Translations under genes and position numbers: made by a program
Assembly: GCA_963699165.1 (NCBI GenBank)
Contig: OY969413.1
Span: 141,984 to 205,983 of the forward strand
Reading direction: 5' to 3'
From: Candidatus Kaiserbacteria bacterium
GTDB lineage: Bacteria; Patescibacteriota; Minisyncoccia; Phycocordibacterales; Phycocordibacteraceae
Length of the DNA stretch: 64,000 bases
The notes under the pieces: generated by a model
Databases searched by the model: none
What the model was told of the DNA's origin: nothing
The model's input: only the letters and a program-made list of their open reading frames with translations
Part shown: in pieces, positions 1 to 64,000 of the stretch
How positions within the stretch are numbered: the stretch's first letter is position 1
Layout: the number at the start of each line of letters is the position of its first letter

Positions 1-936
1 ATAACAATGATGCGCACCTGGCCCTTCTTGAGTTTCTCGTCGCGCATGATGCCGAAGATGACCTTCGCATTCTTGTCGACGGATTCGCCGACCACTTTCG
101 CCGCTTCCTGCACTTCCAAAATGCCGAGGTCGTCCGAACCGGCGACGACGAAGAGCACGCCTTTCGCGCCGCTGATGGACACATCGAGGAGCGGAGAATT
201 TACCGCCTGCTGCGCGGCATCCTTTGCGCGGTTGTCGCCCTCGGCGATGCCGATGCCCATAAGCGCCGGACCCGCGCCTTCCATAATCGCCTTGATGTCG
301 TTGAAGTCGGTGTTGATGTCGCCCGGCGTCGTGATGATGTCGGACACGCCCTCGACCGCCTGCCGCAAAATTTCATCGCACAGAGCAAACGCATTTTTCG
401 CGGACGTGTCTTTGTCTACTATGGCGAGCAGCTTGTCGTTCGGAATGACGATGAATGCATCAACTTCCTTTTTAAGTTCCGCAAGTCCGCGCTCCGCGAT
501 TTCCTTTCGCTGCGCGCCTTCAAACGCAAACGGCTTCGTGACGACTGCGATGACAAGCGCGCCGACCTCCTTTGCGATTTTCGCGACAATGGCGGATGCG
601 CCGGTGCCCGTGCCGCCGCCCATGCCGCAAGTGATGAACACCATGTCGCTTCCCGAAAGCGCCTCCTGAATCTCCTGACGAGTTTCTTCCGCTGCGCGGC
701 GTCCGAGTTCCGGATTCATGCCGGTGCCAAGCCCGCGCGTCAGATTCTTGCCGATGTGAATTTTGCGCTTCGCGAGCGAGCGGTGCAGGTCTTGTGCATC
801 GGAATTTACGGCGATGAATTCGACGCCGCCGACTTTCGATTCAATCATATGATTAATCGCATTTTTGCCCGAGCCGCCGACTCCGACGACACGAATCCGT
901 GCAAAGGTCTCAATTTCTGGCGCAACGCGTTTTGAC
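1..936 (-). CDS. ftsZ: Cell division GTPase FtsZ (C-terminal end runs off the window start)
   Basis: Minus-strand translation gives MSKRVAPEIETFARIRVVGVGGSGKNAINHMIESKVGGVEFIAVNSDAQDL ... GGGTGTGASAIVAKIA ... NTDFNDIKAIM, i.e. tubulin/FtsZ GGGTG[ST]G signature; start ATG is reverse complement of 934-936. Plus-strand ORF 7..669 is a wrong-frame shadow. Confidence 0.9.
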
Positions 937-1024
937 ATATAAATATAAAATTGGTCTGTTTCCGCCATGATAGCAGAGCTGAGCAATATGCAAATATTGA
1001 CAATTCACCGAGGCAATCTGAGGT

Positions 1025-2182
1025 TTACGGCAAGAATTGTTGCAGGAACTTCCCGAAGGTTGCGCCCATGCTTTTCTTCGGTGCAGTCGTATCGCCGGTG
1101 AGTCCCCAAAACGCAAGTCCGTACGCGACGGCCCAGGTCGCGTCGCGAATTTTCGTATCGGCGGAAATGCGAAACTCCGCAAGTCGCGCCGGAAGTTTGA
1201 GCGACCCTTTCGCAATGTCGCTGATGGAGCCGACGCCCGCGCCGCCGCCCGAGATGATGATTCCGGCCGGAAGCGGGCCGCGCCGTCCGAGCGATTTCAA
1301 ATGCTTGTCGATGAGCGCAAACATCGTGTTCAAGCGATTCGCGATAAAATCATCGACTTTTTTGCGCGGATACATTTGTCCCGAAAGCCGTCCGATTTTT
1401 ACCCGTTCCGCTTCTTCGAGCGAAATGCGGAAACCAAGCGCAATGTCGTCGGTGATGTGCGCCGAGCCCATCGGAAACACTTTTACCGAGATGGGTATGT
1501 TTTCGTCATACACGACGATTGACACCGTCTCGGCGCCGATGTTCGCAAGCACGCATCCTTTCATTTTCTGGTCGCCTTCAAGCAGAACGTACGAGCCCGC
1601 GAGCGGGGAAGCCATCCGGTCAATGATTTCAATGTCGGCGTCTTCGACCGCGGCCGCGAGCGCCTCCTCGTGCTGGGCAAGACAGGTCACAAAAAGATAA
1701 TCGATGTCGAGCTTGACGCCTTTCATGCCGACGGGGTCGCCAAGCACCTTGTTGCCGTCAATGCGGTATTCGAGCGGAATGCTGTGCAGCACATGGCGGT
1801 TGAGAAAGCCCGGTGCGGCTGCTTCGCGCGCCGCCTTGCCCGCTTTTTCCAGGTCGAGCGCTGTGATTTCTTGGTCGGCGCGGGAAATTATCGCCGAGCC
1901 GCTTGCGCGCGCTTCATCGAGCGAGATGCCGCCGATCGCCAAAAAAGCGGCGCGTATCGGAACCCGCGCCACCGACTCCGCCTGCCGCTTCGCTTCGCGG
2001 ATACTGACCGTAACCTCTTCTTTATTGACGATGTAGCCGTGACGCAGCCCTTTTGATTCCGCGAGCCCGGTGCCGAGGATGCGGCGCTGACGCACACCGC
2101 TTTTATCGGTGAGTTCCTCGATGACGACCATTTTCACTTGGTACGTCCCGATGTCGATTCCGGTTGCTATGCGTCGTGACAT
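1025..2182 (-). CDS. ftsA: Cell division protein FtsA
   Basis: ORF 1025..2257; N-terminus MSRRIATGIDIGTYQVKMVVIEE (actin-like ATPase, FtsA/MreB fold), immediately upstream of ftsZ on same strand. Start chosen at MSRR (2182). Confidence 0.85.
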   Translation of the reverse strand: MSRRIATGIDIGTYQVKMVVIEELTDKSGVRQRRILGTGLAESKGLRHGYIVNKEEVTVSIREAKRQAESVARVPIRAAFLAIGGISLDEARASGSAIISRADQEITALDLEKAGKAAREAAAPGFLNRHVLHSIPLEYRIDGNKVLGDPVGMKGVKLDIDYLFVTCLAQHEEALAAAVEDADIEIIDRMASPLAGSYVLLEGDQKMKGCVLANIGAETVSIVVYDENIPISVKVFPMGSAHITDDIALGFRISLEEAERVKIGRLSGQMYPRKKVDDFIANRLNTMFALIDKHLKSLGRRGPLPAGIIISGGGAGVGSISDIAKGSLKLPARLAEFRISADTKIRDATWAVAYGLAFWGLTGDTTAPKKSMGATFGKFLQQFLP

Positions 2183-2585
2183 GTGTAAGGGCGCGCGCGT
2201 CGCTTGCGGCGAATTTAGCCACAAGCTTCCGTTCGCATTGCTCCATAGTAGCGCCATGAGCCCATCCCTTCAAATGGAGTAATCCGTGGATAAACAAATA
2301 CAGCACAAAATCGCGTCCGCTAAGACCGTACTGCGGCGCCTGCTTTTCGGCTTCGCTCGGGCAAATGATAATCTCGCCGCTTCGCTTGCCGACTTCATAG
2401 GACAATACGTTTGGAGTGTATGTCTTGTCGCGCAGCTTTTCGTTGAGCCGCCGTGCCTTTGCCGGTCCGACAAACGCGAGCGAGATGCTCCAGTTCGGCA
2501 ACACGCTTTTGGCAACATCATCGTATGCAAAACGCGGCACCGATTTGCGCCGCGTTAAGTTCTGTATCGAAACAGCACCCTCCAT
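2103..2585 (-). CDS. ybeY: rRNA maturation endoribonuclease YbeY
   Basis: KTYTPNVLSY ... ICPSEAEKQA ... HGLLHLKGWAHG matches YbeY H-x-x-x-H-x5-H metal site; C-terminal tail overlaps ftsA start in another frame. Confidence 0.75.
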   Translation of the reverse strand: MEGAVSIQNLTRRKSVPRFAYDDVAKSVLPNWSISLAFVGPAKARRLNEKLRDKTYTPNVLSYEVGKRSGEIIICPSEAEKQAPQYGLSGRDFVLYLFIHGLLHLKGWAHGATMEQCERKLVAKFAASDARALTHVTTHSNRNRHRDVPSENGRHRGTHR

Positions 2586-2587
2586 TT

Positions 2588-2848
2588 TTAGCGCTTGCCG
2601 CGTGTCTTACGGGCTGCCGGGTCAATCTTGCCGAGTTTGACGAGTTCGTTGTAGTTTTCGCGGCGTGCCTTCGAGACGAGCGCCCGCTTGTGAACCGTGT
2701 TCTTTGATTCGGTGCGCTTTTGATAGCGGCGGTCGCGCATCTCGCGCACAAGACCGAGGCCCTGCGCGCGGCGGGTAAAACGGCGAATAAGAGCGGCCGA
2801 ACTCTCGTTCTTGCCGCGGCGGACCTCAACTCGTGTTCCTGCGTTCAT
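2588..2848 (-). CDS. rpsU: 30S ribosomal protein S21
   Basis: 86 aa, basic; VEVRRGKNESSAALIRRFTRRAQGLGLVREMRDRRYQKRTESKNTVHKRALVSKARRE resembles S21 family. Confidence 0.8.
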   Translation of the reverse strand: MNAGTRVEVRRGKNESSAALIRRFTRRAQGLGLVREMRDRRYQKRTESKNTVHKRALVSKARRENYNELVKLGKIDPAARKTRGKR

Positions 2849-2933
2849 GTGGAGGGGATTCTAGCACACCCGTGTCTTGCTTGTCTATGCCGCGCCGCCG
2901 AAACGCGTTTTGCACAGGTCTCTTTTTGCGGCC

Positions 2934-2961
2934 TTGACTCAAAAATAGGAGGGTGTAGATT
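2934..2961 (+). promoter_or_regulatory. Near-consensus sigma70-type promoter (TTGACT N16 TAGATT) reading into an ORF-free region
   Basis: TTGACT at 2934-2939, TAGATT at 2956-2961 on plus strand; no credible ORF downstream for about 400 bp. Confidence 0.35.
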
Positions 2962-2964
2962 CCG

Positions 2965-3330
2965 ACATAAGCCGACCCTTTCCCAATCGTGATGTTCCCG
3001 CCAGTGACAGCACAAAAGGGGAGAAATCGAACGGGAAAGGCCGGCATGGCATCGTCCAGTCGCCGCGAAGCTGAAACGAAAGAAGTGTGAGACATGGGTC
3101 TCGAGGACTCATAAGTCAAACGCTCGAGCGGAGCGACCATTCGCAAACGACCATCATCGTCGAGGAAAAACTCGCGGGATGATGGTCACACGGAGAGCCG
3201 AATGACGGCTCTTCAGAAAGATGGGGATTCGCGCCGATGTTATCGGTTTGCGAGTTTGTCTGAACCAAGGACCGAACTCGATGGATTGCGTTGCTTTAAG
3301 CGCATCCGTCGAGACCGGTCCTTTTGCTTT
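2965..3330 (+). ncRNA. Candidate structured non-coding RNA of unknown class
   Basis: About 500 bp between rpsU and the IS at 3360 has only short, low-complexity ORFs. Nested inverted repeats are present: CCATCATC..GATGATGG at about 3149-3183 and GAGAGCCG..CGGCTCTC at about 3193-3213. A long-range helix pairs GGTCTCGAGG (about 3096) with CGTCGAGACC (about 3307), and CTCGAG/TCGAG motifs recur. Not identifiable as tmRNA or RNase P from motifs. Confidence 0.2.
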
Positions 3331-3359
3331 TATGACCATAAAATTTGCATACGGGAAGC

Positions 3360-4291
3360 TGTACTAAGTCAACGCGTTGTTGACACTTTCTAGGTACGCC
3401 TCGAGTCTTCCGAATGGAGTTGTTCCGAGCGATTGGTGAATGCGGGTCTGGTTGTACCAGTCCACAAACGCATACAAATAGCGTCGGCGATGGGCTCGAG
3501 AGATGTGATTGGAACGTGTCTTCCCGTGCCATTCGGTCATGAGGGTTTTGATGAATCGCTCCGCTTTTCCATTGGTCCAGGGATGCTTCACTTTCGTGAA
3601 CGCTTGGCTCATGCCCGTTTCCCTGCAGAGTGCCGCCACCGGATGATCCGGTCGTCCCCGGTACTCGCTCCCGTTGTCGGAATAGATGCCGGTCACGGGG
3701 AACGGCAATACTCGCTTGCTCTCGGCGAGGAACATGGCGGCCGAGTATGCGGTCTTGTCGGGGAAGATATCGGCAAAGGCGGTACGAGAGTAGTCGTCAA
3801 TGGCGACAAATAGGTATTCTCTCGGTTGCGCGGCGGCTTCTCCTCGCAGGAGCGGCAGGCGCTTGGTATCGAGATGCAGCATTTCACCCGGTATCGATTT
3901 CTCGTATCGGTTCAATCGATGGGCTTTGCGGGCGAGCTTCTCTCCCACGCGCTTTTCGGTGCGAGCAAGCTTTTGGAACCCGTACAGGATGGTGCGATAT
4001 CGGTGATTCATCGAGGAACGATTCTCGAAGACGTTCAGTCGGGCATCTTTAAGTGTCTCGTATACGGTTTCTCGGGAGACTTTGTATTCTCGGGCCAAAT
4101 GGGTCGCTTGAGCTCCCATACCCCATCTGCGGAACATCTCACGCCGTTGGTACGGCAACAATTTGGTATTCTTGTGCATGCAAGAGGCGCTAACGATTAA
4201 ATGGTCTGAACACCAAAATCGTACCGCGCCTTTTGCGCTTTCAATGAACTCGTCGACGCGAAAAGTGTCAACAACCCGATACTAACGTACA
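3360..4291 (-). mobile_element. Single-copy IS481-family insertion sequence (distinct from the multi-copy IS481 element below) with 8-bp target-site duplication CGGGAAGC
   Basis: Imperfect terminal inverted repeats TGTACTAAGTCAACGCGTTGTTGACAC (3360-) versus reverse complement of ..GTGTCAACAACCCGATACTAACGTACA (-4291); identical CGGGAAGC at 3352-3359 and 4292-4299. Confidence 0.7.
3364..4179 (-). CDS. IS481-family DDE transposase (HTH + rve integrase core)
   Basis: 271 aa; LHLDTKRLP ... FVAIDDYSRTAFADIFPDKTAYSAAMFL ... SDNGSEY ... KVKHPWTNGKAERF ... YNQTRIHQSLG = DDE integrase core motifs. Confidence 0.85.
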   Translation of the reverse strand: MHKNTKLLPYQRREMFRRWGMGAQATHLAREYKVSRETVYETLKDARLNVFENRSSMNHRYRTILYGFQKLARTEKRVGEKLARKAHRLNRYEKSIPGEMLHLDTKRLPLLRGEAAAQPREYLFVAIDDYSRTAFADIFPDKTAYSAAMFLAESKRVLPFPVTGIYSDNGSEYRGRPDHPVAALCRETGMSQAFTKVKHPWTNGKAERFIKTLMTEWHGKTRSNHISRAHRRRYLYAFVDWYNQTRIHQSLGTTPFGRLEAYLESVNNALT

Positions 4292-4299
4292 CGGGAAGC

Positions 4300-5190
4300 T
4301 TGACAGATAAAATACAGTACGTATTCTGCTTCGAGACAACAGCACTCCGAAGGGTATTCAGACTCTGTTGGCACAGCTCCCGTATCATGGAAGCTATGTA
4401 CACGCTCAAACAAATTCCGTCTGAAGTGCAGATTAGAAAGTTTTTGCGGCGAACGTTGTTCGGAAAGAATGTGTTTTGCCCGCTCTGCCGCTCGCGCAGG
4501 ATTGTGCGGTACGAAGACCGGTACCGGTGTGTTGCCTGCCGCCGAAGGTTCTCGCTCCTCTCGCATACCTGGCTCTCAAACCTCAAGCTTCCGCTCCAGA
4601 CGTGGTGGATGCTCCTCTGGTGCTGGACGATACGAGAACCCGTCTTGCAGGCCATGGAGCTCACGCATTTGCCTGAACGAACGATACGCCGCTGGTATGC
4701 CACCTTTCGTGAGCATTTGCCCCAAGAAGAGTATATTCTCGAGCGTATCGTGCAGATGGACGAGGCATATTTCAAGAACGCAGCTCTCGTGATGGCCAAG
4801 CAGAAAGGAACGAGAAAGCTTGCCTATACCGTCATGCACAATCGCTTCCCGAACAAGACGGACGTGATGGACTTTCTCTTTGCCAAAGTGAAGCCGGGGA
4901 GCGAGTTGTGGACCGATGGCGGTTCGATATACCGGGGTGTCGGCAAGCGATGGCCGGTCTCCCACAGCAGAGACATTCATTCAAAATTCGAGTTCGAACA
5001 TACCTCCGAAATCGAAGGCGTGTTCGGCGTATACCGCACCTTTGTGCGGAGGATGTATCATCATCACTGGAGCGAGAACCTCGAGCAATACGTGAGGGAA
5101 TTCTGCTTCAGATTTTCCTCACCGGAATTGTTCGGAAATCCGCGCACTTACTTATTAAAATCATTAACGCTTGTGCCAACTCGTTCTTAA
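4300..5190 (+). CDS. IS1595-family (ISXO2-like) transposase with N-terminal zinc ribbon
   Basis: CPLCRSRRIVRYEDRYRCVACRRRFS zinc ribbon followed by DDE_Tnp_IS1595-like core (IVQMDEAYF ... LWTDGGSIY). True start may be the internal Met near 4390; element boundaries not resolved. Confidence 0.7.
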   Translation: MTDKIQYVFCFETTALRRVFRLCWHSSRIMEAMYTLKQIPSEVQIRKFLRRTLFGKNVFCPLCRSRRIVRYEDRYRCVACRRRFSLLSHTWLSNLKLPLQTWWMLLWCWTIREPVLQAMELTHLPERTIRRWYATFREHLPQEEYILERIVQMDEAYFKNAALVMAKQKGTRKLAYTVMHNRFPNKTDVMDFLFAKVKPGSELWTDGGSIYRGVGKRWPVSHSRDIHSKFEFEHTSEIEGVFGVYRTFVRRMYHHHWSENLEQYVREFCFRFSSPELFGNPRTYLLKSLTLVPTRS

Positions 5191-5221
5191 TACCCACTCC
5201 GAACGTCAAGGAGAATAATTC

Positions 5222-5746
5222 ATGGCAAATCGCGTCGCGGCCGTCCTCGTGATCCTGTTCCTCGCCGCTTCGATGGTGTCCCCGTCGATTGTTGCGGCCC
5301 AGGAAGCCCCGGTAGCGGCCTCGAAGGCAGATGTAACGCCGTCGCCGTCCGCCGAAACCATAGCCGGTCCAACCCCTACCCCGACCCCCTCGAATGGCAA
5401 CTATTCGGCGCGAACCAGGGAGGAGATGGCTCGCGTTGATGAGTCGGTTATCGACAGCGCCGGCTCCCGAAATACTCACCATGTTCTTCAGTACGCGGGT
5501 GCCGCATTGTTTGCGTGGGACATGTACGCCACGCAAGCTCGTGGCAATCAGTGCACAACGCCCGGTTGGATAGACCGCCCGATGTTCCATAATCCCGAAG
5601 TGTCGGTCGGATTCGGCATCGCGGTTGGCGCGATCATTCATTTCGTACCAAACAAGCCGTGGGGAAATGCGCTCCTCGGTCTGTTTGACGGCGTTGACGC
5701 GGTCAACGACCTCGCGTGGCGAAACAGGTGCAAGCCCGCCTCCTAA
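5222..5746 (+). CDS. Secreted hypothetical protein (signal peptide, Pro/Thr linker)
   Basis: N-terminus MANRVAAVLVILFLAASMVSPSIVAAQEAP is a classic signal peptide; followed by terminator hairpin. Confidence 0.5.
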   Translation: MANRVAAVLVILFLAASMVSPSIVAAQEAPVAASKADVTPSPSAETIAGPTPTPTPSNGNYSARTREEMARVDESVIDSAGSRNTHHVLQYAGAALFAWDMYATQARGNQCTTPGWIDRPMFHNPEVSVGFGIAVGAIIHFVPNKPWGNALLGLFDGVDAVNDLAWRNRCKPAS

Positions 5747-5751
5747 AACTA

Positions 5752-5783
5752 GCCCCCGCTCGCCGCATGCGACGAGCGGGGGC
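5752..5783. terminator. Bidirectional GC-rich hairpin terminator between 5222..5746 (+) and hisS-like (-)
   Basis: GCCCCCGCTCGCCGCATGCGACGAGCGGGGGC perfect stem-loop. Confidence 0.5.
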
Positions 5784-5802
5784 GCGTATTTGAATGACAA
5801 TA

Positions 5803-6945
5803 TTATGCAAATGTCCTCAACCGCTCCGCGAGATTGGCAATGGGCAGCATCGTTTCTTCCTGCGTCTGACGATTGCGCAGAATCGCCGAGCCCTCAAGCG
5901 CTTCTTTGCGTCCCATGATGAGGAGATACGGATTGGCGCGCGTCTCGGCGAGATGCAATTGCTCGGTGAGCGATTCGATGCCGATATTTTGCACGATAGG
6001 CACATGCGCTTTTTTAAAGTCCTCCGCGAGACGGATGGAAAGCCGTTTTGCCTCGTCGCCGATGTGGACGAACGTGAAGCGCAGGCGCGGCTGCGGCGGA
6101 TTTTTTACGACCTTTCCTTCCGTCGGCAGTTGGAGAATCGCACAGGTCGCATTGAACGGCGCTTTGGGAAAAAAGTGGCGGGTGAAGTCGCTGTAACGCG
6201 AACCCCATGCAAGCGTGCGGCCGGCGGCGCTGACTTCGAAACAGGTATCGTTCCAAACGTTGCCGCGGCTGATGAGGTTGCGCGCAAGTTCGTACGGAGT
6301 TTCCGTCATTTCAAGATATTCGAGCAAATCCTCAAAACGTTTGCGGCTCGCGTCCGAGAGCTGTTCCGTTGGGGCCGGAAGATCGTCGGCGTATTCGTTT
6401 GCGATGGCAAGTTCGGCCGCTTCAAACGTATCGCGCTTCGCGCAATTGACGCACTCCTCGGGCAATATCGCGGCGCGTTTCTTGAAAAAGTTCCCGAGCT
6501 CGCGCGCGTAGCGCGCGCGTGTCTCTTTGTCGCCCATGGAATTGATGCGAAGCACCGGTTCTTCGTGAAAAATGTCGCGGACAAGCGCGAGAAGCGCGCG
6601 GATGACGACGACGTCCGCAATCGCGCGGTCGCTCCCGAGCGCGTGGAATTGCACAATTGCTTTTTTCTGCGCCGGACGGCCGGGCGCGATATTGGTATGC
6701 CAAATGAAAAGCGGTTGGCGCGGATTCGGCACGGCTTCGATGTTTTGAACGTGCTTCAAAAAACCGGCGACGATTTCAGCGGAGGAATCGATCGAGACGC
6801 CCGCAAGCGATTCGGGATATACCGCCGGTTTGCGCGCGCCGCGCGCTTTGAGCGTAATCGCTGACAACGGCGTGAAGCCGTAGTATTGACCAACCGCATG
6901 CGCTTTGTGCAGGATTTCTTCGGCCGAAATAGTATCTCGCGTCAT
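5803..6945 (-). CDS. hisS: Divergent histidyl-tRNA synthetase-like class II aaRS (HisS/HisZ family)
   Basis: KKAIVQFHALGSD (cf. RYRQFHQ), LRINSMGDKETRARYARE, RGNVWNDTCFEV (cf. RGLDYYnrTVFE), GSRYSDF (cf. GGRYD) and C-terminal anticodon-binding-like LLIMGRKEALEGSAILRNRQTQEE. Start MTRD at 6945 overlaps lepB stop as ATGA. Confidence 0.55.
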   Translation of the reverse strand: MTRDTISAEEILHKAHAVGQYYGFTPLSAITLKARGARKPAVYPESLAGVSIDSSAEIVAGFLKHVQNIEAVPNPRQPLFIWHTNIAPGRPAQKKAIVQFHALGSDRAIADVVVIRALLALVRDIFHEEPVLRINSMGDKETRARYARELGNFFKKRAAILPEECVNCAKRDTFEAAELAIANEYADDLPAPTEQLSDASRKRFEDLLEYLEMTETPYELARNLISRGNVWNDTCFEVSAAGRTLAWGSRYSDFTRHFFPKAPFNATCAILQLPTEGKVVKNPPQPRLRFTFVHIGDEAKRLSIRLAEDFKKAHVPIVQNIGIESLTEQLHLAETRANPYLLIMGRKEALEGSAILRNRQTQEETMLPIANLAERLRTFA

Positions 6946-7553
6946 GGCGTCAGGGGATTTGTCGCGGCAGTTGCCGCTGAGGAGCTTGCATATGAAGCGC
7001 GGCCGGGAAGCGCGCCGAATTCCCGTATGGGAAGCACGCGCAGGTCGACGCGGCCGATGATGTTCTTTCTCGGCAACGGTCCCCACACGCGGCTGTCTGA
7101 GCTGTTCGGCCGGTTGTCGCCCATGACGAAGTATTCGCCCGGATTGAGCGTAACGGTGTTCGTGTATGTCGCGTCTTCGTTCACGATATAGGGCTCGCTG
7201 AGCGTGAAGCTTTGACCGTTCGGTTCGGTGATTGAGACGACGCCGTTGTCAATGGCGACCGTTTCGCCCGGCAAACCGATGATTCGCTTGATGTAAAATA
7301 CGGACGGGTCGCCCGGGTAGCGGAAGACGATGACATCGCCGCGCGCCGGCGCTTTTAGGTCGTACACAAGCTCGTCGACGATGAGATAGTCGAGGTTTTC
7401 GAACGTGGGGTGCATCGACTCGCCGTCCACGACGAACGGGGACGCGACGAAGATGCGAATCGGTATTACAAAGACTACGATGAGAAATGCAAGCGTGAAA
7501 AGATCCTTCAGAAGACCCTTTCCTGTGTCATTCATAAAGGCATTGTACTTGCT
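6942..7553 (-). CDS. lepB: Signal peptidase I
   Basis: VVDGESMHPTF ... YIKRIIGLPGE ... GDNRPNSSDSRVWG: Ser/Lys dyad boxes of SPase I. The longer ORF 6942..8099 is an artefactual N-terminal extension overlapping pth. Confidence 0.8.
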   Translation of the reverse strand, partial: SKYNAFMNDTGKGLLKDLFTLAFLIVVFVIPIRIFVASPFVVDGESMHPTFENLDYLIVDELVYDLKAPARGDVIVFRYPGDPSVFYIKRIIGLPGETVAIDNGVVSITEPNGQSFTLSEPYIVNEDATYTNTVTLNPGEYFVMGDNRPNSSDSRVWGPLPRKNIIGRVDLRVLPIREFGALPGRASYASSSAATAATNPLTP

Positions 7554-7674
7554 CCGCACTAACTTGCAAGCAATCCTCAAAGAAGTCATGTTGCGATCGC
7601 ATGGAAAAGTCAGTGCCGGGGCGCATGCACACACGGTACGCAAGTTTTTGGAAGCACATGGTACTATCGTTTGC

Positions 7675-8271
7675 ATGGCACTCGTAATCGTGGGGCTTGG
7701 AAATCCGGGAAAGGAATACGAAAAGACGCGGCACAACGCGGGAAGAAGCGCCGTCGAGCTTTTGGCGAAGCAAGAGGGCTTCGATGAATTCGTTTTTAAT
7801 AAAACCAGCAATGCGCTCGTGAGCAAAGGCGCAATTGAAGGAGAGAATGCGGCCTTAGTACTTCCCGAAACGATGATGAATCTTTCGGGGAAGGCGGTTG
7901 CGGCGTTTGTGAAGTCGCCGAAAGCGGCAAAAACTCTTTTGGTCGTGCATGACGACCTCGATTTGCCGCTCGGCACCGTCAAAATGGTTTTCGGGCGCGG
8001 CAGCGGCGGCCATAAGGGTGTCGAAAGCATCATGCGCGCAATTAAAACGAAGGACTTTGCGCGCATCCGTATCGGCATCAGCGCGGAAGGCAAACGCAAT
8101 CAAGCGAAAAAGGTCTCGGGCGAAGAAAAAGTCATCAAACACGTCATCGGGAAGTTTAAGTCGACCGAAGAGGCGGCGCTCAAGAAAGTTTTAATGAAAT
8201 CCGCGGAAGCCATCCGTCTTTTTGCGTCCGAAGGAATCGAGTCGGCAACGCAATTTGCGAATACGAGATAG
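7675..8271 (+). CDS. pth: Peptidyl-tRNA hydrolase
   Basis: MALVIVGLGNPGKEYEKTRHNAGRSAVELLA ... MNLSGKAV ... HDDLDLPLGTVKM ... GSGGHKG (Pth active-site H, D, N motifs). Confidence 0.85.
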   Translation: MALVIVGLGNPGKEYEKTRHNAGRSAVELLAKQEGFDEFVFNKTSNALVSKGAIEGENAALVLPETMMNLSGKAVAAFVKSPKAAKTLLVVHDDLDLPLGTVKMVFGRGSGGHKGVESIMRAIKTKDFARIRIGISAEGKRNQAKKVSGEEKVIKHVIGKFKSTEEAALKKVLMKSAEAIRLFASEGIESATQFANTR

Positions 8272-8280
8272 GTTGCGCAT

Positions 8281-8310
8281 ATTGACATGGCATTGTCAAT
8301 ATGCTAGTGT
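8281..8310 (+). promoter_or_regulatory. Perfect palindrome ATTGACAtggcaTTGTCAAT overlapping a -35 TTGACA / -10 TAGTGT promoter upstream of the 3D-domain gene; candidate operator
   Basis: 7-bp inverted repeat with 5-bp spacer at 8281-8300, -10-like hexamer at 8305-8310. Confidence 0.4.
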
Positions 8311-8351
8311 GCTAAATAACGAGGCAGTTGCTTACTGTTTCGACAAAACCA

Positions 8352-8924
8352 ATGTCAAATCTACTAGGAGCCCTAATCGGCTTTTTGCTTTTGTCGGGGG
8401 CGATGGCGCAATCGGCGACCCCCCAGGCAATAGCTCCGGTTCAACCGAGTTACCCCGTAACTCTGACGGCCTATAACGCCGTACCGGCGCAGACCAAAAG
8501 CGACCCCTCGACAACCGCTTCCGGCGCATACTCGAATCCCGAGATTGTCGCCGCCCGCTCCCGTGACCTTGCGGATGAACTGCCGTTCGGCACGATTATT
8601 GAAATCGACGCTCCCGCAGATCCGGATTCGGACGGCAAATGCGGTTATGATACCGTCGCGCCAATCATCGGGTATCGAGTCATCGCCGATACGATGAATG
8701 ACCGGTACACCAACCACATCGATGTTTTATTTAATACCAAGGCGAACTACATCATGAACGACGGAAGCGTGAAGAATGCAAGCAATGTGCTTGGCGTGTG
8801 TAGTGGCGTAACGGCCCGCGTTGTCGGATATATCGATATGAAAAATAACCCGCTTCCAAAGACACAGTCGGAACTTGCCGCAATCGTCGAGGGGCGCGCA
8901 TCTGCACCGCTTGCGGATAAATAA
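8352..8924 (+). CDS. Secreted 3D-domain (MltA/RlpA-like) cell-wall protein
   Basis: Signal peptide MSNLLGALIGFLLLSGAMAQS; LTAYNAVPAQTKSDPSTTASGAYSNPEIVAARS..FGTIIEID matches the 3D domain (conserved D residues). Confidence 0.6.
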   Translation: MSNLLGALIGFLLLSGAMAQSATPQAIAPVQPSYPVTLTAYNAVPAQTKSDPSTTASGAYSNPEIVAARSRDLADELPFGTIIEIDAPADPDSDGKCGYDTVAPIIGYRVIADTMNDRYTNHIDVLFNTKANYIMNDGSVKNASNVLGVCSGVTARVVGYIDMKNNPLPKTQSELAAIVEGRASAPLADK

Positions 8925-8944
8925 TAAAAATCGGTGCGCAAAAA

Positions 8945-8979
8945 AGCGCGGTCCGCCTTAGGCGGGCCGCGCATTTTTG
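8945..8979 (+). terminator. Rho-independent terminator after 3D-domain gene
   Basis: GCGCGGTCCGCCttagGCGGGCCGCGC followed by TTTTT. Confidence 0.5.
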
Positions 8980-8994
8980 CGCTATGCTTTCAAG

Positions 8995-9648
8995 ATGCAG
9001 CGTTTAACGAGAGCGGAGTCCGGTTTGACCGCGGCGGAGTACGAAGTGCTGTCGCGGCTTTCAACGCCGCAAAAAATCCAGGACTTTCTCGATGCCATCC
9101 CGATGAATTGGGAAAAAAAGGGCGACACGCATATGTCGCCGCGTGCCGTTCTTCGAGCGAACAAGGCGCACTGCATCGAAGGTGCAATGCTCGCGGCGGT
9201 GGCGCTCTGGATTAACGGCGAGCCGCCTTTGCTTATGGATTTGTCGGCGCGGCTTGGAAAAGGAGATGTCGATCATGTTATTGCGCTCTACAAGCGCGGC
9301 TGATTTTACGGTGCTATCAGCAAAACCAATCACGCAAGCATTCGATTCCGCGACCCGGTGTACCGCACGCCGCGCGAACTGGCGCTTTCGTATTTTCACG
9401 AATGGTTTATGAACGAGACGGCCGAAAAAACGCTTGAATGCTATTCGAAACCGCTCGATATGCGGCGGCTCGGCTTCGGCTGGATTACCGCCGAAGAAGA
9501 TCTATGGAATGTGGATGATGCGTTGAATTCGCTCACTCATTACAATCTGGTGCCGAAAGGGAATTGGCGTCATGTTCGAAAAGCCGACCCGATGGAACTC
9601 AAAGCCGGCCGCCTCGTTGAGTGGCCGGAGTCCGACCCGCGCACCTAA
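8995..9648 (+). pseudogene. Conserved-looking hypothetical gene interrupted by a single in-frame TGA (9301-9303); two ORF halves in the same frame
   Basis: ORFs 8977..9303 and 9358..9648 are both in frame 1; read-through gives ..VDHVIALYKRG*FYGAISKTNHASIRFRDPVYRTPRELALSYFHEW.. The first ATG (8977) lies inside the upstream terminator, so start taken at MQRL (8995). Confidence 0.5.
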
Positions 9649-9723
9649 CGGTCTGCGAGGGTCTGACCTTCTCAAAGGTCGAATTTGATAAGAGCTCGCC
9701 GAGTATGCTATAAATACTTCATC

Positions 9724-10128
9724 ATGAGTTCGGGAAAATCCACATACCCCGCCCGATTGCGGGTTGGGAGGTCGAGCGCCGGACTCGGTCTGTATGCAAT
9801 GCGGCCGTTTAAAAAAGGCGAACGCATAATCGAATACTTCGGGCGGGAAATATCGAAGAAAGAAGAATACACGAGCCGCAGCAAATATCTCTTCGAGGTC
9901 AGCTCGCGAAAGACGATTGACGGCACGACGCGCAAGAACACGGCGCGATATATCAATCATTCCTGCCGGCCGAATTGCGAGCCGAATATCGTCCGCGGAC
10001 GCATTTTCATCGACGCGATTCGCGGCATCAAAGCCGGGGAAGAATTGACGTACGACTACGGGAAAGATTATTTTGACGAGCACATCAAGCCGCACGGCTG
10101 CCGATGCGCGAAGTGCAGGCCGAAATAG
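9724..10128 (+). CDS. SET-domain protein-lysine methyltransferase-like protein
   Basis: GLGLYAMRPFKKGERIIEYFGREISKKE ... ARYINHSCRPNCEP ... GEELTYDYG ... HGCRCAKCR (NHSC, ELTYDY and post-SET Cys cluster). Promoter-like TTGATA N17 TATAAA upstream. Confidence 0.75.
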   Translation: MSSGKSTYPARLRVGRSSAGLGLYAMRPFKKGERIIEYFGREISKKEEYTSRSKYLFEVSSRKTIDGTTRKNTARYINHSCRPNCEPNIVRGRIFIDAIRGIKAGEELTYDYGKDYFDEHIKPHGCRCAKCRPK

Positions 10129-10130
10129 AA

Positions 10131-10157
10131 AAAGCCCCGCTTTCGCGGGGCTTTTTC
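10131..10157. terminator. Bidirectional terminator between SET gene and cspA
   Basis: AAAAAGCCCCGCtttcGCGGGGCTTTTTCC. Confidence 0.6.
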
Positions 10158-10168
10158 CAACAAGATGA

Positions 10169-10378
10169 TTACACCTTGCTGACGTTGAGAGCGTTGGGGC
10201 CTTTCGGGCTGTCGCCGATTTCAAAGGAAACCTTGTCTCCTTCCTGGAGCTCGTCGAACGAGACGTTCTGGAGTTCGTTGGAATGGAAGAAAAGGTCCTT
10301 TGCACCCGGCTGCGAGCCGTCGACTTTGATGAAGCCGAAACCCTTGTCGTTCTTCTTGATGACGGTACCGTTTTGCAT
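10169..10378 (-). CDS. cspA: Cold-shock protein (CspA family)
   Basis: MQNGTVIKKNDKGFGFIKVDGSQPGAKDLFFHSNEL: RNP1/RNP2 motifs of CSD. Confidence 0.9.
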   Translation of the reverse strand: MQNGTVIKKNDKGFGFIKVDGSQPGAKDLFFHSNELQNVSFDELQEGDKVSFEIGDSPKGPNALNVSKV

Positions 10379-10507
10379 GCTGCAGATAGATATACGTGAC
10401 TAAAATATCAAATCAGTAGCCGAGATAGAAGCTCGATCCCACTTCTCTGGATCAGGCGCTGGTTGATAAATACAGAGTATCAGATATGATATTAATTGTC
10501 AATGAAG

Positions 10508-11587
10508 TGTACGCGTCCAGTACTTTTGGCAGTCCCCGACGGTTAATGTACACACAATATACCGCAAGGGGGACACCATGCCGAGCGACTGGTGCGGGCG
10601 TTTGGTGTTGTACCAGATCAGCCAGTCGACAAGCTTCAGATTGAAGGAATGAATATCGTCCCGCAGCAGGCCCCGATTCAGCATGATGAAGTCCTCGGAG
10701 ACGGTGCGATTGAATCGTTCGACGTGGGCATTCATCTTGGGAGTGCGGGGGCGGGTGTGAAAGTGCGTGAGCCCGAGTTCGGCACAGGCATCCTCGAAGT
10801 GTTTGGCGAACTCGCTCCCGTTGTCGGTCTGCAACTCGTCGATATCGAAGGGGCAAACCTCGATGACTCGGCGAAGGAAGTCGTCCGCGCTTCTCGACGA
10901 GTGGTTCGTATACGCGCCCGCAAAGGCGAACTTCCGCTCCACGTCCACTGCCGTGAGGACGTACCGCTTCACGCCGTCGATGAAGCGGACGACGGTATCG
11001 AGCTCCATGCCGCGCTTGCCGGTGCGGCGAAGCTTGGTACGGCGTTTCTGCGGTGTTTCCGTGTGATTGCCCGTACGTGCGTGGAACGAGAGCCGGCTCT
11101 GCTGCGGGAGCAGACCGCGGTTCTTCAAATCCAGAATGACCCGCCCAACGTATGACTCCGACACGGAGTACCCTTCTTCGCGCAGGAGAACGGCAAGCTT
11201 TGCTTTCCCAAGCCGGGGATGCGCCTGTCGTTCGCGGATGATGAAATCCTCGACCTCGGGCAGAACAGTCCTCCTTCGACGCGCCTTCGGCGCAGTGCTC
11301 TTCGGGTCAAGTGCATCAATGCGGCCCTCGTGGGCTTTGAGTTCCTCCTTCCAGCGATACAAGGTGCGCTCCGAGGTGCCAAAGGCGTCGTATGTGGCCT
11401 CCGTCCCGTGCATGTCCCAGAATCCCAATATCTTCACCCGTCTGTCGACTTCCTTTGGTTTCCGCATATGCCGCAATCGTATCGTCCTTTCCCACATGCT
11501 CAACCAGCCCTTCGTACCCCTGAAATTGCTTCTGATGCGCATATATCCTCGGTTATGAGGACTGCCAAATGTATCTGAACTTATGCA
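10508..11587 (-). mobile_element. IS481-family insertion sequence, multi-copy type, copy 1 (1080 bp; ends TGTACGCG...TTATGCA; TSD TGAAG)
   Basis: Identical to copies at 14328, 28564 and 54500. Imperfect terminal IRs share TTTGGCAGTCC. 5-bp direct repeat TGAAG at 10503-10507 and 11588-11592. Sits about 130 bp upstream of cspA. Confidence 0.9.
10509..11542 (-). CDS. IS481-family transposase (HTH + DDE integrase core)
   Basis: 344 aa; MRIRSNFRG ... LDTVVRFIDGVKRYVLTAVDVERKF ... QTDNGSEF ... HFHTRPRTPKMNAHVERFNRTV ... YNTKRPHQSLG. ORF tails after CQKYWTRT differ between copies because they run into flanking DNA. Confidence 0.9.
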
Positions 11588-11601
11588 TGAAGGCGGGGGT
11601 G

Positions 11602-12615
11602 CTACTTCCCGCGGCCGTAGTATTTTTTCAAAAGCGCGACGTGCTCGGCGTAGGTGTCTGAGCAGTGGAATTGATGGTTTGCATCATGAAAATAGAAAAG
11701 ACAGGACGTCTGTATCGGATTGAGAGCGGCAAGAACGGCCGCGACGGAGGGATTTGCAATCGGTCCCGGCGGGAGTCCCGGATTCAAATACGTGTTGTAC
11801 GGCGACTTTTGAGAAATATCTTTCGGTTTTACGGCCGGCCACCAGCTTGTCGTCGTCGGGTTGTTTGCTTTCGCGTACTGTACCGTCGCATCGATTTGCA
11901 GATTCATATTCGCAAAAAGCCGGTTCCAGATAATGCCGGAAATGATGCGCATATCATCCGGTCCGCCCGCTTCGCGCTCGATGAGCGCGGCGACGTTCAG
12001 AGCTTCGCTCATGGGAACGACCTGCTGCGTCGTTGTTCCGTAATGTGAAGCCACGTCTTCGTAAAAACGTTCGTCCAGCATCGTTTCTGCGGCTGCCGGC
12101 GACGCATTGCTGTCGACGAGGTATACGCCCGGCGAAAATGTTCCGTCGGTTACCGAAAGCAACGGATATCCGGCTGTCGCGAGAAAGTCCTCTTTCTGAC
12201 GGTTAGTCCACCCGAGCGAGTCGGCAAACGCTTCGGCAACCTGTTCTTTGCGCATGCCCGGCTGGACGGTTACGAAGCGGCCGTCAACCGCGCCGAGGTT
12301 TTGATACCACGATGCCGAGGCGATTGAGGTTGCAATCCAGTCGAAGACGTACTGAAACACGGTCTGCGCATTCCATGCTGCGGCTTGCAGCGGGGAATTC
12401 GCATCGTCGAGATATGCGTTTACGGTTGGATTTTCGACTATAATCTTTCTTTGCGGATCAACCGTCACGGGAAACTGCTGCGGCGCCGCAGAGACGGTTT
12501 GATTTTGCGTCTGCCGTACGTCAAGCGCGAGCAGCACCGGAACGGAGACGACTCCGCCGACGAGCGCGCCGGTGCCGATAAGAGCGATGCAGGTAAGCGC
12601 GGCAAAGCGCCGCAT
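11602..12615 (-). CDS. mltG: Endolytic murein transglycosylase MltG (YceG-like)
   Basis: N-terminal TM anchor; YNTYLNPGLPPGPIANPSVAAVLAALNP is the YceG signature. Confidence 0.75.
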   Translation of the reverse strand: MRRFAALTCIALIGTGALVGGVVSVPVLLALDVRQTQNQTVSAAPQQFPVTVDPQRKIIVENPTVNAYLDDANSPLQAAAWNAQTVFQYVFDWIATSIASASWYQNLGAVDGRFVTVQPGMRKEQVAEAFADSLGWTNRQKEDFLATAGYPLLSVTDGTFSPGVYLVDSNASPAAAETMLDERFYEDVASHYGTTTQQVVPMSEALNVAALIEREAGGPDDMRIISGIIWNRLFANMNLQIDATVQYAKANNPTTTSWWPAVKPKDISQKSPYNTYLNPGLPPGPIANPSVAAVLAALNPIQTSCLFYFHDANHQFHCSDTYAEHVALLKKYYGRGK

Positions 12616-12710
12616 GTTATTCGGCCGCGCCGTCTTTTTTCGTTCGTTGTGAGGGATGAGTTCCACGGCGGATATTGATTATCTTCATTGTACCCATAAA
12701 ACTCCGATTT

Positions 12711-13343
12711 TTAAACCCGGCGCCGAAAGCCGTGGGAAAGTCCGATGCCTATCAAAAGCCACAACGCGCCGAGTGCATAGCCCGCAACGACATCGCTTGG
12801 GAAATGAACACCGAGATACAGGCGGCTGAATCCGATAGCAAGCATGCCAATCGCCGCGAACGCGAGCACCAGTTTCTTTTTTGCCGGGAAGCGTTCGCAA
12901 AGAAAAAACGCGATAAAGCCGTACAGCGCGACTGCGATGGTCGCGTGTCCGCTCGGGTATGAATACGAGTGCTCAACGACGGTAGGAATGAGGCCGTTCG
13001 GCCGGGCGCGCTCGATAAAATCCTTCATGGCAAGCATTGAAACACCCGCTCCGAAAAGGTTCACCGCAAACCCTGCTTCGTAGGATTTGCGGTGCGGCGC
13101 AAGCAATAGGTAGACGCCGACAATGACCGCAATGCCGGCAACAACGAGCGGATTTCCAAGATAGGTTATCCAGTCGAACACGTTTAAAAGAAACGGCGTG
13201 CGGATGCCGACCATGAAATTCTCAAACGCCGCATCGGCGGTAAGCACAAAGCTGTTCGGCGAGCTCACTGCCGCCGTAAGCGCGGCAAGAAACAATACTA
13301 AACAAGCGCCCGTCCAGCGTGCGGGGAAATGCCGGTCGGTCAT
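12711..13343 (-). CDS. PAP2-family phosphatase (undecaprenyl-diphosphatase / phosphatidic acid phosphatase type)
   Basis: Multi-TM; KDFIERARP ... SYPSGH ... SRLYLGVHFPSDV = PAP2 motifs KxxxxxxRP, PSGH, SRxxxxxHxxxD. Confidence 0.7.
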   Translation of the reverse strand: MTDRHFPARWTGACLVLFLAALTAAVSSPNSFVLTADAAFENFMVGIRTPFLLNVFDWITYLGNPLVVAGIAVIVGVYLLLAPHRKSYEAGFAVNLFGAGVSMLAMKDFIERARPNGLIPTVVEHSYSYPSGHATIAVALYGFIAFFLCERFPAKKKLVLAFAAIGMLAIGFSRLYLGVHFPSDVVAGYALGALWLLIGIGLSHGFRRRV

Positions 13344-13687
13344 AGGTACGGAATGAAAATGAAGCACGCGAGTAGCGCGGCGCAAAGCGCGGTCACGAGA
13401 ACGGCCGCGGCGGAAAGGTCTTTTATTTTTGCGATGTGCGGGTCGTGCGTCGGCTGAAACTTGTCGCAAAGCTCTTCCAGTGCCGTGTTGAAAATCTCGG
13501 CTGCGAGCACGACGCCGATGGTAAGAAGCACTAGCGCAAACTCGAAGGATGACAGTCCGACGAACAGTCCGAGCGCAATGGCAAGCAGGGCACACGCAAT
13601 TTCAATGCGAAAATTATTTCCTTCCCGCCAAGCGATAGTGAGCCCCTTCCATGCATAGCGAAATGATGCGGCTAGCTGTTTCGACAT
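13340..13687 (-). CDS. dgkA: Diacylglycerol/undecaprenol kinase DgkA-like
   Basis: 115 aa, 3 TM; NFRIEIA ... EIFNTALEELCD resembles the prokaryotic DAGK family; 4-bp overlap with PAP2 gene. Confidence 0.6.
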   Translation of the reverse strand: MSKQLAASFRYAWKGLTIAWREGNNFRIEIACALLAIALGLFVGLSSFEFALVLLTIGVVLAAEIFNTALEELCDKFQPTHDPHIAKIKDLSAAAVLVTALCAALLACFIFIPYL

Positions 13688-14318
13688 ATTTTTTAGTATA
13701 CAACGGCCTGCAAACAAACGCTCCCGCGCCGCCCTGGCATATTTTTCACCATCGGTATAAGATGCGCCATTCGTTGGCCGACGCTCTCAAAGCCGGCTAC
13801 CAAGTATACGGTCTAACCGACGAGGGTTACCTCGTCCGCACGCGAACGGACCGCGGATGGGCACTGGCGCTCGCCGTCCTGCGACCCAAGGGTGTGTACG
13901 CCTAGGCCGCCCGCCCCTCATCACTCATTTCTGTAGACCTCCCTAACCGGAGGTCTCATCCTGTAAGGCATACGTTTTCGCCTTTATTTTTTATACTGAA
14001 ACTTTTAGCAAAAAAATAAACCGCCTGTTGAGGCGGTGGGGCATGAGTGGTTATCGTTCTAGGCAGGGGTATAATGATTGTTCGATTCTTTGCACGAATC
14101 TCCTTCGTCGCGCGACAGAGGGTCGAGAGTCCGATGTGCTGCCACCAGGTGGCCGAAGGGACTTTTTCTATTTGGATTGAGAGCGACCTGTCTGCCGCAT
14201 CCCGGGCACTGTGCGGTTTTTACCGCTTCGCTAACCTGCTCTGGTGTAGCATTCACTGTTTTTCCTCCGAAATGGTTTGAGAACTCTGATTCCAAATTAC
14301 ACAATGCCGTAGCGGCAG

Positions 14319-15362
14319 TCAAGTTTTTGTACGCGTCCAGTACTTTTGGCAGTCCCCGACGGTTAATGTACACACAATATACCGCAAGGGGGACACCATG
14401 CCGAGCGACTGGTGCGGGCGTTTGGTGTTGTACCAGATCAGCCAGTCGACAAGCTTCAGATTGAAGGAATGAATATCGTCCCGCAGCAGGCCCCGATTCA
14501 GCATGATGAAGTCCTCGGACACGGTGCGATTGAATCGTTCGACGTGGGCATTCATCTTGGGAGTGCGGGGGCGGGTGTGAAAGTGCGTGAGCCCGAGTTC
14601 GGCACAGGCATCCTCGAAGTGTTTGGCGAACTCGCTCCCGTTGTCGGTCTGCAACTCGTCGATATCGAAGGGGCAAACCTCGATGACTCGGCGAAGGAAG
14701 TCGTCCGCGCTTCTCGACGAGTGGTTCGTATACGCGCCCGCAAAGGCGAACTTCCGCTCCACGTCCACTGCCGTGAGGACGTACCGCTTCACGCCGTCGA
14801 TGAAGCGGACGACGGTATCGAGCTCCATGCCGCGCTTGCCGGTGCGGCGAAGCTTGGTACGGCGTTTCTGCGGTGTTTCCGTGTGATTGCCCGTACGTGC
14901 GTGGAACGAGAGCCGGCTCTGCTGCGGGAGCAGACCGCGGTTCTTCAAATCCAGAATGACCCGCCCAACGTATGACTCCGACACGGAGTACCCTTCTTCG
15001 CGCAGGAGAACGGCAAGCTTTGCTTTCCCAAGCCGGGGATGCGCCTGTCGTTCGCGGATGATGAAATCCTCGACCTCGGGCAGAACAGTCCTCCTTCGAC
15101 GCGCCTTCGGCGCAGTGCTCTTCGGGTCAAGTGCATCAATGCGGCCCTCGTGGGCTTTGAGTTCCTCCTTCCAGCGATACAAGGTGCGCTCCGAGGTGCC
15201 AAAGGCGTCGTATGTGGCCTCCGTCCCGTGCATGTCCCAGAATCCCAATATCTTCACCCGTCTGTCGACTTCCTTTGGTTTCCGCATATGCCGCAATCGT
15301 ATCGTCCTTTCCCACATGCTCAACCAGCCCTTCGTACCCCTGAAATTGCTTCTGATGCGCAT
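14319..15362 (-). CDS. IS481-family transposase (copy 2)
   Basis: Same protein as copy 1; the ORF-track N-terminal extension to 15419 lies outside the element and is not part of it. Confidence 0.85.
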   Translation of the reverse strand: MRIRSNFRGTKGWLSMWERTIRLRHMRKPKEVDRRVKILGFWDMHGTEATYDAFGTSERTLYRWKEELKAHEGRIDALDPKSTAPKARRRRTVLPEVEDFIIRERQAHPRLGKAKLAVLLREEGYSVSESYVGRVILDLKNRGLLPQQSRLSFHARTGNHTETPQKRRTKLRRTGKRGMELDTVVRFIDGVKRYVLTAVDVERKFAFAGAYTNHSSRSADDFLRRVIEVCPFDIDELQTDNGSEFAKHFEDACAELGLTHFHTRPRTPKMNAHVERFNRTVSEDFIMLNRGLLRDDIHSFNLKLVDWLIWYNTKRPHQSLGMVSPLRYIVCTLTVGDCQKYWTRTKT

Positions 15363-15407
15363 ATATCCTCGGTTATGAGGACTGCCAAATGTATCTGAAC
15401 TTATGCA
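14328..15407 (-). mobile_element. IS481-family insertion sequence copy 2 (TSD GTTTT)
   Basis: 1080 bp identical element; GTTTT at 14323-14327 and 15408-15412. Left flank shares 15 nt (CGGCAGTCAAGTTTT) with the flank of the IS fragment at 51752. Confidence 0.9.
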
Positions 15408-15427
15408 GTTTTCCGCCAAAATACGGC

Positions 15428-16495
15428 TTATTTCTGAGCGCTTACGTCATCGTAGGTGACTTTCGATACTTGCGCGATAAATTTTGATAGAGCATCGACG
15501 TCTTTGCCCTCGGTCATGACGCAAATCAGATACGGGTGCGTCGGGTGATACACGATGCCGCAGTCGCTCAGCTCGACGCCCGTAACCTGACTGTCGGAGG
15601 AGGTGACCGCGTGCTCGCCGAATTTGTGCGCGACGACCACGTCGCTCGGGACGCCCGCCACGAGTCCGCTCGTGAAAGTCGATTCGGAGAGCAGCTTTAG
15701 AATATTGTTGGAGTCACTCCACGAGAGGTCGTATGTTCCGTAATACAAAATGCGCAGGAATCGGGAATATTCCTGCGCCGAAATAGTGAGAGTATTGGTC
15801 GCGCTGGTGCTCGTCGGCTCCTGTATCGACAAGTCGGTGAACATTTGGGTGAGGATTTTCGGGTCCATCGAAAGTACTAACAAGTCCTTTGCGCCGTTGT
15901 CCGAATCGGAAAGCATTTCTTTCAGGAGATAGGGAACCGAATAGGATTGCCCGACCGTTAAATCGACCGGCGGCGCCAAATCAAATTGCGACTGGATGTT
16001 CGCTATGTCTTGCGTGTAAGTGAGTTGCCGTGAAAGAAATCCCGGCGTCGATTCTTCTTGCTTGTATGCGCCTACCGCGAACGCGACTTTGAGCATGCTG
16101 GCCGGGTCGTATTGGTCCGTTTCGTTGATGCCGGTCCACTTGCCGGTGGTGAGGTCTTTGAAGTAGTAGGCATAGCGTGTCACCGCTCCGGCCGGTTGAT
16201 TGGCGGCGATTTTGGCAACATTGTCGTGCAATGACGCCAATTCCGCTTCTTTGTATGTCCTCGAAATGCTGAACGTGAGAAGCGGTTTGATGAACTGATA
16301 CGGCGTGTTGTTGTCGAGTGTATAGCTGACAATGTCGCTGTTTTCCGTTTGGTATACGCCAAACGCATAGCTCGCGTATCCGACTAGAGCGACGAGGATG
16401 ATAACTATGAGAGCGGCAACTGCGAATCGGATTTTCGTTTCTTTTGATTTCGGCAGCAATTCAGCAACGCTCGTTTTCGGATTTTTCCCCGCCAT
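15428..16495 (-). CDS. Membrane-anchored class A beta-lactamase-like serine hydrolase / penicillin-binding-like protein
   Basis: N-terminal TM; DPASMLKV (S-x-x-K) and later SDN-like and KFG motifs (SDSDNGA, AHKFGEH). Confidence 0.5.
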   Translation of the reverse strand: MAGKNPKTSVAELLPKSKETKIRFAVAALIVIILVALVGYASYAFGVYQTENSDIVSYTLDNNTPYQFIKPLLTFSISRTYKEAELASLHDNVAKIAANQPAGAVTRYAYYFKDLTTGKWTGINETDQYDPASMLKVAFAVGAYKQEESTPGFLSRQLTYTQDIANIQSQFDLAPPVDLTVGQSYSVPYLLKEMLSDSDNGAKDLLVLSMDPKILTQMFTDLSIQEPTSTSATNTLTISAQEYSRFLRILYYGTYDLSWSDSNNILKLLSESTFTSGLVAGVPSDVVVAHKFGEHAVTSSDSQVTGVELSDCGIVYHPTHPYLICVMTEGKDVDALSKFIAQVSKVTYDDVSAQK

Positions 16496-16525
16496 GTGCA
16501 AATAGTAGCACGCAACCAACGGCTG

Positions 16526-17797
16526 TTATAATTTATTCAACACGGCGCGGGTAGCGGGGCCGACGGAACCGACGCGGGCAAGTCCGTGCGCGGCCTGAAG
16601 TTTTTTAACGGCCGCGAAGGTTAGCGTTCCGAAATACCCGGTCGGGGTCCCGCCGAGATAGCCAAGCGCTAGTAAACGCTGCTGCAATTGCAGGACGGCA
16701 ACGCCGCGCGACCCGATTCCGAGCGGCGTTGTGAAGATGTATTTTTGCACTGCGGTAGTGACGGCAGGAGTTGCAGCGGCCGCGGAAGTGCTTGCCGCAG
16801 TCGTGGCCGAAGATGTCGTTGCTGCGGGAACGCTTGCCGTCGCTGGTTGCACAATCGGAACGGCCGAAGAAGCCGTAATCATAACCGTCTCGGTTGTCGA
16901 AGCGGAGTTGCCGTATGCGTCGGTTGCAGTCACGACAATCGTGTGGAGGCCGATATCGGAGAGCGTGGGTTCCCACGAGAAGTATCCGGCCGAATTGATA
17001 TTGCTCGCCGCAATCGTGCTTGTGCCGTAAAACTGGTCGCTAACGCCGTACGTCGTCGTGCTCGTAAGTTGTCCCGCATTTGCATAAAACGAGACCGTCG
17101 AGCCGACACCCGCACCCGAGCCGGGCTGCAGGGAACGGATAGATACGGACGGTGCAATCACGGTAATGGTCTGCTGAGTTTGCGCGTTATGCCCCTGGAT
17201 GTCGGATGCGACGACGGTCAGCGCATGAACACCGACATCGTCATTTGCCGGCGTCCACGAGAATGCTCCCGAGGAATTAATATCGCCCGTATTGAGCGAG
17301 CTCATGGGAGACGAGTCATATACCGCGTAGCTCGGGGTTACAAATCCGGGCGCGACGGCGGTGAATGTAATCGTTCGCCCAACGGCAATAACCGGTCCCG
17401 GAGAAATGGCCGTGACGAAAACCGAATTGCTTGCGACAAGGACGCTTACGGTCGTCGATGCGGCATGATTGTACCCATCCGTAACCGTAACGGTAATAGT
17501 GTGTCTGCCGGCGTCATACATGCCGGGCGTCCAGGTGAAATATCCCGAAGCATCAATGCTTCCCGTCGTCGCTCCGGAGCCGGTGTATGAATCGCTGAGC
17601 GTGTATTTGGGGTCGGTAAAACCGGCGCTCGATACGGAAAATGTAACCACTGTGCCGGGCGAAATCGCTTCCGAGGGCGGCGCGCTTGCTATTTGCACCG
17701 ACTCGGCAGAAGCGAATAAGGGAAGGAAACCGAGCACGACAAATATTCCGGCAAAAAACAATCGAAGAAAAAATCGGACAAAATTATGTATAGCCAT
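16526..17797 (-). CDS. Secreted protein with four tandem Ig-like repeats and a C-terminal peptidoglycan-binding domain (PG_binding_1)
   Basis: Signal peptide; repeated ..YxxSDxYxGSxxxxxSIxxSGYFTWTPxxxDxGxHTItVtxTDxxG..; C-terminus AVLQLQQRLLALGYLGGTPTGYFGTLTFAAVKKLQAAHGL. Confidence 0.6.
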   Translation of the reverse strand: MAIHNFVRFFLRLFFAGIFVVLGFLPLFASAESVQIASAPPSEAISPGTVVTFSVSSAGFTDPKYTLSDSYTGSGATTGSIDASGYFTWTPGMYDAGRHTITVTVTDGYNHAASTTVSVLVASNSVFVTAISPGPVIAVGRTITFTAVAPGFVTPSYAVYDSSPMSSLNTGDINSSGAFSWTPANDDVGVHALTVVASDIQGHNAQTQQTITVIAPSVSIRSLQPGSGAGVGSTVSFYANAGQLTSTTTYGVSDQFYGTSTIAASNINSAGYFSWEPTLSDIGLHTIVVTATDAYGNSASTTETVMITASSAVPIVQPATASVPAATTSSATTAASTSAAAATPAVTTAVQKYIFTTPLGIGSRGVAVLQLQQRLLALGYLGGTPTGYFGTLTFAAVKKLQAAHGLARVGSVGPATRAVLNKL

Positions 17798-17852
17798 GCA
17801 ATCATGGTACTACACCCGTTCGGGGAGGCGGACGCACACCTGTTTACAGAAA

Positions 17853-18110
17853 TTACGATTCCGCGATTTTTGTACGGATGGTGAGCCAATCCATCACCTT
17901 TTTTCGATGGCGGTCGAGCGACCATTGTTCGCCTTCTTTGAAAAGCGATTTGTTTGTCTTTCGAAACTCGCGCAAAAGCTCCACTGACGCCTGCGGAAAT
18001 TGCTCGGGCAAGTCCTCGTTGTAAGAGGCGAGGAAATCGGAAAACGAAAGATGCTTCTCGCTCCGTTCTTTGTCCAAATCGGGAATTCTCATTACCTTTG
18101 ATAATACCAC
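17853..18110 (-). CDS. Hypothetical small protein
   Basis: 85-aa ORF followed by hairpin terminator at 18145-18170; no recognisable motif. Confidence 0.3.
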   Translation of the reverse strand: MVLSKVMRIPDLDKERSEKHLSFSDFLASYNEDLPEQFPQASVELLREFRKTNKSLFKEGEQWSLDRHRKKVMDWLTIRTKIAES

Positions 18111-18144
18111 GACTTTTTCAGAAAAGCAATTTTTAAAAAAGTAG

Positions 18145-18170
18145 AGCGCCTCCGGTATTACCGGAGGCGC
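18145..18170. terminator. Hairpin GCGCCTCCGGtattaCCGGAGGCGC
   Basis: Perfect 10-bp stem. Confidence 0.45.
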
Positions 18171-18175
18171 ATGAA

Positions 18176-18358
18176 TCAGGCGTGCTCTCGCGTCAGCCGA
18201 AGCAGTGCGGCACGATCTTTCAGGGTTGCGGCGGTTCCGTCATGTATGAACGGTGAACGTTCACCGCTGCGTGGACGAGGATGATCCGCCAGCCATTCCT
18301 CAAAGGCCTGTCGTGCCTTCGCGAGTTCCGGCGTTTCTCGTTCTGCAGAAATGGTCAT
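18176..18358 (-). CDS. Hypothetical small protein
   Basis: 60-aa ORF, no motif. Confidence 0.25.
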   Translation of the reverse strand: MTISAERETPELAKARQAFEEWLADHPRPRSGERSPFIHDGTAATLKDRAALLRLTREHA

Positions 18359-18499
18359 TTCCCTCTTTCCTCATAACAAAGGTGCGCAAACAAAAAAGTG
18401 CAGTCCTGCACTGGCGACACCATACAATATCGCTTGTAATATCGCAATTGTTTTCAAGAAATGAGGTGTGCATAAGATTTCTGAATAAAGTCATTTGTA

Positions 18500-18532
18500 T
18501 AAAAAAGAGTGAGCCGTCTGGGTAGACGGCTC
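18500..18532 (-). terminator. Rho-independent terminator for minus-strand gene ending at 18531
   Basis: GAGCCGTCTgggtAGACGGCTC preceded on the plus strand by an A-run (T-run on minus). Confidence 0.5.
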
Positions 18533-18758
18533 AATCATCGGGGTCCCCGTTTCTTAGTTGAGCGACCTGCTCGGCATCGGCATTCCACCACGGGCTTCCG
18601 ATGCTTTGTAAAGTTTCTTCCTCGGGGACGACCTCTGCTAATCTCCGGCTTGCGCTCTTTCGACTTCGACGACTCGCGAGTCGCTCACGCGCTCCGGGGT
18701 CAGTGTTTGCCTTCAATATGTCCCGACGCACGTGGTCCGGAATGTGTCTTTCCCCCAT
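18531..18758 (-). CDS. Hypothetical small protein
   Basis: 75-aa ORF ending at the terminator. Confidence 0.3.
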   Translation of the reverse strand: MGERHIPDHVRRDILKANTDPGARERLASRRSRKSASRRLAEVVPEEETLQSIGSPWWNADAEQVAQLRNGDPDD

Positions 18759-18840
18759 AGTACCCCATCTCCTTAGGAGGTGCTATCAGCTTTCCATCAT
18801 ACATAATATCGAAATATAGTCAAGTTTTTCGCCTGTGCAT

Positions 18841-18886
18841 AAAAAGCCCGTGGCGGGGTCGAAACCTCCGCCACGGGGGATGTTTT
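18841..18886. terminator. Bidirectional terminator
   Basis: AAAAAGCCCGTGGCGGggtcgaaacctCCGCCACGGGggatgTTTT. Confidence 0.5.
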
Positions 18887-19208
18887 AGTCGCGGTCCGGA
18901 TATCGATTCGAAAGGATATCCAGCACCATCTCGATTTTATCTACGACTCGGTGCGGCAATTCGAATTGTTGCGCAATTTCCCTCGGGTCGAAACGGCAGT
19001 CGATGACCTTCGGACTTAGGTGCCTAATGCCCGTTCCATCCGAAATGAGCATGTCGGCTCTGCGGTGCCTTCTGATGGTGCCGTTCAAACGGTCTGCATG
19101 GGAACACAAAACTAAATCGAACGGAAGATTTTGTTTCGCCGCGAGCCACTTAATGCTTGCAAAGCTGCCGGATCTCGCCGTTACGACAATGACTGTTGTT
19201 CTGCGCAC
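18885..19208 (-). CDS. Hypothetical protein
   Basis: 107-aa ORF (MRRTTVIVVTARSGSFASIKWL...); no confident family. Confidence 0.35.
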   Translation of the reverse strand: MRRTTVIVVTARSGSFASIKWLAAKQNLPFDLVLCSHADRLNGTIRRHRRADMLISDGTGIRHLSPKVIDCRFDPREIAQQFELPHRVVDKIEMVLDILSNRYPDRD

Positions 19209-19300
19209 GCAAACTCCTCACTCTGCGAATGTGCTTTTCGAAAAACGTCGCATTCGGATTTCTTCTCGTCGCATCGTAATATATATAGTATGATGCGGGT

Positions 19301-20041
19301 ATGAATCCGATTCTACAGCGCGGCGTTCTTTTTCTCGTTCCGTTCTCGCTCGTGTTTTGGTACATGCACGAACAATTCGAATCGGCGATTTTCCGCTCGA
19401 TTCAAAACGGACTCTCCGGATTTTATTCGGCCGATGGAATCATTTTCGGACTTATCGTCGCGTTCGTCATTCAACGGGAATGGGAAATTTGGACGAAACT
19501 TTCGGAGTCGGTTCAGACGGAAATCGACGCGGTTCGCGAATTGTGGAAATGGAGCTCGTTTGCCGAGCCGTCGCTGTGCAATGAGGCGCATCACCACCTC
19601 GAGCAATACCTAAAATGCATCGTTTCAGAGTGGCATAAGGGCGGGGAAGCCGAACGCAGCAAGAGCGTCGACGACGAGCTTGACGCGCTCCGAAGCATGG
19701 TTGCCGCAATGTCGGCGTCCGTGGGGAGTTTGAGTTTTCAATTGCAGGGCGCGTTTACCAATCTGGTGCAGGCGCGCAATCAGCGCTTGAGTTTCGGCAA
19801 CCAGCATATGCCGGGCATCCTGAAGCGCATCGTTATTTTTGCCGACATGCTGCTCATCCTTCTGTCTCTATTTATCGCGGTCAACAATCTGTACATCGAT
19901 TACATTTTTACCGCGTCAATCGGCTTGTTGGCGTTCGCGCTGATTTTGGTTGTCGATGACCTCGACAATCCGTTTCGGCCGGGCGCATGGCACTTGACGA
20001 CTGCGGGGTACGAGGCGATTCTCGCGGAATTGACTCACTGA
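19301..20041 (+). CDS. Integral membrane protein of unknown function (DUF4239/bestrophin-like topology)
   Basis: 246 aa with N- and C-terminal TM pairs and a central soluble coiled region; strong terminator follows. Confidence 0.5.
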   Translation: MNPILQRGVLFLVPFSLVFWYMHEQFESAIFRSIQNGLSGFYSADGIIFGLIVAFVIQREWEIWTKLSESVQTEIDAVRELWKWSSFAEPSLCNEAHHHLEQYLKCIVSEWHKGGEAERSKSVDDELDALRSMVAAMSASVGSLSFQLQGAFTNLVQARNQRLSFGNQHMPGILKRIVIFADMLLILLSLFIAVNNLYIDYIFTASIGLLAFALILVVDDLDNPFRPGAWHLTTAGYEAILAELTH

Positions 20042-20046
20042 ACGAG

Positions 20047-20097
20047 AAAAGCGCGCGGCGGCATGATTTTCATCATGCCGCCGCGCGCTTTTCTTTT
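20047..20097. terminator. Strong bidirectional terminator
   Basis: AAAAGCGCGCGGCGGCATGAttttcaTCATGCCGCCGCGCGCTTTTCTTTTT. Confidence 0.65.
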
Positions 20098-20106
20098 TGA
20101 CGGGTA

Positions 20107-20772
20107 TTAATTGCCGGTGGTGAGGTTGCTCGCGGGCGTCATGGTGACATTGTCCGAACGATCAATCGACCGGATTACGTAATTGTACGTAGTGCTCGGT
20201 TGAAGTCCGGTAATCGTAATCGATTCGTTTGTCTGAGGCGTAGTGTTTTGCGCGAGCGTGCCGCTGATATAGGGCTGCTGGAAGGGCGCGGTCGCCTCGT
20301 TTGATTGAATCGGTTGCGTGCTGTAATACACCTGTCCCTGCGCCGGTTCGTTCGTCGACCAGCTCAGGGTGGCGCCATTCGAGTTTGTCGTTGCCGAGAA
20401 ATTCGATATTACCGGGACGCTCGTATCGAGTCCGAGACCCGAGTTCATCACGGCATTGATTTTTGCCAAGGTCGCCGGTCCAACGCGGCCGACTTGCGCG
20501 ATGCCGTAGCTAACTTGAAACTGCGTAACAGCGGCCTCTGTGAGGGCGCCGAAGTATCCCGTAACGGCTCCCTGTGGATAGATAAGCGGATTCGTTGCGA
20601 GGAATTGTTGAAGCGCCGTCACGTCGCTGCCGGTCGAACCGAGGCCCAGTTGCGTTGTGAGCGCCGCATTCGCATGCCCGGAACCGGCGGTGAACAAAAC
20701 GGCAAGAAACAGCACCGAAAACACGGATGTCGGCAAGAGATTTTTGCTTACGGAGATTGTGTGCATATTCAT
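20107..20772 (-). CDS. Secreted peptidoglycan-binding (PG_binding_1) plus fibronectin-III-like domain protein
   Basis: Signal peptide; TGSDVTALQQFLATNPLIYPQGAVTGYFGALTEAAVTQFQVSYGIAQVGRVGPAT; C-terminal beta-sandwich-like region. Confidence 0.55.
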   Translation of the reverse strand: MNMHTISVSKNLLPTSVFSVLFLAVLFTAGSGHANAALTTQLGLGSTGSDVTALQQFLATNPLIYPQGAVTGYFGALTEAAVTQFQVSYGIAQVGRVGPATLAKINAVMNSGLGLDTSVPVISNFSATTNSNGATLSWSTNEPAQGQVYYSTQPIQSNEATAPFQQPYISGTLAQNTTPQTNESITITGLQPSTTYNYVIRSIDRSDNVTMTPASNLTTGN

Positions 20773-20889
20773 AAAGGGTATTGAGACAATGCCGATAAAT
20801 AATAAGATGCTGGTCGAATGCTCGGCCGCGTATCCGGCCTCTATGGGCGGTGCCGTTGCATGAAGAGTATGATGACAGCCGCGGCGCGG

Positions 20890-21573
20890 TCATTTCTGTC
20901 CTTTGATGCCCTTGATTTGCCGTTCCAGTTCCTTAATTTGGTTTTCCAATTTGTTTGTTCGTTCGGAAATATTTTCTTCCAACTTCTCCTCCATGTGATG
21001 CGTGTGATTGACGAGCGTTTCCGCGACGCTCATAATTTCAGTCACGTCTTCGATTGCCAGCAAAATGATATCGGGAAACAATTTCGAACCGGCGCTGCCG
21101 GCGAAATAAAATTGCCGCGCGTTCACCAGCAATACTTTTCGCCCGACAAACGGAAAATCGTGCACAAGTTCGAATCCTTTAAAAAAAGCATTTGCGGGTA
21201 AAATATCTTCCAGCAATCTTCTCAATTCGGGAATATTCCACTGTCCGTTTCCGAGTTCATACACCGGGACGAGCTCGGCATCCGTGCGATTAATCTGAAA
21301 TGTCCGGCAAAACTCGTCGTTTACCGCCGTAACGCGCAATTCCGTGTCCAAAATCAATACCGGTTCGCGCGCTATGTCGACGACCGCTTTGACGTACGTC
21401 CATCCTTCTTCCCATACTCGTGCAATGAAATCGTCCCACACGGATGCGGATGTTTTTTGAGGATTATTTTTTATCGCCATATCAGTGAGCCGCACTGCGC
21501 CTCCAATTATTGCGGCGGCGTGTAAACTGGCGCCGCGAATCGCATCTCGATTTGCGGCGCAAAAAATCCGCAA
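20890..21573 (-). CDS. Kinase-less PAS-domain protein with C-terminal coiled coil (paralog of the PAS region of the histidine kinase at 24133..25176)
   Basis: EPVLILDTELRVTAVNDEFCRTFQINRTDAELVPVYELGNGQWNIPELRRLLEDILP aligns with EPLIVLDEDLRVVAASRSFYEDFRLSKESSVDKKFYELDGGKWDIPELRTLLEEVIP of the kinase. It ends in EEKLEENISERTNKLENQIKELERQIKG, with no H-box or ATPase. True start may be the internal Met near 21480. Confidence 0.6.
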   Translation of the reverse strand: MRIFCAANRDAIRGASLHAAAIIGGAVRLTDMAIKNNPQKTSASVWDDFIARVWEEGWTYVKAVVDIAREPVLILDTELRVTAVNDEFCRTFQINRTDAELVPVYELGNGQWNIPELRRLLEDILPANAFFKGFELVHDFPFVGRKVLLVNARQFYFAGSAGSKLFPDIILLAIEDVTEIMSVAETLVNHTHHMEEKLEENISERTNKLENQIKELERQIKGIKGQK

Positions 21574-21631
21574 ATGAAATAGGCGCGAATTTTATCTCAA
21601 AAAGACATTCACCGTACTTTCACTGTAATAG

Positions 21632-22186
21632 GTGTGTAATACGCGGGTGATTTCCCAAATTCCAACACCCTCTATGACTTTCCAAGAACAAATCATGCGT
21701 CAGGCGGCATTGACCGAGGCCTATAACGACCACAGAAAAAAACTAAATTCCTATGCATTTCTTAAGGTGCATAATCAGGCCGTGAGCGAGGATTTGGTGC
21801 AGGAGACCTTTACGAAGACGTGGAAGTATCTCGTGCGGGGCGGGCGCATCGATATCATGAAGGCCTTTCTTTACCACATACTCAACAACCTCATCGTGGA
21901 CGAATACCGGAAGCACAAAAACGTCTCGCTCGATGTTCTTCTCGAAAAAGGATATGAACCGAGCGTTGACACATCGGACCAGATGTTAAACGCGCTCGAC
22001 GGGGATTCGGCGGTCGTACTGATTCAGCGTCTGCCGCCCATGTATCAAAACGTCATACGCATGCGATATGTGCAAGGCCTGACGCTCGCGGAAATGGCGC
22101 TTATTACGGGGAAGTCGAAAAACACGATGGCCGTGCAGGTGCATCGCGGACTCGCAAAGCTCAAACAACTGTACAACCGTACCTAG
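21632..22186 (+). CDS. ECF-type sigma-70 family RNA polymerase sigma factor
   Basis: Region 2 (LVQETFTKTWKYL) and region 4 HTH (LTLAEMALITGKSKNTMAVQVHRGLAKLK). No adjacent canonical anti-sigma factor. Confidence 0.75.
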   Translation: MCNTRVISQIPTPSMTFQEQIMRQAALTEAYNDHRKKLNSYAFLKVHNQAVSEDLVQETFTKTWKYLVRGGRIDIMKAFLYHILNNLIVDEYRKHKNVSLDVLLEKGYEPSVDTSDQMLNALDGDSAVVLIQRLPPMYQNVIRMRYVQGLTLAEMALITGKSKNTMAVQVHRGLAKLKQLYNRT

Positions 22187-22193
22187 GTTGTGC

Positions 22194-22238
22194 GGCTAAC
22201 TGAAAGGGCCGCGCAATGCGCGGCCCTTTCAGTTAGCC
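22194..22238 (+). terminator. Terminator after sigma factor gene
   Basis: GGCTAACTGAAAGGGCCGCGCaatgCGCGGCCCTTTCAGTTAGCC long perfect hairpin. Confidence 0.6.
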
Positions 22239-22473
22239 GCGTAATGCGGCAGCAGAGTAGTCATAGCTATCGACATGATGATCAATAACGAAAGAGCTGA
22301 GAATGCGATCGTGGCCGCGTTTCTTCGCGCATTGTACTCGCCCGAAGATGAAAGAATTATGAAAATAAGGCGTATTCCGGCGTCCGGGCGCCTTCATCTT
22401 GCGTTCATGAGGACAGGGCTACACTGCATTCACGGTGCGGGGATTATTTATTAGAAATGGTACTATTGTCAAT

Positions 22474-23148
22474 ATGAGAATACTTGTTGTCGAAGACGAG
22501 GTAAAGCTCGCCGAGAGCTTGGCCGAAGGGCTCGCAAAAAAGGGGTATGCGGTTGACGCGATACACGACGGCGCAAAGGCGTTCACGCGCATATCAATGT
22601 ACCGCAACGACTACGATTTGGTCATCCTCGATCTCATGCTGCCCTCGATGAGCGGATATGATATCTGCAGGCAGATGCGCGCCGAAGGGATGACCGTGCC
22701 GATTTTGGTGCTGACCGCGCGAAGCGAAATCGACGACAAAGTCCAGCTGCTCCTTGCCGGCGCCGATGACTATCTCGAAAAGCCGTTTTCGTTCGCGGAA
22801 CTCACGGCGCGCATTCAGGCGATATTGCGCCGGCCGACTGCGTCGATTCCGTCGGTGCTGCAGGCGCTCGACATCGAGCTCAATCCTTCAGAGCACACGG
22901 CCGCACGCGACGGAGTTCCGCTCACGCTCACGCTCAAGGAATTCGGCCTGCTTGAATATTTTCTCCGCCATCCGAATCAGGTCGTAAATCGCGAAGATCT
23001 CATCACGCACTTATGGGACTCAAATTACGAGTCATTTAGCAACGTAGTCGATGTCCATGTCAAAAACCTCCGCCAAAAACTTGATCGCGGCTCGTACCCA
23101 AGCATACTGGAGACGGTTCGAGGCATCGGTTACCGGCTTCGCGCATAG
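22474..23148 (+). CDS. OmpR-family two-component response regulator
   Basis: MRILVVEDEVKLAE ... DLVILDLMLP ... LVLTARSEIDDKVQLLLAGADDYLEKPFSFAEL ... winged-helix C-terminus IGYRL. Confidence 0.85.
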   Translation: MRILVVEDEVKLAESLAEGLAKKGYAVDAIHDGAKAFTRISMYRNDYDLVILDLMLPSMSGYDICRQMRAEGMTVPILVLTARSEIDDKVQLLLAGADDYLEKPFSFAELTARIQAILRRPTASIPSVLQALDIELNPSEHTAARDGVPLTLTLKEFGLLEYFLRHPNQVVNREDLITHLWDSNYESFSNVVDVHVKNLRQKLDRGSYPSILETVRGIGYRLRA

Positions 23149-24148
23149 GCATAAACTCAAGCTTTTTTTCCGCGTCGAGACGAAAATCATTCTCGCGCAA
23201 GCGGTGTTCGGCCTGCTCATCATCGGGGTCGTTGCCTTCCTTATCTCGTTTGCGCGCACACGCGGGTTCAATTTGATGAGTACCGATGTTCTCACCGACG
23301 TCGTCATCGTCGCGGTTACCGCGGCGTTTGGATATCTTGTCATGCGGCTTGCGCTTGCGCCGACGCACGAAGCGCTCGTCGCGCAGAAACGATTTATCAA
23401 CAGCATTGCGCACGAACTTCGCACGCCGCTGTCGATTATGCGCATGAATGCCGAAGTGACCTTGCTTGAGGAAAATCTCGACGGGCATATTCGCACGCTG
23501 CTCGATTCGAATATCGAGGAAATCGACCGCACGAGCCATATCATCAACAATGTTTTGCTGATGAGCACGTTTCTCGGACCGGATAAAATGGAGTTTGTCG
23601 ATGTCGATCTCGGCAGGATCGTTGACCGCATGTTGCAGAAGCTCGCACCGCTCGCGGAATACCGCGGCATTCGCATTGTCGTGAAAAAAATCGACGGCGG
23701 GGTAGTCGTCGGCAATGCGCAGGCGCTGGAACATGCCGTCGAAAACATCGTTACCAATGCCATAACCTTCACACCGTTCGGCGGCAAAATAAAAATTACC
23801 ATCGGTCCGGAACGGCGGGGCGCAGTCGATTTAACGGTTGAGGACACGGGCATCGGCATTGAACGAAAAGACATCAAGTCCATACTCGAGCCGTTTTATC
23901 GTTCCGAGACGTCGCGAAATCGCGCATTTGGCGGTTCCGGCCTCGGCCTCGCCATCGTAAATGAAATAGTGAAAATGCACCACGGCAAGATTTACATATG
24001 CAGCGCGCCAGGGAAGGGCACAACCGTGTTCGTCTCGCTTGCCCGAAGCCGCGCGCCGCACGGAGAAAAGAAACCGAATGTCGGTTTCGCCGGCGCCGCG
24101 GCCGATGCCGCAAAAATTCGTCAAAATCTGTCTTACTCGCGCGGATGA
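23051..24148 (+). CDS. Sensor histidine kinase (HisKA + HATPase_c), cognate to the OmpR regulator
   Basis: TM segment, H-box FINSIAHELRTPLS, N/G1/G2 boxes (VEDTGIGI .. GGSGLGLAIV). Start uncertain: first ATG overlaps regulator by about 100 bp. Confidence 0.75.
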   Translation: MSMSKTSAKNLIAARTQAYWRRFEASVTGFAHRHKLKLFFRVETKIILAQAVFGLLIIGVVAFLISFARTRGFNLMSTDVLTDVVIVAVTAAFGYLVMRLALAPTHEALVAQKRFINSIAHELRTPLSIMRMNAEVTLLEENLDGHIRTLLDSNIEEIDRTSHIINNVLLMSTFLGPDKMEFVDVDLGRIVDRMLQKLAPLAEYRGIRIVVKKIDGGVVVGNAQALEHAVENIVTNAITFTPFGGKIKITIGPERRGAVDLTVEDTGIGIERKDIKSILEPFYRSETSRNRAFGGSGLGLAIVNEIVKMHHGKIYICSAPGKGTTVFVSLARSRAPHGEKKPNVGFAGAAADAAKIRQNLSYSRG

Positions 24149-25176
24149 GCAATCGAGACGCTTGTTCCTTTCGGCGAACTTTCGGTGCGAACGACGGCGC
24201 CCAGCTGGCTTGCAAGCGCGCCGACGATGCTGGTGCCGAGTCCGCCGCGGTCACCCTCTCTATTTTTTTCCGTATGGCCGACGCCGTTGTCCCGTACTCC
24301 GAGCGTCCATGCCGAACCGTCCGATTCGTAGGTGACGGTAATTTCCCCTTTTTTTCCGTTCGGAAACGCGTGTTTTATCGAATTGATAACCAACTCGGTG
24401 GTGATAAGCCCCATGCTTATGGCCATATCCGACGACGCGGAGCCCTTGCCCGCGACGACTTCTATTTTAATCGGTTTGCGGTCGGCAATCATCGAACGCT
24501 CCAAGCTGTCGCAGAGCCCTTGCAAATACTTCGAGATTCCCACATCCTCTCCGATGCCGACGGGATCGAGCTGCTGTTCGACCGTTGCGATTGACAAAAT
24601 GCGCTGGTGCGCGTCTTCGAGATGCCGGCGGCTTTCCTTCGATTCGACCGTCTCGGCCTTCAGTATCAAAATGCTCGCAATGAGCTGCAAGCTGTTCGCG
24701 ATGCGATGCCGCATTTCGCGCAGCAGCACGTCTTTTTGCGCCATGAGTTTTTCGCGGTCGAGTTCGAGCGTCCGCCGTGCGGTGACGTCCGAAATCGACA
24801 GCAGCATTTTCCGTTGTTTGTCGGGAAAACGTATTTCACGCGCATTAATAAGAACCGTCCGCGGTTCGGACGCGGGCGAAAGGTGGGATACCTCGTAGCC
24901 GGTTACGACTTTGTGCTTCGGTATCACCTCCTCCAAAAGCGTGCGCAGTTCGGGAATGTCCCATTTCCCGCCGTCGAGTTCGTAAAACTTCTTATCGACG
25001 GACGATTCTTTCGATAGGCGGAAGTCCTCGTAAAAAGAACGGCTTGCGGCGACCACGCGCAAATCCTCATCAAGGACAATCAGCGGCTCGCGAATGGTAT
25101 CTATGATTGCGCGCGAAAGGACGTGCCCATCTTTTGAGTCATCGAGCGGATCAAAGACCCTCTGCGGATTCTCCAT
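24133..25176 (-). CDS. Cytoplasmic PAS-domain HisKA_2/HWE-type sensor histidine kinase
   Basis: N-terminal PAS, H-box REMRHRIANSLQLIASIL (HisKA_2 type), HATPase_c (DNGVG ... GGLGTSIV). Convergent with the other kinase gene. Confidence 0.7.
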   Translation of the reverse strand: MENPQRVFDPLDDSKDGHVLSRAIIDTIREPLIVLDEDLRVVAASRSFYEDFRLSKESSVDKKFYELDGGKWDIPELRTLLEEVIPKHKVVTGYEVSHLSPASEPRTVLINAREIRFPDKQRKMLLSISDVTARRTLELDREKLMAQKDVLLREMRHRIANSLQLIASILILKAETVESKESRRHLEDAHQRILSIATVEQQLDPVGIGEDVGISKYLQGLCDSLERSMIADRKPIKIEVVAGKGSASSDMAISMGLITTELVINSIKHAFPNGKKGEITVTYESDGSAWTLGVRDNGVGHTEKNREGDRGGLGTSIVGALASQLGAVVRTESSPKGTSVSIAHPRE

Positions 25177-25286
25177 GTACTCACACTATACTGCATGTTA
25201 ATGAAAGTAAAATGAATTTCTGGGGATGGCGATAGCAGGTCGTAAATTCACGCATTCTCCATGATGAAAAGGGTACTTTTAGTTGC

Positions 25287-25685
25287 ATGTACGGCACCAT
25301 CGCTTTGTATCGGATATATTTCAACATCGCGCGCCGGTCGGCGTGGACGATTGCATTCCTCCTACTTTCTTTCGGCAATTTCGGTTTTATCCAAAATTAT
25401 GCGCACGCCGCCGGTGCCGCGTATGCCGGTGGAGCATCGCTCACCGATGGAGCGGGAACGTTTCTCGGCGGGGAGTTCGCTATGAACACGTTTAATGACG
25501 CGGTGAATCCGCATTCGGGAGTAGTAAGCACCGCCGCGCCGGTGTTGCCGTGGCAATATGTCGCAGTTGCGTTCGCACTGCTCGCTGCAGCCGCCGTATA
25601 TGTTTTTGCGCGCTCGGCGTCGAGTGCGCGCAAAATAAAAATAGCTAGGAATATTTCCATCAAAACGGCGCGCTCCGCCGCATAG
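25287..25685 (+). CDS. Hypothetical small protein with N-terminal signal/TM and C-terminal TM anchor
   Basis: ORF only; hydrophobic termini, Ala/Gly-rich. Confidence 0.3.
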   Translation: MYGTIALYRIYFNIARRSAWTIAFLLLSFGNFGFIQNYAHAAGAAYAGGASLTDGAGTFLGGEFAMNTFNDAVNPHSGVVSTAAPVLPWQYVAVAFALLAAAAVYVFARSASSARKIKIARNISIKTARSAA

Positions 25686-25759
25686 AGTTATCGGGCGGAA
25701 TCGTGTTGGTACAAACACAAGTCCGCCGGTCTGCGCGATGCGCAGACCGGCGGTTCCGC

Positions 25760-26164
25760 TTAGGGCCATTCGATTGGGACCTCGGCGCGAGGAGCGCGCT
25801 CGAAGCATTCCTCCGGGAAAAGGTATTGCTCGAAATCTCGCAGCACCAGTGCCGAATGTTCCGCCTCCTTCACTGCGGTCAGCATGGTGAAAAGCGTTGG
25901 GCGGTATTCATCCGGTCGTGTGACGAATATCACACTAATCGCCGTGACCGGTGTAATCTTCCGTACGACAATGAACACGGTTTTCCCCGGACCCCGTTGG
26001 TCTTCGATGTATCCGGGTTCGTAGAACACGTTGCCGTCAACATCTGTGAGTACTAGTCGATTGAGGGAAACGCAGTCAAGTCCTCGAAGTACGACGTGGC
26101 ACCCCGTTTCGATTTTTTCCTTTAATCTCTCGGTCGCGCGGGTTTGCCTTTCGATTGACGCCAT
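25760..26164 (-). CDS. Hypothetical protein (134 aa)
   Basis: Start taken at MASIERQ (26164); no recognisable motif. Confidence 0.35.
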   Translation of the reverse strand: MASIERQTRATERLKEKIETGCHVVLRGLDCVSLNRLVLTDVDGNVFYEPGYIEDQRGPGKTVFIVVRKITPVTAISVIFVTRPDEYRPTLFTMLTAVKEAEHSALVLRDFEQYLFPEECFERAPRAEVPIEWP

Positions 26165-26260
26165 GCTGAACTCCTTCCGCTGGTTGTATATCAGAAATAG
26201 GGGACATAGGCAACATTTTGTACTATGCTGCATGCAGGTTGCTATCGAATGGAGAGTACG

Positions 26261-26500
26261 ATGTTCGGTTGGTTTTTTGTCATGTATCTCACGGCACTCA
26301 CGGCGGCCTTCTCGGTGTCCGCTCCTAAGACGAACCCAACTCCGAATCGAGGATGTTCGAATCCGCAGTGCAAGAAACCGGGCGCGGGTGTCTATGACGT
26401 CATTGTGATTGATGGCGTACGATTCGAGGCGTGTTCGGCCGCGTGCTTGCATCAGCTCGCCGCGCTCTATCTCAAGGTCTTGCCGACATGTAGGTGGTAA
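26261..26500 (+). CDS. Small secreted YHS/TRASH-like metal-binding domain protein
   Basis: Signal peptide MFGWFFVMYLTALTAAFSVSA; CSNPQCKKPGAGVYDVIVIDGVRFEACSAAC fits the C-x4-C ... FxxCSxxC YHS pattern; hairpin CCCGTgtggaaACGGG downstream. Confidence 0.45.
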   Translation: MFGWFFVMYLTALTAAFSVSAPKTNPTPNRGCSNPQCKKPGAGVYDVIVIDGVRFEACSAACLHQLAALYLKVLPTCRW

Positions 26501-26538
26501 CTTGTTCTCGCGCGCGTTCCCCGTGTGGAAACGGGCGC

Positions 26539-27599
26539 GGCGACTAGTCTTTTGAATTCGAACGTTTGATACATTGAGCGAATGAAAAAACCTCCGGCGG
26601 TGCGCACTTCACAAGGTCCGAACGAGACGAAATACAGATACTGTTAGCGAAGGGATACTCTTTGCAAGATGTCGGAGATGCACTCGACCGACCGAAGAGT
26701 GTCATATGGTACGAGACGCAAAAGAAGAGGAAGGGACGGCCGTATGATGCTGCATATGCGCATCACATTTCATACGTACGAAGGAAATACAGCCGAGCGG
26801 TCGGCAAGATGATTGCTCTCGACCCGAAGCTCCGGAAGTTCATCGAGGCGCATCTCTTCGACGATCAGTCGCCCGAAAACATCTCACTTCGATTGAAGCG
26901 GATCGAGAAGGATATCGGATATGCTTCATCCTCGGCTATACGCCGATATATCAAGAGCCCGTATGGCAGACGGATCGAGTCGCATCGAGCAAAGTTATTC
27001 AAGAAGAGGCGACGCTCTCGGCCATCGAAACCACACATTGCCGACAAGCGCCTGATCGACAAACGACCGAGCAAAATCAACAAGCGATGGGGATTGGGTC
27101 ACATGGAGGGCGACTTCATCGTGTCGGGCAAGAGCGGTCAAGGCATCATTCTTGGTCTGCGGGATCGCAGGGTGCGCAAAAACCTGCTGGAGCGGATCCT
27201 GCCAGTGTCAGTGCGAAACGTGGAGCGAGCGCTTCGCAGAATGAAAAAGCGGTATCCCGAGATGCAGACCATCACATTCGACAACGATATTCTCTTTCTC
27301 GAACACAAACGGCTAGAGAAGGTGCTTGGGGTGAAGATATATTTCTGTCATGTGCATGCGCCATGGGAGAAGCCATCAATCGAGAATCTGAACAAGGACT
27401 TGCGGCGGTACATCCCGAAAAGCTCGGATATTTCAAAGTATTCAAAAAGATTTGTGCAGAAACTCGAAGCAAAGATGAATCGCCGCTTCATGGATGTGCT
27501 CGGTTCACTCACGCCAGATGAGGCGTATGCTGCGGAAAAGAAACAACGCGCTCAGAGGAGCGCAAAAAACCGTCGTTCGAATTGAGGGGTTTGGGTGCC
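26539..27599 (+). mobile_element. IS30-family insertion sequence copy A (1061 bp, TSD CGC)
   Basis: Identical to copies at 35958..37018 and 46880..47940 (both minus). Ends GGCGACTAGTCTTTTGAATTCGAACG / CGTTCGAATTGAGGGGTTTGGGTGCC form imperfect IRs. CGC at 26536-38 and 27600-02. Confidence 0.85.
26662..27585 (+). CDS. IS30-family transposase
   Basis: 307 aa; N-terminal HTH, DDE core HMEGDFIVSGKS ... ITFDNDILF ... CHVHAPWEKPSIENLNKDLRRY. Confidence 0.9.
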   Translation: MQDVGDALDRPKSVIWYETQKKRKGRPYDAAYAHHISYVRRKYSRAVGKMIALDPKLRKFIEAHLFDDQSPENISLRLKRIEKDIGYASSSAIRRYIKSPYGRRIESHRAKLFKKRRRSRPSKPHIADKRLIDKRPSKINKRWGLGHMEGDFIVSGKSGQGIILGLRDRRVRKNLLERILPVSVRNVERALRRMKKRYPEMQTITFDNDILFLEHKRLEKVLGVKIYFCHVHAPWEKPSIENLNKDLRRYIPKSSDISKYSKRFVQKLEAKMNRRFMDVLGSLTPDEAYAAEKKQRAQRSAKNRRSN

Positions 27600-27720
27600 C
27601 GCTTGAAATTTTATGAAATATGGCTCGCTGGAGAGCGATTGTCAACCTTTTTTAGCCATGCATGTGCGTGCACGGAAATCGAGCCCCACATTTGTCAGGG
27701 GGCTCGAGATTGCCTTGTTA

Positions 27721-28041
27721 TCATGCGGACTTTTCCGCGCATTTGTTTAAAACCTCCTGCAAACAACTCCGCGCCGCAGTTTGGATTTCCGCGTAAAGTT
27801 GCGACTTAACGGGAAGTTGGTCCGCCTTTCCTGCCGGTTGGGAGATTTGCCTGAGATTGCCCACCATAGTCCTGTTAGGATTTTTCCTCGCCATGGGCAA
27901 CTCTCCGAAGCAATAACCCCAGACAATCTTTCCGTCTTTTCGATACCCAATGAAAACAATCGGGTATCCTTCACTGTCTTCTGAAAGTCGTGCAACGATT
28001 TTGCCGCGGCTGAAGAAATGCTCTTCGTTTTGTGGTGCCAT
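27721..28041 (-). CDS. Hypothetical protein
   Basis: 106 aa from MAPQNEEHFF; upstream Arg-rich extension of the ORF judged non-coding. Confidence 0.3.
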   Translation of the reverse strand: MAPQNEEHFFSRGKIVARLSEDSEGYPIVFIGYRKDGKIVWGYCFGELPMARKNPNRTMVGNLRQISQPAGKADQLPVKSQLYAEIQTAARSCLQEVLNKCAEKSA

Positions 28042-28162
28042 TCGAACCCTCCTGCCCTCACCATACCATCTGCGATTTTTTGAGTCCAGCGCGTGCCTCG
28101 GGGCAAAGAGAAGGGCCGCTCGTGAGAGCGGCCTTCGTGAATCCGCGCGTTTTATGCGAGTT

Positions 28163-28489
28163 TTAAAGGAACGATTCTGCTCTCGTACTTTCCCGCACGC
28201 GGTCAATTATGGCATCGATATGCGGTGCTGCCGCCAGTAGAACCTTTCTTATGATATCGACGGAGACACCCGGGATTATGATTTGGAACATCTGAATTGG
28301 TCCATCTTGTCTCGGATTCCGACTTCCGAGAAATGGAACTGCTTCTCCGTCCTCGAAAACCCAATCTCGTTTCCGGTGATTGACCTTGACCCCGTTCGGA
28401 GTACCAATCGTAACCGAGAAACTTCCGCCTCTGCGGCATAACCAGATTTCGACCGCCGTGTCTGTGTGCGTATGACTCATCTGCATCAA
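28163..28489 (-). CDS. Hypothetical protein
   Basis: 108-aa ORF, no motif. Confidence 0.3.
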   Translation of the reverse strand: MMQMSHTHTDTAVEIWLCRRGGSFSVTIGTPNGVKVNHRKRDWVFEDGEAVPFLGSRNPRQDGPIQMFQIIIPGVSVDIIRKVLLAAAPHIDAIIDRVRESTRAESFL

Positions 28490-28554
28490 TTTCTACCCCG
28501 ATGTATCGACGACCAATCGCGTCTGAGCCGACTATACTACAACCGTCGCATTTG

Positions 28555-29598
28555 TCAGCGACATGTACGCGTCCAGTACTTTTGGCAGTCCCCGACGGTT
28601 AATGTACACACAATATACCGCAAGGGGGACACCATGCCGAGCGACTGGTGCGGGCGTTTGGTGTTGTACCAGATCAGCCAGTCGACAAGCTTCAGATTGA
28701 AGGAATGAATATCGTCCCGCAGCAGGCCCCGATTCAGCATGATGAAGTCCTCGGAGACGGTGCGATTGAATCGTTCGACGTGGGCATTCATCTTGGGAGT
28801 GCGGGGGCGGGTGTGAAAGTGCGTGAGCCCGAGTTCGGCACAGGCATCCTCGAAGTGTTTGGCGAACTCGCTCCCGTTGTCGGTCTGCAACTCGTCGATA
28901 TCGAAGGGGCAAACCTCGATGACTCGGCGAAGGAAGTCGTCCGCGCTTCTCGACGAGTGGTTCGTATACGCGCCCGCAAAGGCGAACTTCCGCTCCACGT
29001 CCACTGCCGTGAGGACGTACCGCTTCACGCCGTCGATGAAGCGGACGACGGTATCGAGCTCCATGCCGCGCTTGCCGGTGCGGCGAAGCTTGGTACGGCG
29101 TTTCTGCGGTGTTTCCGTGTGATTGCCCGTACGTGCGTGGAACGAGAGCCGGCTCTGCTGCGGGAGCAGACCGCGGTTCTTCAAATCCAGAATGACCCGC
29201 CCAACGTATGACTCCGACACGGAGTACCCTTCTTCGCGCAGGAGAACGGCAAGCTTTGCTTTCCCAAGCCGGGGATGCGCCTGTCGTTCGCGGATGATGA
29301 AATCCTCGACCTCGGGCAGAACAGTCCTCCTTCGACGCGCCTTCGGCGCAGTGCTCTTCGGGTCAAGTGCATCAATGCGGCCCTCGTGGGCTTTGAGTTC
29401 CTCCTTCCAGCGATACAAGGTGCGCTCCGAGGTGCCAAAGGCGTCGTATGCGGCCTCCGTCCCGTGCATGTCCCAGAATCCCAATATCTTCACCCGTCTG
29501 TCGACTTCCTTTGGTTTCCGCATATGCCGCAATCGTATCGTCCTTTCCCACATGCTCAACCAGCCCTTCGTACCCCTGAAATTGCTTCTGATGTGCAT
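28555..29598 (-). CDS. IS481-family transposase (copy 3)
   Basis: Same protein; one M-to-H substitution near N-terminus (MHIRSNFRG). Confidence 0.85.
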   Translation of the reverse strand: MHIRSNFRGTKGWLSMWERTIRLRHMRKPKEVDRRVKILGFWDMHGTEAAYDAFGTSERTLYRWKEELKAHEGRIDALDPKSTAPKARRRRTVLPEVEDFIIRERQAHPRLGKAKLAVLLREEGYSVSESYVGRVILDLKNRGLLPQQSRLSFHARTGNHTETPQKRRTKLRRTGKRGMELDTVVRFIDGVKRYVLTAVDVERKFAFAGAYTNHSSRSADDFLRRVIEVCPFDIDELQTDNGSEFAKHFEDACAELGLTHFHTRPRTPKMNAHVERFNRTVSEDFIMLNRGLLRDDIHSFNLKLVDWLIWYNTKRPHQSLGMVSPLRYIVCTLTVGDCQKYWTRTCR

Positions 29599-29643
29599 AT
29601 ATCCTCGGTTATGAGGACTGCCAAATGTATCTGAACTTATGCA
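28564..29643 (-). mobile_element. IS481-family insertion sequence copy 3 (TSD CGACA)
   Basis: CGACA at 28559-28563 and 29644-29648; inserted about 50 bp upstream of tsaC start. Confidence 0.9.
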
Positions 29644-29696
29644 CGACAACGTGTTGGACGCGGGACAATTTCCTCACATCTGATATGTTTTCTGGA

Positions 29697-30242
29697 ATGA
29701 AAGAAGCGGAAATGCTGCTGGAAGGGAAGATGGGCGTGATTCCGACGGATACGATTTACGGGCTTGTTGCGTCGGCGCGCGACGGCGAAGCCGTCGCGCG
29801 CGTCTACACCCTCAAAGGCCGCACGCCCGCAAAGCCCTGTATCATTCTCATTTCTTCGCTTGGCGACCTCGCGGAATTCGGCATCTCGTTGACTCCCGAG
29901 CGCGAAAAAATCCTGTCGGAGTATTGGCCGGGGCCGGTCAGCATCGCGATGAAATGCGGCACTGACGTGCCGGAATATTTACACCGCGGCACGCACACGC
30001 TGGTGTTTCGGTTGCCGAGCGATGATCGGCTTGTTGATTTACTGAAAAAAGCGGGCCCGCTCATTGCGCCGAGCGCAAATCCCGAAGGGCAACCACCCGC
30101 AGCAACAATCGACGAGGCAAAAAAATATTTCGGCGGCAACGTTGACTTTTATGTGGACGGCGGAATTCTTGATGGCGCGCCGTCGACTCTGGTTTCATCG
30201 GACGAGCAAAACACGATTGCTGTTTTGCGCAAAGGCAGATAA
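29697..30242 (+). CDS. tsaC: L-threonylcarbamoyladenylate synthase (TsaC/YrdC/Sua5 family)
   Basis: VIPTDTIYGLVASA ... KGRTPAKPCIILI ... WPGPVSIAMK ... PSANPEGQPP = YrdC motifs. Confidence 0.8.
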   Translation: MKEAEMLLEGKMGVIPTDTIYGLVASARDGEAVARVYTLKGRTPAKPCIILISSLGDLAEFGISLTPEREKILSEYWPGPVSIAMKCGTDVPEYLHRGTHTLVFRLPSDDRLVDLLKKAGPLIAPSANPEGQPPAATIDEAKKYFGGNVDFYVDGGILDGAPSTLVSSDEQNTIAVLRKGR

Positions 30243-30263
30243 TCGTTTTCTGGACAAAAAGTC

Positions 30264-30297
30264 AGCCCCGTCGCAGTACGAGGGGCCTAACTTTTTG
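30264..30297 (+). terminator. Terminator after tsaC
   Basis: GCCCCGtcgcagtacgaGGGGC then CTTTTTGC. Confidence 0.5.
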
Positions 30298-30308
30298 CTT
30301 CCACATTT

Positions 30309-30785
30309 TTAATTGAATCGGCAGCTTTTGAATACGCTGCCCATGCCATGTCGGATTTCACCCCGTTCCCAGTCAAGGAAAATGAAGAATTCCAAGAACT
30401 TCAATAGAACCGGTGACTCCAGATGCAATTGGTAAAGAAAGATCTCTTGTGTGAGGTTTGCCAGTTCATGCCAGGGCTGATAGCGGCAAGTTTCGATTGC
30501 TCCCTCGCACGAATGTTTTTGAGTTTCGAGCAATTCCGCCAGAAATAAATACAGTTTTCCGGATACCCGACACCCATGGCCGGTCGCGTTTATTGGAATC
30601 GAACCGTAGGGGATGCTTTTCAATCTCCATAAGAAGTTCAAAAAATTCTTCCTATCCTCTGCCGAATAATTTTGCACAAACGCTCCTGTTTCGAAAGATT
30701 TGGAGATGTACTCTCCATGAGAATACCCTATCACCCGAGGGCCGGCAGGTCTATCGTTCGTGTGCATACCGAAAAGCTGCCGCAC
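30309..30785 (-). CDS. Hypothetical protein (last gene of the HD-hydrolase operon)
   Basis: 158-aa ORF; Cys/His residues but no assignable family. Confidence 0.35.
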   Translation of the reverse strand: MRQLFGMHTNDRPAGPRVIGYSHGEYISKSFETGAFVQNYSAEDRKNFLNFLWRLKSIPYGSIPINATGHGCRVSGKLYLFLAELLETQKHSCEGAIETCRYQPWHELANLTQEIFLYQLHLESPVLLKFLEFFIFLDWERGEIRHGMGSVFKSCRFN

Positions 30786-30812
30786 CGGGAAGGACGGCAG
30801 CTTCGAACATCT

Positions 30813-31070
30813 TTATCGCCGCGGCGATTCTTCTGCCAGCGGTTCGGGCAAGGGCCGCACCATGTAGAGTTCCGAACATTCCATAACCCGCTGGCCGATC
30901 ATAATCCGAAGCGGCGGACCCCATTCTCCCGAAGGGTTTGGACAACGGTCGTTTTCATCGATGATGTCTCCCGGAACAAGCATGATTCCGTACAGAACTG
31001 CGCCGCTGCGGTGATGGAAATGTTTCGTCGGTTTGAGCACGCACGCCTCCTCGATGCGATGGAATCCCAA
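30813..31070 (-). CDS. Small cupin-like protein
   Basis: KHFHHRSGAVLYGIMLVPGD and later GPPLRIMIGQRVMECSELYMVRP resemble cupin motifs 1 and 2; assignment weak. Confidence 0.3.
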   Translation of the reverse strand: MGFHRIEEACVLKPTKHFHHRSGAVLYGIMLVPGDIIDENDRCPNPSGEWGPPLRIMIGQRVMECSELYMVRPLPEPLAEESPRR

Positions 31071-31193
31071 AATGGGTAAAAAACTTCCGAATACGATTAT
31101 GCCGCAAGCCCAATGAATTTATTTTGAAATTGTCGGTATAAAAACAGAAAGCCCGCTGCGAAGCAGGGGACCTTCTGCTCGCGGCGGGCTGTC

Positions 31194-31757
31194 TTAAAAT
31201 CCTTCGTCTTCGATGCTTTCTGGATATTCAATCTCGGCTGCTATAGAGGGAGCTTTCCCTATTTGTTGCTCCTGTGTATCCACAAGAACCGCAATATGAA
31301 GATGGTCTCTTGCCTCTGCCGACGTTGCGTACGGGACGGTCAGTATCTGGCGATGGCATTTCTTGCCGGCCATGACGTTCTTAAAAACCACGAACGCAGT
31401 GATGTGTGCATCGATTTGACCGATGTTATAGACAGGGAACGGTTTGCACGCCTCGTTATCCCTGAATTTTGGCGTCCCGAGTGGCGGGACCACGACGATC
31501 TCCGTTAGGAGAAACAGCGCCGCAAGAAATGCGGAATTCATACACGCCTCCTCGGAACCATGTTCCACCACAAAACTATCACCTTGTCCCGCTTTATACA
31601 ATGGTCCAGAGTGCACAACTTTTTCGGATGCTACACTCTGCGCATGTTCATACAAGCCGTCAGAATTTTTCTTTTCATACTTATCATCGTCGGCATCGGA
31701 CTTTTGTGTACGCAAAATCTTTGGGTGCCGGGATTGGTGAATTGGATTTTGGCGCAT
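31194..31757 (-). CDS. Hypothetical protein (187 aa)
   Basis: ORF 31194..31946 trimmed to MRQNP start to avoid overlap with upstream HD gene. Confidence 0.35.
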   Translation of the reverse strand: MRQNPIHQSRHPKILRTQKSDADDDKYEKKNSDGLYEHAQSVASEKVVHSGPLYKAGQGDSFVVEHGSEEACMNSAFLAALFLLTEIVVVPPLGTPKFRDNEACKPFPVYNIGQIDAHITAFVVFKNVMAGKKCHRQILTVPYATSAEARDHLHIAVLVDTQEQQIGKAPSIAAEIEYPESIEDEGF

Positions 31758-31797
31758 TAAGTATTCCCAAAAAAAGACGCCCGCAGGTTGCGGGCGT

Positions 31798-32427
31798 TTA
31801 GGAAACCGGCTTGCCGTCCGGTCGCCACTCAGCCATTGCTTCGTGGATTTTCTCTTCGATAATATTTGCGTACGAACGCCACGGCTCGCCGTGTTCCCGC
31901 AGTGCGGGAATGAGGATTGGCAGATGGAACGCCATCGTTTCCTCAAGCTGATCTGACCTTTTTTGTTCAGTGCAGCCGTAAAGCGTGCGAAGGTTGTGCA
32001 AACGGTCGCACAACTTCGCGAGAATCGCTATCGGTCCCGCGGCCACGATTCTGCCAAGATATTTCTCGGTAGTTTCTTTCCCTCGGGGCAATTTCGTAAG
32101 CGCGACCACATACAAAGCGATTTCTTTGCCGAAATTAAGCGCAATTCTGTATGGCGACATCAAATCGGCATTTTCCTCGATGTCATGCAACAAGATCGTG
32201 ATTGCCACATCGGGATCACGACCATTCAGCTCGTAAGTATAGATCCACGTGGCCGACTTCGGATGGTCGAAATACCTGCTTCCGTCATCTCGCGTTTGTT
32301 GCGCATGGCCATGTTTCGAAACGATGTAAGCATATCTGATGCGCTCGAAGTCGGCCGGGTCGAGCAGTGCAAACGGCGCAAGGAAGAGTTCACGTCCGGG
32401 AGGACGTGGTCGAGGATTATCTCTCAC
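31798..32427 (-). CDS. HD-domain (p)ppGpp-hydrolase-like protein (small alarmone hydrolase, RelA/SpoT HD family)
   Basis: SKHGHAQQTRDDGSRYFDHP ... LLHDIEEN ... KLCDRLHNLRTL mirror the SpoT hydrolase H..H(x)nHD..ED and downstream motifs; no synthetase domain. Confidence 0.65.
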   Translation of the reverse strand: MRDNPRPRPPGRELFLAPFALLDPADFERIRYAYIVSKHGHAQQTRDDGSRYFDHPKSATWIYTYELNGRDPDVAITILLHDIEENADLMSPYRIALNFGKEIALYVVALTKLPRGKETTEKYLGRIVAAGPIAILAKLCDRLHNLRTLYGCTEQKRSDQLEETMAFHLPILIPALREHGEPWRSYANIIEEKIHEAMAEWRPDGKPVS

Positions 32428-32566
32428 GATTCGTCTCCTTTCGTGAAAAGGTCAAATGCTGCTTCAAATAACGCTCCGGCGGTAATAAATCATTAAATCG
32501 AAGAACAGTCAATCGTCGTCTCCGTCTCCGCACCAAAGAATCGGCAAATTCGTATATACTCCCAAC

Positions 32567-33502
32567 ATGCCATCGCTATCCGTCGTCGTGCCGGTCTACA
32601 ACGAGGAGAAAAATGTGAGAGATTTGCACGCGGAAATCGTCGCCACGCTTCGGCATTTGAAATACAAGAGCGAAATTATTTTCGTGAACGACGGCAGCAC
32701 CGACGGAACTCTCGCTGCGCTGAAGTCGCTCAAAGGCGTCACCATTCTCAATCTCAATCGCAATTACGGGCAGGCAACGGCGCTCGACGCGGGCTTTAAG
32801 GCGGCGGAAGGCGACGTCATCGTGTCGCTCGACGGTGACGGGCAAAATGACCCGCGCGACATCCCGCTGCTCGTACATGCCCTCGAAGAAAAGCACGTCG
32901 ATGTCATCGCCGGATGGCGCAAAAATCGGAAGGATGAAGCGGACATCCGCATGCTTACGCGCATCGGCCGGCAGTTGCGGAAATCGTTTATCAGCGACCC
33001 GATTCACGATTCGGGCTGCACGCTCCGCGCATACACGAACGAGGCGGTGAAAAGTTTGGACATCGGCGGCGAGATGCACCGCTACATTCTCGCGCTATTG
33101 CGCTGGAAGGGTTTTAGCATTGCGGAAGTCGAGGTGAATCACCGCGAACGTGTGAACGGCGTAAGCAAATACAATTCGCAAAAAGCGGCACGCGGATTTA
33201 TCGACTTACTGTATATATGGTTCATTCATAAATATTCCCAGCGGCCGCTGCATTTGTTCGGCTATTTGAGCTTCTTTTCATTTTTCTGCGGCATTCTTGC
33301 GGCGGCGTGGACGCTCTACAATTCCATCTATTTGGGCATTCACTTCGCCCGCGACGTCTGGGTTGTCGTCGCATTCTTTTTCTTTCTTTCGGCCATGCTG
33401 TTTTTTTGCTTCGGCATCGTCATCGATTTGCTCATCCGCATCCATCTCAACATTTCTCCGTACGAGAAGCGGTATTACATCCGTGATACGATAAAAACAT
33501 AA
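32567..33502 (+). CDS. GT2-family polyprenyl-phosphate sugar transferase (ArnC/DPM1-like)
   Basis: SVVVPVYNEEKN ... FVNDGSTDGT ... SLDGDGQNDP plus two C-terminal TM helices. Confidence 0.8.
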   Translation: MPSLSVVVPVYNEEKNVRDLHAEIVATLRHLKYKSEIIFVNDGSTDGTLAALKSLKGVTILNLNRNYGQATALDAGFKAAEGDVIVSLDGDGQNDPRDIPLLVHALEEKHVDVIAGWRKNRKDEADIRMLTRIGRQLRKSFISDPIHDSGCTLRAYTNEAVKSLDIGGEMHRYILALLRWKGFSIAEVEVNHRERVNGVSKYNSQKAARGFIDLLYIWFIHKYSQRPLHLFGYLSFFSFFCGILAAAWTLYNSIYLGIHFARDVWVVVAFFFFLSAMLFFCFGIVIDLLIRIHLNISPYEKRYYIRDTIKT

Positions 33503-33503
33503 T

Positions 33504-33752
33504 ATGCAACTCGATTACGTCTGGCTGTTCATCGGATTCTTGGGACAGGGCATTTTCTTTTTGCGGTTCATCGTGCAGTGGTGGATGTCCGAAAAGGAGA
33601 AAAAAGTCGTCATCCCGAAAAGTTTTTGGTATTTGAGCATCGCGGGCACGATTGTCATCCTCGTTTATTCGATTCACATACATGACATCGTTTTCATCAC
33701 CGCGCAAGTACTTTCGCTGTTTATCTATGTCCGTAACATGTCGTTTGCGTAG
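33504..33752 (+). CDS. Small membrane protein, lipid-A-biosynthesis N-terminal (LAB_N) domain type
   Basis: 82 aa, 3 TM, start 2 bp after GT2 stop; this family is typically coupled to ArnC-like GT2 genes. Confidence 0.5.
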   Translation: MQLDYVWLFIGFLGQGIFFLRFIVQWWMSEKEKKVVIPKSFWYLSIAGTIVILVYSIHIHDIVFITAQVLSLFIYVRNMSFA

Positions 33753-35186
33753 TCAGAGCGTCTGAAAAAGCGTGACCTGAGTTCCCGCATAGAGCGTCTT
33801 GAAAGCGGCGTCCGGAAAATCTTTAGAAAGCGTGCTCGTGGCATCGGAGCCGACGACGAGGAAACTTCCGCTTTCCGGTTTGTAGCCCGGCTCCAAATCA
33901 AGCGCGTGTAAATTTTGGCCGTAAAACTTTATGTCGCCGAGATTGTCTTCCTTGTAAATGTAGAGCGGCGCCGTTCCTTCGCGGTCGGCGAGCGTTTGTC
34001 CGACGATTTTCTCTTCGTTCGCGAGCTGCAGCTCGGTCGAATAATACGGATTGATGTGATACGCGTTGTATACGCAAAACGGCACGGCGTACGCAACGAG
34101 AATGACGGCGGCGAGCGCCGGGATGAAGCGGGTTTGCTGAAGTGAAAAAAGTTTTGAGGCAACAACGCCGACGGCGAGCGCTGCAAAAGGATACAATGGA
34201 ACGAGATACGTCGGCGCTTTGGTGACGGCGCCGAAATAGACGGCGACCATAGAAACGATTGTGCCAAGAAATGCAACGACAGCCGCGCGTTCATTTTTTT
34301 GGCTCTTGTTCCACCAAAAAGGTATCGAAGCAAGCGCGGCAAAAAAAACCCATAGCCACGGCGCGGCAAATTGGCCGAGATACGAAATGTAATCGCCATT
34401 CGTAATGGTGACGGTCCAGAAAAGATTCTGCTGCGCGCGGGCGATGACCTCCGTGCCGATGTAGCTTTGCCAGAACGCGTTTCCAAAGCGCAGCGTTTCG
34501 TATATATGCCAGGGCAGAACGACAAGGAGAAAGACACCGATACCTACCCAAAAATATTTGTTTTTAAGCCAATCGAATCGTCGGAGAAAAAGGGCGATAC
34601 AGAGGGCGAATACGCCTGCGAACACGGCGATGACGCTTTTCGAAAGGACGGCAAGTCCCGCCGCAAATCCGAAAAGCAAGAACCAGCGAGGATTGGCGAG
34701 CGCGCGGAAGAAAAAATATGCCGTAAGCACGATGAACAGCGAAACGAGCACGTCGAATCGCGACTCGCGCGCCGTTTCGAGAAAGGGCGCCGTGGTCGCA
34801 AGCGCCGCGCCCGCAAGCGCCGCGCCGTACCAATTTCCCGAAACCTCATACGCAAAGAGCATGGCAACCGCGATGAGTGCAATGCCCGCAAGTGCCGACG
34901 GGAGCCGCGCCGCCGCTTCGACGCTCGGCGTCAATTCTTCCGACACGCCGATAAGCCAGAAAAGAAGAGGCGGTTTTTTGAAATACGGCTGATGGTTGTA
35001 GGTGAAGGAAAGGAAATCGTGATTTACAAACGCTTCGTGAACCACTTCCGCATAGGTCGCCTCGTCGTAATCCTGAAGGGGCTCTCGTCCGAGATGGTAC
35101 AAAAAAAGTACGGACGCGCCGAGCAAAACGAACGCAGCGAGCGTTATGCCGAGTGTTTCGCGAACATCCATTCCGGTATGAGCCAT
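33753..35186 (-). CDS. ArnT/PMT-like polyprenyl-phosphate-dependent glycosyltransferase (GT39/GT83 fold)
   Basis: Multi-TM; DEATYAEVVHEAFVNHDFLSFTYNHQPYFKKPPLLFWL (DE motif and periplasmic loop 1 of PMT_2/ArnT). Start taken at MAHTG; ORF track extends to 35369. Confidence 0.7.
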   Translation of the reverse strand: MAHTGMDVRETLGITLAAFVLLGASVLFLYHLGREPLQDYDEATYAEVVHEAFVNHDFLSFTYNHQPYFKKPPLLFWLIGVSEELTPSVEAAARLPSALAGIALIAVAMLFAYEVSGNWYGAALAGAALATTAPFLETARESRFDVLVSLFIVLTAYFFFRALANPRWFLLFGFAAGLAVLSKSVIAVFAGVFALCIALFLRRFDWLKNKYFWVGIGVFLLVVLPWHIYETLRFGNAFWQSYIGTEVIARAQQNLFWTVTITNGDYISYLGQFAAPWLWVFFAALASIPFWWNKSQKNERAAVVAFLGTIVSMVAVYFGAVTKAPTYLVPLYPFAALAVGVVASKLFSLQQTRFIPALAAVILVAYAVPFCVYNAYHINPYYSTELQLANEEKIVGQTLADREGTAPLYIYKEDNLGDIKFYGQNLHALDLEPGYKPESGSFLVVGSDATSTLSKDFPDAAFKTLYAGTQVTLFQTL

Positions 35187-35957
35187 TGCGTTTGAGTATA
35201 CCGCGACGGCGATTGGGGCAGCAGTATCGCCTAAAAAAATTGAAGAGCGGTGGAATCGGATTCCACCGCTCTGTTGCTGTCTGCAGCCGTCTCCTGCTCT
35301 TATGCCTCCGTGCAACGGAGAATTTGCCGGAAGCCGAGGCCCATGTCCCTCACGGGTTTGCAACCTCAAATGAGGCGTTTCGTTTATCGCACGTTCATGC
35401 TAACACAACGCGGGAAGTTTGCATGAAGTTTTCAACGATGAAAAATGTCCGGGTGCCGTGCAAAAGAAAGAATCGCCCGACGTGTCGAGCCATTCTTTAG
35501 GGTGTGTTTGTGCGAATTAGTAATCCGCCCATCGCCCCCCGTTTAACTCAAAGAACTTCTCCTGCCGCTCAGCTTCCTTTGTAGCCAGAGCGAAGAGATG
35601 CGATCGGAAATCTTCATCGGGCGGGTTTAGAGAATCGCGAGGGAAGTTTCCGATGTCTCTTCGGACGGTTAACAATCTCAGGCGATCGTCGCACGATGGC
35701 CGCTCGGGCGGACTTGCTATTATGGCGAGCAGATTTTGTGCCAGTGATGCAAGCAGGGGGTCCGTACCCCTTCAATTCTCCTTTCCGGCCCTGCCTGTTC
35801 AAAGAAGTATCATCAAATGCCGTGCCAGTCCAATTTTTAGTCGCGCACCTTAGGGCTGAAGGGATGATTACGGTATATCTTTCGTAGCATAACAAATATT
35901 ACGTCAAATGCTTGACTTTTCGGGCGGGAGGTTTATGGTGATGAGCGGACCCACAAA

Positions 35958-37018
35958 GGCACCCAAACCCCTCAATTCGAACGACGGTTTTTTGCGCTCC
36001 TCTGAGCGCGTTGTTTCTTTTCCGCAGCATACGCCTCATCTGGCGTGAGTGAACCGAGCACATCCATGAAGCGGCGATTCATCTTTGCTTCGAGTTTCTG
36101 CACAAATCTTTTTGAATACTTTGAAATATCCGAGCTTTTCGGGATGTACCGCCGCAAGTCCTTGTTCAGATTCTCGATTGATGGCTTCTCCCATGGCGCA
36201 TGCACATGACAGAAATATATCTTCACCCCAAGCACCTTCTCTAGCCGTTTGTGTTCGAGAAAGAGAATATCGTTGTCGAATGTGATGGTCTGCATCTCGG
36301 GATACCGCTTTTTCATTCTGCGAAGCGCTCGCTCCACGTTTCGCACTGACACTGGCAGGATCCGCTCCAGCAGGTTTTTGCGCACCCTGCGATCCCGCAG
36401 ACCAAGAATGATGCCTTGACCGCTCTTGCCCGACACGATGAAGTCGCCCTCCATGTGACCCAATCCCCATCGCTTGTTGATTTTGCTCGGTCGTTTGTCG
36501 ATCAGGCGCTTGTCGGCAATGTGTGGTTTCGATGGCCGAGAGCGTCGCCTCTTCTTGAATACCTTTGCTCGATGCGACTCGATCCGTCTGCCATACGGGC
36601 TCTTGATATATCGGCGTATAGCCGAGGATGAAGCATATCCGATATCCTTCTCGATCCGCTTCAATCGAAGTGAGATGTTTTCGGGCGACTGATCGTCGAA
36701 GAGATGCGCCTCGATGAACTTCCGGAGCTTCGGGTCGAGAGCAATCATCTTGCCGACCGCTCGGCTGTATTTCCTTCGTACGTATGAAATGTGATGCGCA
36801 TATGCAGCATCATACGGCCGTCCCTTCCTCTTCTTTTGCGTCTCGTACCATATGACACTCTTCGGTCGGTCGAGTGCATCTCCGACATCTTGCAAAGAGT
36901 ATCCCTTCGCTAACAGTATCTGTATTTCGTCTCGTTCGGACCTTGTGAAGTGCGCACCGCCGGAGGTTTTTTCATTCGCTCAATGTATCAAACGTTCGAA
37001 TTCAAAAGACCAGTCGCC
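35958..37018 (-). mobile_element. IS30-family insertion sequence copy B (TSD AAA on plus strand)
   Basis: AAA at 35955-57 and 37019-21; inverted relative to copy A. Confidence 0.85.
35972..36895 (-). CDS. IS30-family transposase (copy B)
   Basis: Same 307-aa protein with one K/V substitution (RAKVFKK). Confidence 0.9.
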   Translation of the reverse strand: MQDVGDALDRPKSVIWYETQKKRKGRPYDAAYAHHISYVRRKYSRAVGKMIALDPKLRKFIEAHLFDDQSPENISLRLKRIEKDIGYASSSAIRRYIKSPYGRRIESHRAKVFKKRRRSRPSKPHIADKRLIDKRPSKINKRWGLGHMEGDFIVSGKSGQGIILGLRDRRVRKNLLERILPVSVRNVERALRRMKKRYPEMQTITFDNDILFLEHKRLEKVLGVKIYFCHVHAPWEKPSIENLNKDLRRYIPKSSDISKYSKRFVQKLEAKMNRRFMDVLGSLTPDEAYAAEKKQRAQRSAKNRRSN

Positions 37019-37064
37019 AAATGCCGGATCCTTTCCGGCTATCTTTTGACAGGAAGGAATCAGA

Positions 37065-37904
37065 ATGAACTTCGGGAAAGTAGGGAAAGCCCTGGCGTTG
37101 GCCGCGCTGGCTGCAATGCTCGCCCAGCCGGCGCTCGCATGCAAAACCCAACCGCCTTCGCACGGCGGCACCGTGAACAACGGCGGCCAAGGTGGCGAGG
37201 GCGGACAGGGCGGGCAAGGTGGCACGGGCATCGGGTACGGTGGCGCTGGCGGAGCCGGTGGTGCCGGAGGGAACGGGTACGGAGGCGAGGGTGGAAACGG
37301 GTATGGTGGGAGCTCCTCATCATCCTCTTCTTCCTTAGCGACGGGAGGAAGCGCGAACGCGGCAGGTGGTTCGGCAACCCTGTACGGCGGTTCGTATATC
37401 CAGATCCCCAACTTCCCTCAAGCACCCGGCGGTTGCGCAGGTTCAGACACCGTGTCGGTACAGGGCGGAGTCATGGGGAGTACGGGCATCGGGACCCAAC
37501 CCGTGCCGTACGGAGGTGTTGCCTGGTCCAAAACGTTCAACGGCCCAAAAATGACTCCGGAGCTGTGCGCAAACCGCACCATTGTGTATGTGACGAACAA
37601 CTATACGATGCCTCCGGCAGCCCCGGCGCCGGAAGCCAAGGTCGTGTTCGTTCCGATCACGCGGGAGAAGGTCGTGTATGTGCATGACACGAACTGCCCA
37701 GCACTGGTTGCATATCCAGAGTTGGCCGCCGACAAGGCACAGATCTACGGTCTCGCCAAATCGCATCGATACTGGAATCATGCCGATTTGGTAGCAGTGA
37801 CACGGCTGTGGAAGCACGGCTACATATGCGGGGTCAGCCTGCTCAAGATCATCGATGATTCCAAAGCTCTCGCATCCTATCTGGATCAGCACCCGATCCA
37901 GTAG
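37065..37904 (+). CDS. Secreted glycine-rich protein (GGQGGEGG / GYGG repeats, poly-Ser) with Cys-containing C-terminal domain
   Basis: Signal peptide MNFGKVGKALALAALAAMLAQPALA; low-complexity Gly block; antisense ORF 36980..37411 is a Pro-rich shadow. Confidence 0.55.
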   Translation: MNFGKVGKALALAALAAMLAQPALACKTQPPSHGGTVNNGGQGGEGGQGGQGGTGIGYGGAGGAGGAGGNGYGGEGGNGYGGSSSSSSSSLATGGSANAAGGSATLYGGSYIQIPNFPQAPGGCAGSDTVSVQGGVMGSTGIGTQPVPYGGVAWSKTFNGPKMTPELCANRTIVYVTNNYTMPPAAPAPEAKVVFVPITREKVVYVHDTNCPALVAYPELAADKAQIYGLAKSHRYWNHADLVAVTRLWKHGYICGVSLLKIIDDSKALASYLDQHPIQ

Positions 37905-37919
37905 CAGGCCCCACGTCCG

Positions 37920-37975
37920 CGGGCGGGTTCCATTCCGATGGAACCCGCCCGCCCGGCGGGGTTTTTTGTTTTATC
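37920..37975 (+). terminator. Strong terminator
   Basis: GCGGGCGGGTTCCATtccgATGGAACCCGCCCGCC then GGGGTTTTTTGTTTT. Confidence 0.65.
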
Positions 37976-38149
37976 GAGCAACACTATTTTGTAACAAGCC
38001 GCCCGATGCCGCGTCTATTGTGTCGGGCGCAAGGCGCGCACAGCTTCGCCGTTGCATTGCAGAAACTATAACGGCATACTTATGCTGCGAAGCCGTGTCG
38101 CCCTTGCGCTTCGCATTTATCAGCGTCAATACCGTAATCATTACAGCGC

Positions 38150-39565
38150 ATGAGAAAGTTCATTTCATGGTTGTCCGTTTCGGCGCTTCTTGGAAGCATT
38201 GCCGCCGGATTTTTAATCCCGGCCGCGAATGCCGCGCCTGTCGCGAATTGGAACATCAGCGGGGCATGGGCGTTGAGTTTTGTGTACAACGGCGTGCCGA
38301 ATCCGAGCGCGTACGATGTAACGCTCGCGCAAAACGGGAATTCGCTCGCCGGGTCGGGCGGGTATCCGTCCGGCGGGCCGTATCAGTATCAATGGGTCAT
38401 CGACTCGGGAACGGTGAGCGGGAACAATTTCAACTTCACCGCGCATTACACCGCGGGCGCGGACGCGCTCACGCCGCTTACGACAATGCAGGTGAGCGGC
38501 ACGGTCGCGCCCGACGGTTCGATAAGCGGCGTCTGGAGCGATAATTATCAGGGCGGCAGCCGTTCCGGCACCTGGACCGGCACATCGACCTGCACCGCGA
38601 TTGCGGGACAGACGCTTGACACACTTCCCGTAACCGCCGCGGTCGTTGCGGCGAACGGACAGAAGATTAACGGCAAGCTCGCTGTGAGCAAATGCGGTGT
38701 CGGGGTGTATGTTGGTCCGAGCGTTACCGGCGTATCCGTCGGTGCGACCATAAACAATGACACGCTCGCAGGCGTGGACGTAAACGGCGGCGGCGCGGAT
38801 GTCACCGGCGCGACCATTTCCAACATCGGCGACACGCCGCTTGATGGAAATCAGTACGGCTGGGGCGTCTTGTATGCGAACGGCGCAACGGGGAAGGTCG
38901 CCAACAGCAAAATCAGCTCGTATCAAAAGGCGGGTGTGAAAATCACCGACGCCGGCACGAACGTAACCGTTTCCGGCAATACCGTCACCGGCCAGGGACA
39001 AATCACGTACATTGCGCAAAACGGCGTGGAATACGTTGATGGTGCGACGGGAGGTGTCACAAACAATCAAATTAGCGGAAACAGCTACGTTGGTCCGACC
39101 GCATGCGCGGATGAAAATTACTTCGCCCCGAGCTGCTATCAATCGGGCGGCGTATTGCTCTATGATGCTGCCTCCGGCATCACAATTGCCAATAACAAAG
39201 TGTCGAATAATGACATCGGCATTTGGCCGTATGAAGACACGGTTGCGAACAAGACGTATACCGTCAGCAACAACTGGCTTCAGAACAATTATGGGTACGG
39301 AGTCGTATTCGATGGAGCGAACGGAACGAGCACTCTCAACTCATTCCAAAACAACCAGGTCGGACTCTTGGTCACGGATGAATCGCAAAACTCGGTTGTA
39401 ACGAGTTTGAACGACCAGTTCGCGGGGAACGACGTGAACAACGAAGCGATTCAGGCAACGCCCGGGTCAGCGCTCTATGAAAACCTCGTAGTCGAGACAA
39501 CCGGTCGGTTTGTTCACTTGCCCGTGTTCGGAGGACCGCATTCGCCGCGATTCCCGAGATGGTAA
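38150..39565 (+). CDS. Secreted right-handed parallel beta-helix repeat protein (pectate-lyase/NosD-like fold)
   Basis: Signal peptide; many repeats of NxxVxGNTVTG / ITIANNKVSNNDIGIW type typical of PbH1 repeats. Confidence 0.55.
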   Translation: MRKFISWLSVSALLGSIAAGFLIPAANAAPVANWNISGAWALSFVYNGVPNPSAYDVTLAQNGNSLAGSGGYPSGGPYQYQWVIDSGTVSGNNFNFTAHYTAGADALTPLTTMQVSGTVAPDGSISGVWSDNYQGGSRSGTWTGTSTCTAIAGQTLDTLPVTAAVVAANGQKINGKLAVSKCGVGVYVGPSVTGVSVGATINNDTLAGVDVNGGGADVTGATISNIGDTPLDGNQYGWGVLYANGATGKVANSKISSYQKAGVKITDAGTNVTVSGNTVTGQGQITYIAQNGVEYVDGATGGVTNNQISGNSYVGPTACADENYFAPSCYQSGGVLLYDAASGITIANNKVSNNDIGIWPYEDTVANKTYTVSNNWLQNNYGYGVVFDGANGTSTLNSFQNNQVGLLVTDESQNSVVTSLNDQFAGNDVNNEAIQATPGSALYENLVVETTGRFVHLPVFGGPHSPRFPRW

Positions 39566-39669
39566 TGGGTAGTGTTGAATAGACAACGCTCGGCGTCTTA
39601 ATCGGGCGCAAAAGCAAAATCGTCCTCAAACGAGGACGATTTTGCTTTTGCGCCCGGTCGGAATCTTGG

Positions 39670-40137
39670 TCAGGACTTCTCCGGTCGATATATTTCGCCG
39701 TTATTAAAATTGCGAAGCGTCCGCTCCGTCGATTCGAACAGATTTTTCGGCAACGAATCGAGCGGAAACCATTTCCATTCTTTGCACTTTTGCGGCTCCA
39801 TCACTTTCGGCTCGCCGCTCGCGATAATTCCGAGAACACCCATATTTAAATAATGTTTATTGTCTGTTTTGATGTACCGCATCTCATCGCACACGGAAAT
39901 TAACTTGCATTCGCCAACGTTCAAATCCGTTTCTTCCTTTACTTCGCGCACGGCGGTCTGAAAGACGGTTTCGCCGAATTCCACATGACCGCCGGGGAAG
40001 GCCCACTCGCCGGCGCCATGTGCGCCGGCGCGCAGGCCGAGCAATACTTCGCCTTTTTCGTTTTGAATCATGACGCCTACGCCGACGCGCGGCCGCGGCT
40101 CTTCGCCGTTCGCATTTTTTTCCATGCCGCACAGCAT
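39670..40137 (-). CDS. NUDIX hydrolase
   Basis: Nudix box GGHVEFGETVFQTAVREVKEETDL. Confidence 0.8.
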   Translation of the reverse strand: MLCGMEKNANGEEPRPRVGVGVMIQNEKGEVLLGLRAGAHGAGEWAFPGGHVEFGETVFQTAVREVKEETDLNVGECKLISVCDEMRYIKTDNKHYLNMGVLGIIASGEPKVMEPQKCKEWKWFPLDSLPKNLFESTERTLRNFNNGEIYRPEKS

Positions 40138-40138
40138 A

Positions 40139-40732
40139 TCATTTCTTGTCCCGATTTTTGTATCGCCGCGAGATTAAAATGGCAGCCGCGATGACGATAA
40201 CGAACAATATCCAGTCGGCTGTTGTGAGAATTGCCGAAAAATTCTGCCAGTCGATTCCGAGCACATATCCCGCGCACAGAACGAGTCCGTTTGAAGCAAC
40301 GTTGCCGAGGATGTCGTACGCGATAAACGTCGTGAACGGAACGCCGATGAAGCCGGCAAACAGATTCGTAAGCGGGTCGGCGGTGCCGATGAATCGCGTA
40401 ATGAAAATGGTGGAACGCGGATGCCGTTCTACGTACCGCTCGAGCCGTTCGAGATATGCCGGCGTGCGCCGATGGAGCATGCCGAGAAGGCGGCGGCCGT
40501 ATGTGCGCGCAAGCGCGTACATGAGCGTATCGCCAAGCGTGTTTGCTCCCGCGGCGATGGCAAGCGAAACGGGGAAGTTGAAATATCCCTGGCCGGAAAA
40601 TGCGCCCACGGCAAGCAGCACCGTGCTCGTCGGAAGCGGAAAAATGAGTCCTGCGACGAGCATGACCGCAAACAGCGCCCAGTATTTATACAAAAGCAAA
40701 AACGACAGCAGGAACGAAATAAACCCGGTCAT
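40139..40732 (-). CDS. DedA/VTT-domain family membrane protein
   Basis: Multi-TM; GDTLMYALARTYGRRLL is the DedA signature region; 1-bp spacing to nudix gene. Confidence 0.7.
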   Translation of the reverse strand: MTGFISFLLSFLLLYKYWALFAVMLVAGLIFPLPTSTVLLAVGAFSGQGYFNFPVSLAIAAGANTLGDTLMYALARTYGRRLLGMLHRRTPAYLERLERYVERHPRSTIFITRFIGTADPLTNLFAGFIGVPFTTFIAYDILGNVASNGLVLCAGYVLGIDWQNFSAILTTADWILFVIVIAAAILISRRYKNRDKK

Positions 40733-41130
40733 TGCGCTTTTGCCGCGTAAGCGCGGACGGCGTCTTGCACTTGCTTCAAAAATGCCGCCTGCGCACGACC
40801 TTCGCTTTTGGCGCAGGCGGCTATAGTCAGACGCGGGTATTCATGATCGGTTATGGCAAGAGCCGTTTGCAGATATATCGGAGGCAGATTGAAGAGATGA
40901 TTGATGTAATCGAACGTCATCCATGACGCAATGCGATTTGCATCGTTTGCGGTTGCGGGTCCGTGCGCATGGATTCTAGCCAGCAGAGATGCGCGCGCAT
41001 TCGCGTAATTAAGTTGACTTAACCGGTCGGATTCTCGGACGAGAAGCGCGCACAGGATGATAAGAATAGCCGCCGCGGCCGCGATGCAGATTTTCATGAG
41101 GAGACGTAGTCGTTTTCGTGTCGATTGCAT
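40729..41130 (-). CDS. Membrane-anchored hypothetical protein, translationally coupled (ATGA) to dedA
   Basis: Start chosen at MQSTRKRL (TM segment ICIAAAAAILIILCALLV); longer ORF to 41274 would overlap lctP. Confidence 0.4.
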   Translation of the reverse strand: MQSTRKRLRLLMKICIAAAAAILIILCALLVRESDRLSQLNYANARASLLARIHAHGPATANDANRIASWMTFDYINHLFNLPPIYLQTALAITDHEYPRLTIAACAKSEGRAQAAFLKQVQDAVRAYAAKAQ

Positions 41131-41173
41131 AAGACGTTTTATTTGCGCACATACATAGTACAATAATACGGAC

Positions 41174-42931
41174 ATGTGGCAGCAGGCGACGGACCCATTC
41201 CATAGCGTAATCGTTTCCGCGGCGGTCGCGGCCGTCCCGATTCTATTTCTTTTCATCCTCCTTTTGAGCCGCAAGGTTGCCGGACATGTCGCGGCATTGC
41301 TGACGCTCTTGCTCGGGTTGGCTCTCGCCGTGACTGCGTTCGCGATGCCGGTCGGACTTGCGGGAATGGCCGCGCTCTACGGCGTTCTGAACGGATTGTT
41401 CCCGATCGGGTGGATTGTGCTGAATGCGGTGTTTCTTTACAACATCAGCGTCCGAAGCGGCGGTTTTGAAATCGTACGAGACAGTATTGAGTCGGTTACG
41501 GCCGACCGGCGGTTGCAAGCACTTCTCATTGCTTTTTGCTTCGGCGCATTTCTCGAAGGCGCTGCCGGATTCGGGGCGCCGGTTGCCATTACCGCGGGCA
41601 TGCTGGTCGGACTCGGTTTCGAAGCGCTGTATGCGGCGGGCGTTTGTCTTATTGCAAATACCGCTCCGGTGGCTTTCGGCGGCATCGGCATTGCGGTTAT
41701 CACGGCAGGACATTTGACCGGCATCGACCCGAATGTGTTAAGCAAAATGATTGCGCACCAGCTTCCGTTCATCGCGCTCATCATCCCGCTCTGGCTCGTA
41801 GTCATCGTCGCGGGTTGGAAAGGTGCGCGTGAAGTATGGCCGGCCGTTTTGGTAACCGGCGCTTCTTACGCGCTCACGATGTTTCTGACCGCAAGCTATC
41901 TCGGTCCCATGCTGCCGGACGTGCTATCGGCCATCGTCTCGATTCTTTGTTTGATAGGACTGCTCAAAATATGGCATCCGATAGAGGTTTGGCGTTTCCC
42001 GAAAGAACGGCTGAACGCTCTTGCGCCGTCGAATCGCGCGCATAGTTGGGATGAACTGATCCGCGCATGGTCGCCGTTTCTGTTACTCGTGATTTTCGTC
42101 GGCAACTGGGGAACACCGGGCGTGCAGCAGCTCCTCAATAAAGTAACCATTCAAATACCTTTCGGCATTCTCGCGCACTCGATTATCGGCAATGGCGTCC
42201 CGCTTTCAATCAGCTATTCTTTCGCATGGCTTGAAGCCGCAGGCACCGCAATATTTTTTGCAGCCGCTCTTTCCGCCGTCATGCTCGGCCTTTCGTGGAT
42301 CGCATTTTGGCAGACGGCGCTGCAGACGCTCAAGGAATTGTTCAAGCCGCTTGCCACCATCGGTTCGATTGTCGGCTTCGCGTATGTTGCGAATTATTCG
42401 GGCATGTCCGTTGCCATAGGGAACGCGCTCGCCGACACGGGAGTGTTCTTTCCGTTTCTTTCGCCGCTTATCGGCTGGTTCGGCGTTTTCATAACGGGAA
42501 GCGATACGTCGTCAAATGCTCTTTTCAGCACCATTCAGTCGCAGACCGCGCAATCGCTCGGTGTGAGCCCGGTCTTGAGTGTCGCGTCAAACAGCAGCGG
42601 CGGAGTTGCGGCAAAGATGATTTCTCCGCAAAGCATCGCCGTGGCGACCGCTTCCGCAAAGCTTCCGGAGCAGGAGGGAAGATTGTTCAGGTTCACCATC
42701 CTGCATAGCGTTGGACTCGTGCTCGTCATTTGCACGATTGCCTATTTGCAGGCGCGATACGCGACGTGGATGATTCCAAAAGCGGCGGCTGCATCGGCAT
42801 CGGCGGCAGGCGGGTTCGATTATGTCGCGGCAAGCATTGCAACCGCATCAATCGTCGCAGTGCTTTTTCTTGCGGTCGTATCCCGCTCGGTCGGGCGTAC
42901 TGTGTTCGACAGAACGGCACTTGCCCGATAA
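41174..42931 (+). CDS. lctP: L-lactate permease (LctP family)
   Basis: 585 aa, about 14 TM, N-terminus MWQQATDPFHSVIVSAAVAAVPILFLF and conserved GAAGFGAPVAITAGML. Confidence 0.8.
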   Translation: MWQQATDPFHSVIVSAAVAAVPILFLFILLLSRKVAGHVAALLTLLLGLALAVTAFAMPVGLAGMAALYGVLNGLFPIGWIVLNAVFLYNISVRSGGFEIVRDSIESVTADRRLQALLIAFCFGAFLEGAAGFGAPVAITAGMLVGLGFEALYAAGVCLIANTAPVAFGGIGIAVITAGHLTGIDPNVLSKMIAHQLPFIALIIPLWLVVIVAGWKGAREVWPAVLVTGASYALTMFLTASYLGPMLPDVLSAIVSILCLIGLLKIWHPIEVWRFPKERLNALAPSNRAHSWDELIRAWSPFLLLVIFVGNWGTPGVQQLLNKVTIQIPFGILAHSIIGNGVPLSISYSFAWLEAAGTAIFFAAALSAVMLGLSWIAFWQTALQTLKELFKPLATIGSIVGFAYVANYSGMSVAIGNALADTGVFFPFLSPLIGWFGVFITGSDTSSNALFSTIQSQTAQSLGVSPVLSVASNSSGGVAAKMISPQSIAVATASAKLPEQEGRLFRFTILHSVGLVLVICTIAYLQARYATWMIPKAAAASASAAGGFDYVAASIATASIVAVLFLAVVSRSVGRTVFDRTALAR

Positions 42932-42945
42932 AATACGCGCATCGC

Positions 42946-43332
42946 ATGGAACCGAATTCCGCAGAACAAATTATCGGGGTAAACGCGCCGCTCATTTGCC
43001 CGTATTGCCATCAGCCGGTCGAGCCGACCTTTTATTATTGTCCGAATTGCGGCACAAAGCTCAACGTCGCACCGCTTTCGACAACGCCGCTCACGCAGGC
43101 GTGGATTTACGCGTTCAGCATCATCCTGCCGTTTATCTGCTTCTTGGCAGTGGGGAAATGGCCGGGATTGAAATATTATCGGTCCGAAGATCCGAAGACG
43201 AAATCAATCGGAATGACCGCGTGGATTCTGATGCTTCTCTCGACGATTGTCATGTGCTGGCTCGCCTACGTTTGGACGATGGACGCGATTCAGTCGACGG
43301 TAAATAGCATCAATACGGATTTGAGCGCATGA
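42946..43332 (+). CDS. Zinc-ribbon domain membrane protein
   Basis: CPYCHQPVEPTFYYCPNCGTKL followed by two TM helices. Confidence 0.5.
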   Translation: MEPNSAEQIIGVNAPLICPYCHQPVEPTFYYCPNCGTKLNVAPLSTTPLTQAWIYAFSIILPFICFLAVGKWPGLKYYRSEDPKTKSIGMTAWILMLLSTIVMCWLAYVWTMDAIQSTVNSINTDLSA

Positions 43333-43420
43333 TTTTCGGAGCGCGCGACGTTGCTCGACTGTACTGAGTGTAAAGCAATCCGCCGTGAGGCGGATTTCTT
43401 TTTTTTGGTTTCTTTCGACT

Positions 43421-44050
43421 TTAGCCGTTTGATCGTTTGAGATTGAACGTGCCGGAAATTTCTCCGTATTGGCTTGACCTCGTGAAGGTTCCCGAAACGG
43501 TGTCCCCGGATTGCGTTCCCGTAAAGGTAATGTTCGCACCGGTCTCGGCCTGGCCCGAGAAGCTGAGCGAATTGCCGTTAACTTGCAACTGAACCGGTCT
43601 GCCGGCGACACTGGTGCATTGCGGTTTTTCGGTTACGGGCGATGCTCCGGTGAGGGTGATGACCTCGGTTGTGCACAAATTGCTGTACGAGAGTGTGCCG
43701 ACGGCGGTGCCGTTCTCGACTTTCTGAATGACGATGGTTACGTCGCCGCTCGTGGTGACTGCGGTGCTCGAGTGTGCAAGAACGATTTTCCCCGACCCTT
43801 GCATTCCTTTGCCCGGCGTTGCCGAAACCCATGTCCCGACCAAACTTGAAGCGGCAGGCGCATTTGCCGCCGCCGTGTTGGTGACACCCGCGGCCGCCGT
43901 GCCGGTTGTGCTTGCCGCCGGTACGTTCGCCGTTTGCGAAGTTTGCTCCGAGGATTTGGTTTTGTTAAGTACGGAGACCGCTATGACGACAATGAATACC
44001 AGAACGAACGCCCCGATCGCGTAGTACAGCAAGGAAGATTTTTTGTTCAT
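43421..44050 (-). CDS. Membrane-anchored hypothetical protein with Thr/Ala-rich linker
   Basis: N-terminal TM, low-complexity linker, about 130-aa C-terminal domain with two Cys. Confidence 0.4.
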   Translation of the reverse strand: MNKKSSLLYYAIGAFVLVFIVVIAVSVLNKTKSSEQTSQTANVPAASTTGTAAAGVTNTAAANAPAASSLVGTWVSATPGKGMQGSGKIVLAHSSTAVTTSGDVTIVIQKVENGTAVGTLSYSNLCTTEVITLTGASPVTEKPQCTSVAGRPVQLQVNGNSLSFSGQAETGANITFTGTQSGDTVSGTFTRSSQYGEISGTFNLKRSNG

Positions 44051-44178
44051 ATAAGTAAATATCTATAAAAAGAGTACGAGATCCGCGGTATTTTGCCGCA
44101 AGTATATGATAGCAGATTTGCAGTGCGTGCGGAGCATTCTTCATGCGATATTTCGAATTCGGTTTGTAAAATTTGCGC

Positions 44179-44397
44179 ATGAAAACAATGACTTGCGCGC
44201 AAATGGGCGGCGAATGCGATGCGGAAATATCGGCCGAAACGCCGGATGAAATGATTGAGAAGGGCATGGCGCATCTCGAAATCGCGCATCCGAAAATGGC
44301 CGCCGATGTCAAAGCAACGCCCGAAGACGATCCGATTATGGTCGCATGGGGCGAAAAGTTTGCAAAAGAATGGGAAGCGGCTCCCGAGGCGAAGTAG
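44179..44397 (+). CDS. DUF1059-family small protein
   Basis: MKTMTCAQMGGECDAEISAETPDEMIEKGMAHLEIAHP fits the DUF1059 N-terminal C..G..CD pattern. Confidence 0.5.
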   Translation: MKTMTCAQMGGECDAEISAETPDEMIEKGMAHLEIAHPKMAADVKATPEDDPIMVAWGEKFAKEWEAAPEAK

Positions 44398-44499
44398 CAT
44401 CGGTAATGTTCTTCATGATGATACGGCGTAATGAATACGGAAATAACATGAAGGGACGGCGGTAATTTCCTTACTTTAGCCATAACGACGTATCGGCTT

Positions 44500-46824
44500 A
44501 TGATTTACTCGGCACATCGGCGTCTTGCGGGACCGGTTTTGTTTTTGCTTGGCGGTTTTTTCGCGGCGCCGCTTTTTGCGAATGCAGGCACCAACCTCAT
44601 TCAGAATCCGACGTTTGCGATTCAAGGCGCCACGACTTCGCCGATGAACTGGATACCGGTTTTCTGGGGCGCTGCGGCAAGTTCGACGTTTGCATATCCG
44701 GTTTCCGGCGAGGACGATAATTTTGCCGCGCAAGTCACGGTACCGACATACGGTGCCGTCGGTGAAGGGAATGGTTCCGCCGAATGGCTGCCGGGACGCG
44801 TCCTCATTAATCCGGGCGCGTTGTATACCTTTTCCGATTGGTACAAATCCGATGCCGAAAGTTATGTCGCCGTACAATGGCTGCTGAACGACGGAACGTT
44901 TTTGACGGAATCCGTGGCGACGCTCGCGCCGACGGGAGGGCAGTGGGCAAACGACATGCAGATTTTCAGCGCGCCCGAGAATGCAATCGCCGTGACGCCG
45001 ATTCATTTCATTCAAAGCGCAGGGACGTTCGCCATCGACAATGTTTCTCTGGCCGAGGGCGCAAATGCGTTCCCCGGAGCATTAAATAAAGCGATTGTAT
45101 CGCTGACGTTTGACAACGGATACGAATCGCAATATCTGAACGCGTTTCCGATATTGCAGTCCGCGCATCTGCCGGCTACGTTCTATATCATCACAAATAC
45201 AATCAAGAATTCCATCTACGACTTCTTTACCGACCCTAACGAAGCGATAAAGACCGCGACAACGTCGACGAGCGCCGCATGGTCGCAGATTTACACGGAT
45301 TCGAAAGTGCAGGCGCTCATTTTCTCGGATACGTATACTTCCGACGGGACAAGCACGATTGAAGCCGACTACACCATTAACAGTGCCGCGAGTTCGACAA
45401 TTCTCGGAACGCTTGCCGCCGGAACAAACGCACGGGCGTTATTCACATTCACTCTTCCGATTGTCGCGAGCAGTACGGTTACCCCGATAAGCATCATGCA
45501 TCGGAGTTCGTCCGCGCTCACCGCTTCCAATCCGTCGCTGATTGAAAACATTCCGCAGCAAATGAGCGTTCCGCAATTGCAGGCGCTCTGGGCGGCTGGC
45601 AATGAAATTGCTTCGCACACCGTTACGCATAGCGACCTGACCGCGCTCTCGACCGCGCAAGTATCGCAAGAACTCGCGAATTCCCGTGCGGCGCTCGCCT
45701 CATGGGGCATAGTCCCGGACGATGGATTGGCGTATCCTTTCGGGAACTATAGCGCCGGCATTGAAACGCAGACGGCGGGAGCGGGCTACATAGACGCACG
45801 CACCGTGGACATCGGGTATAACACGGCGCTCACCGACAAATTTGCACTAAAGAGTCAGAGTTTGGTGTCCTCGACGACCTTTAGCGTTGCGCAGTCGTGG
45901 ATAGACACGGCAATTGCCAACAAGCTTTGGCTCATCATTACGTTCCATGACGTCGACAATCAGGCCACGATTAATGCCAACGGGGAAACGTACGGCACGA
46001 CGCCTCAAATCCTGCAGCAGATTGCGGATTATCTGAAATCGCAATCGTCGAATGTGTCGGTGCTGAGCGTACACGACGCGCTCGGACATCTGAGTACGAC
46101 GACAGACGCAACGTCAACGCCTCCGGCCGATACGACTCCGCCGGTTATAACGCTTAACGGTTCGCCAACGATTACGCTCACCGTCGGTGATGCGTATACG
46201 GAACCTGGCGCGACCGCTACCGATACCGTAGATAGCACGGATGCCGTCGTCATAAGCGGCGATGCGGTCAATACCGCAGTTCCCGGCATATATGTCGTGA
46301 AATATGATGCGACCGATGCGGCGGGGAATCATGCCGTGGAGGTGACGCGCACCGTAACCGTGGTCGCGGCTACTTCGTCGGTCACGACGGGCGGAGGCGG
46401 CGGAAGCAGTAGTGGCGGCGGCAGTATCGGCGGAGGCGGAGGATCGATTCTCGCCGGCAGTAGCGGTTCGCCGAATCCGTACCCGTGGGAAATTCACGAT
46501 GCGGCAAGCACGACGCCTGAAGCCGTTCCCGTCATTTCGAAACATATCAAGCCGCACACCGGTTACGTGCTCGGCGCCGCAACGTTCAAGTTTTCCAAAC
46601 ATCTAGCGCTTCGCTCACACGGCACGGACGTAACCGAGCTTCAGAAGTTTCTCATTGAAGAAGGTTTCCGAATTCCTTCCGGCGCTTCCGGTTACTTCGG
46701 TGCGCAGACCAAGGCGGCGGTAATAGCGTATCAAAAGGCAAACGGCCTTCCGCATACGGGCTATGTCGGTCCGCTTACGCTCGCGCTCTTAAACAAGGGC
46801 AGCGGTCTCGCGTTGGGGAAATAA
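44500..46824 (+). CDS. Secreted multidomain polysaccharide deacetylase (NodB) with an Ig-like domain (DUF5011 type), a poly-Gly linker and a C-terminal PG_binding_1 domain
   Basis: Signal peptide; IVSLTFDNGYESQY ... ITFHDV (NodB motifs); PPVITLNGSPTITLTVGDAYTEPGATATD (Ig-like); C-terminal TDVTELQKFLIEEGFRIPSGASGYFGAQTKAAVIAYQKANGL. Confidence 0.7.
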   Translation: MIYSAHRRLAGPVLFLLGGFFAAPLFANAGTNLIQNPTFAIQGATTSPMNWIPVFWGAAASSTFAYPVSGEDDNFAAQVTVPTYGAVGEGNGSAEWLPGRVLINPGALYTFSDWYKSDAESYVAVQWLLNDGTFLTESVATLAPTGGQWANDMQIFSAPENAIAVTPIHFIQSAGTFAIDNVSLAEGANAFPGALNKAIVSLTFDNGYESQYLNAFPILQSAHLPATFYIITNTIKNSIYDFFTDPNEAIKTATTSTSAAWSQIYTDSKVQALIFSDTYTSDGTSTIEADYTINSAASSTILGTLAAGTNARALFTFTLPIVASSTVTPISIMHRSSSALTASNPSLIENIPQQMSVPQLQALWAAGNEIASHTVTHSDLTALSTAQVSQELANSRAALASWGIVPDDGLAYPFGNYSAGIETQTAGAGYIDARTVDIGYNTALTDKFALKSQSLVSSTTFSVAQSWIDTAIANKLWLIITFHDVDNQATINANGETYGTTPQILQQIADYLKSQSSNVSVLSVHDALGHLSTTTDATSTPPADTTPPVITLNGSPTITLTVGDAYTEPGATATDTVDSTDAVVISGDAVNTAVPGIYVVKYDATDAAGNHAVEVTRTVTVVAATSSVTTGGGGGSSSGGGSIGGGGGSILAGSSGSPNPYPWEIHDAASTTPEAVPVISKHIKPHTGYVLGAATFKFSKHLALRSHGTDVTELQKFLIEEGFRIPSGASGYFGAQTKAAVIAYQKANGLPHTGYVGPLTLALLNKGSGLALGK

Positions 46825-46879
46825 CGAGACGGTTGACAGGATTCAAGGTAATGGGTTATATACAGCCAGTATAGTTCAC

Positions 46880-47940
46880 GGCACCCAAACCCCTCAATTC
46901 GAACGACGGTTTTTTGCGCTCCTCTGAGCGCGTTGTTTCTTTTCCGCAGCATACGCCTCATCTGGCGTGAGTGAACCGAGCACATCCATGAAGCGGCGAT
47001 TCATCTTTGCTTCGAGTTTCTGCACAAATCTTTTTGAATACTTTGAAATATCCGAGCTTTTCGGGATGTACCGCCGCAAGTCCTTGTTCAGATTCTCGAT
47101 TGATGGCTTCTCCCATGGCGCATGCACATGACAGAAATATATCTTCACCCCAAGCACCTTCTCTAGCCGTTTGTGTTCGAGAAAGAGAATATCGTTGTCG
47201 AATGTGATGGTCTGCATCTCGGGATACCGCTTTTTCATTCTGCGAAGCGCTCGCTCCACGTTTCGCACTGACACTGGCAGGATCCGCTCCAGCAGGTTTT
47301 TGCGCACCCTGCGATCCCGCAGACCAAGAATGATGCCTTGACCGCTCTTGCCCGACACGATGAAGTCGCCCTCCATGTGACCCAATCCCCATCGCTTGTT
47401 GATTTTGCTCGGTCGTTTGTCGATCAGGCGCTTGTCGGCAATGTGTGGTTTCGATGGCCGAGAGCGTCGCCTCTTCTTGAATAACTTTGCTCGATGCGAC
47501 TCGATCCGTCTGCCATACGGGCTCTTGATATATCGGCGTATAGCCGAGGATGAAGCATATCCGATATCCTTCTCGATCCGCTTCAATCGAAGTGAGATGT
47601 TTTCGGGCGACTGATCGTCGAAGAGATGCGCCTCGATGAACTTCCGGAGCTTCGGGTCGAGAGCAATCATCTTGCCGACCGCTCGGCTGTATTTCCTTCG
47701 TACGTATGAAATGTGATGCGCATATGCAGCATCATACGGCCGTCCCTTCCTCTTCTTTTGCGTCTCGTACCATATGACACTCTTCGGTCGGTCGAGTGCA
47801 TCTCCGACATCTTGCAAAGAGTATCCCTTCGCTAACAGTATCTGTATTTCGTCTCGTTCGGACCTTGTGAAGTGCGCACCGCCGGAGGTTTTTTCATTCG
47901 CTCAATGTATCAAACGTTCGAATTCAAAAGACCAGTCGCC
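46880..47940 (-). mobile_element. IS30-family insertion sequence copy C (imperfect TSD)
   Basis: Identical 1061 bp; flanks give TTG/GTG (2 of 3) in element orientation; about 28 bp upstream of the KGG gene start. Confidence 0.85.
46894..47817 (-). CDS. IS30-family transposase (copy C)
   Basis: Identical to copy A protein. Confidence 0.9.
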   Translation of the reverse strand: MQDVGDALDRPKSVIWYETQKKRKGRPYDAAYAHHISYVRRKYSRAVGKMIALDPKLRKFIEAHLFDDQSPENISLRLKRIEKDIGYASSSAIRRYIKSPYGRRIESHRAKLFKKRRRSRPSKPHIADKRLIDKRPSKINKRWGLGHMEGDFIVSGKSGQGIILGLRDRRVRKNLLERILPVSVRNVERALRRMKKRYPEMQTITFDNDILFLEHKRLEKVLGVKIYFCHVHAPWEKPSIENLNKDLRRYIPKSSDISKYSKRFVQKLEAKMNRRFMDVLGSLTPDEAYAAEKKQRAQRSAKNRRSN

Positions 47941-47967
47941 CAAAGTCAGAAGGGGAGGGTTCGAGTT

Positions 47968-48252
47968 TTGAGCGGAAAAAACAGCCAGCCGGAAAACACG
48001 CCGAACGTGGGAGACATGTCCGTCCGCAAGGCCGGTCAGAAGGGTGGAAACGTCGTTAAAGACCGATACGGCCCGGATTTTTACAAAGAAATCGGCCGCA
48101 AGGGCGGCCTGGCCACCCGTCAACGGCACGGTGACGAGTTCTACAGAGAAATCGGGGTGAAGGGAGGTCAGGAAGCCCAACGCCTCATTAGAAAGGCGGC
48201 CGAAGCAAACGCCCAGGCCGAAGGGGCGGCGAAAAAGCCGGTCTCGAAGTGA
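47968..48252 (+). CDS. KGG-repeat stress-induced protein (general stress protein B-like)
   Basis: AGQKGGNVVKDRYGPDFYKEIGRKGGLATRQRHGDEFYREIGVKGGQEA: three KGG repeats; SD-like GGGGAGGG 8 nt before TTG at 47968; ORF-track upstream part lies inside the IS. Confidence 0.6.
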   Translation: MSGKNSQPENTPNVGDMSVRKAGQKGGNVVKDRYGPDFYKEIGRKGGLATRQRHGDEFYREIGVKGGQEAQRLIRKAAEANAQAEGAAKKPVSK

Positions 48253-48256
48253 GGCG

Positions 48257-48290
48257 CGGGGACGCACTGCTGTGCGTCCCCTTTTTTTTA
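48257..48290 (+). terminator. Terminator after KGG gene
   Basis: GGGGACGCACtgctGTGCGTCCCC then TTTTTTTT; a second hairpin TCCGCCttgcGGCGGA follows and can serve the minus-strand gene. Confidence 0.65.
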
Positions 48291-48350
48291 AACCAAAAAC
48301 AAAGAAATCCGCCTTGCGGCGGACTTCATTTTTTGTTTTGTCATGATAGG

Positions 48351-48788
48351 TTATGGGTCCTCAATCGATTCGAACTCACTCGAGCCAGGGGCACCTATCG
48401 CCACCAAGTATGGTTGATTCCATATAAGGAACCCGATGCTCACAACAGAGAACTCGCCGAGGCAACGTTCCGCAGCAGAATGCTGGTATTTGAAGACGCC
48501 GTCGTTTTCCGTTCGAGGATAGCCGAGCGCGTGAAGGCAGACGCCCTGCGACACGGCGTATCGTCGGATCGCATATGCAGGTTCTTCGGCATAAGTCCAA
48601 AAACCGGAAACCGTATCGATTAAGTTCGGTACGGTTTTCCCTTTCCTATCAATTTGACAGGACATTGACCCAGTGTATTCTCGCAGCAGAGGGAGGTTGT
48701 CAATGAAAAAACATGGGATCCCAAGAGCATCGGACAGCGATTGCAAGATAGGCCGCGCGATTTCCGAAAGGGGGATATATAGTCGCAA
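48351..48788 (-). CDS. Hypothetical protein (145 aa)
   Basis: ORF bounded by terminators on both sides; no motif. Confidence 0.4.
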   Translation of the reverse strand: MRLYIPLSEIARPILQSLSDALGIPCFFIDNLPLLREYTGSMSCQIDRKGKTVPNLIDTVSGFWTYAEEPAYAIRRYAVSQGVCLHALGYPRTENDGVFKYQHSAAERCLGEFSVVSIGFLIWNQPYLVAIGAPGSSEFESIEDP

Positions 48789-49107
48789 TCTTAGGAGCTT
48801 CTGGACAATACATCGTCATTTTCTTTGACAAGCAGCTCGATGAGCTTCGCGTTGCGGACTGTGTCGGCAACTACACGGAATGGGCAGGTAAATTCTATCT
48901 GGTCGGAAGAGCACGGTATGAGGACGTACCGGCGCCCAGCAAAGACGAGATGGAAGAGTTTGCCAACTATCTTCAATACATGGGCGACAATCTAACTCCG
49001 CGAAGACGCGGATCAGTGCTCGACGACTAAAGAGCGCATAACCCAACGGCCCCGCTCGAACGAGAGCGGGGTCGCATCCTTTTATAATTTCTCGGACGAC
49101 GGTATTC

Positions 49108-49653
49108 TTATGCCAATACTTTCTCGGTTATATCCTGCAGCAGTATTGACGACGCAATCAGGATAGGTCCGGCGATGAGCGCATACACGCCAAGCACCCA
49201 CGTAAACGCCAATCCTCCGGCCGCCGGATATGCGAGGACTGCGACGCCGGCTATCAAACTCAAAATGCCGGCAATGGCGAGGTATGTCCGCACCGCGCCG
49301 CCATATACGGTATCGAATGCAACGGCGATTTCAAAGATGCCGCGGGCGCAAAACAGAAATCCGATAAGCGTCACGAATGCGCCGACGGAAATGAGCGGAT
49401 GCGCGAGCGCATACACGCCGACGGCAATCTCCAATAGTCCCAACAGCAGCGCAAGAAACCAATACCGGTAGGTTTTTACGCCGACAAGACCCTGAACGAT
49501 GTTAATCACGCCCGAAACGAATATGTAGGCGGCAAAGATTATCGCGAGCGTAACCAGCGTAATCCCCGGCCAGACGACGGTTAGGACTCCGAAAAGAATT
49601 AAAAATATGCCCCGTAACAGTAGCAACCACCACACCTGTTGTATCATGGTCAT
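49108..49653 (-). CDS. hdeD: HdeD/DUF308-family acid-resistance-type membrane protein
   Basis: Six TM, WWLLLLRGIFLILFGVLTVVWPGITL repeated twice internally (DUF308 tandem). Confidence 0.6.
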   Translation of the reverse strand: MTMIQQVWWLLLLRGIFLILFGVLTVVWPGITLVTLAIIFAAYIFVSGVINIVQGLVGVKTYRYWFLALLLGLLEIAVGVYALAHPLISVGAFVTLIGFLFCARGIFEIAVAFDTVYGGAVRTYLAIAGILSLIAGVAVLAYPAAGGLAFTWVLGVYALIAGPILIASSILLQDITEKVLA

Positions 49654-49765
49654 ACGATTTATTTTAGAGAAACGGGTTTGTAATTCTGCCTGAAAGCATA
49701 CAGCGCGCTATATCGGGTCAAGGCAAACTATGGTATAATATATGTGAAAATAACATTAATTAAAT

Positions 49766-50443
49766 ATGACCACTTCAAACGATGGATTGGTTGGATTTAT
49801 TCGAGGCACGTACGCGTGGATGTGCATCGGTCTGCTGGTAACGGCGGCAGCGGCTTTGATAGTTGCGATAACCCCCGGCTTGACCGATTTCTTCGACGGC
49901 AATATCTTGGTCTTTTACATTCTCATTTTTCTTCAAATTGTCGCCATGTTCTACCTCTCGATTGCCGCGCAAAAGGTGTCCGCCGCTTCCGCCGGCATGG
50001 TTTTTCTCCTGTATGCGGTATTAAACGGAATAACGCTTTCGCTCATTTTCCTCGTCTACACCGACAGTTCGATTGTGCTCGCGTTCCTCGTTGCCGCCGC
50101 AATGTTCGGCATTATGAGCATCTACGGATATTTCACAAAAATGGACTTAACCGCGGTGGGAAACATTGCCGGCATGGCTCTTGTCGGCATCATACTCGCA
50201 TCCGTCGTCAATTTGTTTTTCGCAAACGACACGATTTACTGGATTACGACCTATGCCGGAGTGCTTATCTTTGTCGGATTGACCGCGTACGATACCCAGA
50301 AGCTCAAGCAGTTGTATTTGGTCGGCGAGAGCACCGCCGATGGCGAGCGCAAAGAGGCGATAGTCGGAGCGCTGACCCTCTATCTCGATGTCATAAATCT
50401 TTTTCTCGACTTCCTTAGAATATTTGGAAAACGGCGGAATTGA
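49766..50443 (+). CDS. Bax-inhibitor-1/YccA-family membrane protein
   Basis: 225 aa, 7 TM, GTYAWMCIGLLVTAAAA and C-terminal basic tail typical of the BI-1 family. Confidence 0.7.
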   Translation: MTTSNDGLVGFIRGTYAWMCIGLLVTAAAALIVAITPGLTDFFDGNILVFYILIFLQIVAMFYLSIAAQKVSAASAGMVFLLYAVLNGITLSLIFLVYTDSSIVLAFLVAAAMFGIMSIYGYFTKMDLTAVGNIAGMALVGIILASVVNLFFANDTIYWITTYAGVLIFVGLTAYDTQKLKQLYLVGESTADGERKEAIVGALTLYLDVINLFLDFLRIFGKRRN

Positions 50444-50596
50444 TAGACGTAGGAATCCTTCACGACCGGCACATCTTTTGCAAGGATTTGTGCAATACGA
50501 ACCGCATCGTCGAACTATATTTTTTCTTAAATCAAAACTCATTTTGGTTGAGATAAAATTCACCGCTTACTGCGATATCAATAACACAAAAACGCC

Positions 50597-50998
50597 ATGA
50601 GCAACCGACCCATACATTTTGAAGTTCAGGCCGATGATGCGGCGCGGGCAAAGACCTTTTACGAAAATGCCCTCGGCTGGAAAATCGAGAAATCGAAACT
50701 GCCCGAGGTTGGCATGGATTACTGGATGGTGATGACGGGCGAAGGGCCGGGAATAGACGGCGGATTGTATGAGCGGAAGGATAACCCGTTGCGAAAAATT
50801 ACAAGCTTCGACTGCACGATACTTGTCGATGATATTGATGCGGTGATTGCCGCGGTAAAGAACAACGGCGGCAGCGTCGAGCCGTGGGAGGGAAAAGAGA
50901 AATGGGAAATGAAAGGCATCGGCTGGTTCTCGCGCGCGACAGACACCGAAGGCAATGTGTTCGGTTTGCTTCAAGCCACCGATTGGAAGCCGGAGTGA
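50597..50998 (+). CDS. VOC-family (glyoxalase/bleomycin-resistance fold) protein
   Basis: PIHFEVQADDAARAKTFYENALGWKIE .. GGSVEPWEG. Confidence 0.65.
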   Translation: MSNRPIHFEVQADDAARAKTFYENALGWKIEKSKLPEVGMDYWMVMTGEGPGIDGGLYERKDNPLRKITSFDCTILVDDIDAVIAAVKNNGGSVEPWEGKEKWEMKGIGWFSRATDTEGNVFGLLQATDWKPE

Positions 50999-51160
50999 GC
51001 GTGAGCGGAAGCGAGCGTATTTGCTAAAATTGCCCGATGACCAAAAATAATTGCCGGCGGCATTGTTTGCATAAAAGAAAACCGCCCCTTCATCGCCCCT
51101 TCATCGTACTGAAGGGGCAGGTGTTAGGGCGGACGACGTAGCCCGATGCGGTTCGAGGTC

Positions 51161-51442
51161 TCATGGGGCACGTTTTTCGGCCATCAAATTTTCCTCCATG
51201 TCCTCAAGCGTCCGAAGTAAATCCTTGATGGAGAACTCGCAGTTCCTAAAGTCGGCCCCTCGTGACGCGACCCTCAGGGATTTAAGAGAAAAGGTTTGCG
51301 TTTCCCAATGCTCTTCACCTTTCCGGTCCCGATAGAGGAATTCAAGGTCCACTACGGGAACTCGAGCGAGGGTTGTGATTCGGGTGCCGAGATGAATCGC
51401 GGAAACAGCGGTCGCGTTCGTAGGTTTGTGTCCCCGACGCAT
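51161..51442 (-). CDS. Hypothetical protein (93 aa)
   Basis: ORF followed downstream (lower coordinates) by a hairpin and T-run, and by a tandem 11-bp repeat CCCCTTCATCG x2. Confidence 0.3.
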   Translation of the reverse strand: MRRGHKPTNATAVSAIHLGTRITTLARVPVVDLEFLYRDRKGEEHWETQTFSLKSLRVASRGADFRNCEFSIKDLLRTLEDMEENLMAEKRAP

Positions 51443-51751
51443 TGAAACCTCCTTTGCGAAAGAGCAACTTACAGGCGGAGCATTTCATAATTCATGGCAT
51501 CGGTCAATCTTGCCGTAATGGTTCAATCTCGGAGTCGTATTGGGGAAAAATTAAGTCGATTGAATATAAAAGACCGAGGCGCTATGTCCTCGGACTTGAG
51601 CCAGTTGCTGCACAGCAGTTTTACTTCCGTCCGGTGGAAAAGATAAAAACACCGGCGTCATCAGTTCACCGCCCAAGCAGCAACCCCTGTCATCTTTGTA
51701 CTTCGGTGCTCGCAAAGATACTACAGAAACTCAAAACGGCAGTCAAGTTTT

Positions 51752-51895
51752 TGTACGCGTCCAGTACTTTTGGCAGTCCCCGACGGTTAATGTACACACA
51801 ATATACCGCAAGGGGGACACCATGCCGAGCGACTGGTGCGGGCGTTTGGTGTTGTACCAGATCAGCCAGTCGACAAGCTTCAGATTGAAGGAATG
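51752..51895 (-). mobile_element. 144-bp fragment (transposase-stop end) of the multi-copy IS481 element, truncated by the IS3 element
   Basis: Identical to the first 144 bp of the full copies; diverges exactly where the IS3 inverted repeat begins. Confidence 0.85.
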
Positions 51896-51923
51896 TACCG
51901 ACCCCTATTCTTCAGACCACTTC

Positions 51924-52736
51924 CTAGACGAGTGAAGATAGTGTACGGGTGATGTGCGATTTCGCAAACTCTCTCGGTGCCATCTTGAGTGTTGAGTGTA
52001 TACGCACGGTGTTGTACCGGTGAATTGTCTGATAGATTTCAGCAACAAGTTCACCAAGCGTATCGAAGCGATTGGGATCGCCCAGATCAGTTTTGAATTT
52101 TCCATAGAACGATTCTTGGTACCCGTTCTCCCACGGACAGCCCTTTTTTGAGCGAGAGATGCTGATGCCGAAATTGATGAGCATCTCTCGGAAGGATGCG
52201 GCATTGTATTCCACTCCGTTGTCGCTGTGAAAGATGGTGGGACGAGGATGGTTGAGAAGTGCCGCGCACAATGCCTGCGTCACAAGTACGGTTCCACCTC
52301 GCGTACCAATGGCGAGCCCAACGACACTTCGAGTGTATACGTCCATGGTGGTTGCCACACGAATGTCTTTCCCTTTGAAATACACATGAGTGAAATCAGC
52401 GACCCATGCTTGATGCGGATAGGCGGGTACAATCCGCATCAGGAGATTTGGATACTCCACGGCTTGTTTCCTTGATTTCCTCCACCGTCTTCCTCTTCTT
52501 CGATATGCTTTGATACCAAAGAGTCGCATGACTCTTTGAACCTTCTTTTTGTTCTCCTTGAGATACAGGGCAACTCTCCGGTATCCATACGAAGGAAACT
52601 CTCGAAGGACTTCTTCAATACGGCATTTGAGTGCCCAGTCTTTGTCAGGCTTCTTCTTTTGATACCAGAAGGTGGAACGAGCTATACCAAGAGTACGCGC
52701 TGTTGTGCGCGTACCAATCGGAGATTCTTTGCTCAC
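51924..52736 (-). CDS. IS3-family transposase OrfB (DDE integrase core)
   Basis: WVADFTHVY ... HSDNGVEY ... GCPWENGYQESFYGKFKTD. Confidence 0.85.
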   Translation of the reverse strand: MSKESPIGTRTTARTLGIARSTFWYQKKKPDKDWALKCRIEEVLREFPSYGYRRVALYLKENKKKVQRVMRLFGIKAYRRRGRRWRKSRKQAVEYPNLLMRIVPAYPHQAWVADFTHVYFKGKDIRVATTMDVYTRSVVGLAIGTRGGTVLVTQALCAALLNHPRPTIFHSDNGVEYNAASFREMLINFGISISRSKKGCPWENGYQESFYGKFKTDLGDPNRFDTLGELVAEIYQTIHRYNTVRIHSTLKMAPREFAKSHITRTLSSLV

Positions 52737-52990
52737 TTCTTTTTTTGGGTTTCAGACAGCTTGAGCGTCATGAGTCCAACAAGACGAAGGAGTTCGTCAT
52801 TCTCTTTTCGAAGTCTCGCAATCTCAAGAACAGATGCGGTACCGTCTTGCACTTTCGCACCAAGCCAGCCATAGATGGTGGTCTCGTGGATACCATGCTC
52901 TTTGGCCGCTTGGGCGACAGTGACACCATCGTTCTTGATTCGATTAATGATTTGTTCCTTCACCTCAGGAGCGATGCGGTATTGCTTCAT
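52733..52990 (-). CDS. IS3-family transposase OrfA (HTH)
   Basis: 85 aa; KEQIINRIKNDGVTVAQAAKEHGIHETTIYGW HTH, leucine-zipper tail; overlaps orfB by 4 bp in the -1 frame. Confidence 0.8.
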   Translation of the reverse strand: MKQYRIAPEVKEQIINRIKNDGVTVAQAAKEHGIHETTIYGWLGAKVQDGTASVLEIARLRKENDELLRLVGLMTLKLSETQKKK

Positions 52991-53037
52991 ATGACGTCAT
53001 TCTAGCGGTTAATCCCGTCTAGAACATGGTCTGAAAT

Positions 53038-54387
53038 TTGGGGGTCAGGTCAGATGCAGGAGAGATAACCTATATGATACGCACGGGTGTCATTGAAGAC
53101 CTCAAGCTCGCCGCCTATCATTTTGAAAACACGCCCGAGGGTATTTGGATGCTTCAAATGGCACTCTCACAATCTCAATACGAAAGCGCAAAGAAGGGGC
53201 GCGATGTGAAGCGTGGACTTATGCAGAAAGCAAAAATGGGTGTTTATCCTGCGCCCGCGTCCATCGGCTATATGAATGACAAGCACGCCGAAAAGGGATA
53301 CAAGACCATCCACGCGGACCCCGAACGCTTTGACATCGTGCGGAAGATGTTTGACCTGATGCTCGCAGGTGCGCATACGCCACCGCGTATTTTGGAGATT
53401 GCGACGAAAGAGTGGGAGCTACGGATGCCGAAAGGAAAACCTTTGAGCCGAAGCAATGTCTATCTGCTTTTTACACGCGAGTTCTACTACGGCGAGTTTG
53501 AGTACCCTGTAGGAAGCGGCAACTGGCACAAAGGCGTCCATAAGCCGATGATTACGCGCGAGGAGTTTGACCGCATACAAGTATTGCTCGGCAGGAGAAG
53601 CAACCCACGCCAGAAACGGCACGAGATTATGTATCGCGGTCCGATAAAGTGTGGCGAGTGCGGCTGTATGATTACTGCCGAGGAAAAAACGAAGTATCAG
53701 AAAAACGGCAATAAGCACGATTACACCTACTATCATTGCACCAAGCGTAGGGACCCGAACTGCAAGCAACCCCCGATTGAAGAAGCCGAGCTTGAAAAGC
53801 AGATTGCCAAAGAGGTTGGCTCTATAGAGATACCCGAGGACTTCACAAAATGGGCTCTGGCACGCCTTCGGGAGATGAATACGCAGGAGGTATCTGACCG
53901 AGACCGCATCTACGGCTCGCAGAGGCGCGAATACGAGGGATGTGTGCGTAAGATAGATAACCTCATTGATATGCGTGCCAATAACGAACTCACAGAGGAT
54001 GAGTTCAAGGGCAGAAAGCAAACACTCCTTGCTGAAAAGGAGCGACTTGCCTCACTGCTCAAGGATACTGACAAGCGCGTAGAGAACTGGCTTGAGATTG
54101 CCGAGCGCGGTTTCAACTTTGCAGAGAAAGCGGCGGCTATTTTTGCCGAAGCGAAGGAGAATGACGACATTGAGACGCGCAAAGAGATTTTTGCCTCATT
54201 AGGTTCGGACCTCATCTTGAAAGACAAAATACTAAGCATTGACTGGGATAATCTGCTGTTCCCGATACAAACAATGGCAAAAGAAGTCCGCGCCGTTCAC
54301 GCAGAGTTAGAACCTGTAGAAAACTCAGTAAATACAAAGGATTATGGCGAACTCTACTCTCAAAATCCTATCTTGCTCCGGCGGTAG
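53038..54387 (+). pseudogene. N-terminally truncated large serine recombinase (Recombinase domain + zinc-ribbon + coiled coil; resolvase catalytic domain missing)
   Basis: GVYPAPASIGYMNDKHAEKGYKTIHADPERFDIVRKMFDLMLAGAHTPPRILEIATKEWELRMPKGKPLSRSNVYLLFTREFYYGEFEY is the Recombinase domain (PF07508 type). CGECGCMITAEEKTKYQKNGNKHDYTYYHCTKRR is the zinc ribbon. The ORF begins inside the IS3 right end, so the Ser catalytic domain is absent. The 3' end overlaps the tRNA-Asn 3' end. Confidence 0.65.
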
Positions 54388-54447
54388 GATTCGAACCTAC
54401 AACCAACGCCTTAACAGGGCGCTGCTCTACCATTGAGCTACACCGGA
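54376..54447 (-). tRNA. tRNA-Asn (anticodon GUU)
   Basis: Reverse complement reads TCCGGTG ta GCTC AATGGTA GAGC a GCGCC CTGTTAA GGCGT tggtt GTAGG TTCGAAT CCTAC CGCCGGA g: 7-bp acceptor, D-arm, anticodon loop CUGUUAA, T-arm with TTCGAAT. Confidence 0.8.
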
Positions 54448-54481
54448 ATATATAGCGAACTTATGCATTCTAACCGAAAAA

Positions 54482-55534
54482 TCATAGTCCGCAATGGTAT
54501 GTACGCGTCCAGTACTTTTGGCAGTCCCCGACGGTTAATGTACACACAATATACCGCAAGGGGGACACCATGCCGAGCGACTGGTGCGGGCGTTTGGTGT
54601 TGTACCAGATCAGCCAGTCGACAAGCTTCAGATTGAAGGAATGAATATCGTCCCGCAGCAGGCCCCGATTCAGCATGATGAAGTCCTCGGAGACGGTGCG
54701 ATTGAATCGTTCGACGTGGGCATTCATCTTGGGAGTGCGGGGGCGGGTGTGAAAGTGCGTGAGCCCGAGTTCGGCACAGGCATCCTCGAAGTGTTTGGCG
54801 AACTCGCTCCCGTTGTCGGTCTGCAACTCGTCGATATCGAAGGGGCAAACCTCGATGACTCGGCGAAGGAAGTCGTCCGCGCTTCTCGACGAGTGGTTCG
54901 TATACGCGCCCGCAAAGGCGAACTTCCGCTCCACGTCCACTGCCGTGAGGACGTACCGCTTCACGCCGTCGATGAAGCGTACGACGGTATCGAGCTCCAT
55001 GCCGCGCTTGCCGGTGCGGCGAAGCTTGGTACGGCGTTTCTGCGGTGTTTCCGTGTGATTGCCCGTACGTGCGTGGAACGAGAGCCGGCTCTGCTGCGGG
55101 AGCAGACCGCGGTTCTTCAAATCCAGAATGACCCGCCCAACGTATGACTCCGACACGGAGTACCCTTCTTCGCGCAGGAGAACGGCAAGCTTTGCTTTCC
55201 CAAGCCGGGGATGCGCCTGTCGTTCGCGGATGATGAAATCCTCGACCTCGGGCAGAACAGTCCTCCTTCGACGCGCCTTCGGCGCAGTGCTCTTCGGGTC
55301 AAGTGCATCAATGCGGCCCTCGTGGGCTTTGAGTTCCTCCTTCCAGCGATACAAGGTGCGCTCCGAGGTGCCAAAGGCGTCGTATGTGGCCTCCGTCCCG
55401 TGCATGTCCCAGAATCCCAATATCTTCACCCGTCTGTCGACTTCCTTTGGTTTCCGCATATGCCGCAATCGTATCGTCCTTTCCCACATGCTCAACCAGC
55501 CCTTCGTACCCCTGAAATTGCTTCTGATGCGCAT
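54482..55534 (-). CDS. IS481-family transposase (copy 4)
   Basis: Same protein, one D-to-Y substitution (VDEAYDGIEL on opposite-frame shadow corresponds to a single nt change). Confidence 0.85.
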   Translation of the reverse strand: MRIRSNFRGTKGWLSMWERTIRLRHMRKPKEVDRRVKILGFWDMHGTEATYDAFGTSERTLYRWKEELKAHEGRIDALDPKSTAPKARRRRTVLPEVEDFIIRERQAHPRLGKAKLAVLLREEGYSVSESYVGRVILDLKNRGLLPQQSRLSFHARTGNHTETPQKRRTKLRRTGKRGMELDTVVRFIDGVKRYVLTAVDVERKFAFAGAYTNHSSRSADDFLRRVIEVCPFDIDELQTDNGSEFAKHFEDACAELGLTHFHTRPRTPKMNAHVERFNRTVSEDFIMLNRGLLRDDIHSFNLKLVDWLIWYNTKRPHQSLGMVSPLRYIVCTLTVGDCQKYWTRTYHCGL

Positions 55535-55579
55535 ATATCCTCGGTTATGAGGACTGCCAAATGTATCTGAACTTATGCA
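54500..55579 (-). mobile_element. IS481-family insertion sequence copy 4 (TSD TGGTA)
   Basis: TGGTA at 54495-54499 and 55580-55584; inserted 52 bp from the tRNA. Confidence 0.9.
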
Positions 55580-55603
55580 TGGTAGAATATGCGCGGCAGA
55601 CAT

Positions 55604-55822
55604 ATGTATATAAAAGTATTCGTTACTCCCGGGGCGAAACGAGAAAAGGTTGAAGAGAAAGGCGAGACGCTCGCCGTTTCGGTCCGCGAACCGGCGGCGG
55701 GGAACCGGGCAAATGACCGCGTCCGCGCGGTCATTGCCGAGCGGCTCAGCGTGCCGTTTGGCAAAGTGCGCATCCTGACAGGACACCGTTCAAGAGCTAA
55801 AATGATAAGCGTTACCAACTGA
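55604..55822 (+). CDS. DUF167/YggU-family small protein
   Basis: MYIKVFVTPGAKREKVEEKGETLAVSVREPAAGNRANDRV matches the YggU N-terminus pattern. Confidence 0.55.
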   Translation: MYIKVFVTPGAKREKVEEKGETLAVSVREPAAGNRANDRVRAVIAERLSVPFGKVRILTGHRSRAKMISVTN

Positions 55823-55833
55823 CCTTTCCTCGT

Positions 55834-56196
55834 ATGAATATCACCATCAAGGCGACTGACAAACCGTTAAGCACGGAAGCGCAGCTTTTTATTGAAAAGA
55901 AATTTTCCGCGCTGGAAAAACTTGTTGGGAGTTCAACCGATTCGGCATTGCTCGCGTGCGAAATCGACGAACCGGTCGAGCTTGCGCGTGACGGGCTCAA
56001 GTTTCGAGTCGAAGGAAATCTTACCGTTGACGGGAAATTGTATCGCGCCGAATCGAGAAGCGTCACGCTCGAAGGCGCGGTTGACGGCGTGCGCGACGAC
56101 CTCATGCGCGACCTGCGCACTTCGCGCGGCAAGCAGCGCGGGCTCGTGCGCCGCGGCGGAGCGGCGCTGAAGCAGATGCTTCGTTTCGGCCGCTAG
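55834..56196 (+). CDS. hpf: Ribosome hibernation promoting factor / RaiA (short form)
   Basis: MNITIKATDKPLSTEAQLFIEKKFSALEKL, typical HPF N-terminus and length. Confidence 0.7.
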   Translation: MNITIKATDKPLSTEAQLFIEKKFSALEKLVGSSTDSALLACEIDEPVELARDGLKFRVEGNLTVDGKLYRAESRSVTLEGAVDGVRDDLMRDLRTSRGKQRGLVRRGGAALKQMLRFGR

Positions 56197-57116
56197 TCGT
56201 CGCGCAATCCCGACGGCGCATTGTTTTTCGCGAAGTCGCCGTAATTCATTTCGCGTTTGCCCTCCGGCACAACGCGCTCGATGACGAACTTTCCGTTCGT
56301 GAAATGCGCGACGACGATTTTTATGCGTTTGCCCTGCGCGAAAAAATACGTGCCGATGCTGTCGGCGTATGCGCGGTATTTGTTCCAGTTTGCTTCCGCG
56401 GGCGCGTCGAGCGAAAGCAGGCCGTCTTCTTTCGAGAGTTTGCGCGAGCGCGTGGCTTTTGAAGCGTCCTGCGCAATCGGCGTGATGTCGCCGCGCTCAA
56501 ATGCCGGCAAGGTGTCGGCGAGAAGATTCGCGCCGAGCGCGATGAGCCGCGGACGAAGTTCTCGCGCCGTGTCGGAGAGCGCAATCGGCGTCGCTGCTTG
56601 CGCGATGATATCGCCTGCATCGAGTTCTTTCACCATCTTCTGCACCGTAACGCCCGTTTCTTTTTCGCCTGCAAGAAGCGCGCCTTCAAGCGGCGTTGCG
56701 CCGCGGTATTTCGGCAGAAGTGAATAATGCACGTTCAATACGCCGAGCGGAAAGGCGTCAATCAATTCCTGAGGAAAAATTTTTCCATAGGCGACGACGA
56801 CGGCATATTCGCAGCCGTGCTCGCGAATGGCCGCAACGGTTTCCGCGTCGAGCGAAAGCGGCGTACTAACCGTGAGTCCGCGGTCGAGCGCGAGCATCTT
56901 CGTTTCCGACGGCGTGAGTTCGAGCCCGCGGCCGCGCGGCGCGTCCGGTGAAGTAATAATGAGAGCCGGTGAAAAGCCGCGCTCAATGAGAATCGCGAGC
57001 GTGTCGCTCGCAACTTTCGGCGTGCCAAAGTACGCGAAGCGAAGCGGAGTCCCTTCGCTCGTCCGCGAGCGTTGTTGGACAAATTTTTTATGTGACGGCG
57101 GCATGTTCAACATCAA
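56193..57116 (-). CDS. fmt: Methionyl-tRNA formyltransferase
   Basis: LRFAYFGTPKVAS ... VVVAYGKIFP ... LNVHYSLLPKYRGATPLEGALLAGEKETGVTVQ (formyl-transferase SLLP and HxSLLPxxRG motifs). Confidence 0.8.
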   Translation of the reverse strand: MMLNMPPSHKKFVQQRSRTSEGTPLRFAYFGTPKVASDTLAILIERGFSPALIITSPDAPRGRGLELTPSETKMLALDRGLTVSTPLSLDAETVAAIREHGCEYAVVVAYGKIFPQELIDAFPLGVLNVHYSLLPKYRGATPLEGALLAGEKETGVTVQKMVKELDAGDIIAQAATPIALSDTARELRPRLIALGANLLADTLPAFERGDITPIAQDASKATRSRKLSKEDGLLSLDAPAEANWNKYRAYADSIGTYFFAQGKRIKIVVAHFTNGKFVIERVVPEGKREMNYGDFAKNNAPSGLRDD

Positions 57117-57618
57117 CTAAATTTTCCGCATGGTCGATAAACAAAATGCCGTTTAGATGGTCGATTTCGTGTTCGAAGATTTGCGCCATCAGCCCGCCCG
57201 CGCCGCGTTCCACTTTCGAACCGTCCGGACGCCGCGCGCGAATCGTGACGCGCTCGTGCCGATCGGTAATCCCATATATGCCGCGGACGGAGAGGCATCC
57301 TTCGTCGGAACGCTTACGTTTGCGCGAGGTTTTTACGATTTCAGGATTTATGTATGCTTCGACTTCGGGAGCCGGGGAGCCGGTTTCCCGTGAGTCCTCG
57401 TGCGGAGGAGGAAGCGTACGGTCCTTTCGCACGATGAAAATCCGATAAGGAATGCCGATTTGCGGCGCGGCGAGCGCAACGCCTTCAAGGTACGGGTCAA
57501 GCGCCTCTTCCATGTCATTGAGGATGCCCGCAAGTTCCGCCGAGCCGAAAAGATCTTCCGGAAGCGGTTTTGCTATGCCGCGCAGTATTGGCGCGCCGTC
57601 CTGCACGATGTTCTTCAT
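57088..57618 (-). CDS. def: Peptide deformylase
   Basis: GVALAAPQIG (motif 1), EGCLS (motif 2), HEIDHLNG (motif 3); overlaps fmt start by 29 bp as in def-fmt operons. Confidence 0.85.
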   Translation of the reverse strand: MKNIVQDGAPILRGIAKPLPEDLFGSAELAGILNDMEEALDPYLEGVALAAPQIGIPYRIFIVRKDRTLPPPHEDSRETGSPAPEVEAYINPEIVKTSRKRKRSDEGCLSVRGIYGITDRHERVTIRARRPDGSKVERGAGGLMAQIFEHEIDHLNGILFIDHAENLVDVEHAAVT

Positions 57619-57702
57619 GATTGCAAATATAGCAAAAATTTTGGCGGTGCGGGCGAACATTTTGCAAAGCAAAATGTTCGCCCAATGCGTGCAGGGCGCG
57701 CA

Positions 57703-57990
57703 TCAGGGGTGTTTCGTCGGGTCCAATTCCCACCAGAATTTTTTTCCGAAATTTTTCGCCTGGCTGCAAACGCTTTTTAAATAGTACAGGTCTTGCGTCG
57801 GGATTTTTTCGAGCACGGTGCCGAGGTGCGCCATCGTCATCGGCGGCAATCCGTCATGCGATCGGGAATAATTCAAATGCCGCAGGAAAAATCGCATGAG
57901 CTCGCCGCGCTCGGTTTGGCGCTTCCGTCCTTTCGGCGCTTCGGCCGCTTTCTTTTCAAAGTCCGGCAGAAAATCACCGATGGGTTTCAT
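57703..57990 (-). CDS. Hypothetical protein (95 aa) between murA and def
   Basis: ORF only. Confidence 0.35.
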   Translation of the reverse strand: MKPIGDFLPDFEKKAAEAPKGRKRQTERGELMRFFLRHLNYSRSHDGLPPMTMAHLGTVLEKIPTQDLYYLKSVCSQAKNFGKKFWWELDPTKHP

Positions 57991-57992
57991 TT

Positions 57993-59303
57993 TCAGTCGG
58001 TGCGCGCTTCGATGACCGCGCCCAATTTTTGCAGGCGAAGCACGATGTCTTCGTAGCCGCGATTGATGCTGTACACGTTGCGCAGCATCGAACGGCCCTT
58101 CGCCGCGAGCATGCCGACGAGAATGATGGTCGCGGGTCGGAGCGCAGGCGGGCAGATTACTTGCGCGGCTTTCAACCGGGTCGGACCTTCAATCGAAATG
58201 CGGTGCGGGTCATGGAGCGTGGTCGTCGCGCCGAGTCGGTCGAGTTCGGTGTAATAAATCGCACGCTTTTCATACGACCAGTCGTGAATCAAGGTCGAGC
58301 CCTTTGCCTGCGTTGCGATGACGGCGAAAAAGGGAAGATTGTCGATATTGAGCGCAGGGTAGGGGCGCGCGTGGATTTTTTCCGGAAATGCCGTCAGCTC
58401 GGACTCATATATATGTATGTCCGCAAGTTTGGTAATGCCGTTTTCGGAGACGCCCGCGTCCGTAACGGTAAATCGCATACCCATTTTTTCCAACACCAAA
58501 AGCTCGACCTCTAGAAATTCAATCGGCGCTTTCGCAATCGTAATCTCGCTGCCGGTCGTGGCCGCCGCCGCAATAAAAAACATTGCGTCGGTCGGGTCCT
58601 CCGCAATGCTGTATTCAATGTCTTTATGAATGTCTTCGATGCCGGTGACGACAAGCGTGCTTGTGCCGATGCCCTTGATGCCGACGCCGAGCGCTTGCAG
58701 ATAGCCGCAAAGTTCCTGCACCTGATAATTTGCGGAACAGTATTTTATGGTGCTCGTGCCCGGAATGCGCGCCGCTGCGAGAAGCGCGTTTTCGGTCGCG
58801 GTGTCGCTCGCTTCATAGAGAATGACGGTCGCCGGCTTGAGTTCGCCGTGCGAAATTTGATAGCGGTCGGTGCGCGTCTCGATATGAACGCCGAATTTTT
58901 CGAGCGCCATGAGATGCGGGCGCACGGAGCGCAGCCCGAGCGTGCAGCCGCCCGATTGCGGCAGTTCGAATTCGTTGAAAAGGTGAATGAGCGAACCGAT
59001 GAACATCAAGATGCTCCGTGTTTTTGTCGCGGCCACGCGGTCGATGCTCGCGAGCGACAAATGTTTCGGCCGTTGAATGACGACCGTCGAGCCGTTCCAT
59101 TCAACGCTCACGCCGATGGAAACGAGCACCTCGACGAGGCGTTTGACCTCTTCGATTTTCGGCATATGCGTGAGCGTTGTGCGGCCGCTGTTCAAAAGCG
59201 ATGCGGCCAAGAGCGCGACCGCGCCGTTTTTCGAGCGGCTCGTCTCGACGGTGCCCGAAAGTTTTGTGCCGCCCTCGATTACGAAATTGAGTTCTCCTTG
59301 CAT
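57993..59303 (-). CDS. murA: UDP-N-acetylglucosamine 1-carboxyvinyltransferase
   Basis: LNFVIEGGTKLSGTVETSRSKNGAVALLAASLL ... PQSGGCTLGLRSV (catalytic Cys loop) ... LRNVYSINRGYEDIVLRLQKLGAVIE. Start MQGELNF chosen; ORF track begins 23 codons earlier. Confidence 0.85.
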   Translation of the reverse strand: MQGELNFVIEGGTKLSGTVETSRSKNGAVALLAASLLNSGRTTLTHMPKIEEVKRLVEVLVSIGVSVEWNGSTVVIQRPKHLSLASIDRVAATKTRSILMFIGSLIHLFNEFELPQSGGCTLGLRSVRPHLMALEKFGVHIETRTDRYQISHGELKPATVILYEASDTATENALLAAARIPGTSTIKYCSANYQVQELCGYLQALGVGIKGIGTSTLVVTGIEDIHKDIEYSIAEDPTDAMFFIAAAATTGSEITIAKAPIEFLEVELLVLEKMGMRFTVTDAGVSENGITKLADIHIYESELTAFPEKIHARPYPALNIDNLPFFAVIATQAKGSTLIHDWSYEKRAIYYTELDRLGATTTLHDPHRISIEGPTRLKAAQVICPPALRPATIILVGMLAAKGRSMLRNVYSINRGYEDIVLRLQKLGAVIEARTD

Positions 59304-59430
59304 GACCGTATCGTACCATTTCATGCCGCACTTTTGCACAAGTGCATAATTTGACCTTGCGCGAGTCGCCAAAGCGGGTGTTGATAACTCCGATTGGCCG
59401 CCGGTATGCAGGTATACTTCGAACTAGGGT

Positions 59431-60729
59431 ATGTTACGGATGGAAAATCTCGATAAGAAATTATTCGCATTGTGCCTCTGCACAGTAGCGTTTGCAGTCG
59501 TCCCCTTGTTGGTGTTTGCACAAAGCGGCGCTGCCACGCCGACTTCGAGAATGCAGGTCATCGGGTCGGTTGGCGTATTTGATGCTTCGGTTACGCAAAA
59601 TACGGGAAGTTTGGAAGTGAAATTTACAATCTCCAACGGCCAGGGATCGCAGGGAGACATCCGCTATGCAGTAGCACTTTACTCTTTGAATGCGTCCGGT
59701 CAGCACGCAAAAGTCGATGAGTATGTCGCACCCGATGCGGTATCCCTTTCTCCGGGCCAGAGCACTCAAAAGACGGTGACCTATCAGCCGTCGCCGTCTC
59801 TATTAGGTACCTACCAGGTTTGGGTCGAAGTCCAGAACTCTAGCGGGATGCCTTTCAGTGCCGTTAATGCGGGTACGATTACTCTTTCCGCTTCTCCTTC
59901 CGGACAGGATAACTCCGTCGAATTTCCTCCCCAAGCGTGTGTTCTTCTGGTCGATTCCGACCCGGCAAAGGGGACGTTCAGCATGGAACAGGGTGTAGAT
60001 ATTCTTCCGAGCGAAAGTTTGGAAGCAGAATGCACACTTCGGACGCATTATTCCGCTTCCGTGGATCTTACTCCTTCGTTCACAACCTATGCCCGCACGC
60101 AGTTCGGGTCCGAGGTTGGAACGCAAACCGGCAAAACCGTCACGGTTAATCCGACCGGCGATGCGACATTTCTCTTTTCCATACCGATTCAATCGAAACC
60201 GCAGGCATACGATGTCGATATATCGCTTGTGGATGCGTCCGGCAAAACGGTTTCCAACACCGTGACCGCACATTACGTGCTTCGAGGTATATCGGGGACG
60301 ATACAAAACGCCGTTTTAGACGCAAATCGATATTCGCCCGGCGATACTGCCAAGGCAACGGTGAGCTGGTACGGTTCTGCGGATAGTTTCCCCGGGTCCA
60401 GATACGGTTCGGCATCATCAACTCAGAACTTCACGGTGCAACTTGCGCTAGATAACGGCAGCGGCGGAGATTCCTGCGGTTCCGTCGTATCGCAGCATGT
60501 ACCGCAGAATGGGCGAACTGCCCTTATCGGAATACCCGTGCATTCAAGTTGCGACAATCCTTCTTTAAAAGTCACACTTGAGGATGAAAAGGGGAATATT
60601 CTTGATCAAAAGACCTTTGGCACTGTCACTCCTTTGTTTGTTTTCATCGCCGTATCAGGCCCCTTTGATGGCGGCTGCCGCCATCCTCATTTTCGTCGCA
60701 GTATTGATAGCCCTATCGGTGTTTATTAA
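59431..60729 (+). CDS. Secreted surface protein with C-terminal TM anchor
   Basis: Signal peptide LFALCLCTVAFAVVPLLVFAQSGAATP; Ser/Thr-rich beta-rich body; C-terminal AAAILIFVAVLIALSVFIKRRNAKF. Confidence 0.5.
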   Translation: MLRMENLDKKLFALCLCTVAFAVVPLLVFAQSGAATPTSRMQVIGSVGVFDASVTQNTGSLEVKFTISNGQGSQGDIRYAVALYSLNASGQHAKVDEYVAPDAVSLSPGQSTQKTVTYQPSPSLLGTYQVWVEVQNSSGMPFSAVNAGTITLSASPSGQDNSVEFPPQACVLLVDSDPAKGTFSMEQGVDILPSESLEAECTLRTHYSASVDLTPSFTTYARTQFGSEVGTQTGKTVTVNPTGDATFLFSIPIQSKPQAYDVDISLVDASGKTVSNTVTAHYVLRGISGTIQNAVLDANRYSPGDTAKATVSWYGSADSFPGSRYGSASSTQNFTVQLALDNGSGGDSCGSVVSQHVPQNGRTALIGIPVHSSCDNPSLKVTLEDEKGNILDQKTFGTVTPLFVFIAVSGPFDGGCRHPHFRRSIDSPIGVY

Positions 60730-60759
60730 AAGAAGGAATGCTAAATTCATGGAGCCGGT

Positions 60760-63549
60760 ATGATGAAAAAATGCGCTGCAATTATGTCCACGTTAAAAAA
60801 AATGCCGGCATCGCAAAAAGGGATTCTCATACTCGCGCTTATTGCCGTTTCGGCGTATGTGGTTACGACGCATTCTTCATTTGCTCAATCAACAGGCAAT
60901 CAGGGAACTTGTAACAACTATTAGTGCACCTTCCAGGCGACATTTCCTCAAAACACAACCAGTTGGGGAGCGCAAACCGTTGTGACCGACACCACACTTA
61001 CCGCGACATTCGACCGTCAAGACAGAAGTTATTATCCCGGTCAAACGGTCACCATAACGGGATTTGCTCCGCAGCTTTCGGTTTGCTCGAATGGGTGGCC
61101 GATGTCCATTGACACCCTATTTACTCAAAACGGTATTCCGACAAACGTCTCTTCAGGCAACTCGGCCTGTTTTAATTCGGCGACCAATATATATCAAGGC
61201 GAGATTATAAATACGTCGAATTCGAATAACCCGCTCATTGATACCATGAATGCGGAATGGTGCGGGCAAATGAATGTCCCGACTAATGCTCAAACGAAGG
61301 TAATTACCGACGGCAGCACTTTAACAGACGGAAACTGGCTGGAGTGGATGGGTCCCGTCAAAGCGCCCGGCTGGGGATGTTCGACGAACGGTCCCGCGAC
61401 GACTATATTTATTGCCGCCAATCAATCCGCACTGCAAAATCTCGCGGTGTCCAAAGGCAGCGGTATATGCAACCAGGGCGAAGAGGACGTCTATTCATAC
61501 TCGTTCACGGTGCCATACTCTGCAACCGTCGGCCAAGATCAAACGGTCGGCATACGAATGAGCACCGACAATGCCGATACTTATGACGCTACGGGCGCCA
61601 TGATTTACCATGTGGTTGCGCCGCCCGCTTCTACATGTGCTCTACCGTGGGGTGGATATATCGGCAACGGACAGTCGGTTACTGCGTATCAATCCGCGCA
61701 AGTCACGTCGCCGGCAACTCCCGTTTCGGAGGTGCGCACATGCAATAACGGAACTTTGAGCGGCATCGGCTATACCAATCAAAATTGCACGGTCGTCGGA
61801 AGTTCCGGGTCGCCAACCGCATCGCTGCTTGGCAGCGCGTCTTCGAGTGGTCCGTTTTCAAGTATCGTAAATATCTTAAACGGGCAACACGCATTTCTGC
61901 AATGGAGCTCAAGCGGTGCTGCCTCATGTTCGGCAATAGGCACTGCATTTTCATTGCCGGGCGGTTCGACCGCGGGCACTCTTGATTTGGGTCCGCTATC
62001 CTCGTCGGGAGCATATTCTGTCTCTTGTTCAGGTTCCGGCACCGGAACAAGCAACGGCACCGGCGGCTCGCAGACCGTATATCCCACAAATACCACCACA
62101 TACACAGGCACCTTTACCGGACCAAAAGGCACTAACGTTTGTTCGGCAACAGTGAACGTTTCAAGCGGAACGGCAAACCTTACGACTCCTTCAATTGCGC
62201 AGATGTCTCCTATTGCCACATATACATCCGCCTCTTCTGTCTCCGCTACACTTCCAAGTATTCCCGCCGCAGGCGACACGCTCGTGGCTATGGTCGAAAC
62301 GTCTAACAACACCGTCACCGCGCCGACCGGTTGGACGGTGCAAGATAACGAGACCGGCTTCAGCGGTTTTGCCGCTCTGACGGGCGTTGTGGGGAAAAAT
62401 GGTCTTACCGCAGCAAAGACATACACGTTCGACACCGGAGCGTGCGGCACGGCACAGATTTTCGATGTTTCGGGCGCCGGAAAAACAATTATTACATCGA
62501 CGGATTCGTCTAACTCCGGGCCATCCTATCCGCGCATGCTTCAAGTCCCGATTAGCAACGGTTTGCTGCTTACCGGTTGGGGCGGATGGGAGGTGAATTC
62601 GGCAAACGCGTGGGTTTCCATCGCCGACTCGCTTCCGGGCGGACAAACTTCGAGCGTTTTAGGTTATTTGCTGAACAGCCCGATTAGCGCATCTTGCGGC
62701 GGCGGAAGATTCGCATACCGCTCCTCGGACATAACGAGTGAACCGTTCAATGCGGCGCAACCGTTTACCAATACCGCACAAGTTACGATAAACCCGGTCC
62801 TTGACACGGGCTACAACACGAGCGGCCAATTAATATGGCTGTCGCCGGTAATTTCAACACCTCCAACTTGCGCTATTACTGCGTCGCCAAACTCAATAAA
62901 TTCCGGACAACCTTCACTTCTAACGTGGACTTCAATGAACGCGGCGAGCGGGACGATTACCGCTGTCATCGGCAACGGAACGTCCGGGTCGCAAATCGTC
63001 TTCCCGAACGGCAACACGACGTACACGGGAACATTCGTCGGTGACAGCGGAACTGCGAACTGCTCAGTGACCGTTCTCGTTGGCGGTTCATCCGGTACTG
63101 TTGCTCCGGCTTGCACGTTGACCGCCTCGCCGGGATCGATTACCCCCGGACAGGCGGCGACGCTCACCTGGAGTTCGACCAATGCGACCTCCGGGACAAT
63201 CCCCAATCTTCAAACCTCGGCACCGGCCATTTCGGCGCCGGTAACGATAACGGTCGCCCCGTCGAGCGATTCTCTCACTGCAACGCCGAATCGCGTAGCG
63301 CTCGGGAGCGCGACGATTCTCTCGGCTTACGCCACGAGCACGAGCGTGTGCTATCTGTACGCCAACGGCACGCCGATAAAAACCTGGAATGCGACCGGCG
63401 GCATCGTGAATGTGCCCTCCTATACGTCGCCCCCCGTACAAACGCAGACAACTTTCCAGCTCCTGTGCAACGGCCAAAGCAATCCGAATTGGTATTCGAC
63501 GTCCACGCAGTTGGTGAATGTCACCTCAAGCAATTTCCAGGACTTCTAG
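60760..63549 (+). pseudogene. Large Thr/Ser/Gly/Asn-rich Ig-repeat adhesin-like protein whose signal peptide is separated from the 855-aa body by one in-frame TAG (60922-60924)
   Basis: ATG 60760 encodes MMKKCAAIMSTLKKMPASQKGILILALIAVSAYVVTTHSSFAQS..NNY then TAG, then the same frame continues CTFQATFPQNTTSWGAQTV and the ORF-track protein (GTG 60982). Internal repeats SQTVYPTNTTTYTGTFTGPKGTNVCSATVNVSSG / SQIVFPNGNTTYTGTFVGDSGTANCSVTVLVGG. Confidence 0.55.
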
Positions 63550-63648
63550 AAGTTCGTGTACGCGGACAGGTTGACTCATCTGCTCGATTCGGTAGCATGA
63601 GTACCGGGCCGATGCCGCATGTGCGGTACGGCAATGTATTGAAAGGGT

Positions 63649-63978
63649 TTGTCAATGTTGTTTTTTCTATCGCCCGCGTGGCGCATTCCTCTCACCATCG
63701 TGGCTGCGGTGGTCGGTTGCTCGACGGCAGCAGGCGCGCACGGTTCCAATCTCTGGCTGAACGAGGACGTGGTGTTCGGAATCGTCGCCGGCTTCCTTGC
63801 GTGCTCAGTTTTCGCCGAATTGGAGAGGCGGCGGTACGGCAAGAAGTGGACGATGTTCTATTCGGCCACCCTTTTCTTACTGGCCTTCCTCTCGGGATTG
63901 GGCGGGCTGGCGGTCGCGATAGCTTTGACGGCTTTCGTGACCATCATTTCCTTGGGCGGGGAAAGAGCCCCGTCTTAA
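63649..63978 (+). CDS. Small multi-TM membrane protein, hypothetical
   Basis: 109-aa ORF, four hydrophobic segments. Confidence 0.35.
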   Translation: MSMLFFLSPAWRIPLTIVAAVVGCSTAAGAHGSNLWLNEDVVFGIVAGFLACSVFAELERRRYGKKWTMFYSATLFLLAFLSGLGGLAVAIALTAFVTIISLGGERAPS

Positions 63979-64000
63979 AGCGCCCGAGAACCGAAGCCCC

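Follow-up and report, generated by a model that had tools for sequence, protein, structure and literature searches.

Transcriptional control of an ECF sigma factor without an anti-sigma factor by an adjacent two-component system is established, for example in SigE-CseBC (ECF39) (PMC8999054). The WalR/VicR site is described as TGTWAH-N5-TGTWAH and, in refined form, as TGTWAHA-N4-TGTWAHA (PMC4168254). The cluster analyzed here lies within a 64-kb stretch of DNA (the window) from a tiny uncultivated bacterium of the Patescibacteria (Minisyncoccia), and is a form of non-canonical ECF signalling. It encodes a short PAS protein with a coiled coil (PAS-CC), an ECF sigma factor (sigma), an OmpR-type regulator, a membrane kinase, and a cytoplasmic kinase (HK2), and is flanked by a gene for a secreted protein (PGB). 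The best explanation, in which we place slightly more belief than doubt, is that PAS-CC regulates sigma and that the two-component module feeds sigma in this genome. Hardly any regulation is known in this lineage, and the cluster offers a circuit that can be put to the test.

Gene content of the cluster

All five open reading frames of the cluster reported in the first-pass annotation were confirmed in the 64-kb window, coordinates and strands included, and were assigned domains with Pfam (Table 1). The reading frame of PAS-CC extends back to TTG 21573 (ORF 20890-21573); this start was replaced by ATG 21480 based on homologues and promoter position. The sigma start was corrected to ATG 21674 (ORF 21632-22186, +), and the regulator ORF was listed as 22435-23148 (+). 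The membrane kinase, whose exact start is uncertain, has two hydrophobic (transmembrane) segments and a loop of ~10 residues.

Sigma contains the Pfam domains Sigma70_r2 and r4_2, nothing else, and scored 66.7 bits against the NCBIfam sigma70-ECF superfamily model (cut-off 42.9). The Pfam match of PAS-CC was PAS only (PAS_8, at its cut-off). HK2 carries PAS_4, HisKA_2 (59.7 bits), and HATPase_c; it had been assigned to the HisKA_2/HWE type, of which the HisKA_2 part was upheld and the HWE part was not (HWE_HK, 18 bits against a threshold of 22.8). The HK2 gene is convergent with the membrane kinase gene and overlaps it by 16 nt. At least eight insertion-sequence copies occur in the window, and HK2 has two such copies less than 3.5 kb away. 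The hairpin directly 3' of the sigma stop codon, which has no T tract after its stem, is likely a transcription stop; sigma would then be monocistronic, as in relatives. As first annotated, no canonical anti-sigma gene lies beside sigma in the window, and no anti-sigma-like ORF adjoins it there.

Table 1 Features of the cluster and its flanks (window positions).
Feature	Position	Strand	Basis or remark
PGB, secreted, PG_binding_1 + fn3/Pur_ac_phosph_N	20107..20772	-	Pfam
Promoter-like TGTCAT-N16-CGGC, 5' of PGB	20852..20877	-	one mismatch to consensus
PAS-CC gene, 196-aa "short PAS" protein, no output domain	20890..21480	-	ORF, Pfam (PAS only), homologues
Promoter-like CGCAAT-N16-CGGC, 5' of PAS-CC	21489..21514	-	read from sequence
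TTCAC-N6-TTCAC, putative OmpR-type regulator box	21608..21623	+	abuts sigma promoter
Tandem TGTAAT-N5-TGTAAT, sigma promoter	21624..21640	+	unique in window, 0.13 expected
ECF-type (group IV) sigma factor, 170 aa	21674..22186	+	Pfam, NCBIfam
Perfect 28-bp stem-loop	22192..22240	+	RNAfold -54 kcal/mol
TTCAT-N6-TTCAT, putative regulator box, inverted	22348..22363	-	5' of regulator operon
TTCAT-N6-TTCAT, putative regulator box	22393..22408	+	5' of regulator gene
OmpR/PhoB-family response regulator	22474..23148	+	Pfam Response_reg + Trans_reg_C
HisKA histidine kinase, intramembrane-sensing type	23051..24148	+	Pfam HisKA + HATPase_c
HK2, cytoplasmic PAS-HisKA_2-HATPase kinase	24133..25176	-	Pfam
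TTCAT-N6-TTCAT, putative regulator box	25201..25216	-	5' of HK2

The divergent sigma/PAS-CC pair and its shared promoter motif

The search for PAS-CC homologues returned 1647 proteins, the best 120 of which are mostly ~193 aa long and 53-62% identical, and a PAS-CC relative is present in at least 566 GTDB species genomes (Patescibacteria). With a mean column identity of 65%, the family is under strong constraint. The divergence of sigma from PAS-CC that had been noted in the window was found at 69 of 80 loci anchored on PAS-CC (6 of the 11 without sigma have less than 1.3 kb of flank) and, reciprocally, at 49 of 57 loci anchored on sigma, or 119/137 sigma loci combined. Sigma lies near PAS-CC in about 87-93% of loci. 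No other feature of the locus is as well conserved as the divergent pair, which hundreds of related species have retained. At 26/73 loci (~36%), PAS-CC is followed by a PGB orthologue no more than 500 bp downstream. Clustering of all neighbouring genes yielded no other conserved regulator beside sigma and PAS-CC, and PAS-CC is the only conserved candidate for sigma's regulator. Sigma orthologues are 48-64% identical; their distances co-vary with those of PAS-CC (r 0.50, or 0.47 as a partial correlation controlling for PGB) more strongly than either does with PGB, which lends the pairing weak support.

The promoter and regulator-box assignments that follow were all made from sequence. In relatives, sigma, PAS-CC, and PGB are preceded by the same ECF-type promoter, TGTAAT-N16-CGGC. 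The pattern TGTAAT-N15-17-CG[GT]C gave 168 exact matches in 83 loci (simulated mean 7.1, maximum 10). A motif of this type was found upstream of sigma at 47/73 loci, of PAS-CC at 37/83 (~10 nt before the start codon), and of PGB at 25/35; about 40% of relatives have no strict match. Because PAS-CC bears the motif common to sigma and PGB, it appears to belong to the sigma regulon, and PGB is likely a member. A second TGTAAT copy 11 nt upstream was present in 70/84 sigma promoters and in none of those of PAS-CC (0/50) or PGB (0/37), so that the tandem appears to be a signature of sigma-gene promoters in relatives. The first-pass annotation had missed both this shared promoter and the regulator-type direct repeats tying the two-component genes to sigma in the window.

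In the window the ECF-type elements are degenerate. The site upstream of PGB lies 80 nt before the ATG (median gap in relatives, 71 nt). The site upstream of PAS-CC ends 8 nt before the ATG and has two mismatches in its -35 element; a relative whose sigma is among the nearest neighbours of the window sigma in the sigma tree (L018) has CGTAAC-N16-CGGC at this place. The -10 CGGC at N16 has been lost from the window's sigma promoter, which has a putative regulator box alongside. Across the whole window the motif is not enriched (5 against 7 expected, one mismatch allowed).

The AlphaFold2 model of PAS-CC (pLDDT 82.6) places an N-terminal helix at residues 11-36, the PAS core at 41-145, and a single long C-terminal helix at 147-195, whose last ~22 residues show a clean heptad pattern. 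No anti-sigma domain was recognisable with Pfam or NCBIfam. This is consistent with PAS-CC being no more than a product of the sigma regulon, a small sensor in the cytoplasm whose target is unlinked, adjacent to sigma by virtue of a shared divergent promoter region. Such a role would also fit the promoter that PAS-CC shares with clear structural targets such as PGB, and the best full-length structural matches of the model, which are short LOV proteins (query-normalised TM-score up to 0.58). The partners of those proteins are, to our knowledge, likewise unlinked and unknown. We nevertheless consider the output-only role unlikely: the adjacency of PAS-CC to sigma is far better conserved than that of any other regulon member (PGB, ~36%), sigma and PAS-CC both change slowly and their evolution is correlated, and ECF classification work reportedly as a rule takes a conserved neighbour as the cognate regulator.

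The two-component genes and their proposed link to sigma

The direct repeat TTCAY-N6-TTCAY, although short, has five copies in the window where 0.61 would be expected, a number reached in 0/100 shuffles, and four of the five copies lie in promoter positions inside the 4.3-kb cluster. A -10-like TACACT (22420-22425) follows the box upstream of the regulator gene by 11 nt, an architecture repeated at the L172 regulator, and a -10-like TATAGT (25185-25190) follows that upstream of HK2 by 10 nt. Among relatives, a box with a -10 element was found upstream of HK2 (L088, L089, L172, L173), the regulator (L087, L097, L172), and sigma (L018/L134, L118, L156), with an arrangement like that of the window's sigma in L156 and L018/L134. 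The excess of boxes in relatives is modest (30 against 19.6) and strong only in its positional concentration. The copies 5' of the regulator operon, HK2, and sigma suggest a cascade from the two-component system to sigma and on to PAS-CC and envelope proteins.

Regulator orthologues were identified in L172 (phmmer E 8e-126), where the regulator-kinase pair is again convergent with HK2, and in L097 (63% identity); the regulator also adjoins HK2 in L087 and L174. HK2 comes from a conserved Patescibacteria family (346 aa) whose genomic contexts vary. While the co-occurrence of PAS-CC and sigma seen in this cluster held in relatives, the link to HK2 proved thin: among the 160 loci with PAS-CC or sigma as anchor, a single one has HK2 within ~5 kb of PAS-CC, yet sigma-module genes occur at 4 of 10 HK2-anchored loci (the window, L171, L174, L175), with L156 as one more. 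Two-component genes near sigma occur in a minority of genomes and are of at least two non-orthologous types. The regulator, membrane kinase, and HK2 have no general linkage to the sigma/PAS-CC pair, which in most relatives stands with no two-component gene close by.

This rarity, the varying contexts of HK2, and the insertion sequences in the window and near HK2 would be expected if a rearrangement in an insertion-sequence-rich genome had fortuitously placed a functionally unconnected two-component system and orphan kinase beside sigma and PAS-CC. We regard such an accident as very improbable, given the concentration of boxes in the cluster, one abutting the sigma promoter, the recurrence of a box upstream of sigma in relatives, and the recurrence of HK2 or regulator genes beside the module in several gene orders.

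The first-pass annotation had aligned the PAS domains of PAS-CC and HK2 and proposed that the two proteins could heterodimerise through their homologous PAS domains and coiled coil, PAS-CC serving as a dominant-negative or scaffold subunit. The alignment was reproduced (34% identity over 145 aa, E 8e-26), and the families match in profile comparison (E 6.5e-37). Both are conserved in one lineage; HK2 adjoins the sigma/PAS-CC module in three gene orders (window, L171, L156), with a PAS-CC paralogue near HK2 in L174; and the modelled PAS-CC resembles a kinase sensor module minus its catalytic part. If sigma induces PAS-CC, heterodimerisation would close a loop from kinase through regulator, sigma, and PAS-CC back to the kinase. 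Several observations make this partnership doubtful. HK2 is rarely near PAS-CC, whereas sigma nearly always is; the PAS domains are just 34-38% identical; and the HK2 promoter bears the regulator box and not the sigma motif. The strongly conserved N-terminal helix (WEESWTYIK motif) and the C-terminal helix of PAS-CC have no counterpart in HK2. As PAS proteins usually dimerise through such helices, the interfaces would be family-specific. In profile comparison the C-terminal helix did not align with the DHp/H-box of the HK2 family; together with the tight, constrained family, this ruled out PAS-CC as a decayed copy of HK2, a possibility raised at the outset.

In the favoured explanation, in which PAS-CC regulates sigma, the cluster would be two regulatory modules joined. 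The first, lineage-wide, comprises sigma divergent from PAS-CC, with PGB often next. As the three genes share one ECF-type promoter, sigma would drive expression of itself and of PAS-CC, along with that of envelope or surface genes, as motif and synteny suggest. Co-induced with sigma and its sole conserved neighbour, PAS-CC is most likely, we infer, the cognate cytoplasmic sensor and regulator. PAS-CC may provide feedback in the manner of an anti-sigma factor, though a non-canonical one: dimerised through its coiled coil, it would bind sigma and let it go once the PAS domain has sensed its signal. A cognate anti-sigma gene normally shares a transcript with its sigma gene, and the divergent orientation of PAS-CC counts against an anti-sigma role. 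The second module would comprise the OmpR-type regulator, the intramembrane-sensing HisKA kinase, and the convergent HK2; the phosphorylated regulator may activate its own operon, the HK2 gene, and sigma, placing the kinases and regulator above sigma.

Comparison with described systems

Like group IV ECF systems, this locus has a two-domain sigma (sigma2 + sigma4), an AA-containing -35, a CG-rich -10 and N16 spacing, the motif upstream of both sigma and its neighbour, and an envelope/surface-protein regulon. It differs in that the partner is a soluble PAS and coiled-coil protein without a class I, II or III anti-sigma domain, divergent from sigma rather than co-transcribed, in the extra -35-like copy 11 nt upstream in the sigma promoter, and in transcripts that appear nearly leaderless.

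The analogy drawn in the first-pass annotation with ECF-sigma-based general stress responses of other lineages was not borne out for that of the Alphaproteobacteria. As in EcfG-NepR-PhyR (ECF15, HWE/HisKA_2 kinases), sigma is divergent from a regulatory gene bearing the same sigma-dependent promoter, the cluster includes a PAS-HisKA_2 kinase, and a single-domain receiver lies in the L171 neighbourhood. However, neither the window nor the relatives' neighbourhoods yielded a PhyR-like protein (sigma-like + receiver). No NepR-like part was found, and there is no room for a NepR-sized ORF between promoter and sigma. The promoter, TGTAAT-N16-CGGC, is not of the EcfG type GGAAC-N16-17-CGTT, and the phylum differs.

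SigE-CseABC of Streptomyces (ECF39) and other ECFs under the transcriptional control of an adjacent two-component system, such as ECF234 (PMC8999054), share with the window the order sigma, OmpR-type regulator, kinase, the absence of an anti-sigma gene, a regulator-type direct repeat upstream of sigma, and a cell-envelope theme. Unlike in that system, the window's arrangement is lineage-specific, most orthologous sigma genes being autoregulated and paired with PAS-CC; the window also has an additional HisKA_2 kinase, which is cytoplasmic, and lacks a CseA-like lipoprotein.

The sigma tandem, cTGTAATa-N4-TGTAATa, fits both forms of the WalR/VicR consensus exactly and has a cell-wall gene context. 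This is a resemblance only. The downstream half-site doubles as the ECF-type -35, no WalR orthologue was identified, and the window's regulator appears to use the TTCAY box.

PAS-CC itself is built like the effector-less short LOV/PAS proteins PpSB1-LOV, PF5-LOV, and SBW25-LOV, with an A'alpha helix, PAS core, and J-alpha coiled coil. It differs from them in sequence (10-14% identity), in having no flavin-binding NCRFLQ motif, in its much longer C-terminal helix (~48 residues), and in having a conserved genomic partner, sigma.

The cluster genes and the PAS-CC family

All five open reading frames that the first-pass annotation had described in the cluster are present, and their domains are backed by Pfam and NCBIfam (table). 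The public record of the Minisyncoccia genome, a metagenome assembly, lists the five genes under consecutive accessions with generic names only. Based on homologues and promoter positions, the true starts were placed at ATG 21480 for PAS-CC, the small PAS and coiled-coil protein (196 aa), and at ATG 21674 for the divergent sigma gene. The 170-aa sigma protein matched only Sigma70_r2 and r4_2 in Pfam and lacked sigma3 and sigma1.1, and by this domain content it is an ECF (group IV) sigma factor of the sigma-70 family. It scored 66.7 bits against NCBIfam TIGR02937 (cut-off 42.9), while the equivalog models were all below their cut-offs; the SigE-family model gave 65 bits against a cut-off of 141.55. 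The regulator is of the OmpR/PhoB type, with a receiver (100 bits) and a winged-helix Trans_reg_C domain (91.6 bits) in Pfam. HK2, the PAS-HisKA_2 kinase, is a HisKA_2 histidine kinase with an H-box-bearing dimerisation and phosphoacceptor domain (59.7 bits, cut-off 22.3) and a HATPase domain (Pfam). Its H-box, EMRHRIANSLQ, was invariant in the family alignment, and its top NCBIfam model was PhyK, far under the cut-off (86.7 vs 750). An Rfam scan of the window returned a single tRNA and no match in the cluster.

Coordinates of the cluster genes, promoter-like sites, regulator boxes and repeated elements in the window
Feature	Position	Strand	Remarks
PAS-CC ORF	20890-21573	-	PAS only (Pfam); no NCBIfam match
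Sigma ORF	21632-22186	+	Two-domain ECF-type; passes TIGR02937
OmpR-type regulator ORF	22435-23148	+	Pfam, NCBIfam
Membrane kinase ORF	23051-24148	+	HisKA/HATPase; two hydrophobic segments about 10 residues apart
HK2 ORF	24133-25176	-	PAS_4/HisKA_2/HATPase; convergent with membrane kinase
Perfect 28-bp hairpin	22192-22240		Directly 3' of sigma; no T tract
Second very long perfect hairpin	20046-20093		20-bp bidirectional terminator between bestrophin-like gene and PGB
PGB promoter-like site	20852-20877		TGTCAT-N16-CGGC
PAS-CC promoter-like site	21489-21514		CGCAAT-N16-CGGC
Sigma tandem TGTAAT	21624-21640		Perfect, unique in the window; no CGGC at expected spacing
Regulator box	21608-21623		Abuts sigma tandem
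Regulator box	22348-22363		Upstream of regulator
Regulator box	22393-22408		Upstream of regulator; 11 nt from TACACT hexamer
Regulator box	25201-25216		Upstream of HK2; 10 nt from TATAGT
IS30-like element, four identical 1061-nt copies	26539-27599, 35958-37018, 46880-47940, about 56180-57240		Transposase without Pfam match
rve/HTH_32-type element, four near-identical copies	ORFs 10499-11542, 14319-15419, 28555-29649, 54482-55786		Diverged fifth copy near 51740

A search of 5.8 billion proteins returned 1647 homologues of PAS-CC. The best 120 of these were 163-270 aa long (mostly about 193 aa), were 53-62% identical to PAS-CC and, where named, came from Patescibacteria (Kaiserbacteria, Wolfebacteria, Paceibacterota and Minisyncoccota). 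Relatives are encoded in at least 566 GTDB species genomes. An alignment of 26 diverse members had a mean column identity of 65%, with the motif YELGNGQW(N/D)IP, the N-terminal helix WEESWTYIK and His159 invariant or nearly so. The AlphaFold2 model (pLDDT 82.6) consists of an N-terminal helix, the PAS core and a single long C-terminal helix, the distal part of which has a clean 3-4 hydrophobic repeat. The nearly invariant His159 occupies a core-like position of that helix but does not share the register of the kinase H-box, and residues 168-171 of the window protein form a lineage-specific four-residue insertion, EENI, in the coiled coil (residues 159 and 168-171 correspond to about 20965-21006).

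The proposed likeness of the PAS domain to that of HK2 was borne out: across 145 aligned residues the two are 34% identical (E 8e-26). Comparison of the two family profiles aligned the PAS core only (residues 30-149 vs 21-134, E 6.5e-37), and neither the N- nor the C-terminal helix of PAS-CC was matched to the HK2 DHp/H-box. On reading of the sequences, His159 lies 14 residues past the DVT motif and the H-box His of the kinase 27 residues past it. A degenerate H-box in PAS-CC had been named beforehand as grounds for discarding the first reading; since the C-terminal helix does not align to the kinase DHp/H-box, no such remnant is apparent past the PAS core. We rejected the possibility that PAS-CC is a decayed kinase duplicate, as the homology stops at the PAS core and the family is strongly conserved.

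Neither Pfam, which found PAS only, nor NCBIfam identified an anti-sigma domain (zf-HC2/RsrA-like or NepR/CnrY-like) in PAS-CC, and the family profile matched no PDB sequence at E <= 0.01. The PAS subtype itself occurs widely, in 9519 clusters at 50% identity. Among 1.84 billion cluster representatives, the top matches to the profile were multi-PAS proteins of the same subtype, a result uninformative on fusions to sigma. Tandem PAS-CC paralogues, two or three per genome, occur in some relatives (L007, L043, L044, L070 and L072); one in L043 has 319 aa and two PAS domains, and L007 has copies on both sides of a co-directional sigma gene.

Conservation of the sigma/PAS-CC pair and its promoters

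When related genomes were anchored on PAS-CC, a divergent sigma orthologue, 48-64% identical to the window sigma, lay upstream in 69 of 80 species genomes, within 400 bp in 50; six of the 11 loci without sigma have less than 1.3 kb of flank. With sigma as the anchor in 80 metagenome loci, 57 had sufficient flanking sequence, and a divergent PAS-CC gene was present in 49 of these. In the two sets together, 119 of 137 sigma genes have PAS-CC as the first gene on their divergent side, and the facing arrangement noted in the window is thus kept in relatives. Clustering of all neighbouring ORFs at 83 loci identified PAS-CC, sigma, PGB (a secreted PG_binding_1 and fn3 protein, orthologous to window 20107-20772), a YggT-like protein and a GlsB/YeaQ-like membrane protein as recurrent families, and no conserved regulator near the pair besides PAS-CC. 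The sigma gene is monocistronic in L001, L003 and L006. The statement that no canonical anti-sigma gene adjoins sigma was upheld: the hairpin follows sigma in place of an anti-sigma-like ORF, and neither the stretch from sigma to the hairpin nor the region downstream has room for an ORF encoding a co-transcribed protein with an anti-sigma domain. Pairwise distances of sigma and PAS-CC correlated (r 0.50; partial r 0.47 given PGB) and those of either with PGB correlated less, which weakly favors co-evolution of the two.

The motif TGTAAT-N16-CGGC (or CGTC) was found in both orientations of the divergent intergenic regions, with 168 exact matches in 83 loci (simulated mean 7.1, maximum 10). It lies upstream of sigma at 47 of 73 loci, of PAS-CC at 37 of 83 and of PGB at 25 of 35, and it also precedes whichever gene comes after PAS-CC. 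We infer that sigma recognizes this motif, and since the motif is shared upstream of all three genes, the sigma regulon very probably comprises the sigma gene itself, PAS-CC and genes for envelope or surface proteins. The distance from the end of CGGC to the start codons of sigma and PAS-CC is about 10 nt in relatives (L007-L170) and 8 nt in the window (21481-21488), with no Shine-Dalgarno sequence between, so the two transcripts would be nearly leaderless. Over the whole window the motif was not enriched.

In 70 of 84 sigma promoters (for example, in L014, L020, L023 and L033) the -35 TGTAAT is preceded, at a distance of exactly 11 nt, by another TGTAAT, which none of 50 PAS-CC promoters and none of 37 PGB promoters has. 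This tandem fits the WalR/VicR consensus TGTWAH-N5-TGTWAH, a likeness of sequence alone (PMC4168254).

GlsB/YeaQ (Transgly_assoc) and YggT-like small membrane proteins are encoded near the pair at 24 and 20 of 83 loci and recur near HK2 (L173:2608-3032; L175:5338-5613). As some of these genes carry TGTAAT-N16-CGGC, they probably belong to the sigma regulon as well. PAS-CC and PGB are separated in some relatives by genes for Ice_binding (DUF3494) surface proteins, a DUF5670 peptide and sortases (L001:6590-10038; L003:6644-10010), an arrangement that hints at a regulon concerned with sortase-anchored surface proteins.

The kinases, the regulator and its predicted boxes

HK2 belongs to a conserved family of 346-aa Patescibacteria kinases (58-72% identity). 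Its link to PAS-CC and sigma, as first annotated, was weakly supported: genes of the sigma module adjoin HK2 in four of ten HK2-anchored contexts (the window, L171, L174 and L175), but of 160 loci anchored on PAS-CC or sigma only one has HK2 nearby, L156, where it is convergent on PAS-CC. In L171, HK2 and a receiver are followed by PGB and PAS-CC on the opposite strand and then by sigma. An OmpR-type regulator adjoins HK2 in four of the ten contexts (the window, L087, L172 and L174), and the convergent trio of the regulator-kinase pair and HK2 is seen again in L172. Insertion sequences are unusually numerous in the window for a streamlined genome of about 1 Mb; with two copies no more than 3.5 kb away from HK2, they may account for rearrangement in its vicinity.

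The direct repeat TTCAY-N6-TTCAY, a putative regulator box, occurs five times in the 64 kb (0.61 expected), a count reached in none of 100 shuffles; four of the copies are in the cluster. An 11-bp repeat period is typical of OmpR-family sites, and the period of the box is 11 bp. A box with a -10 element precedes HK2 in L088, L089, L172 and L173, the regulator in L087, L097 and L172, and sigma in L018/L134, L118 and L156; L018 and L134 are among the nearest neighbors of the window in the sigma tree. Over all relatives the excess was modest (30 vs 19.6), whereas the concentration at regulator, HK2 and sigma promoters was not. The fifth window box, at 51089, is probably a chance match, as it forms part of a terminator-like hairpin that follows an unrelated ORF. 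The -10-like hexamer lies 8 nt from the ATG in HK2 and about 50 nt from it in the regulator gene. HK2 promoters are of two alternative conserved types (L088, L089, L172, L173 and window 25185-25216 vs L087, L174 and L177): one has a CTTCAY-N5-CTTCAY direct repeat and an extended -10 like GGTGTACTAT, and the other, CTCGCTT...GGGTATAC, has no repeat. The sigma motif was absent upstream of HK2.

We infer that the regulator binds the TTCAY repeats and that both kinases feed it. The regulator would activate its own operon and HK2, and in the lineage of the window it may have taken over sigma transcription while the autoregulatory -10 of sigma decayed. In relatives, some sigma copies have a regulator-kinase pair beside them that replaces PAS-CC or separates it from sigma; these pairs are of two or more types that are not orthologous, and the sigma copies concerned lack the TGTAAT promoter. 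Such loci include L143, L144, L168, L030 and L023:6420-7135; AT-rich GTTAAT...CTTAAT repeats are shared upstream of sigma by L143, L144, L168 and L023. The missing promoter and the shared repeats suggest that the sigma family was rewired repeatedly to two-component control. The regulator-adjacent copies form no clade in a neighbor-joining tree of sigma, which is too shallow to separate paralogue groups. The window boxes would exemplify such rewiring, in which an autoregulated ECF sigma factor apparently moved under two-component control.

The role of PAS-CC and comparison with known systems

The function of PAS-CC is the most uncertain part of the mechanism; synteny, the promoter motif, the tandem specific to sigma and the clustering of boxes stand on sequence statistics. 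We favor a role for PAS-CC as a non-canonical, anti-sigma-like sensor that would feed back on sigma, because it is predicted to be co-induced with sigma, is the sole conserved neighbor and is not accompanied by an anti-sigma gene. Modulation of HK2 by PAS-CC through PAS and coiled-coil heterodimers is less likely; it has some support in the recurrence of HK2 beside the sigma/PAS-CC module, but would not account for PAS-CC being linked to sigma and not to HK2. The original observation is confirmed and its first reading partly supported. Extending the anti-sigma-like role, we regard as unlikely, though worth stating, that PAS-CC is the first of a novel type of sigma regulator in the cytoplasm, a PAS and coiled-coil dimer sequestering the main alternative sigma factor of Paceibacteria/Minisyncoccota, and that the HK2 PAS may relieve this by a homotypic partner switch (PAS-CC:PAS-CC vs PAS-CC:kinase). 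In that case a large part of the candidate phyla radiation would have the pair as its central switch in response to the environment.

Patescibacteria (candidate phyla radiation) have tiny genomes with few regulators, and to our knowledge almost none of their regulation has been characterized by experiment. A lineage-wide sigma/PAS pair, a predicted promoter motif and a first regulon of peptidoglycan-binding and surface or envelope proteins are defined and testable without cultivation. If PAS-CC controls sigma, the known modes of ECF regulation would gain an input that is based on PAS and lies wholly in the cytoplasm; if it acts on the kinase, it would be a natural case in which a paralogue with a sensor alone adjusts a histidine kinase. 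Literature searches, ECF reclassification and review papers included, yielded nothing relevant on a pairing of ECF sigma and PAS proteins in Patescibacteria or Parcubacteria, and non-canonical ECF signalling of this kind is apparently undescribed.

The EcfG-NepR-PhyR system (ECF15) shares with the window an associated HWE/HisKA_2 kinase, here HK2. However, PhyR (sigma-like plus receiver) was found neither in the window nor among the conserved neighbors, sigma itself and the OmpR-type regulator are the only sigma-like and receiver proteins encoded in the window, and the EcfG promoter is GGAAC-N16-17-CGTT rather than TGTAAT-N16-CGGC. The likeness to the alphaproteobacterial general stress response drawn in the first-pass annotation thus fails on PhyR, NepR and promoter type. 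The closest full-length structural analogues of PAS-CC in Foldseek were effector-less short LOV proteins (PF5-LOV and PpSB1/2-LOV), photoreceptors with the same A'alpha-PAS-J-alpha architecture as the AlphaFold2 model; their flavin motif with the photoactive Cys (GXNCRFLQ) is absent from the PAS-CC alignment, which has YELGNGQW(N/D)IP instead. Two-component control of ECF sigma transcription is known from SigE-CseBC (ECF39) (PMC8999054). The window has the gene order sigma-regulator-kinase and a putative regulator box that abuts the sigma promoter; in most relatives the two-component genes do not adjoin sigma.

Follow-up and report, generated by a model that had tools for sequence, protein, structure and literature searches.

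Three copies of an IS30-family element, probably inserted independently beside promoters and with a slip-dependent transposase, in a Patescibacteria genome

The window, that is, the whole 64,000-nt stretch of DNA that was analysed, contains three copies of one 1,061-bp IS30-family element. These copies are probably recent and independent insertions of a promoter-proximal element whose transposase depends on a slippage event, and this is the explanation that best accounts for the data as a whole. The geometry of the region is ordinary, and it is the elements that are unusual.

Copies, ends and target-site duplications

The three copies, designated A, B and C, and their flanks are as follows:

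26539-27599, plus strand: copy A, 1,061 bp, IRL at 26539 and IRR at 27599, private SNP at IS position 8 (A)
35958-37018, minus strand: copy B, IRR at 35958 and IRL at 37018, private SNP at IS position 457 (Leu to Val)
46880-47940, minus strand: copy C, IRR at 46880 and IRL at 47940, consensus genotype
26536-26538 and again 27600-27602: target-site duplication CGC of copy A
35955-35957 and again 37019-37021: target-site duplication AAA of copy B
46877-46879 (IRR side, CAC) and 47941-47943 (IRL side, CAA): flanks of copy C, imperfect (2/3)

The coordinates and orientations given for the copies in a preliminary description of this DNA matched the 1,061-nt repeat exactly. Its inverted A/B and direct B/C arrangement was also recovered, with spacers of 8,358 and 9,861 nt, respectively, as were the flanks it reported, perfect for A (CGC) and B (AAA) and 2 of 3 for C (CAC/CAA on the plus strand). 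It had called the copies identical, but two SNPs separate them (99.8-99.9% identity). At position 8, copy A has an A and the other two a G, and at position 457, copy B has a G and copies A and C a T; since these SNPs are private to A and B, copy C has the consensus genotype. The two SNPs, the IS481-like copies as substrates, the promoter spacing and the out-of-frame ATG presented below had been missed by that description.

The 26-nt end motifs of the element occurred three times in the window against 0 expected, and therefore the three-copy pattern is not due to chance. The inverted repeats are imperfect, their 26-nt ends agreeing at 17/26 positions, with GGC tips and a AATTCGAACG core. These ends are conserved across relatives, in which they were placed by an ungapped scan with the tip motif. 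A 3-bp duplication is the rule of the clade, as it was perfect in 13/50 relatives versus 0.8 expected. All three copies of the window are intergenic; the possibility that they interrupt genes was rejected because their in-silico excision gave back no convincing ORF. The end-motif scan revealed no IR-IR junction in the window, and no IS copy abuts another IS end. Altogether, IS DNA accounts for at least 12% of the window. The element family shows the survival and recent movement of IS elements in an ultra-small CPR genome.

Transposase and family assignment

The assignment to the IS30 family, already made in the preliminary description, was confirmed by NCBIfam model NF033563 (E value 2.5e-49; 168.4 bits versus a cut-off of 80). 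The features related to the transposase and its expression are the following:

26590-27585, plus strand (A): transposase main frame, 332 codons including the stop, 334 aa once M-K-K is joined by a one-nt slip; equivalents at 35972-36967 (B, minus) and 46894-47889 (C, minus)
26570-26575, plus strand (A): -10-like hexamer TACATT of the predicted transposase promoter, within IRL and 6 nt upstream of the ATG, with a TGA before it (extended -10); equivalents at 36982-36987 (B, minus) and 47904-47909 (C, minus)
26582-26584 and 26585-26590, plus strand (A): ATG followed by an A6 run, the ATG being +1 out of frame with the transposase ORF; equivalents at 36967-36975 (B, minus) and 47889-47897 (C, minus), with A6 in all three copies

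The main frame encodes an HTH_38 domain and a DDE motif (MEGDFIV, FDNDILF, SIENLNK). The transposase ORF starting at TTG is truncated, and the real start is predicted to be the out-of-frame ATG followed by the A6 run. HTH_38 (PF13936) was detected at residues 9-45 (29.6 bits versus a cut-off of 27) only in the slip-corrected 334-aa protein, whereas the Pfam search of the 307-aa TTG-start ORF gave no match and this domain was absent from it. Moreover, nine relatives conserve both the DDE motif and the helix-turn-helix encoded before the TTG. Transposases of this kind are systematically annotated wrongly, as ORFs of about 300 aa that are truncated at the N-terminus and lack the DNA-binding domain, which affects IS censuses of metagenomes.

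Membership of the family is backed by the NF033563 match, the HTH_38 domain of the slip-corrected protein, the length of 1,061 bp with imperfect inverted repeats and the 3-bp duplication, but the ORF has no ordinary in-frame start and the target is neither a palindromic hot spot nor the inverted repeat of the element itself. All named GTDB matches of the clade were Patescibacteria-type MAGs, and its metagenome matches came from sample sets with groundwater- or aquifer-type names. So far, this IS30-like clade has been found only in Patescibacteria/CPR-type genomes and metagenomes.

Out-of-frame start codon and frame gating

Three traits recur in a set of about 90 relatives, namely the out-of-frame start, the insertion beside promoters and a hairpin near the right end. 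An ATG followed by A4-A9 was present in 86/86 elements and was out of frame in every one of them, with no conserved in-frame start. After clustering at 97% identity, the out-of-frame ATG was found in 71/71 lineages, down to about 51% protein identity, and consequently an obligatory slippage is implied. A gain of one nucleotide is needed in 59 lineages and a change of -1 or +2 nt in the other 12; this frame class switched at least nine times on the tree, never with an in-frame member. Of the 33 near-full-length proteins in the top 120 clusters, none begins with MKK. In addition, the A-run kept a constant length within each of 12 sets of near-identical copies, 29 copies in all, with those of the window among them.

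Upstream of the ATG, the pattern TAnnnT was located at positions -12 to -7, exactly 6 nt before it, in 56 of the 67 non-redundant relatives, with no Shine-Dalgarno sequence there. No -35 at a usable distance was seen in IRL by inspection, nor did RNAalifold find consensus pairs downstream of the A-run in the first 80 nt when 35 elements were compared. Without a shift, the product is a peptide of 9-34 codons whose length is not conserved.

These features are consistent with a transposase expressed from a weak promoter in IRL that has a -10 box only and gives a leaderless mRNA beginning AUG-A6. Full-length transposase would then depend on a minority of transcripts, those to which RNA polymerase has added one A by slipping on the A-run; a less likely route is a -1 shift of the ribosomes at the run. 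Either route would keep transposition rare, and the movement itself may follow the copy-out-paste-in pathway, as for Escherichia coli IS30. Slippage, transcription start and termination are all predictions made from sequence conservation only. Productive reiterative initiation has been described on A/T tracts with a 6-7-nt spacer (PMC12709180). Against the slippage model, the known productive cases use the first three transcribed bases, while the run here begins at +4; likewise, slippage during elongation has mostly been described on runs of 8-9 A or more, compared with A4-A9 here (PMC3711429 and recoding surveys). If true, a start-proximal A-run gating the frame on a predicted leaderless mRNA would represent a minimal transposase throttle.

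That ribosomes and not RNA polymerase make the change, with a -1 shift on G_AAA_AAA for the majority of elements and a +1 shift for the others, is in our opinion unlikely, although it deserves to be weighed. The heptamer G_AAA_AAA is among the recurrent -1 heptamers of prokaryotic frameshift clusters (PMC3711429), AAA-AAA undergoes a -1 shift in E. coli with no need of a strong stimulator according to one study (PMC1851650), and a stop codon follows the run directly in some relatives, such as ATG AAA AAC TAA in L021-L025. However, at least nine switches between the need for -1 and for +1 would demand that two ribosomal mechanisms be interchangeable, runs as short as A4-A5 exist, and no conserved structure was found downstream of the run. 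Furthermore, a -10 box at leaderless spacing places the run in the initially transcribed region, where slippage of the polymerase is easiest. Homopolymer tracts also mutate by replication slippage, and all the sampled copies are "off", as they would be if the out-of-frame start were the OFF state of a DNA-level phase variation or marked dead copies moved in trans by rare in-frame masters; this is very unlikely, given that 0/71 lineages and 0/33 near-full-length proteins from the top 120 clusters are in frame, that run length did not vary in the 12 near-identical groups (29 copies) and that, apart from the start, the reading frames are conserved and run unbroken for more than 330 codons.

Insertion downstream of host promoters

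The second trait of the element is its position relative to host promoters, for which the following features were annotated:

27617-27645, minus strand: predicted host promoter P_A, TTGACA-17-CATATT, reading into IRR of copy A, -10 box ending 17 nt from the IS
35912-35939, plus strand: predicted host promoter P_B, TTGACT-16-TATGGT, reading into IRR of copy B, -10 box ending 18 nt from the IS
46833-46862, plus strand: predicted host promoter P_C, TTGACA-18-TATATA, reading into IRR of copy C, -10 box ending 17 nt from the IS
25760-26452, minus strand: ORF split from P_A by copy A, longest ORF of 230 aa, no family match
37065-37904, plus strand: 279-aa gene split from P_B by copy B, start codon 46 nt beyond IRL
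47968-48252, plus strand: 94-aa KGG/LEA_5-like gene split from P_C by copy C, start codon 28 nt beyond IRL
27547-27564, minus strand (A): inward terminator-like hairpin, TGCGCTCCTCTGAGCGCG plus TTGTTTCTTT, 36-53 nt inside the IRR tip and on the strand read by the host promoter; equivalents at 35993-36010 (B, plus) and 46915-46932 (C, plus)

A promoter was called when at least 9 of 12 positions agreed with TTGACA-N16-18-TATAAT directed towards the IS and the -10 box ended 16-19 nt from it. Such a promoter was found in 48 of the 63 independent IRR flanks, all three window copies included, with a mode of 17 nt (n=33), whereas the control sets gave 3-11 matches each at scattered distances. Peaks of position-specific information appeared on the IRR side only, so the target motif is asymmetric. 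A second scanner called P_A and P_B and missed P_C, its stricter rule needing a T at position 6 of the hexamer. Promoter-like matches in the whole window (13 versus 12.5 expected) were not enriched, and for this reason single-site promoter calls are weak when taken alone.

The insertion point corresponds to about +9 to +11 of the host transcript, and the transposase gene is antisense to the host promoter. As a consequence, the downstream ORF is parted from its promoter, and the ends of the A-B interval carry two outward-facing promoters. An ORF downstream of IRL was present in 32/36 sites versus 23/36 in a control, a supportive result even though the control was poor. The public short-read assembly calls only 25760-26164 in the ORF downstream of copy A, and thus its true start is uncertain. 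Of 64 relatives, 57 have an inward terminator-like hairpin near the right end, whereas only 4 and 3 were counted in the controls. RNAalifold gave no consensus for this terminator region, because the MAFFT alignment sets the stems out of register, and support for the hairpin is therefore that of the per-sequence detection. These data suggest that the transposase chooses a promoter-proximal target and that the hairpin and T-tract just inside IRR could halt the incoming host transcription.

The link with promoters might instead reflect survival, with wide landing and persistence only of those insertions falling in short 5' leaders of a gene-dense genome of about 1 Mb. CPR genomes are compact, the three window copies are intergenic and an unrelated second IS family is also associated with promoters, which could denote a common permissive niche. 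Nevertheless, harmlessness would not yield single-nucleotide precision (33/63 at 17 nt, 48/63 within 16-19 nt) or a strict orientation, nor would it select for insertions that separate a gene from its promoter and bring in a terminator. In addition, the IS481-like element is equally exact at a different promoter position in 6/6 sites, and we consider survival an improbable explanation.

Target choice by the transposase at a fixed distance from the -10 box would be of a new kind for a bacterial transposon. Each insertion would mark a promoter and its direction, and the element would thus be a natural handle for promoter mapping in uncultured CPR bacteria. The literature search for IS30 together with slippage, realignment, frameshift or promoter targeting found nothing relevant. 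Both the fixed landing downstream of promoters and the out-of-frame start codon appear to be undescribed traits.

IS481-like element

The copies of the second family present in the window are:

28564-29643, minus strand: IS481-like copy 3, 1,080 bp, 5-bp duplication CGACA, within the A-B interval
10508-11587, 14328-15407 and 54500-55579: sister copies, all in the same orientation as copy 3
51737-51895: IS481-like fragment of 159 nt

The best match of this element was the IS481 model NF033577, with 182.7 bits and so under its cut-off of 224; rve, rve_3 and HTH_32 were present. Its 5-bp duplication directly abuts a -35 box in 6/6 sites, two of them independent sites beyond the four of the window, and its transposase ORF ends at the TGA contained in the TTGACA of that box. 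Tentatively, and with somewhat more doubt than confidence, we propose that two unrelated IS families of Patescibacteria target promoter geometry at single-nucleotide precision, the IS30-like one being in addition gated by slippage on its A-run, a mode of recoding not reported for any member of the IS30 family. If true, transposases of both types would recognise promoter DNA or promoter-bound RNA polymerase. The IS481-like clade would insert co-oriented with the promoter and borrow the TGA of TTGACA as its stop codon, and the IS30-like clade would insert antisense at +9 to +11 and bring its own read-in terminator.

Gene content, junctions and rearrangement

The interval between copies A and B contains Sua5/TsaC, HD_4, GT2, LAB_N and PMT_2 genes and one IS481-like copy, in agreement with the content initially listed for it. 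The name of secreted-protein region that had been given to the segment at 37-47 kb is partly apt, as it also holds a NUDIX protein, a VTT/DedA-type protein and a lactate permease.

The junctions were searched for in independent contigs of the same strain, a Minisyncoccia (Patescibacteria) MAG of about 1 Mb (GCA_049279115.1, SRR27973122 and ERR10755936). Five of the six IS30-like junctions, all except the right one of copy A, were recovered in short-read contigs with 100% identity: the left junction of A in L102/L103, which carry its private SNP, those of B in L013/L014 (left) and L001/L101 (right), and those of C in L001/L002 (left) and L015 (right). None of the seven junction contigs from three read sets showed an alternative junction, and all fit the arrangement of the window. 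Minor isoforms would escape detection in any case, as contigs built from short reads are unable to bridge 1,061 bp. Furthermore, copies A and B keep their matched duplications, and thus there has been no net A x B inversion since their insertion.

The nearest relatives of the lactate permease were 74-81% identical and lay in unrelated neighbourhoods, with synteny lost. No close relative for an empty-site or synteny comparison was found, and exact-protein look-ups matched the same strain only; some of them gave no match, probably from a start choice differing from that of the gene caller. Hints of past rearrangement are limited to the unmatched duplication of copy C and the 159-nt scar of the IS481-like family.

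The inverted A/B and direct B/C pairs could be substrates for homologous or transposase-mediated inversion, deletion or composite mobilisation, and the four direct IS481-like copies constitute additional, larger deletion substrates. Given that neither an alternative junction nor a close relative was found, inversion or deletion by the IS30-like pairs is only a possibility. Of the rearrangement role initially suggested, the geometry stands, but the role itself found no support, the recovered junctions fitting a single arrangement and the duplications of A and B being matched. We see little chance that the pairs form an active switch in which, at appreciable frequency in the population, A x B flips the 8.4-kb glycosylation interval and B x C removes the 9.9-kb segment by deletion or excision. 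In its favour, the geometry of the pairs is real, IS30-type transposases can join the ends of distant copies and produce deletions and inversions (PMC9333248), and P_A and P_B face outward at the ends of the A-B interval, so that its inversion would swap the promoters facing the flanking genes. The lack of a matched duplication in copy C is also one known mark of IS-associated rearrangement (bioRxiv 10.1101/2024.06.02.596822), to which the scar at 51737-51895 can be added. However, the seven contigs from three read sets gave a single arrangement and the matched duplications speak against a net inversion, while GC skew is uninformative, with only a weak dip at 28-33 kb that is too small to be interpreted as an inversion signal.

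An assembly artefact in which flanks were mis-paired across collapsed 1-kb repeats is hardly credible. The flanks of copy C are unmatched, and metagenome contigs of relatives often pair flanks without a common duplication (e.g., L057/L058 and L023/L024/L089), but no other pairing of the six flanks yields more matched duplications, five junctions were reproduced exactly and the private SNP of A at position 8 was linked to its left flank in an independent assembly.

The separate insertion of A and B, each with its own perfect 3-bp duplication, agrees with what had been proposed for them. The exclusion of a composite transposon holds as well: the outer flanks are CGC/AAA for A..B, CGC/CAA for A..C and AAA/CAA for B..C, with no single duplication around any unit, and hence no composite-transposon insertion. 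Joint arrival of the copies, in such a transposon or in one acquired block, can be practically dismissed because, even if they are near-identical and B..C has a proper IRR/IRL outer pair whose flanks agree at 2/3 positions, A and B each have their own duplication and one private SNP relative to C, the outer flanks of A..B and A..C are unmatched and each copy lies at the canonical distance from a different host promoter, as expected from three target captures.

Comparison with known systems

The element resembles E. coli IS30 in its DDE transposase with an N-terminal HTH_38, its size of about 1.1 kb, its imperfect inverted repeats of about 26 bp and its short duplication. E. coli IS30 has one uninterrupted ORF and two N-terminal HTH regions, whereas the element described here has one HTH only, and its ATG, as throughout the clade, is out of frame. 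E. coli IS30 also differs in its 2-bp stagger and in its targets, which are near-palindromic hot spots or its own ends, in contrast to the 3 bp and the asymmetric, promoter-anchored target of the clade. Its strong junction promoter has no evident counterpart in the clade, in whose IRL no -35 at a usable distance was seen by inspection. Copy-out-paste-in transposition and IR-IR junctions joining distant copies, with the resulting deletions and inversions, would be shared by both, the transposition pathways of IS30, joining of the ends of distant copies included, having been described (PMC9333248).

A conserved A-run for an obligatory frame change, kept across diverged homologues, is shared with the IS elements that use slippage or frameshifting, such as those of the IS3, IS1 and IS630 types (PMC1088944; IS1447, PMC6211511). 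In those elements, sizeable orfA and orfB are fused in the middle of the gene, typically on A8-A10 or A_AAA_AAG, and two functional proteins are produced, while in the IS30-like clade A4-A9 follows directly the start codon of a predicted leaderless mRNA and both +1 and -1 configurations exist. IS30 was not mentioned in the major surveys of IS recoding. Reiterative transcription of the pyrBI/codBA/upp type also yields transcripts with extra nucleotides. Productive reiterative initiation likewise has a strong -10 box, a 6-7-nt spacer and an A/T tract in the first transcribed bases (PMC12709180). It differs in that, in the surveyed cases, its tract is located at +1 to +3 and acts on transcript yield, while here the run is predicted to begin at +4 and to act as a frame gate.

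In regard to target choice, the literature search yielded no bacterial IS described as lying at a constant spacing from a -10 box. IS1630 of Mycoplasma fermentans, of the IS30 family, targets terminator-like inverted repeats and duplicates them, and the eukaryotic retroelements Ty3 of yeast and Tf1 of fission yeast integrate near transcription starts or promoters via transcription factors. The likeness lies in a positional or structural rather than sequence-specific target for IS1630, and in transcription-linked integration for Ty3 and Tf1. Finally, the second element shares with the IS481 family an rve-type DDE transposase, an element size of about 1.08 kb and a short duplication. IS481 itself targets NCTAGN. 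The element of the window departs from that family in its score (182.7 bits, below the cut-off of 224) and in a duplication that abuts the -35 box.

Anatomy and relatives of the IS30-like elements

A repeat search and self-BLAST of the window located three copies of a 1,061-nt IS30-like element, with the coordinates and orientations of the preliminary description:

26539-27599, + strand, IS30-like copy A
35958-37018, - strand, IS30-like copy B
46880-47940, - strand, IS30-like copy C

Copies A and B are separated by 8,358 nt and copies B and C by 9,861 nt. They had been reported as identical, which had to be corrected, as two single-base differences were found. At IS position 8, copy A has A and copies B and C have G; at IS position 457, copy B has G (changing TTA Leu to GTA Val) and copies A and C have T. 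Since A and B are each one private change away from C, copy C carries the consensus genotype and for this reason may be the oldest. The terminal 26 nt of the elements are imperfect inverted repeats (17/26 matching) with GGC tips and a AATTCGAACG core. Each end motif was present exactly three times, so that the window holds no solo IS30-like ends. A short GC-rich hairpin was also observed within 1-4 nt of the IRL (left end) side of copies A (CCCGTgtggaaACGGG; window 26513-26538) and B (GCCGGAtcctTTCCGGC; 37019-37045); these hairpins would form part of the 5' leaders of the genes downstream.

The longest conventional transposase ORF encodes 307 aa from a TTG start at 26662, and no Pfam hit was obtained for it even at E<=10. 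The earlier assignment to IS30 was nevertheless sustained by the NCBIfam IS30 model (168 bits against a cut-off of 80) and by the length, inverted repeats and 3-bp duplication. The named relatives of the transposase in species-representative genomes all came from Patescibacteria-type MAGs. The relatives analysed comprised 10 loci from species-representative genomes and 80 of 277 metagenome relatives (51-85% protein identity). A perfect 3-bp duplication was present in 13 of the 50 relatives with both ends anchored on conserved tips, versus 0.8 expected, which makes 3 bp the family rule. Flank pairs were unmatched in many metagenome contigs and some contigs shared one flank (L057/L058; L023/L024/L089), a pattern expected from IS-by-IS recombination or from assembling across a multi-copy repeat. 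Family-wide sequence statistics support the view that these elements form a CPR-associated IS30 clade with three unusual features: the start is obligatorily out of frame and probably leaderless, the target is promoter-anchored and orientation-specific, and a read-in terminator-like hairpin is conserved.

Insertion history and junction support

On the + strand, copy A is flanked by CGC on both sides, copy B by AAA on both sides and copy C by CAC and CAA, in agreement with the preliminary description. Because A and B each carry their own 3-bp duplication, they are separate insertions, and because no pair of outer flanks matches, insertion as a composite transposon is ruled out; both points had been anticipated from the sequence. 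An exchange between A and B is expected to leave swapped, unmatched flanks. As the flanks of both copies are still matched, no odd number of A x B inversions has occurred since insertion. GC skew was mostly positive along the window and fell only faintly at 28-33 kb, too little to interpret, and the nearest homologues of the central gene, the lactate permease of the B-C interval, were 74-81% identical and lay in unrelated neighbourhoods. The unmatched duplication of copy C could be due to decay, or alternatively to IS-by-IS exchange or to IS movement coupled to deletion; IS events lacking a target duplication are documented (bioRxiv 10.1101/2024.06.02.596822). Judged by its canonical IRR (right end) junction, at least that side of copy C is an original transposition joint.

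Seven contigs matching the window at 100% ended 26-134 nt inside IS30-like copies. They were obtained from the public short-read assembly GCA_049279115.1 and from assemblies of the read sets SRR27973122 and ERR10755936, and independently confirmed the A-left, B-left, B-right, C-left and C-right junctions. One of them (L102) carried the private SNP of copy A adjoining A's left flank. No alternative IS30-like junctions were found among the seven contigs, in which minor isoforms could go unseen because short-read contigs cannot span 1,061 bp.

Promoter-anchored target and read-in hairpin

Alignment of insertion sites with clean duplications revealed a motif on the IRR side only. The informative positions over 68 unique IRR flanks, read on the opposite strand, were TTGACA and TATAAT. 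Taking as a match at least 9/12 identities to TTGACA-N16-18-TATAAT reading into the IS, 48 of 63 unique IRR flanks contained a predicted promoter whose -10 box stops 16-19 nt short of the element, and in 33 of the 63 this distance was exactly 17 nt. Control sets (flanks reversed, IRL flanks in both directions and shuffled flanks) gave 3-11 hits each, at scattered distances. The three copies of the window were arranged as follows.

Predicted host promoters reading into the IRR of each copy, and genes separated from them
Copy A: TTGACA-17-CATATT, then 17 nt to the IS; ORF 25760-26452, - strand, extent uncertain
Copy B: TTGACT-16-TATGGT, then 18 nt to the IS; 279-aa gene, starting at 37065
Copy C: TTGACA-18-TATATA, then 17 nt to the IS; KGG/LEA-like gene, starting at 47968

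The built-in promoter scanner called promoters at copies A and B and missed that of copy C, since it requires T at hexamer position 6. Assuming that transcription starts some 7 nt past the -10 box, positions +9 to +11 of the host transcript correspond approximately to the duplicated triplet. With these predicted promoters, all three copies sit in 5' leaders, with the transposase convergent with the host promoter, and separate the promoter from the next ORF. Past IRL, the first 200 nt held the start of an outward-reading ORF (60 aa or longer) in 32/36 relatives, although the control for this count was weak. The precision and strict orientation of the promoter association are arguments that the target is selected, and against the view that harmless insertions have simply survived.

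The scanner also identified a hairpin followed by a T-tract 36-53 nt inside the IRR tip of copies A, B and C, on the strand that would be transcribed from the host promoter. When each sequence was searched separately, such a hairpin with T-tract, 30-55 nt from the tip, was present in 57 of 64 unique ends, versus 4 when the opposite strand was searched and 3 in shuffled sequences. Its stem sequences vary between lineages, and as the stems are out of register in the alignment, RNAalifold returned no consensus. We infer that this hairpin would stop host transcription running antisense into and through the transposase gene. If so, an IS30-like insertion would be polar on the downstream host gene.

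IS481-like elements

The single IS481 copy that had been mentioned between copies A and B is indeed present (copy 3), but the window contains four, all in the same orientation, with 99.7-99.9% identity and perfect 5-bp duplications.

IS481-like copies of the window and two relatives, with duplication and adjacent promoter match
10508-11587, 1,080 bp, copy 1: TGAAG duplication; TTGACA-17-TACTCT
14328-15407, 1,080 bp, copy 2: GTTTT duplication; TTGACT-17-TAATTT
28564-29643, 1,080 bp, copy 3: CGACA duplication; CTGACA-16-TATAGT
54500-55579, 1,080 bp, copy 4: TGGTA duplication; TTGCGG-16-TAGAAT
2500-2600 of locus L104, relative: perfect CATCC duplication; TTGACA-17-CATTGT
2500-2600 of locus L106, relative: perfect GCTTC duplication; TTGACG-17-TACTAT
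(identity of the two relatives, 62-71%)

In all four copies, exactly 5 nt separate the right end from the best promoter match of the 70-nt flank, so that the -35 box directly abuts the duplication. These predicted promoters point outwards from the IS, co-oriented with the transposase, and that of copy 4 lies just upstream of tRNA-Asn. The transposase ORF of copies 1-3 exits the element and stops at the TGA in (T/C)TGAC(A/T), that of copy 4 at a TGA 18 nt past the element end. In both relatives it likewise stops at the TGA in the -35-like hexamer, (T/C)TGAC(A/T/G). The position of the duplication against a -35-like hexamer with a -10 at 16-17 nt, at 6/6 independent sites, is suggestive in this small sample. 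In addition, a 159-nt fragment (51737-51895) consists of 15 nt of the left flank of copy 2 (its duplication, TTGACT and GCCG) and the first 144 nt of the IS481-like element, with unrelated sequence beyond it carrying a -10-like TAGTAT at 17 nt. By this composition the fragment is a true rearrangement scar, of unclear origin.

Rearrangement potential and neighbourhood of the IS cluster

The geometry proposed previously, with A and B as an inverted pair and B and C as a direct pair, was reproduced by the repeat search and self-BLAST. The A-B interval is bounded by two IRR ends, and the predicted host promoters reading into copies A and B lie at its extremities, both facing outward. B..C is the more competent composite unit, because its outer pair is a proper IRR/IRL. 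In Escherichia coli, IS30 can join the ends of 'sometimes distantly positioned' copies and so generate deletions, inversions and cointegrates (PMC9333248); rearrangement would thus not have to rely on homologous recombination alone. An A x B inversion is predicted to exchange the promoters facing the two flanking genes, and a B x C deletion to place the promoter of copy B in front of the KGG/LEA-like gene. The four direct IS481-like copies provide further substrates for deletion, bracketing intervals of 3.8 to 44 kb, the whole region included. The rearrangement potential of the IS30-like copies is real but undemonstrated: they are a cluster of recently active IS whose anatomy had been accurately described and whose meaning is ordinary.

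IS DNA occupies about 7.7 kb (12%) of the window (3 x 1,061 + 4 x 1,080 + 159). Patescibacteria are usually regarded as streamlined, and the source genome is of about 1 Mb. A 449-aa serine-recombinase-like protein (53038-54447; Recombinase and Zn_ribbon_recom, no resolvase N-terminal domain detected) ends beside tRNA-Asn (54375-54447, - strand) and IS481-like copy 4; this region may be the edge of an integrated element extending from roughly 48 to 54 kb in the window. The true start of tsaC/Sua5 is uncertain, as its longest ORF begins at 29625, within the terminal part of IS481-like copy 3 (which ends at 29643). Two independent short-read contigs (L013 and L014) share a start at 29790, about 145 nt past this copy, a coincidence for which the repeat does not account. 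Three near-perfect palindromes of 49-54 nt (92-98% self-complementary) were found at 20045-20094, 22192-22240 and 39603-39656, one of which coincides with contig ends (L002 starting at 39656 and L101 ending at 39620). Large proteins encoded at 16526-17797, 44500-46824 and 60982-63549 contain Ig-like/cadherin-like repeats and PG_binding_1, one of them with a polysaccharide deacetylase, and suggest a cell-surface-rich neighbourhood around the IS cluster.

Out-of-frame start of the transposase and proposed restoration of the frame

The open transposase frame extends upstream beyond the TTG into a stretch encoding '...AHFTRSERDEIQILLAKGYSLQDVG...', a helix-turn-helix typical of IS30, and no in-frame ATG, GTG or TTG exists between the preceding stop and the TTG at 26662. 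An ATG at 26582, followed by A6, is one base out of frame with the transposase. A protein of 334 aa results when its M-K-K is joined to the main frame, and this protein has a Pfam HTH_38 match at residues 9-45, within which the TTG of the 307-aa ORF is residue 28.

The same arrangement, ATG plus A4-A9 out of frame, was present in 86/86 elements with a recognisable 5' end, 70 needing +1 nt and 16 needing -1 or +2 nt; one additional element, read by eye, had A3. Clustering at 97% identity gave 71 lineages, 59 in one frame class, 12 in the other and none in frame, and a neighbour-joining tree indicated that the class switched at least nine times. Near-full-length proteins made up 33 of the best 120 protein clusters in a large collection. 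None of the 33 has an MKK start; they begin either at internal codons or at an upstream GTG/TTG, in the latter case reading through '(N/H/Y)EK', which marks the out-of-frame ATG. In the minority class, initiation in frame upstream of the run is not possible, because a main-frame TGA overlaps the ATG. Sequencing error and DNA-level phase variation are unlikely, as Illumina assemblies were included and run length was constant among near-identical copies. Two diverged members of the clade in MAG DBS2-1.bin164, L005 (JAJYJQ010000029.1) and L006 (JAJYJQ010000005.1), differ in run length (A7 and A6) and both belong to the minority class, needing -1 or +2 nt. In L007:2950-3936 (OY970175.1) the ATG and A-run are lost and a shortened IRL-like GTTTGTCTTTGATATTTGAACG runs straight into helix-turn-helix coding; its sister L008, in the same 899-kb genome, is intact, and L007 is probably a decayed copy.

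In 56/67 non-redundant 5' regions the ATG is preceded, at a distance of exactly 6 nt, by a TAnnnT hexamer, and T occupies -7 in 64/67. No Shine-Dalgarno sequence was found upstream of the ATG in these 67 regions, and the spacer is not conserved. From the 6-nt spacing, transcription is predicted to start at the A of the ATG and the leaderless mRNA would begin AUG-A(n). RNA polymerase slipping on the run during early transcription would then restore the transposase frame, and is the best explanation that these sequences offer for the frame change. It is favoured because one process covers both frame classes, because it tolerates runs as short as A4-A5 and because it needs no downstream structure, none conserved having been found downstream of the A-run. 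It also fits recent evidence that A/T tracts following a good -10 box at a spacer of 6-7 nt commonly show productive reiterative initiation (PMC12709180). Restoration by ribosomal shifting on G_AAA_AAA, a recurrent -1 heptamer (PMC3711429), is a serious rival. The unshifted default product is a short peptide of 9-34 codons whose length is not conserved, and the full-length transposase would be rare under either polymerase slippage or ribosomal shifting. IS30 is unmentioned in three major surveys of recoding. The IS slippage known from a recoding survey fuses orfA to orfB on A8-A10 in mid-gene, whereas in the IS30-like clade the run is A4-A9 and directly follows the ATG.

Follow-up and report, generated by a model that had tools for sequence, protein, structure and literature searches.

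A large serine recombinase gene that has lost its catalytic domain lies between an IS3-family element and the 3' end of a tRNA-Asn gene in a Candidatus Kaiserbacteria genome (contig OY969413.1, of which a stretch of 64,000 nucleotides, the window, was analysed). What was once integrated at this site, and how was its integrase cut down? The junction (positions 51752-55584) is, with good confidence, a relic of the site where a genomic island was attached to the 3' end of tRNA-Asn(GTT); the integrase of this island was beheaded by the IS3 element, likeliest via a deletion. The locus itself is a case of ordinary IS-mediated genome decay, and shows IS traffic dismantling and locking in an integrated element within a patescibacterial genome of ~1 Mb. 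More noteworthy is a by-product of the analysis, the apparent targeting of tRNA genes by a whole family of serine integrases.

Anatomy of the junction

At its left end the junction begins with a 144-bp terminal fragment of an IS481-like element (51752-51895, minus strand), which is the end adjoining the transposase C-terminus and matches, at 100% identity, nucleotides 1-144 of four complete 1080-bp copies. It is followed by an IS3-family element of 1159 bp (51894-53052, minus strand) with TG...CA ends and imperfect inverted repeats of ~38-40 nt, TGTACCGACCCC... and ...GGGGGTCAGGTCA in the inverted-repeat alignment. The initial annotation had the IS481 piece ending exactly where an IS3 element with ~40-bp repeats begins; this is correct, with the refinement that the TG at 51894-51895 is common to both, so that the IS3 end distal to the recombinase meets nucleotide 142/144 of the IS481-like copy. 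The 3' remnant of the serine recombinase comes next (53053-54387, plus strand), corresponding to about residues 92-535 of the intact protein. Its stop codon (54385-54387) lies within an intact, convergent tRNA-Asn(GTT) gene (54375-54447, minus strand), whose 3' end it overlaps by 13 nt. The tRNA, predicted by ARAGORN and matching Rfam RF00005 with 73.8 bits, is real, as is the overlap first reported for it.

Beyond the tRNA there is indeed another IS481-like element. This complete 1080-bp copy (54500-55579, minus strand) lies 52 nt away from the tRNA, on its 5' side, and is bounded by the 5-bp duplication TGGTA (54495-54499 and 55580-55584). Alignment of the four copies with their flanks delimits it, and its flanks are continuous with L006/L007; it is a simple insertion that lies outside the rearrangement. 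Farther to the right are DUF167, HPF, fmt, def, and murA, and this side of the junction is chromosomal. The neighbouring genes in the window are of chromosomal type, and in a related strain they adjoin clpP, a pyrophosphatase gene, and nusA, with an IS30 copy in between.

Insertion sequences of the window

Both genes expected of the IS3 element are present and overlap. OrfA (52733-52990, minus strand; 85 aa) matches HTH_Tnp_1 (PF01527, E=2.4e-9), and OrfB (51924-52736, minus strand; 270 aa) is a DDE/rve transposase with the Pfam domains rve (E=3.3e-17), rve_3, and HTH_21. OrfB also passes the NCBIfam model 'IS3 family transposase' NF033516, with 214.9 bits (cutoff 160). The slippery sequence for a -1 frameshift, A AAA AAG (AAAAAAAG), is found at 52739-52746 on the minus strand. 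The ends of the element are fixed by a copy in another assembly (L001, GCA_049279115.1), which is identical throughout (100%) but flanked differently; at least one further IS3 copy is present in the same population.

Full IS481-like copies start at 10508, 14328, 28564, and 54500. They are 1080 bp long, their inverted repeats share TTTGGCAGTCC, and all four have 5-bp target duplications (TGAAG, GTTTT, CGACA, and TGGTA, respectively). The best NCBIfam match of their transposase is IS481 (NF033577) with 181.6 bits, which falls short of the curated 224-bit cutoff; IS3 follows with 92.9 bits. Together, the IS3, IS481-like, and IS30 copies make up ~15% of the 64-kb window. At the IS30 copy at 46880, the window and the related strain L002 have different left flanks.

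A recombinase without its catalytic domain

The remnant retains the Recombinase domain (PF07508, 29.7 bits; cutoff 21.1), the zinc ribbon (Zn_ribbon_recom, PF13408, 35.6 bits; cutoff 25.3), and the C-terminal helical region, where residues ~300-355 give sub-threshold helical-region matches only (DUF4164, SHOCT) for the coiled-coil motif. The resolvase catalytic domain with its serine nucleophile (PF00239) has no Pfam match in the window ORF, in agreement with the original reading of the gene. Intact homologues, which that reading proposed to look for, do exist: they are 530-550 aa long, contain PF00239, and share a conserved YVRKS motif that precedes the break. With four of them, the tblastn alignment begins at their residue 91/92, exactly at 53053, and BLASTP likewise begins at residue 91/92. 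The first ~91 codons of the recombinase, catalytic serine included, have been replaced by the IS3-family element, and no recombinase N-terminus, in frame upstream or anywhere else, is present in the 64-kb window.

The longest ORF starts with a TTG at 53038, inside the IS3 end as had been noted, and gene callers take the ATG at 53074 (P0001, 437 aa), preceded by AGGAG at a distance of 11 nt. The interval from the IS3 end to this ATG yielded no promoter-like site. The frame is open over 1.3 kb, with no stop codons and no frameshifts, and dN/dS against relatives is ~0.08 (0.08 against another truncated copy, in L006); therefore, either the truncation is recent or the remnant is still constrained. 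By its domain content, the window recombinase is a truncated derivative of a member of the large serine recombinase family rather than a functional member. It is unable to catalyse recombination, which leaves the junction locked. The extreme 3' end of the remnant cannot be lost without destroying the tRNA.

Putative tRNA-targeting serine integrases in Patescibacteria

The initial annotation took a recombinase at a tRNA 3' end as the mark of a former attachment site, and the homologous loci bear this out. Intact homologues, with 84-37% identity, end inside a convergent tRNA at 31 of 34 patescibacterial loci; in the genome survey, this count comprises 29 loci overlapping a convergent tRNA and 2 overlapping a tRNA-Asn with a group I intron. 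The tRNAs overlapped in the clade are Asn, Gln, Asp, Lys, and Trp, and the 13-nt overlap recurs with tRNA-Asn in L008, L012, and L013 and with tRNA-Gln in L010. Without exception, the intact relatives have their island upstream of the recombinase and chromosome on the 5' side of the tRNA. The upstream cargo includes a methyltransferase with a helicase, metal-resistance genes, HTH_17, DUF5659, and a conserved protein of ~395 aa. In intact islands, the final gene is that of the recombinase, which converges with the tRNA and has its stop codon in acceptor-stem sequence.

The boundary of the island is defined by L012 and L013, two different hosts that carry the same island: over 7.4 kb they share 99.9% identity, which ends after the first 14 nt of the tRNA as read from the island, and this places the boundary between island and host within the last 14 nt of the tRNA gene. 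An att repeat would therefore be 14 nt or less, and no longer repeat of the tRNA 3' end is found within 10 kb at any homologue locus. In this integrase family the final ≤14 nt of the tRNA come from the island, and by analogy with L012/L013 the last ≤14 nt of the window tRNA-Asn may also be island-supplied. This boundary, together with the geometry at 31 of 34 loci, suggests that the family carries out attP x attB recombination at the tRNA site. Judged from sequence, the intact relatives would make up a large and apparently so far undescribed group of tRNA-targeting serine integrases among the ultra-small Patescibacteria.

Between the window and L020, dN is 0.105 for the recombinase and 0.41 and 0.35 for the host genes fmt and def. 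Since the recombinase is far more conserved than these, the islands were transferred horizontally after the hosts diverged. This bears on whether the remnant might be a retained protein, catalytically dead but DNA-binding, which could, for example, occupy the att site and block re-integration. The intact ORF of 437-449 codons, the AGGAG placed 11 nt before ATG 53074, and the dN/dS of 0.08 against the truncated L006 copy would fit such a role, as would recurrent N-terminal truncations that leave the whole C-terminal part (at residue 83 in L006/L007 and residue 62 in L020). However, given the horizontal arrival, the low dN/dS is mainly a record of the period in which the integrase was functional. 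Truncation occurred independently at residue 62 and at residue 83, and its position and mechanism vary among lineages; long remnants are expected to be favoured by the ranking of matches; and the stretch from the IS3 end to the ATG lacks a detectable promoter-like site. Retention of this kind is thus very unlikely. Similarly unlikely is a specific form of the idea, in which the remnant, expressed from the IS3 end, would bind the att site and tRNA end through its Recombinase domain, zinc ribbon, and coiled coil and so shield the sole tRNA-Asn locus from related islands; if true, this would explain why the C-terminal 440-475 codons have been kept open in the independent lineages of the window, L006/L007, and L020. 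P0084, an apparent further example of truncation that would have added to the case for retention, was rejected, as it is merely cut by the end of its contig.

The missing island

Where, then, would the cargo of the window island have been? It had been thought that what remained could lie on either side of the junction. Only the low-coordinate side is possible, given that the islands of the relatives lie upstream and the right side of the window is chromosomal, and nothing of the cargo is left there within the window. No island-module genes are found in the 64 kb (53 kb upstream and 10 kb downstream of the junction); the cargo between the integrase and the second att site is absent from the window, and only the junction survives. 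The database matches likewise include no protein of the ~993-kb source contig that would represent the N-terminal fragment, although a fragment of 91 codons need not be gene-called.

The check first proposed, a search for the tRNA 3' end as a direct repeat, turns out to be a weak test, because the repeat expected in this family is ≤14 nt, to judge from L012/L013, and none longer occurs within 10 kb at the homologue loci; such a search is low in power. The sole distal candidate in the window is a 12-nt copy of the tRNA-Asn 3' terminus, GCTCCGGCGGTA, at 32473-32484 on the plus strand (blastn-short E=0.19). Its orientation is as expected of a displaced att fragment, and the sequence from there to the junction holds ordinary chromosomal genes and no island-module genes. 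The match is probably due to chance.

How the integrase lost its N-terminus

The IS3 element lacks a target duplication of 3-5 bp, as originally observed: its flanks read ...GGAA on one side and GATG... on the other. These flanks therefore come from two different insertion sites, and an IS3-associated rearrangement has occurred. The missing duplication is read as a sign of rearrangement after insertion and not as evidence against membership in the IS3 family. In the related strain L002, a complete IS481-like copy occupies the same locus as the fragment at 51752, and the association with IS3 is therefore derived.

Could the junction instead be an artifact of assembly, in which IS3 and IS481 repeats falsely joined a glyoxalase locus to the recombinase/tRNA locus? 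The region is dense in repeats, and no independent contig spans the IS481/IS3 junction: that of L001 ends exactly at the IS3 end and that of L003 inside the IS481 fragment. Yet unitigs 100% identical across the junction of IS3 and recombinase were obtained independently from two read sets (L015, SRR27973122; L016, ERR10755936). This support covers the IS3/recombinase junction and not the IS481/IS3 junction; the truncation of the recombinase is therefore real, regardless of what adjoins the IS3 at its other end. In addition, a false join at IS481 nucleotide 144, exactly at the IS3 terminus, would be unlike repeat collapse. A chimera is thus extremely improbable.

Of the claim that an IS3-associated deletion removed the rest of the IS481 copy and the recombinase N-terminus, the rearrangement stands; deletion, which the sequence of the window does not separate from inversion or translocation, is the likeliest mechanism. 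One IS3 copy would have entered the IS481-like element and a second, in the same orientation, the recombinase at codon 91/92. Homologous recombination between the two copies would then have deleted the interval between them, consisting of the remaining IS481 copy, the island cargo, and the 5' end of the recombinase, and would have left a single hybrid IS3. Recombination between two copies of IS150, an IS3-family element, reportedly yields deletions without target duplications: Cooper et al. are reported to have described in 2001 E. coli rbs deletions formed when an old IS150 copy recombined with a new one. The outcome is the same as here, a single IS without duplication, flanks from two sites, and loss of the interval. 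The present case differs in that the flanks are an IS481-like IS and an integrase gene and that the event is known from its end product alone.

The same junction would result if two IS3 copies had recombined to give an inversion or translocation, and the N-terminus and cargo would then survive elsewhere in the ~1-Mb genome, beside a reciprocal junction. This reading is unlikely, but it draws on the heavy IS rearrangement of the window relative to L002 (the left flank of IS30 at 46880), on the presence of at least one other IS3 copy in the population (in L001), and on the undecayed remnant ORF. Against it, neither an N-terminal fragment nor an island-module gene lies in the 53 kb upstream or 10 kb downstream, and the database matches include no fragment protein from the 993-kb contig. 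Moreover, next to the orfA end of the L001 copy there is a PMT gene and not IS481 sequence; this copy is therefore not the reciprocal junction.

By another route, a single IS3, inserted in the IS481 copy or in the recombinase, would have made an adjacent deletion by intramolecular transposition. The product would be the same, one IS without target duplication and with one original flank, and is indistinguishable by sequence from that of two-copy recombination. However, IS3-family elements transpose by a copy-out/paste-in pathway through a circular intermediate, and adjacent deletions are not a direct product of it. This route is accordingly improbable, and deletion between two IS3 copies is preferred.

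Comparison with known systems

A close parallel in organization to these loci is provided by the tRNA-integrating genomic islands and prophages of the Islander/TIGER class. There too the integrase lies beside a tRNA 3' end, the element restores the 3' portion of the tRNA, the cargo is variable (restriction/methylation-type and metal-resistance genes), and degenerate islands with integrase pseudogenes are common. Those islands, however, use tyrosine recombinases, whereas a serine recombinase is found here; in addition, the island-supplied tRNA segment here is ≤14 nt, with no long direct repeat at the far end. Characterised serine integrases mostly target protein-coding genes, whereas the patescibacterial family appears to target tRNA 3' ends, with its ORF ending in the tRNA. 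According to a 2020 survey, the use of tRNA or tmRNA genes by serine integrases had been unreported before; it found 14 cases among 297, for which experimental proof was needed (PMC7192596). If confirmed, the present family would provide serine integrases that naturally target tRNAs, with a conserved and portable attB, and a means of mapping mobile elements in a phylum in which these are poorly known.

As in phage and island serine integrases, the gene lies at the edge of the integrated element. The intact homologues share the order resolvase, Recombinase, zinc ribbon, and probable coiled-coil region with the A118/LI integrase (PDB 4KIS), CcrA/B/C of SCCmec, and XisF; the catalytic domain is present in all of these and missing from the window copy. 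Scores against named subfamilies fall far under their cutoffs (CcrB, 80 bits versus 900; XisF, 78 versus 375). The family nevertheless gives weak but specific sequence matches to CcrB, XisF, and the A118 integrase C-terminal domain, for which the intact homologue P0003 matches the 4KIS structure with E=2.6e-6.

Anatomy of the junction

An IS3-family element (51894-53052; 1159 bp, TG...CA ends, imperfect inverted repeats of ~38-40 nt) directly continues a 144-nt IS481-like fragment (51752-51895), which is 100% identical to the same end of the complete IS481-like element. The IS3 termini were set independently of the window by an identical copy in L001, a contig of the same population (GCA_049279115.1 contig 33), in which the orfA side is flanked by other sequence and the opposite terminus coincides precisely with the end of the contig. 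Within the element, orfA and orfB overlap at an A AAA AAG frameshift site, and OrfB scores above the NCBIfam IS3 cutoff. The flanking sequences, GGAA before the element and GATG after it, do not form a target duplication.

On the other side of the IS3 element, starting at 53053 on the + strand and with its ORF end at 54387, lie the C-terminal ~444 residues of a large serine recombinase. Among named proteins, the A118 integrase, CcrB, and XisF come closest to it, all as weak matches. More than 2000 homologues are present in the database, and intact ones are 530-550 aa long and contain a Resolvase domain. In the remnant, Pfam detects the Recombinase domain and the zinc ribbon and no Resolvase domain. 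Four intact homologues align to the window solely from residue 91/92 (...NEK, then DAGEITYMIRTG...), with the match starting at base 53053, and thus the catalytic region (KYFxYVRKS...) is missing, as the initial annotation had proposed. The last 13 nt of the ORF overlap the 3' end of an intact, convergent tRNA-Asn(GTT) (54375-54447), the only RNA gene or att-like structure that Rfam reveals over 50.9-55.7 kb. Consensus scanning supports neither a promoter reading out of the IS3 end nor one in the interval from the IS481 copy to the tRNA.

The boundary between the IS3 end and the recombinase is seen again, at 100% identity, in unitigs of two independent read sets (SRR27973122 and ERR10755936). 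The truncation of the recombinase is therefore not an assembly artefact. This independent cover applies to the recombinase side of the IS3 element and not to its IS481-like side. The anatomy of the junction as first observed is confirmed.

Probable loss of the island

The two flanks of the IS3 element are of unrelated origin: one is the IS481-like element, cut at position 142/144, and the other is the recombinase gene, cut at codon 91/92. At the 51752 locus, a related strain (L002) has the IS481-like element in full, indicating that the association with IS3 is derived. Recombination between two IS3 insertions is the standard route to such a hybrid; copies in direct orientation delete the interval between them, and opposed copies invert it. 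The population contains at least one further IS3 copy, that of L001, which adjoins a PMT gene and is not the reciprocal junction. An exact-match scan of the GTDB representative genomes, a set without the source genome, gave 0 matches to the IS3 end, either as other copies or as a reciprocal junction.

We favor the idea that the tRNA-integrated element that once carried the recombinase was lost by deletion, with inversion or translocation as a live alternative. The 64-kb window contains no island-module gene and no copy of the 91 missing codons, and its base composition gives no island signal. Querying the protein database with these 91 N-terminal residues gave no fragment encoded by the source contig (993 kb); the closest short match, P0122, derives from an unrelated sample and has its break at residue 83. 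The neighbors on the left (a 93-aa ORF, glyoxalase, Bax1-I, DUF308, and LEA-like genes) look chromosomal, and in L002 they are contiguous, across an IS30 copy, with clpP, a pyrophosphatase gene, and nusA. To the right are DUF167, HPF, fmt, def, and murA. Given these right-hand genes, and the position of accessory genes upstream of the recombinase in relatives, the earlier suggestion that cargo could lie on either side does not hold. The identity of the junction and its IS3-associated rearrangement are supported, with deletion as the favored mechanism. The locus adds a further case to two well-known kinds, degenerate island junctions linked to a tRNA and rearrangements of the IS3 type that lack a target duplication, and as submitted it is ordinary.

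The island boundary within the tRNA

Two diverged chromosomes (L012 and L013) contain the same island, with 99.9% identity over 7.4 kb. The two remain identical across the recombinase and on into the tRNA for its first 14 nt (GCTCCGGCGGTAGG); from nucleotide 15 they differ, which places the boundary between island and chromosome in the terminal 14 nt of the tRNA. By this comparison, which maps the boundary in a single island pair at tRNA-Asn, the island supplies that tRNA tail.

A direct repeat of the tRNA 3' end had been proposed as a test for the attachment site. It has little power here: in the window and five homologue loci, a search for a long repeat of the tRNA 3' end gave just chance-level matches of 8-12 nt, as no long repeat arises when the island supplies only the tail of at most 14 nt. 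A 12-nt match at 32473, near an HD-domain gene (31798-32427), was set aside as a distal att, because ordinary chromosomal genes lie between and no island-module homologue is present. Contigs retrieved as other-strain context for this question proved to be of the same strain only and were uninformative.

Apparent tRNA targets of the recombinase family

In the contexts of intact homologues, the recombinase is the terminal gene of a block of accessory genes, which encode either a methyltransferase and a ResIII helicase or copper/metal resistance, together with HTH_17 proteins, DUF5659 proteins, and small ORFs. Depending on the island, the gene directly upstream of the recombinase encodes a conserved protein of ~395 aa or a tyrosine-recombinase-like protein (L012 8729-9853 compared with L005 8805-9995, L008 8660-9847, and L010 8761-9996). 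The ~395-aa protein, exemplified by L005 8805-9995, is 63-67% identical between islands and has no match in Pfam or PHROG.

The recombinase stop codon is located 13 nt within a convergent tRNA-Asn in L008, L012, and L013, and 13 nt within a convergent tRNA-Gln in L010. A survey of GTDB representative genomes yielded 39 loci, 34 patescibacterial and 5 from other phyla. The ORF ends within a convergent tRNA (Asn, Gln, Asp, Lys, or Trp) in 29 surveyed loci, with an overlap of 13-84 nt. Counting two intron-split tRNA-Asn genes (L005/L017 and L029), this geometry is present at 31 of the 34 patescibacterial loci; the five loci of other phyla have no adjacent tRNA. At the split loci, a group I intron (RF00028) interrupts the anticodon loop of tRNA-Asn (L005 11596-11923, 84.7 bits; L029 11634-11932, 58 bits), which explains why ARAGORN finds no tRNA there. 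The "half tRNA" after the L005 recombinase is thus the split gene rather than an unintegrated attP, and the same is true of L029. Such introns have been described (PMC13011429).

Mageeney et al. 2020 found serine integrases using tRNA/tmRNA genes in only 14 of 297 cases, and state that such use had not been reported before and needs proof (PMC7192596). A full-text literature search retrieved no paper connecting serine recombinases, tRNA genes, and the Candidate Phyla Radiation. It is the apparent tRNA targeting by this recombinase family that is unusual and worth pursuing.

Among L017-L055, the recombinase frame extends 40-84 nt into the tRNA in many homologues, and 61 nt in most tRNA-Gln loci. 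If the boundary within the last 14 nt also holds there, the last 10-25 residues would be encoded by the host tRNA antisense strand and would change upon excision. A LOOT RNA motif (RF03000, ~78 bits) is present in two islands a few kb upstream of the recombinase (L029 5961-6076; L031 2440-2561).

Truncated recombinases in related lineages

The remnant could be more than a pseudogene, having been domesticated, but we give this a low probability. Its ORF is open throughout, its dN/dS against relatives is ~0.08, and N-terminally truncated copies are also found in two related lineages (L006/L007 and L020). In L006/L007, the recombinase is broken at residue 83 and fused at its upstream side to the orfA, plus 13 orfB codons, of another IS3-family element; farther upstream are remnants of a tyrosine integrase (a truncated N-terminus) and of a P-type ATPase (its end). 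In L020, the break is at residue 62 with no IS present; part of a deacetylase gene is fused to the recombinase remnant, and tRNA-Asn, fmt, and def follow downstream in the order seen in the window. However, comparison of the window with L020 gives a dN of 0.105 for the recombinase, against 0.41 for fmt and 0.35 for def. This far stronger conservation indicates that the islands spread horizontally after the hosts diverged, and that the low dN/dS built up mostly while the recombinase was functional. This same conservation relative to fmt and def led us to reject, as the main reading, a single ancient domestication common to the window, L006, and L020. The three truncations represent separate, recent cases of decay. 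A deletion that takes out an island can stop at any point in the recombinase gene but cannot reach into the tRNA tail that the island supplies, a simple reason why such 3' stumps are left. Another short homologue, P0084 (440 aa, with the same MIRTG start), was rejected as a further biological truncation since its gene begins at nt 14 of its contig.

In L006 (579-1214), as in L007, orfA ends at an AAAAAAG frameshift site and the 13 orfB codons are in frame with the truncated recombinase; frameshifting would therefore give an OrfA-recombinase(deltaN) chimera.

Insertion sequences and other features of the window

The IS load, ~15% of the 64-kb window, is very high for a genome of ~1 Mb. It consists of four complete IS481-like copies and one fragment, three IS30-family copies, and one IS3. 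The IS30-family copies (26539-27599, 35958-37018, and 46880-47940) are identical, 1061 bp long, and score 168.7 bits against a cutoff of 80. Flanks differ from those of L002 at IS boundaries, indicating IS-mediated scrambling.

The complete IS481-like copies (10508-11587, 14328-15407, 28564-29643, and 54500-55579) are 1080 bp long and nearly identical, and all four have their own 5-bp target duplication. The element has the termini TGTACGCG...TTATGCA, and TTTGGCAGTCC is common to both inverted repeats. The top NCBIfam match of its transposase is "IS481 family" at 181.6 bits, below the curated cutoff of 224, and so "IS481-like" is the safe name.

The same 15 nt (CGGCAGTCAAGTTTT) lie directly ahead of two separate IS481-like copies, at 14313-14327 and 51737-51751, and include GGCAGTC, which is the core of the inverted repeat of the element itself. 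They could represent a preferred target, a co-mobilized flank, or the remnant of an older end. At the 51752 locus of L002 (10315-11739), a second, tandem IS481-like copy follows the first after 5 nt (ATAGT) and has no matching target duplication; partial copies are stacked at L002 1-979. These arrangements may be genuine IS dimers or a long-read assembly artefact.

Two 40-nt sequences (43372-43411 and 48291-48330) are 80% complementary to one another. Each contains a GC-rich hairpin (GGCGGATT... and AATCCGCC...) bordered by runs of T or A, and they look like bidirectional terminators.
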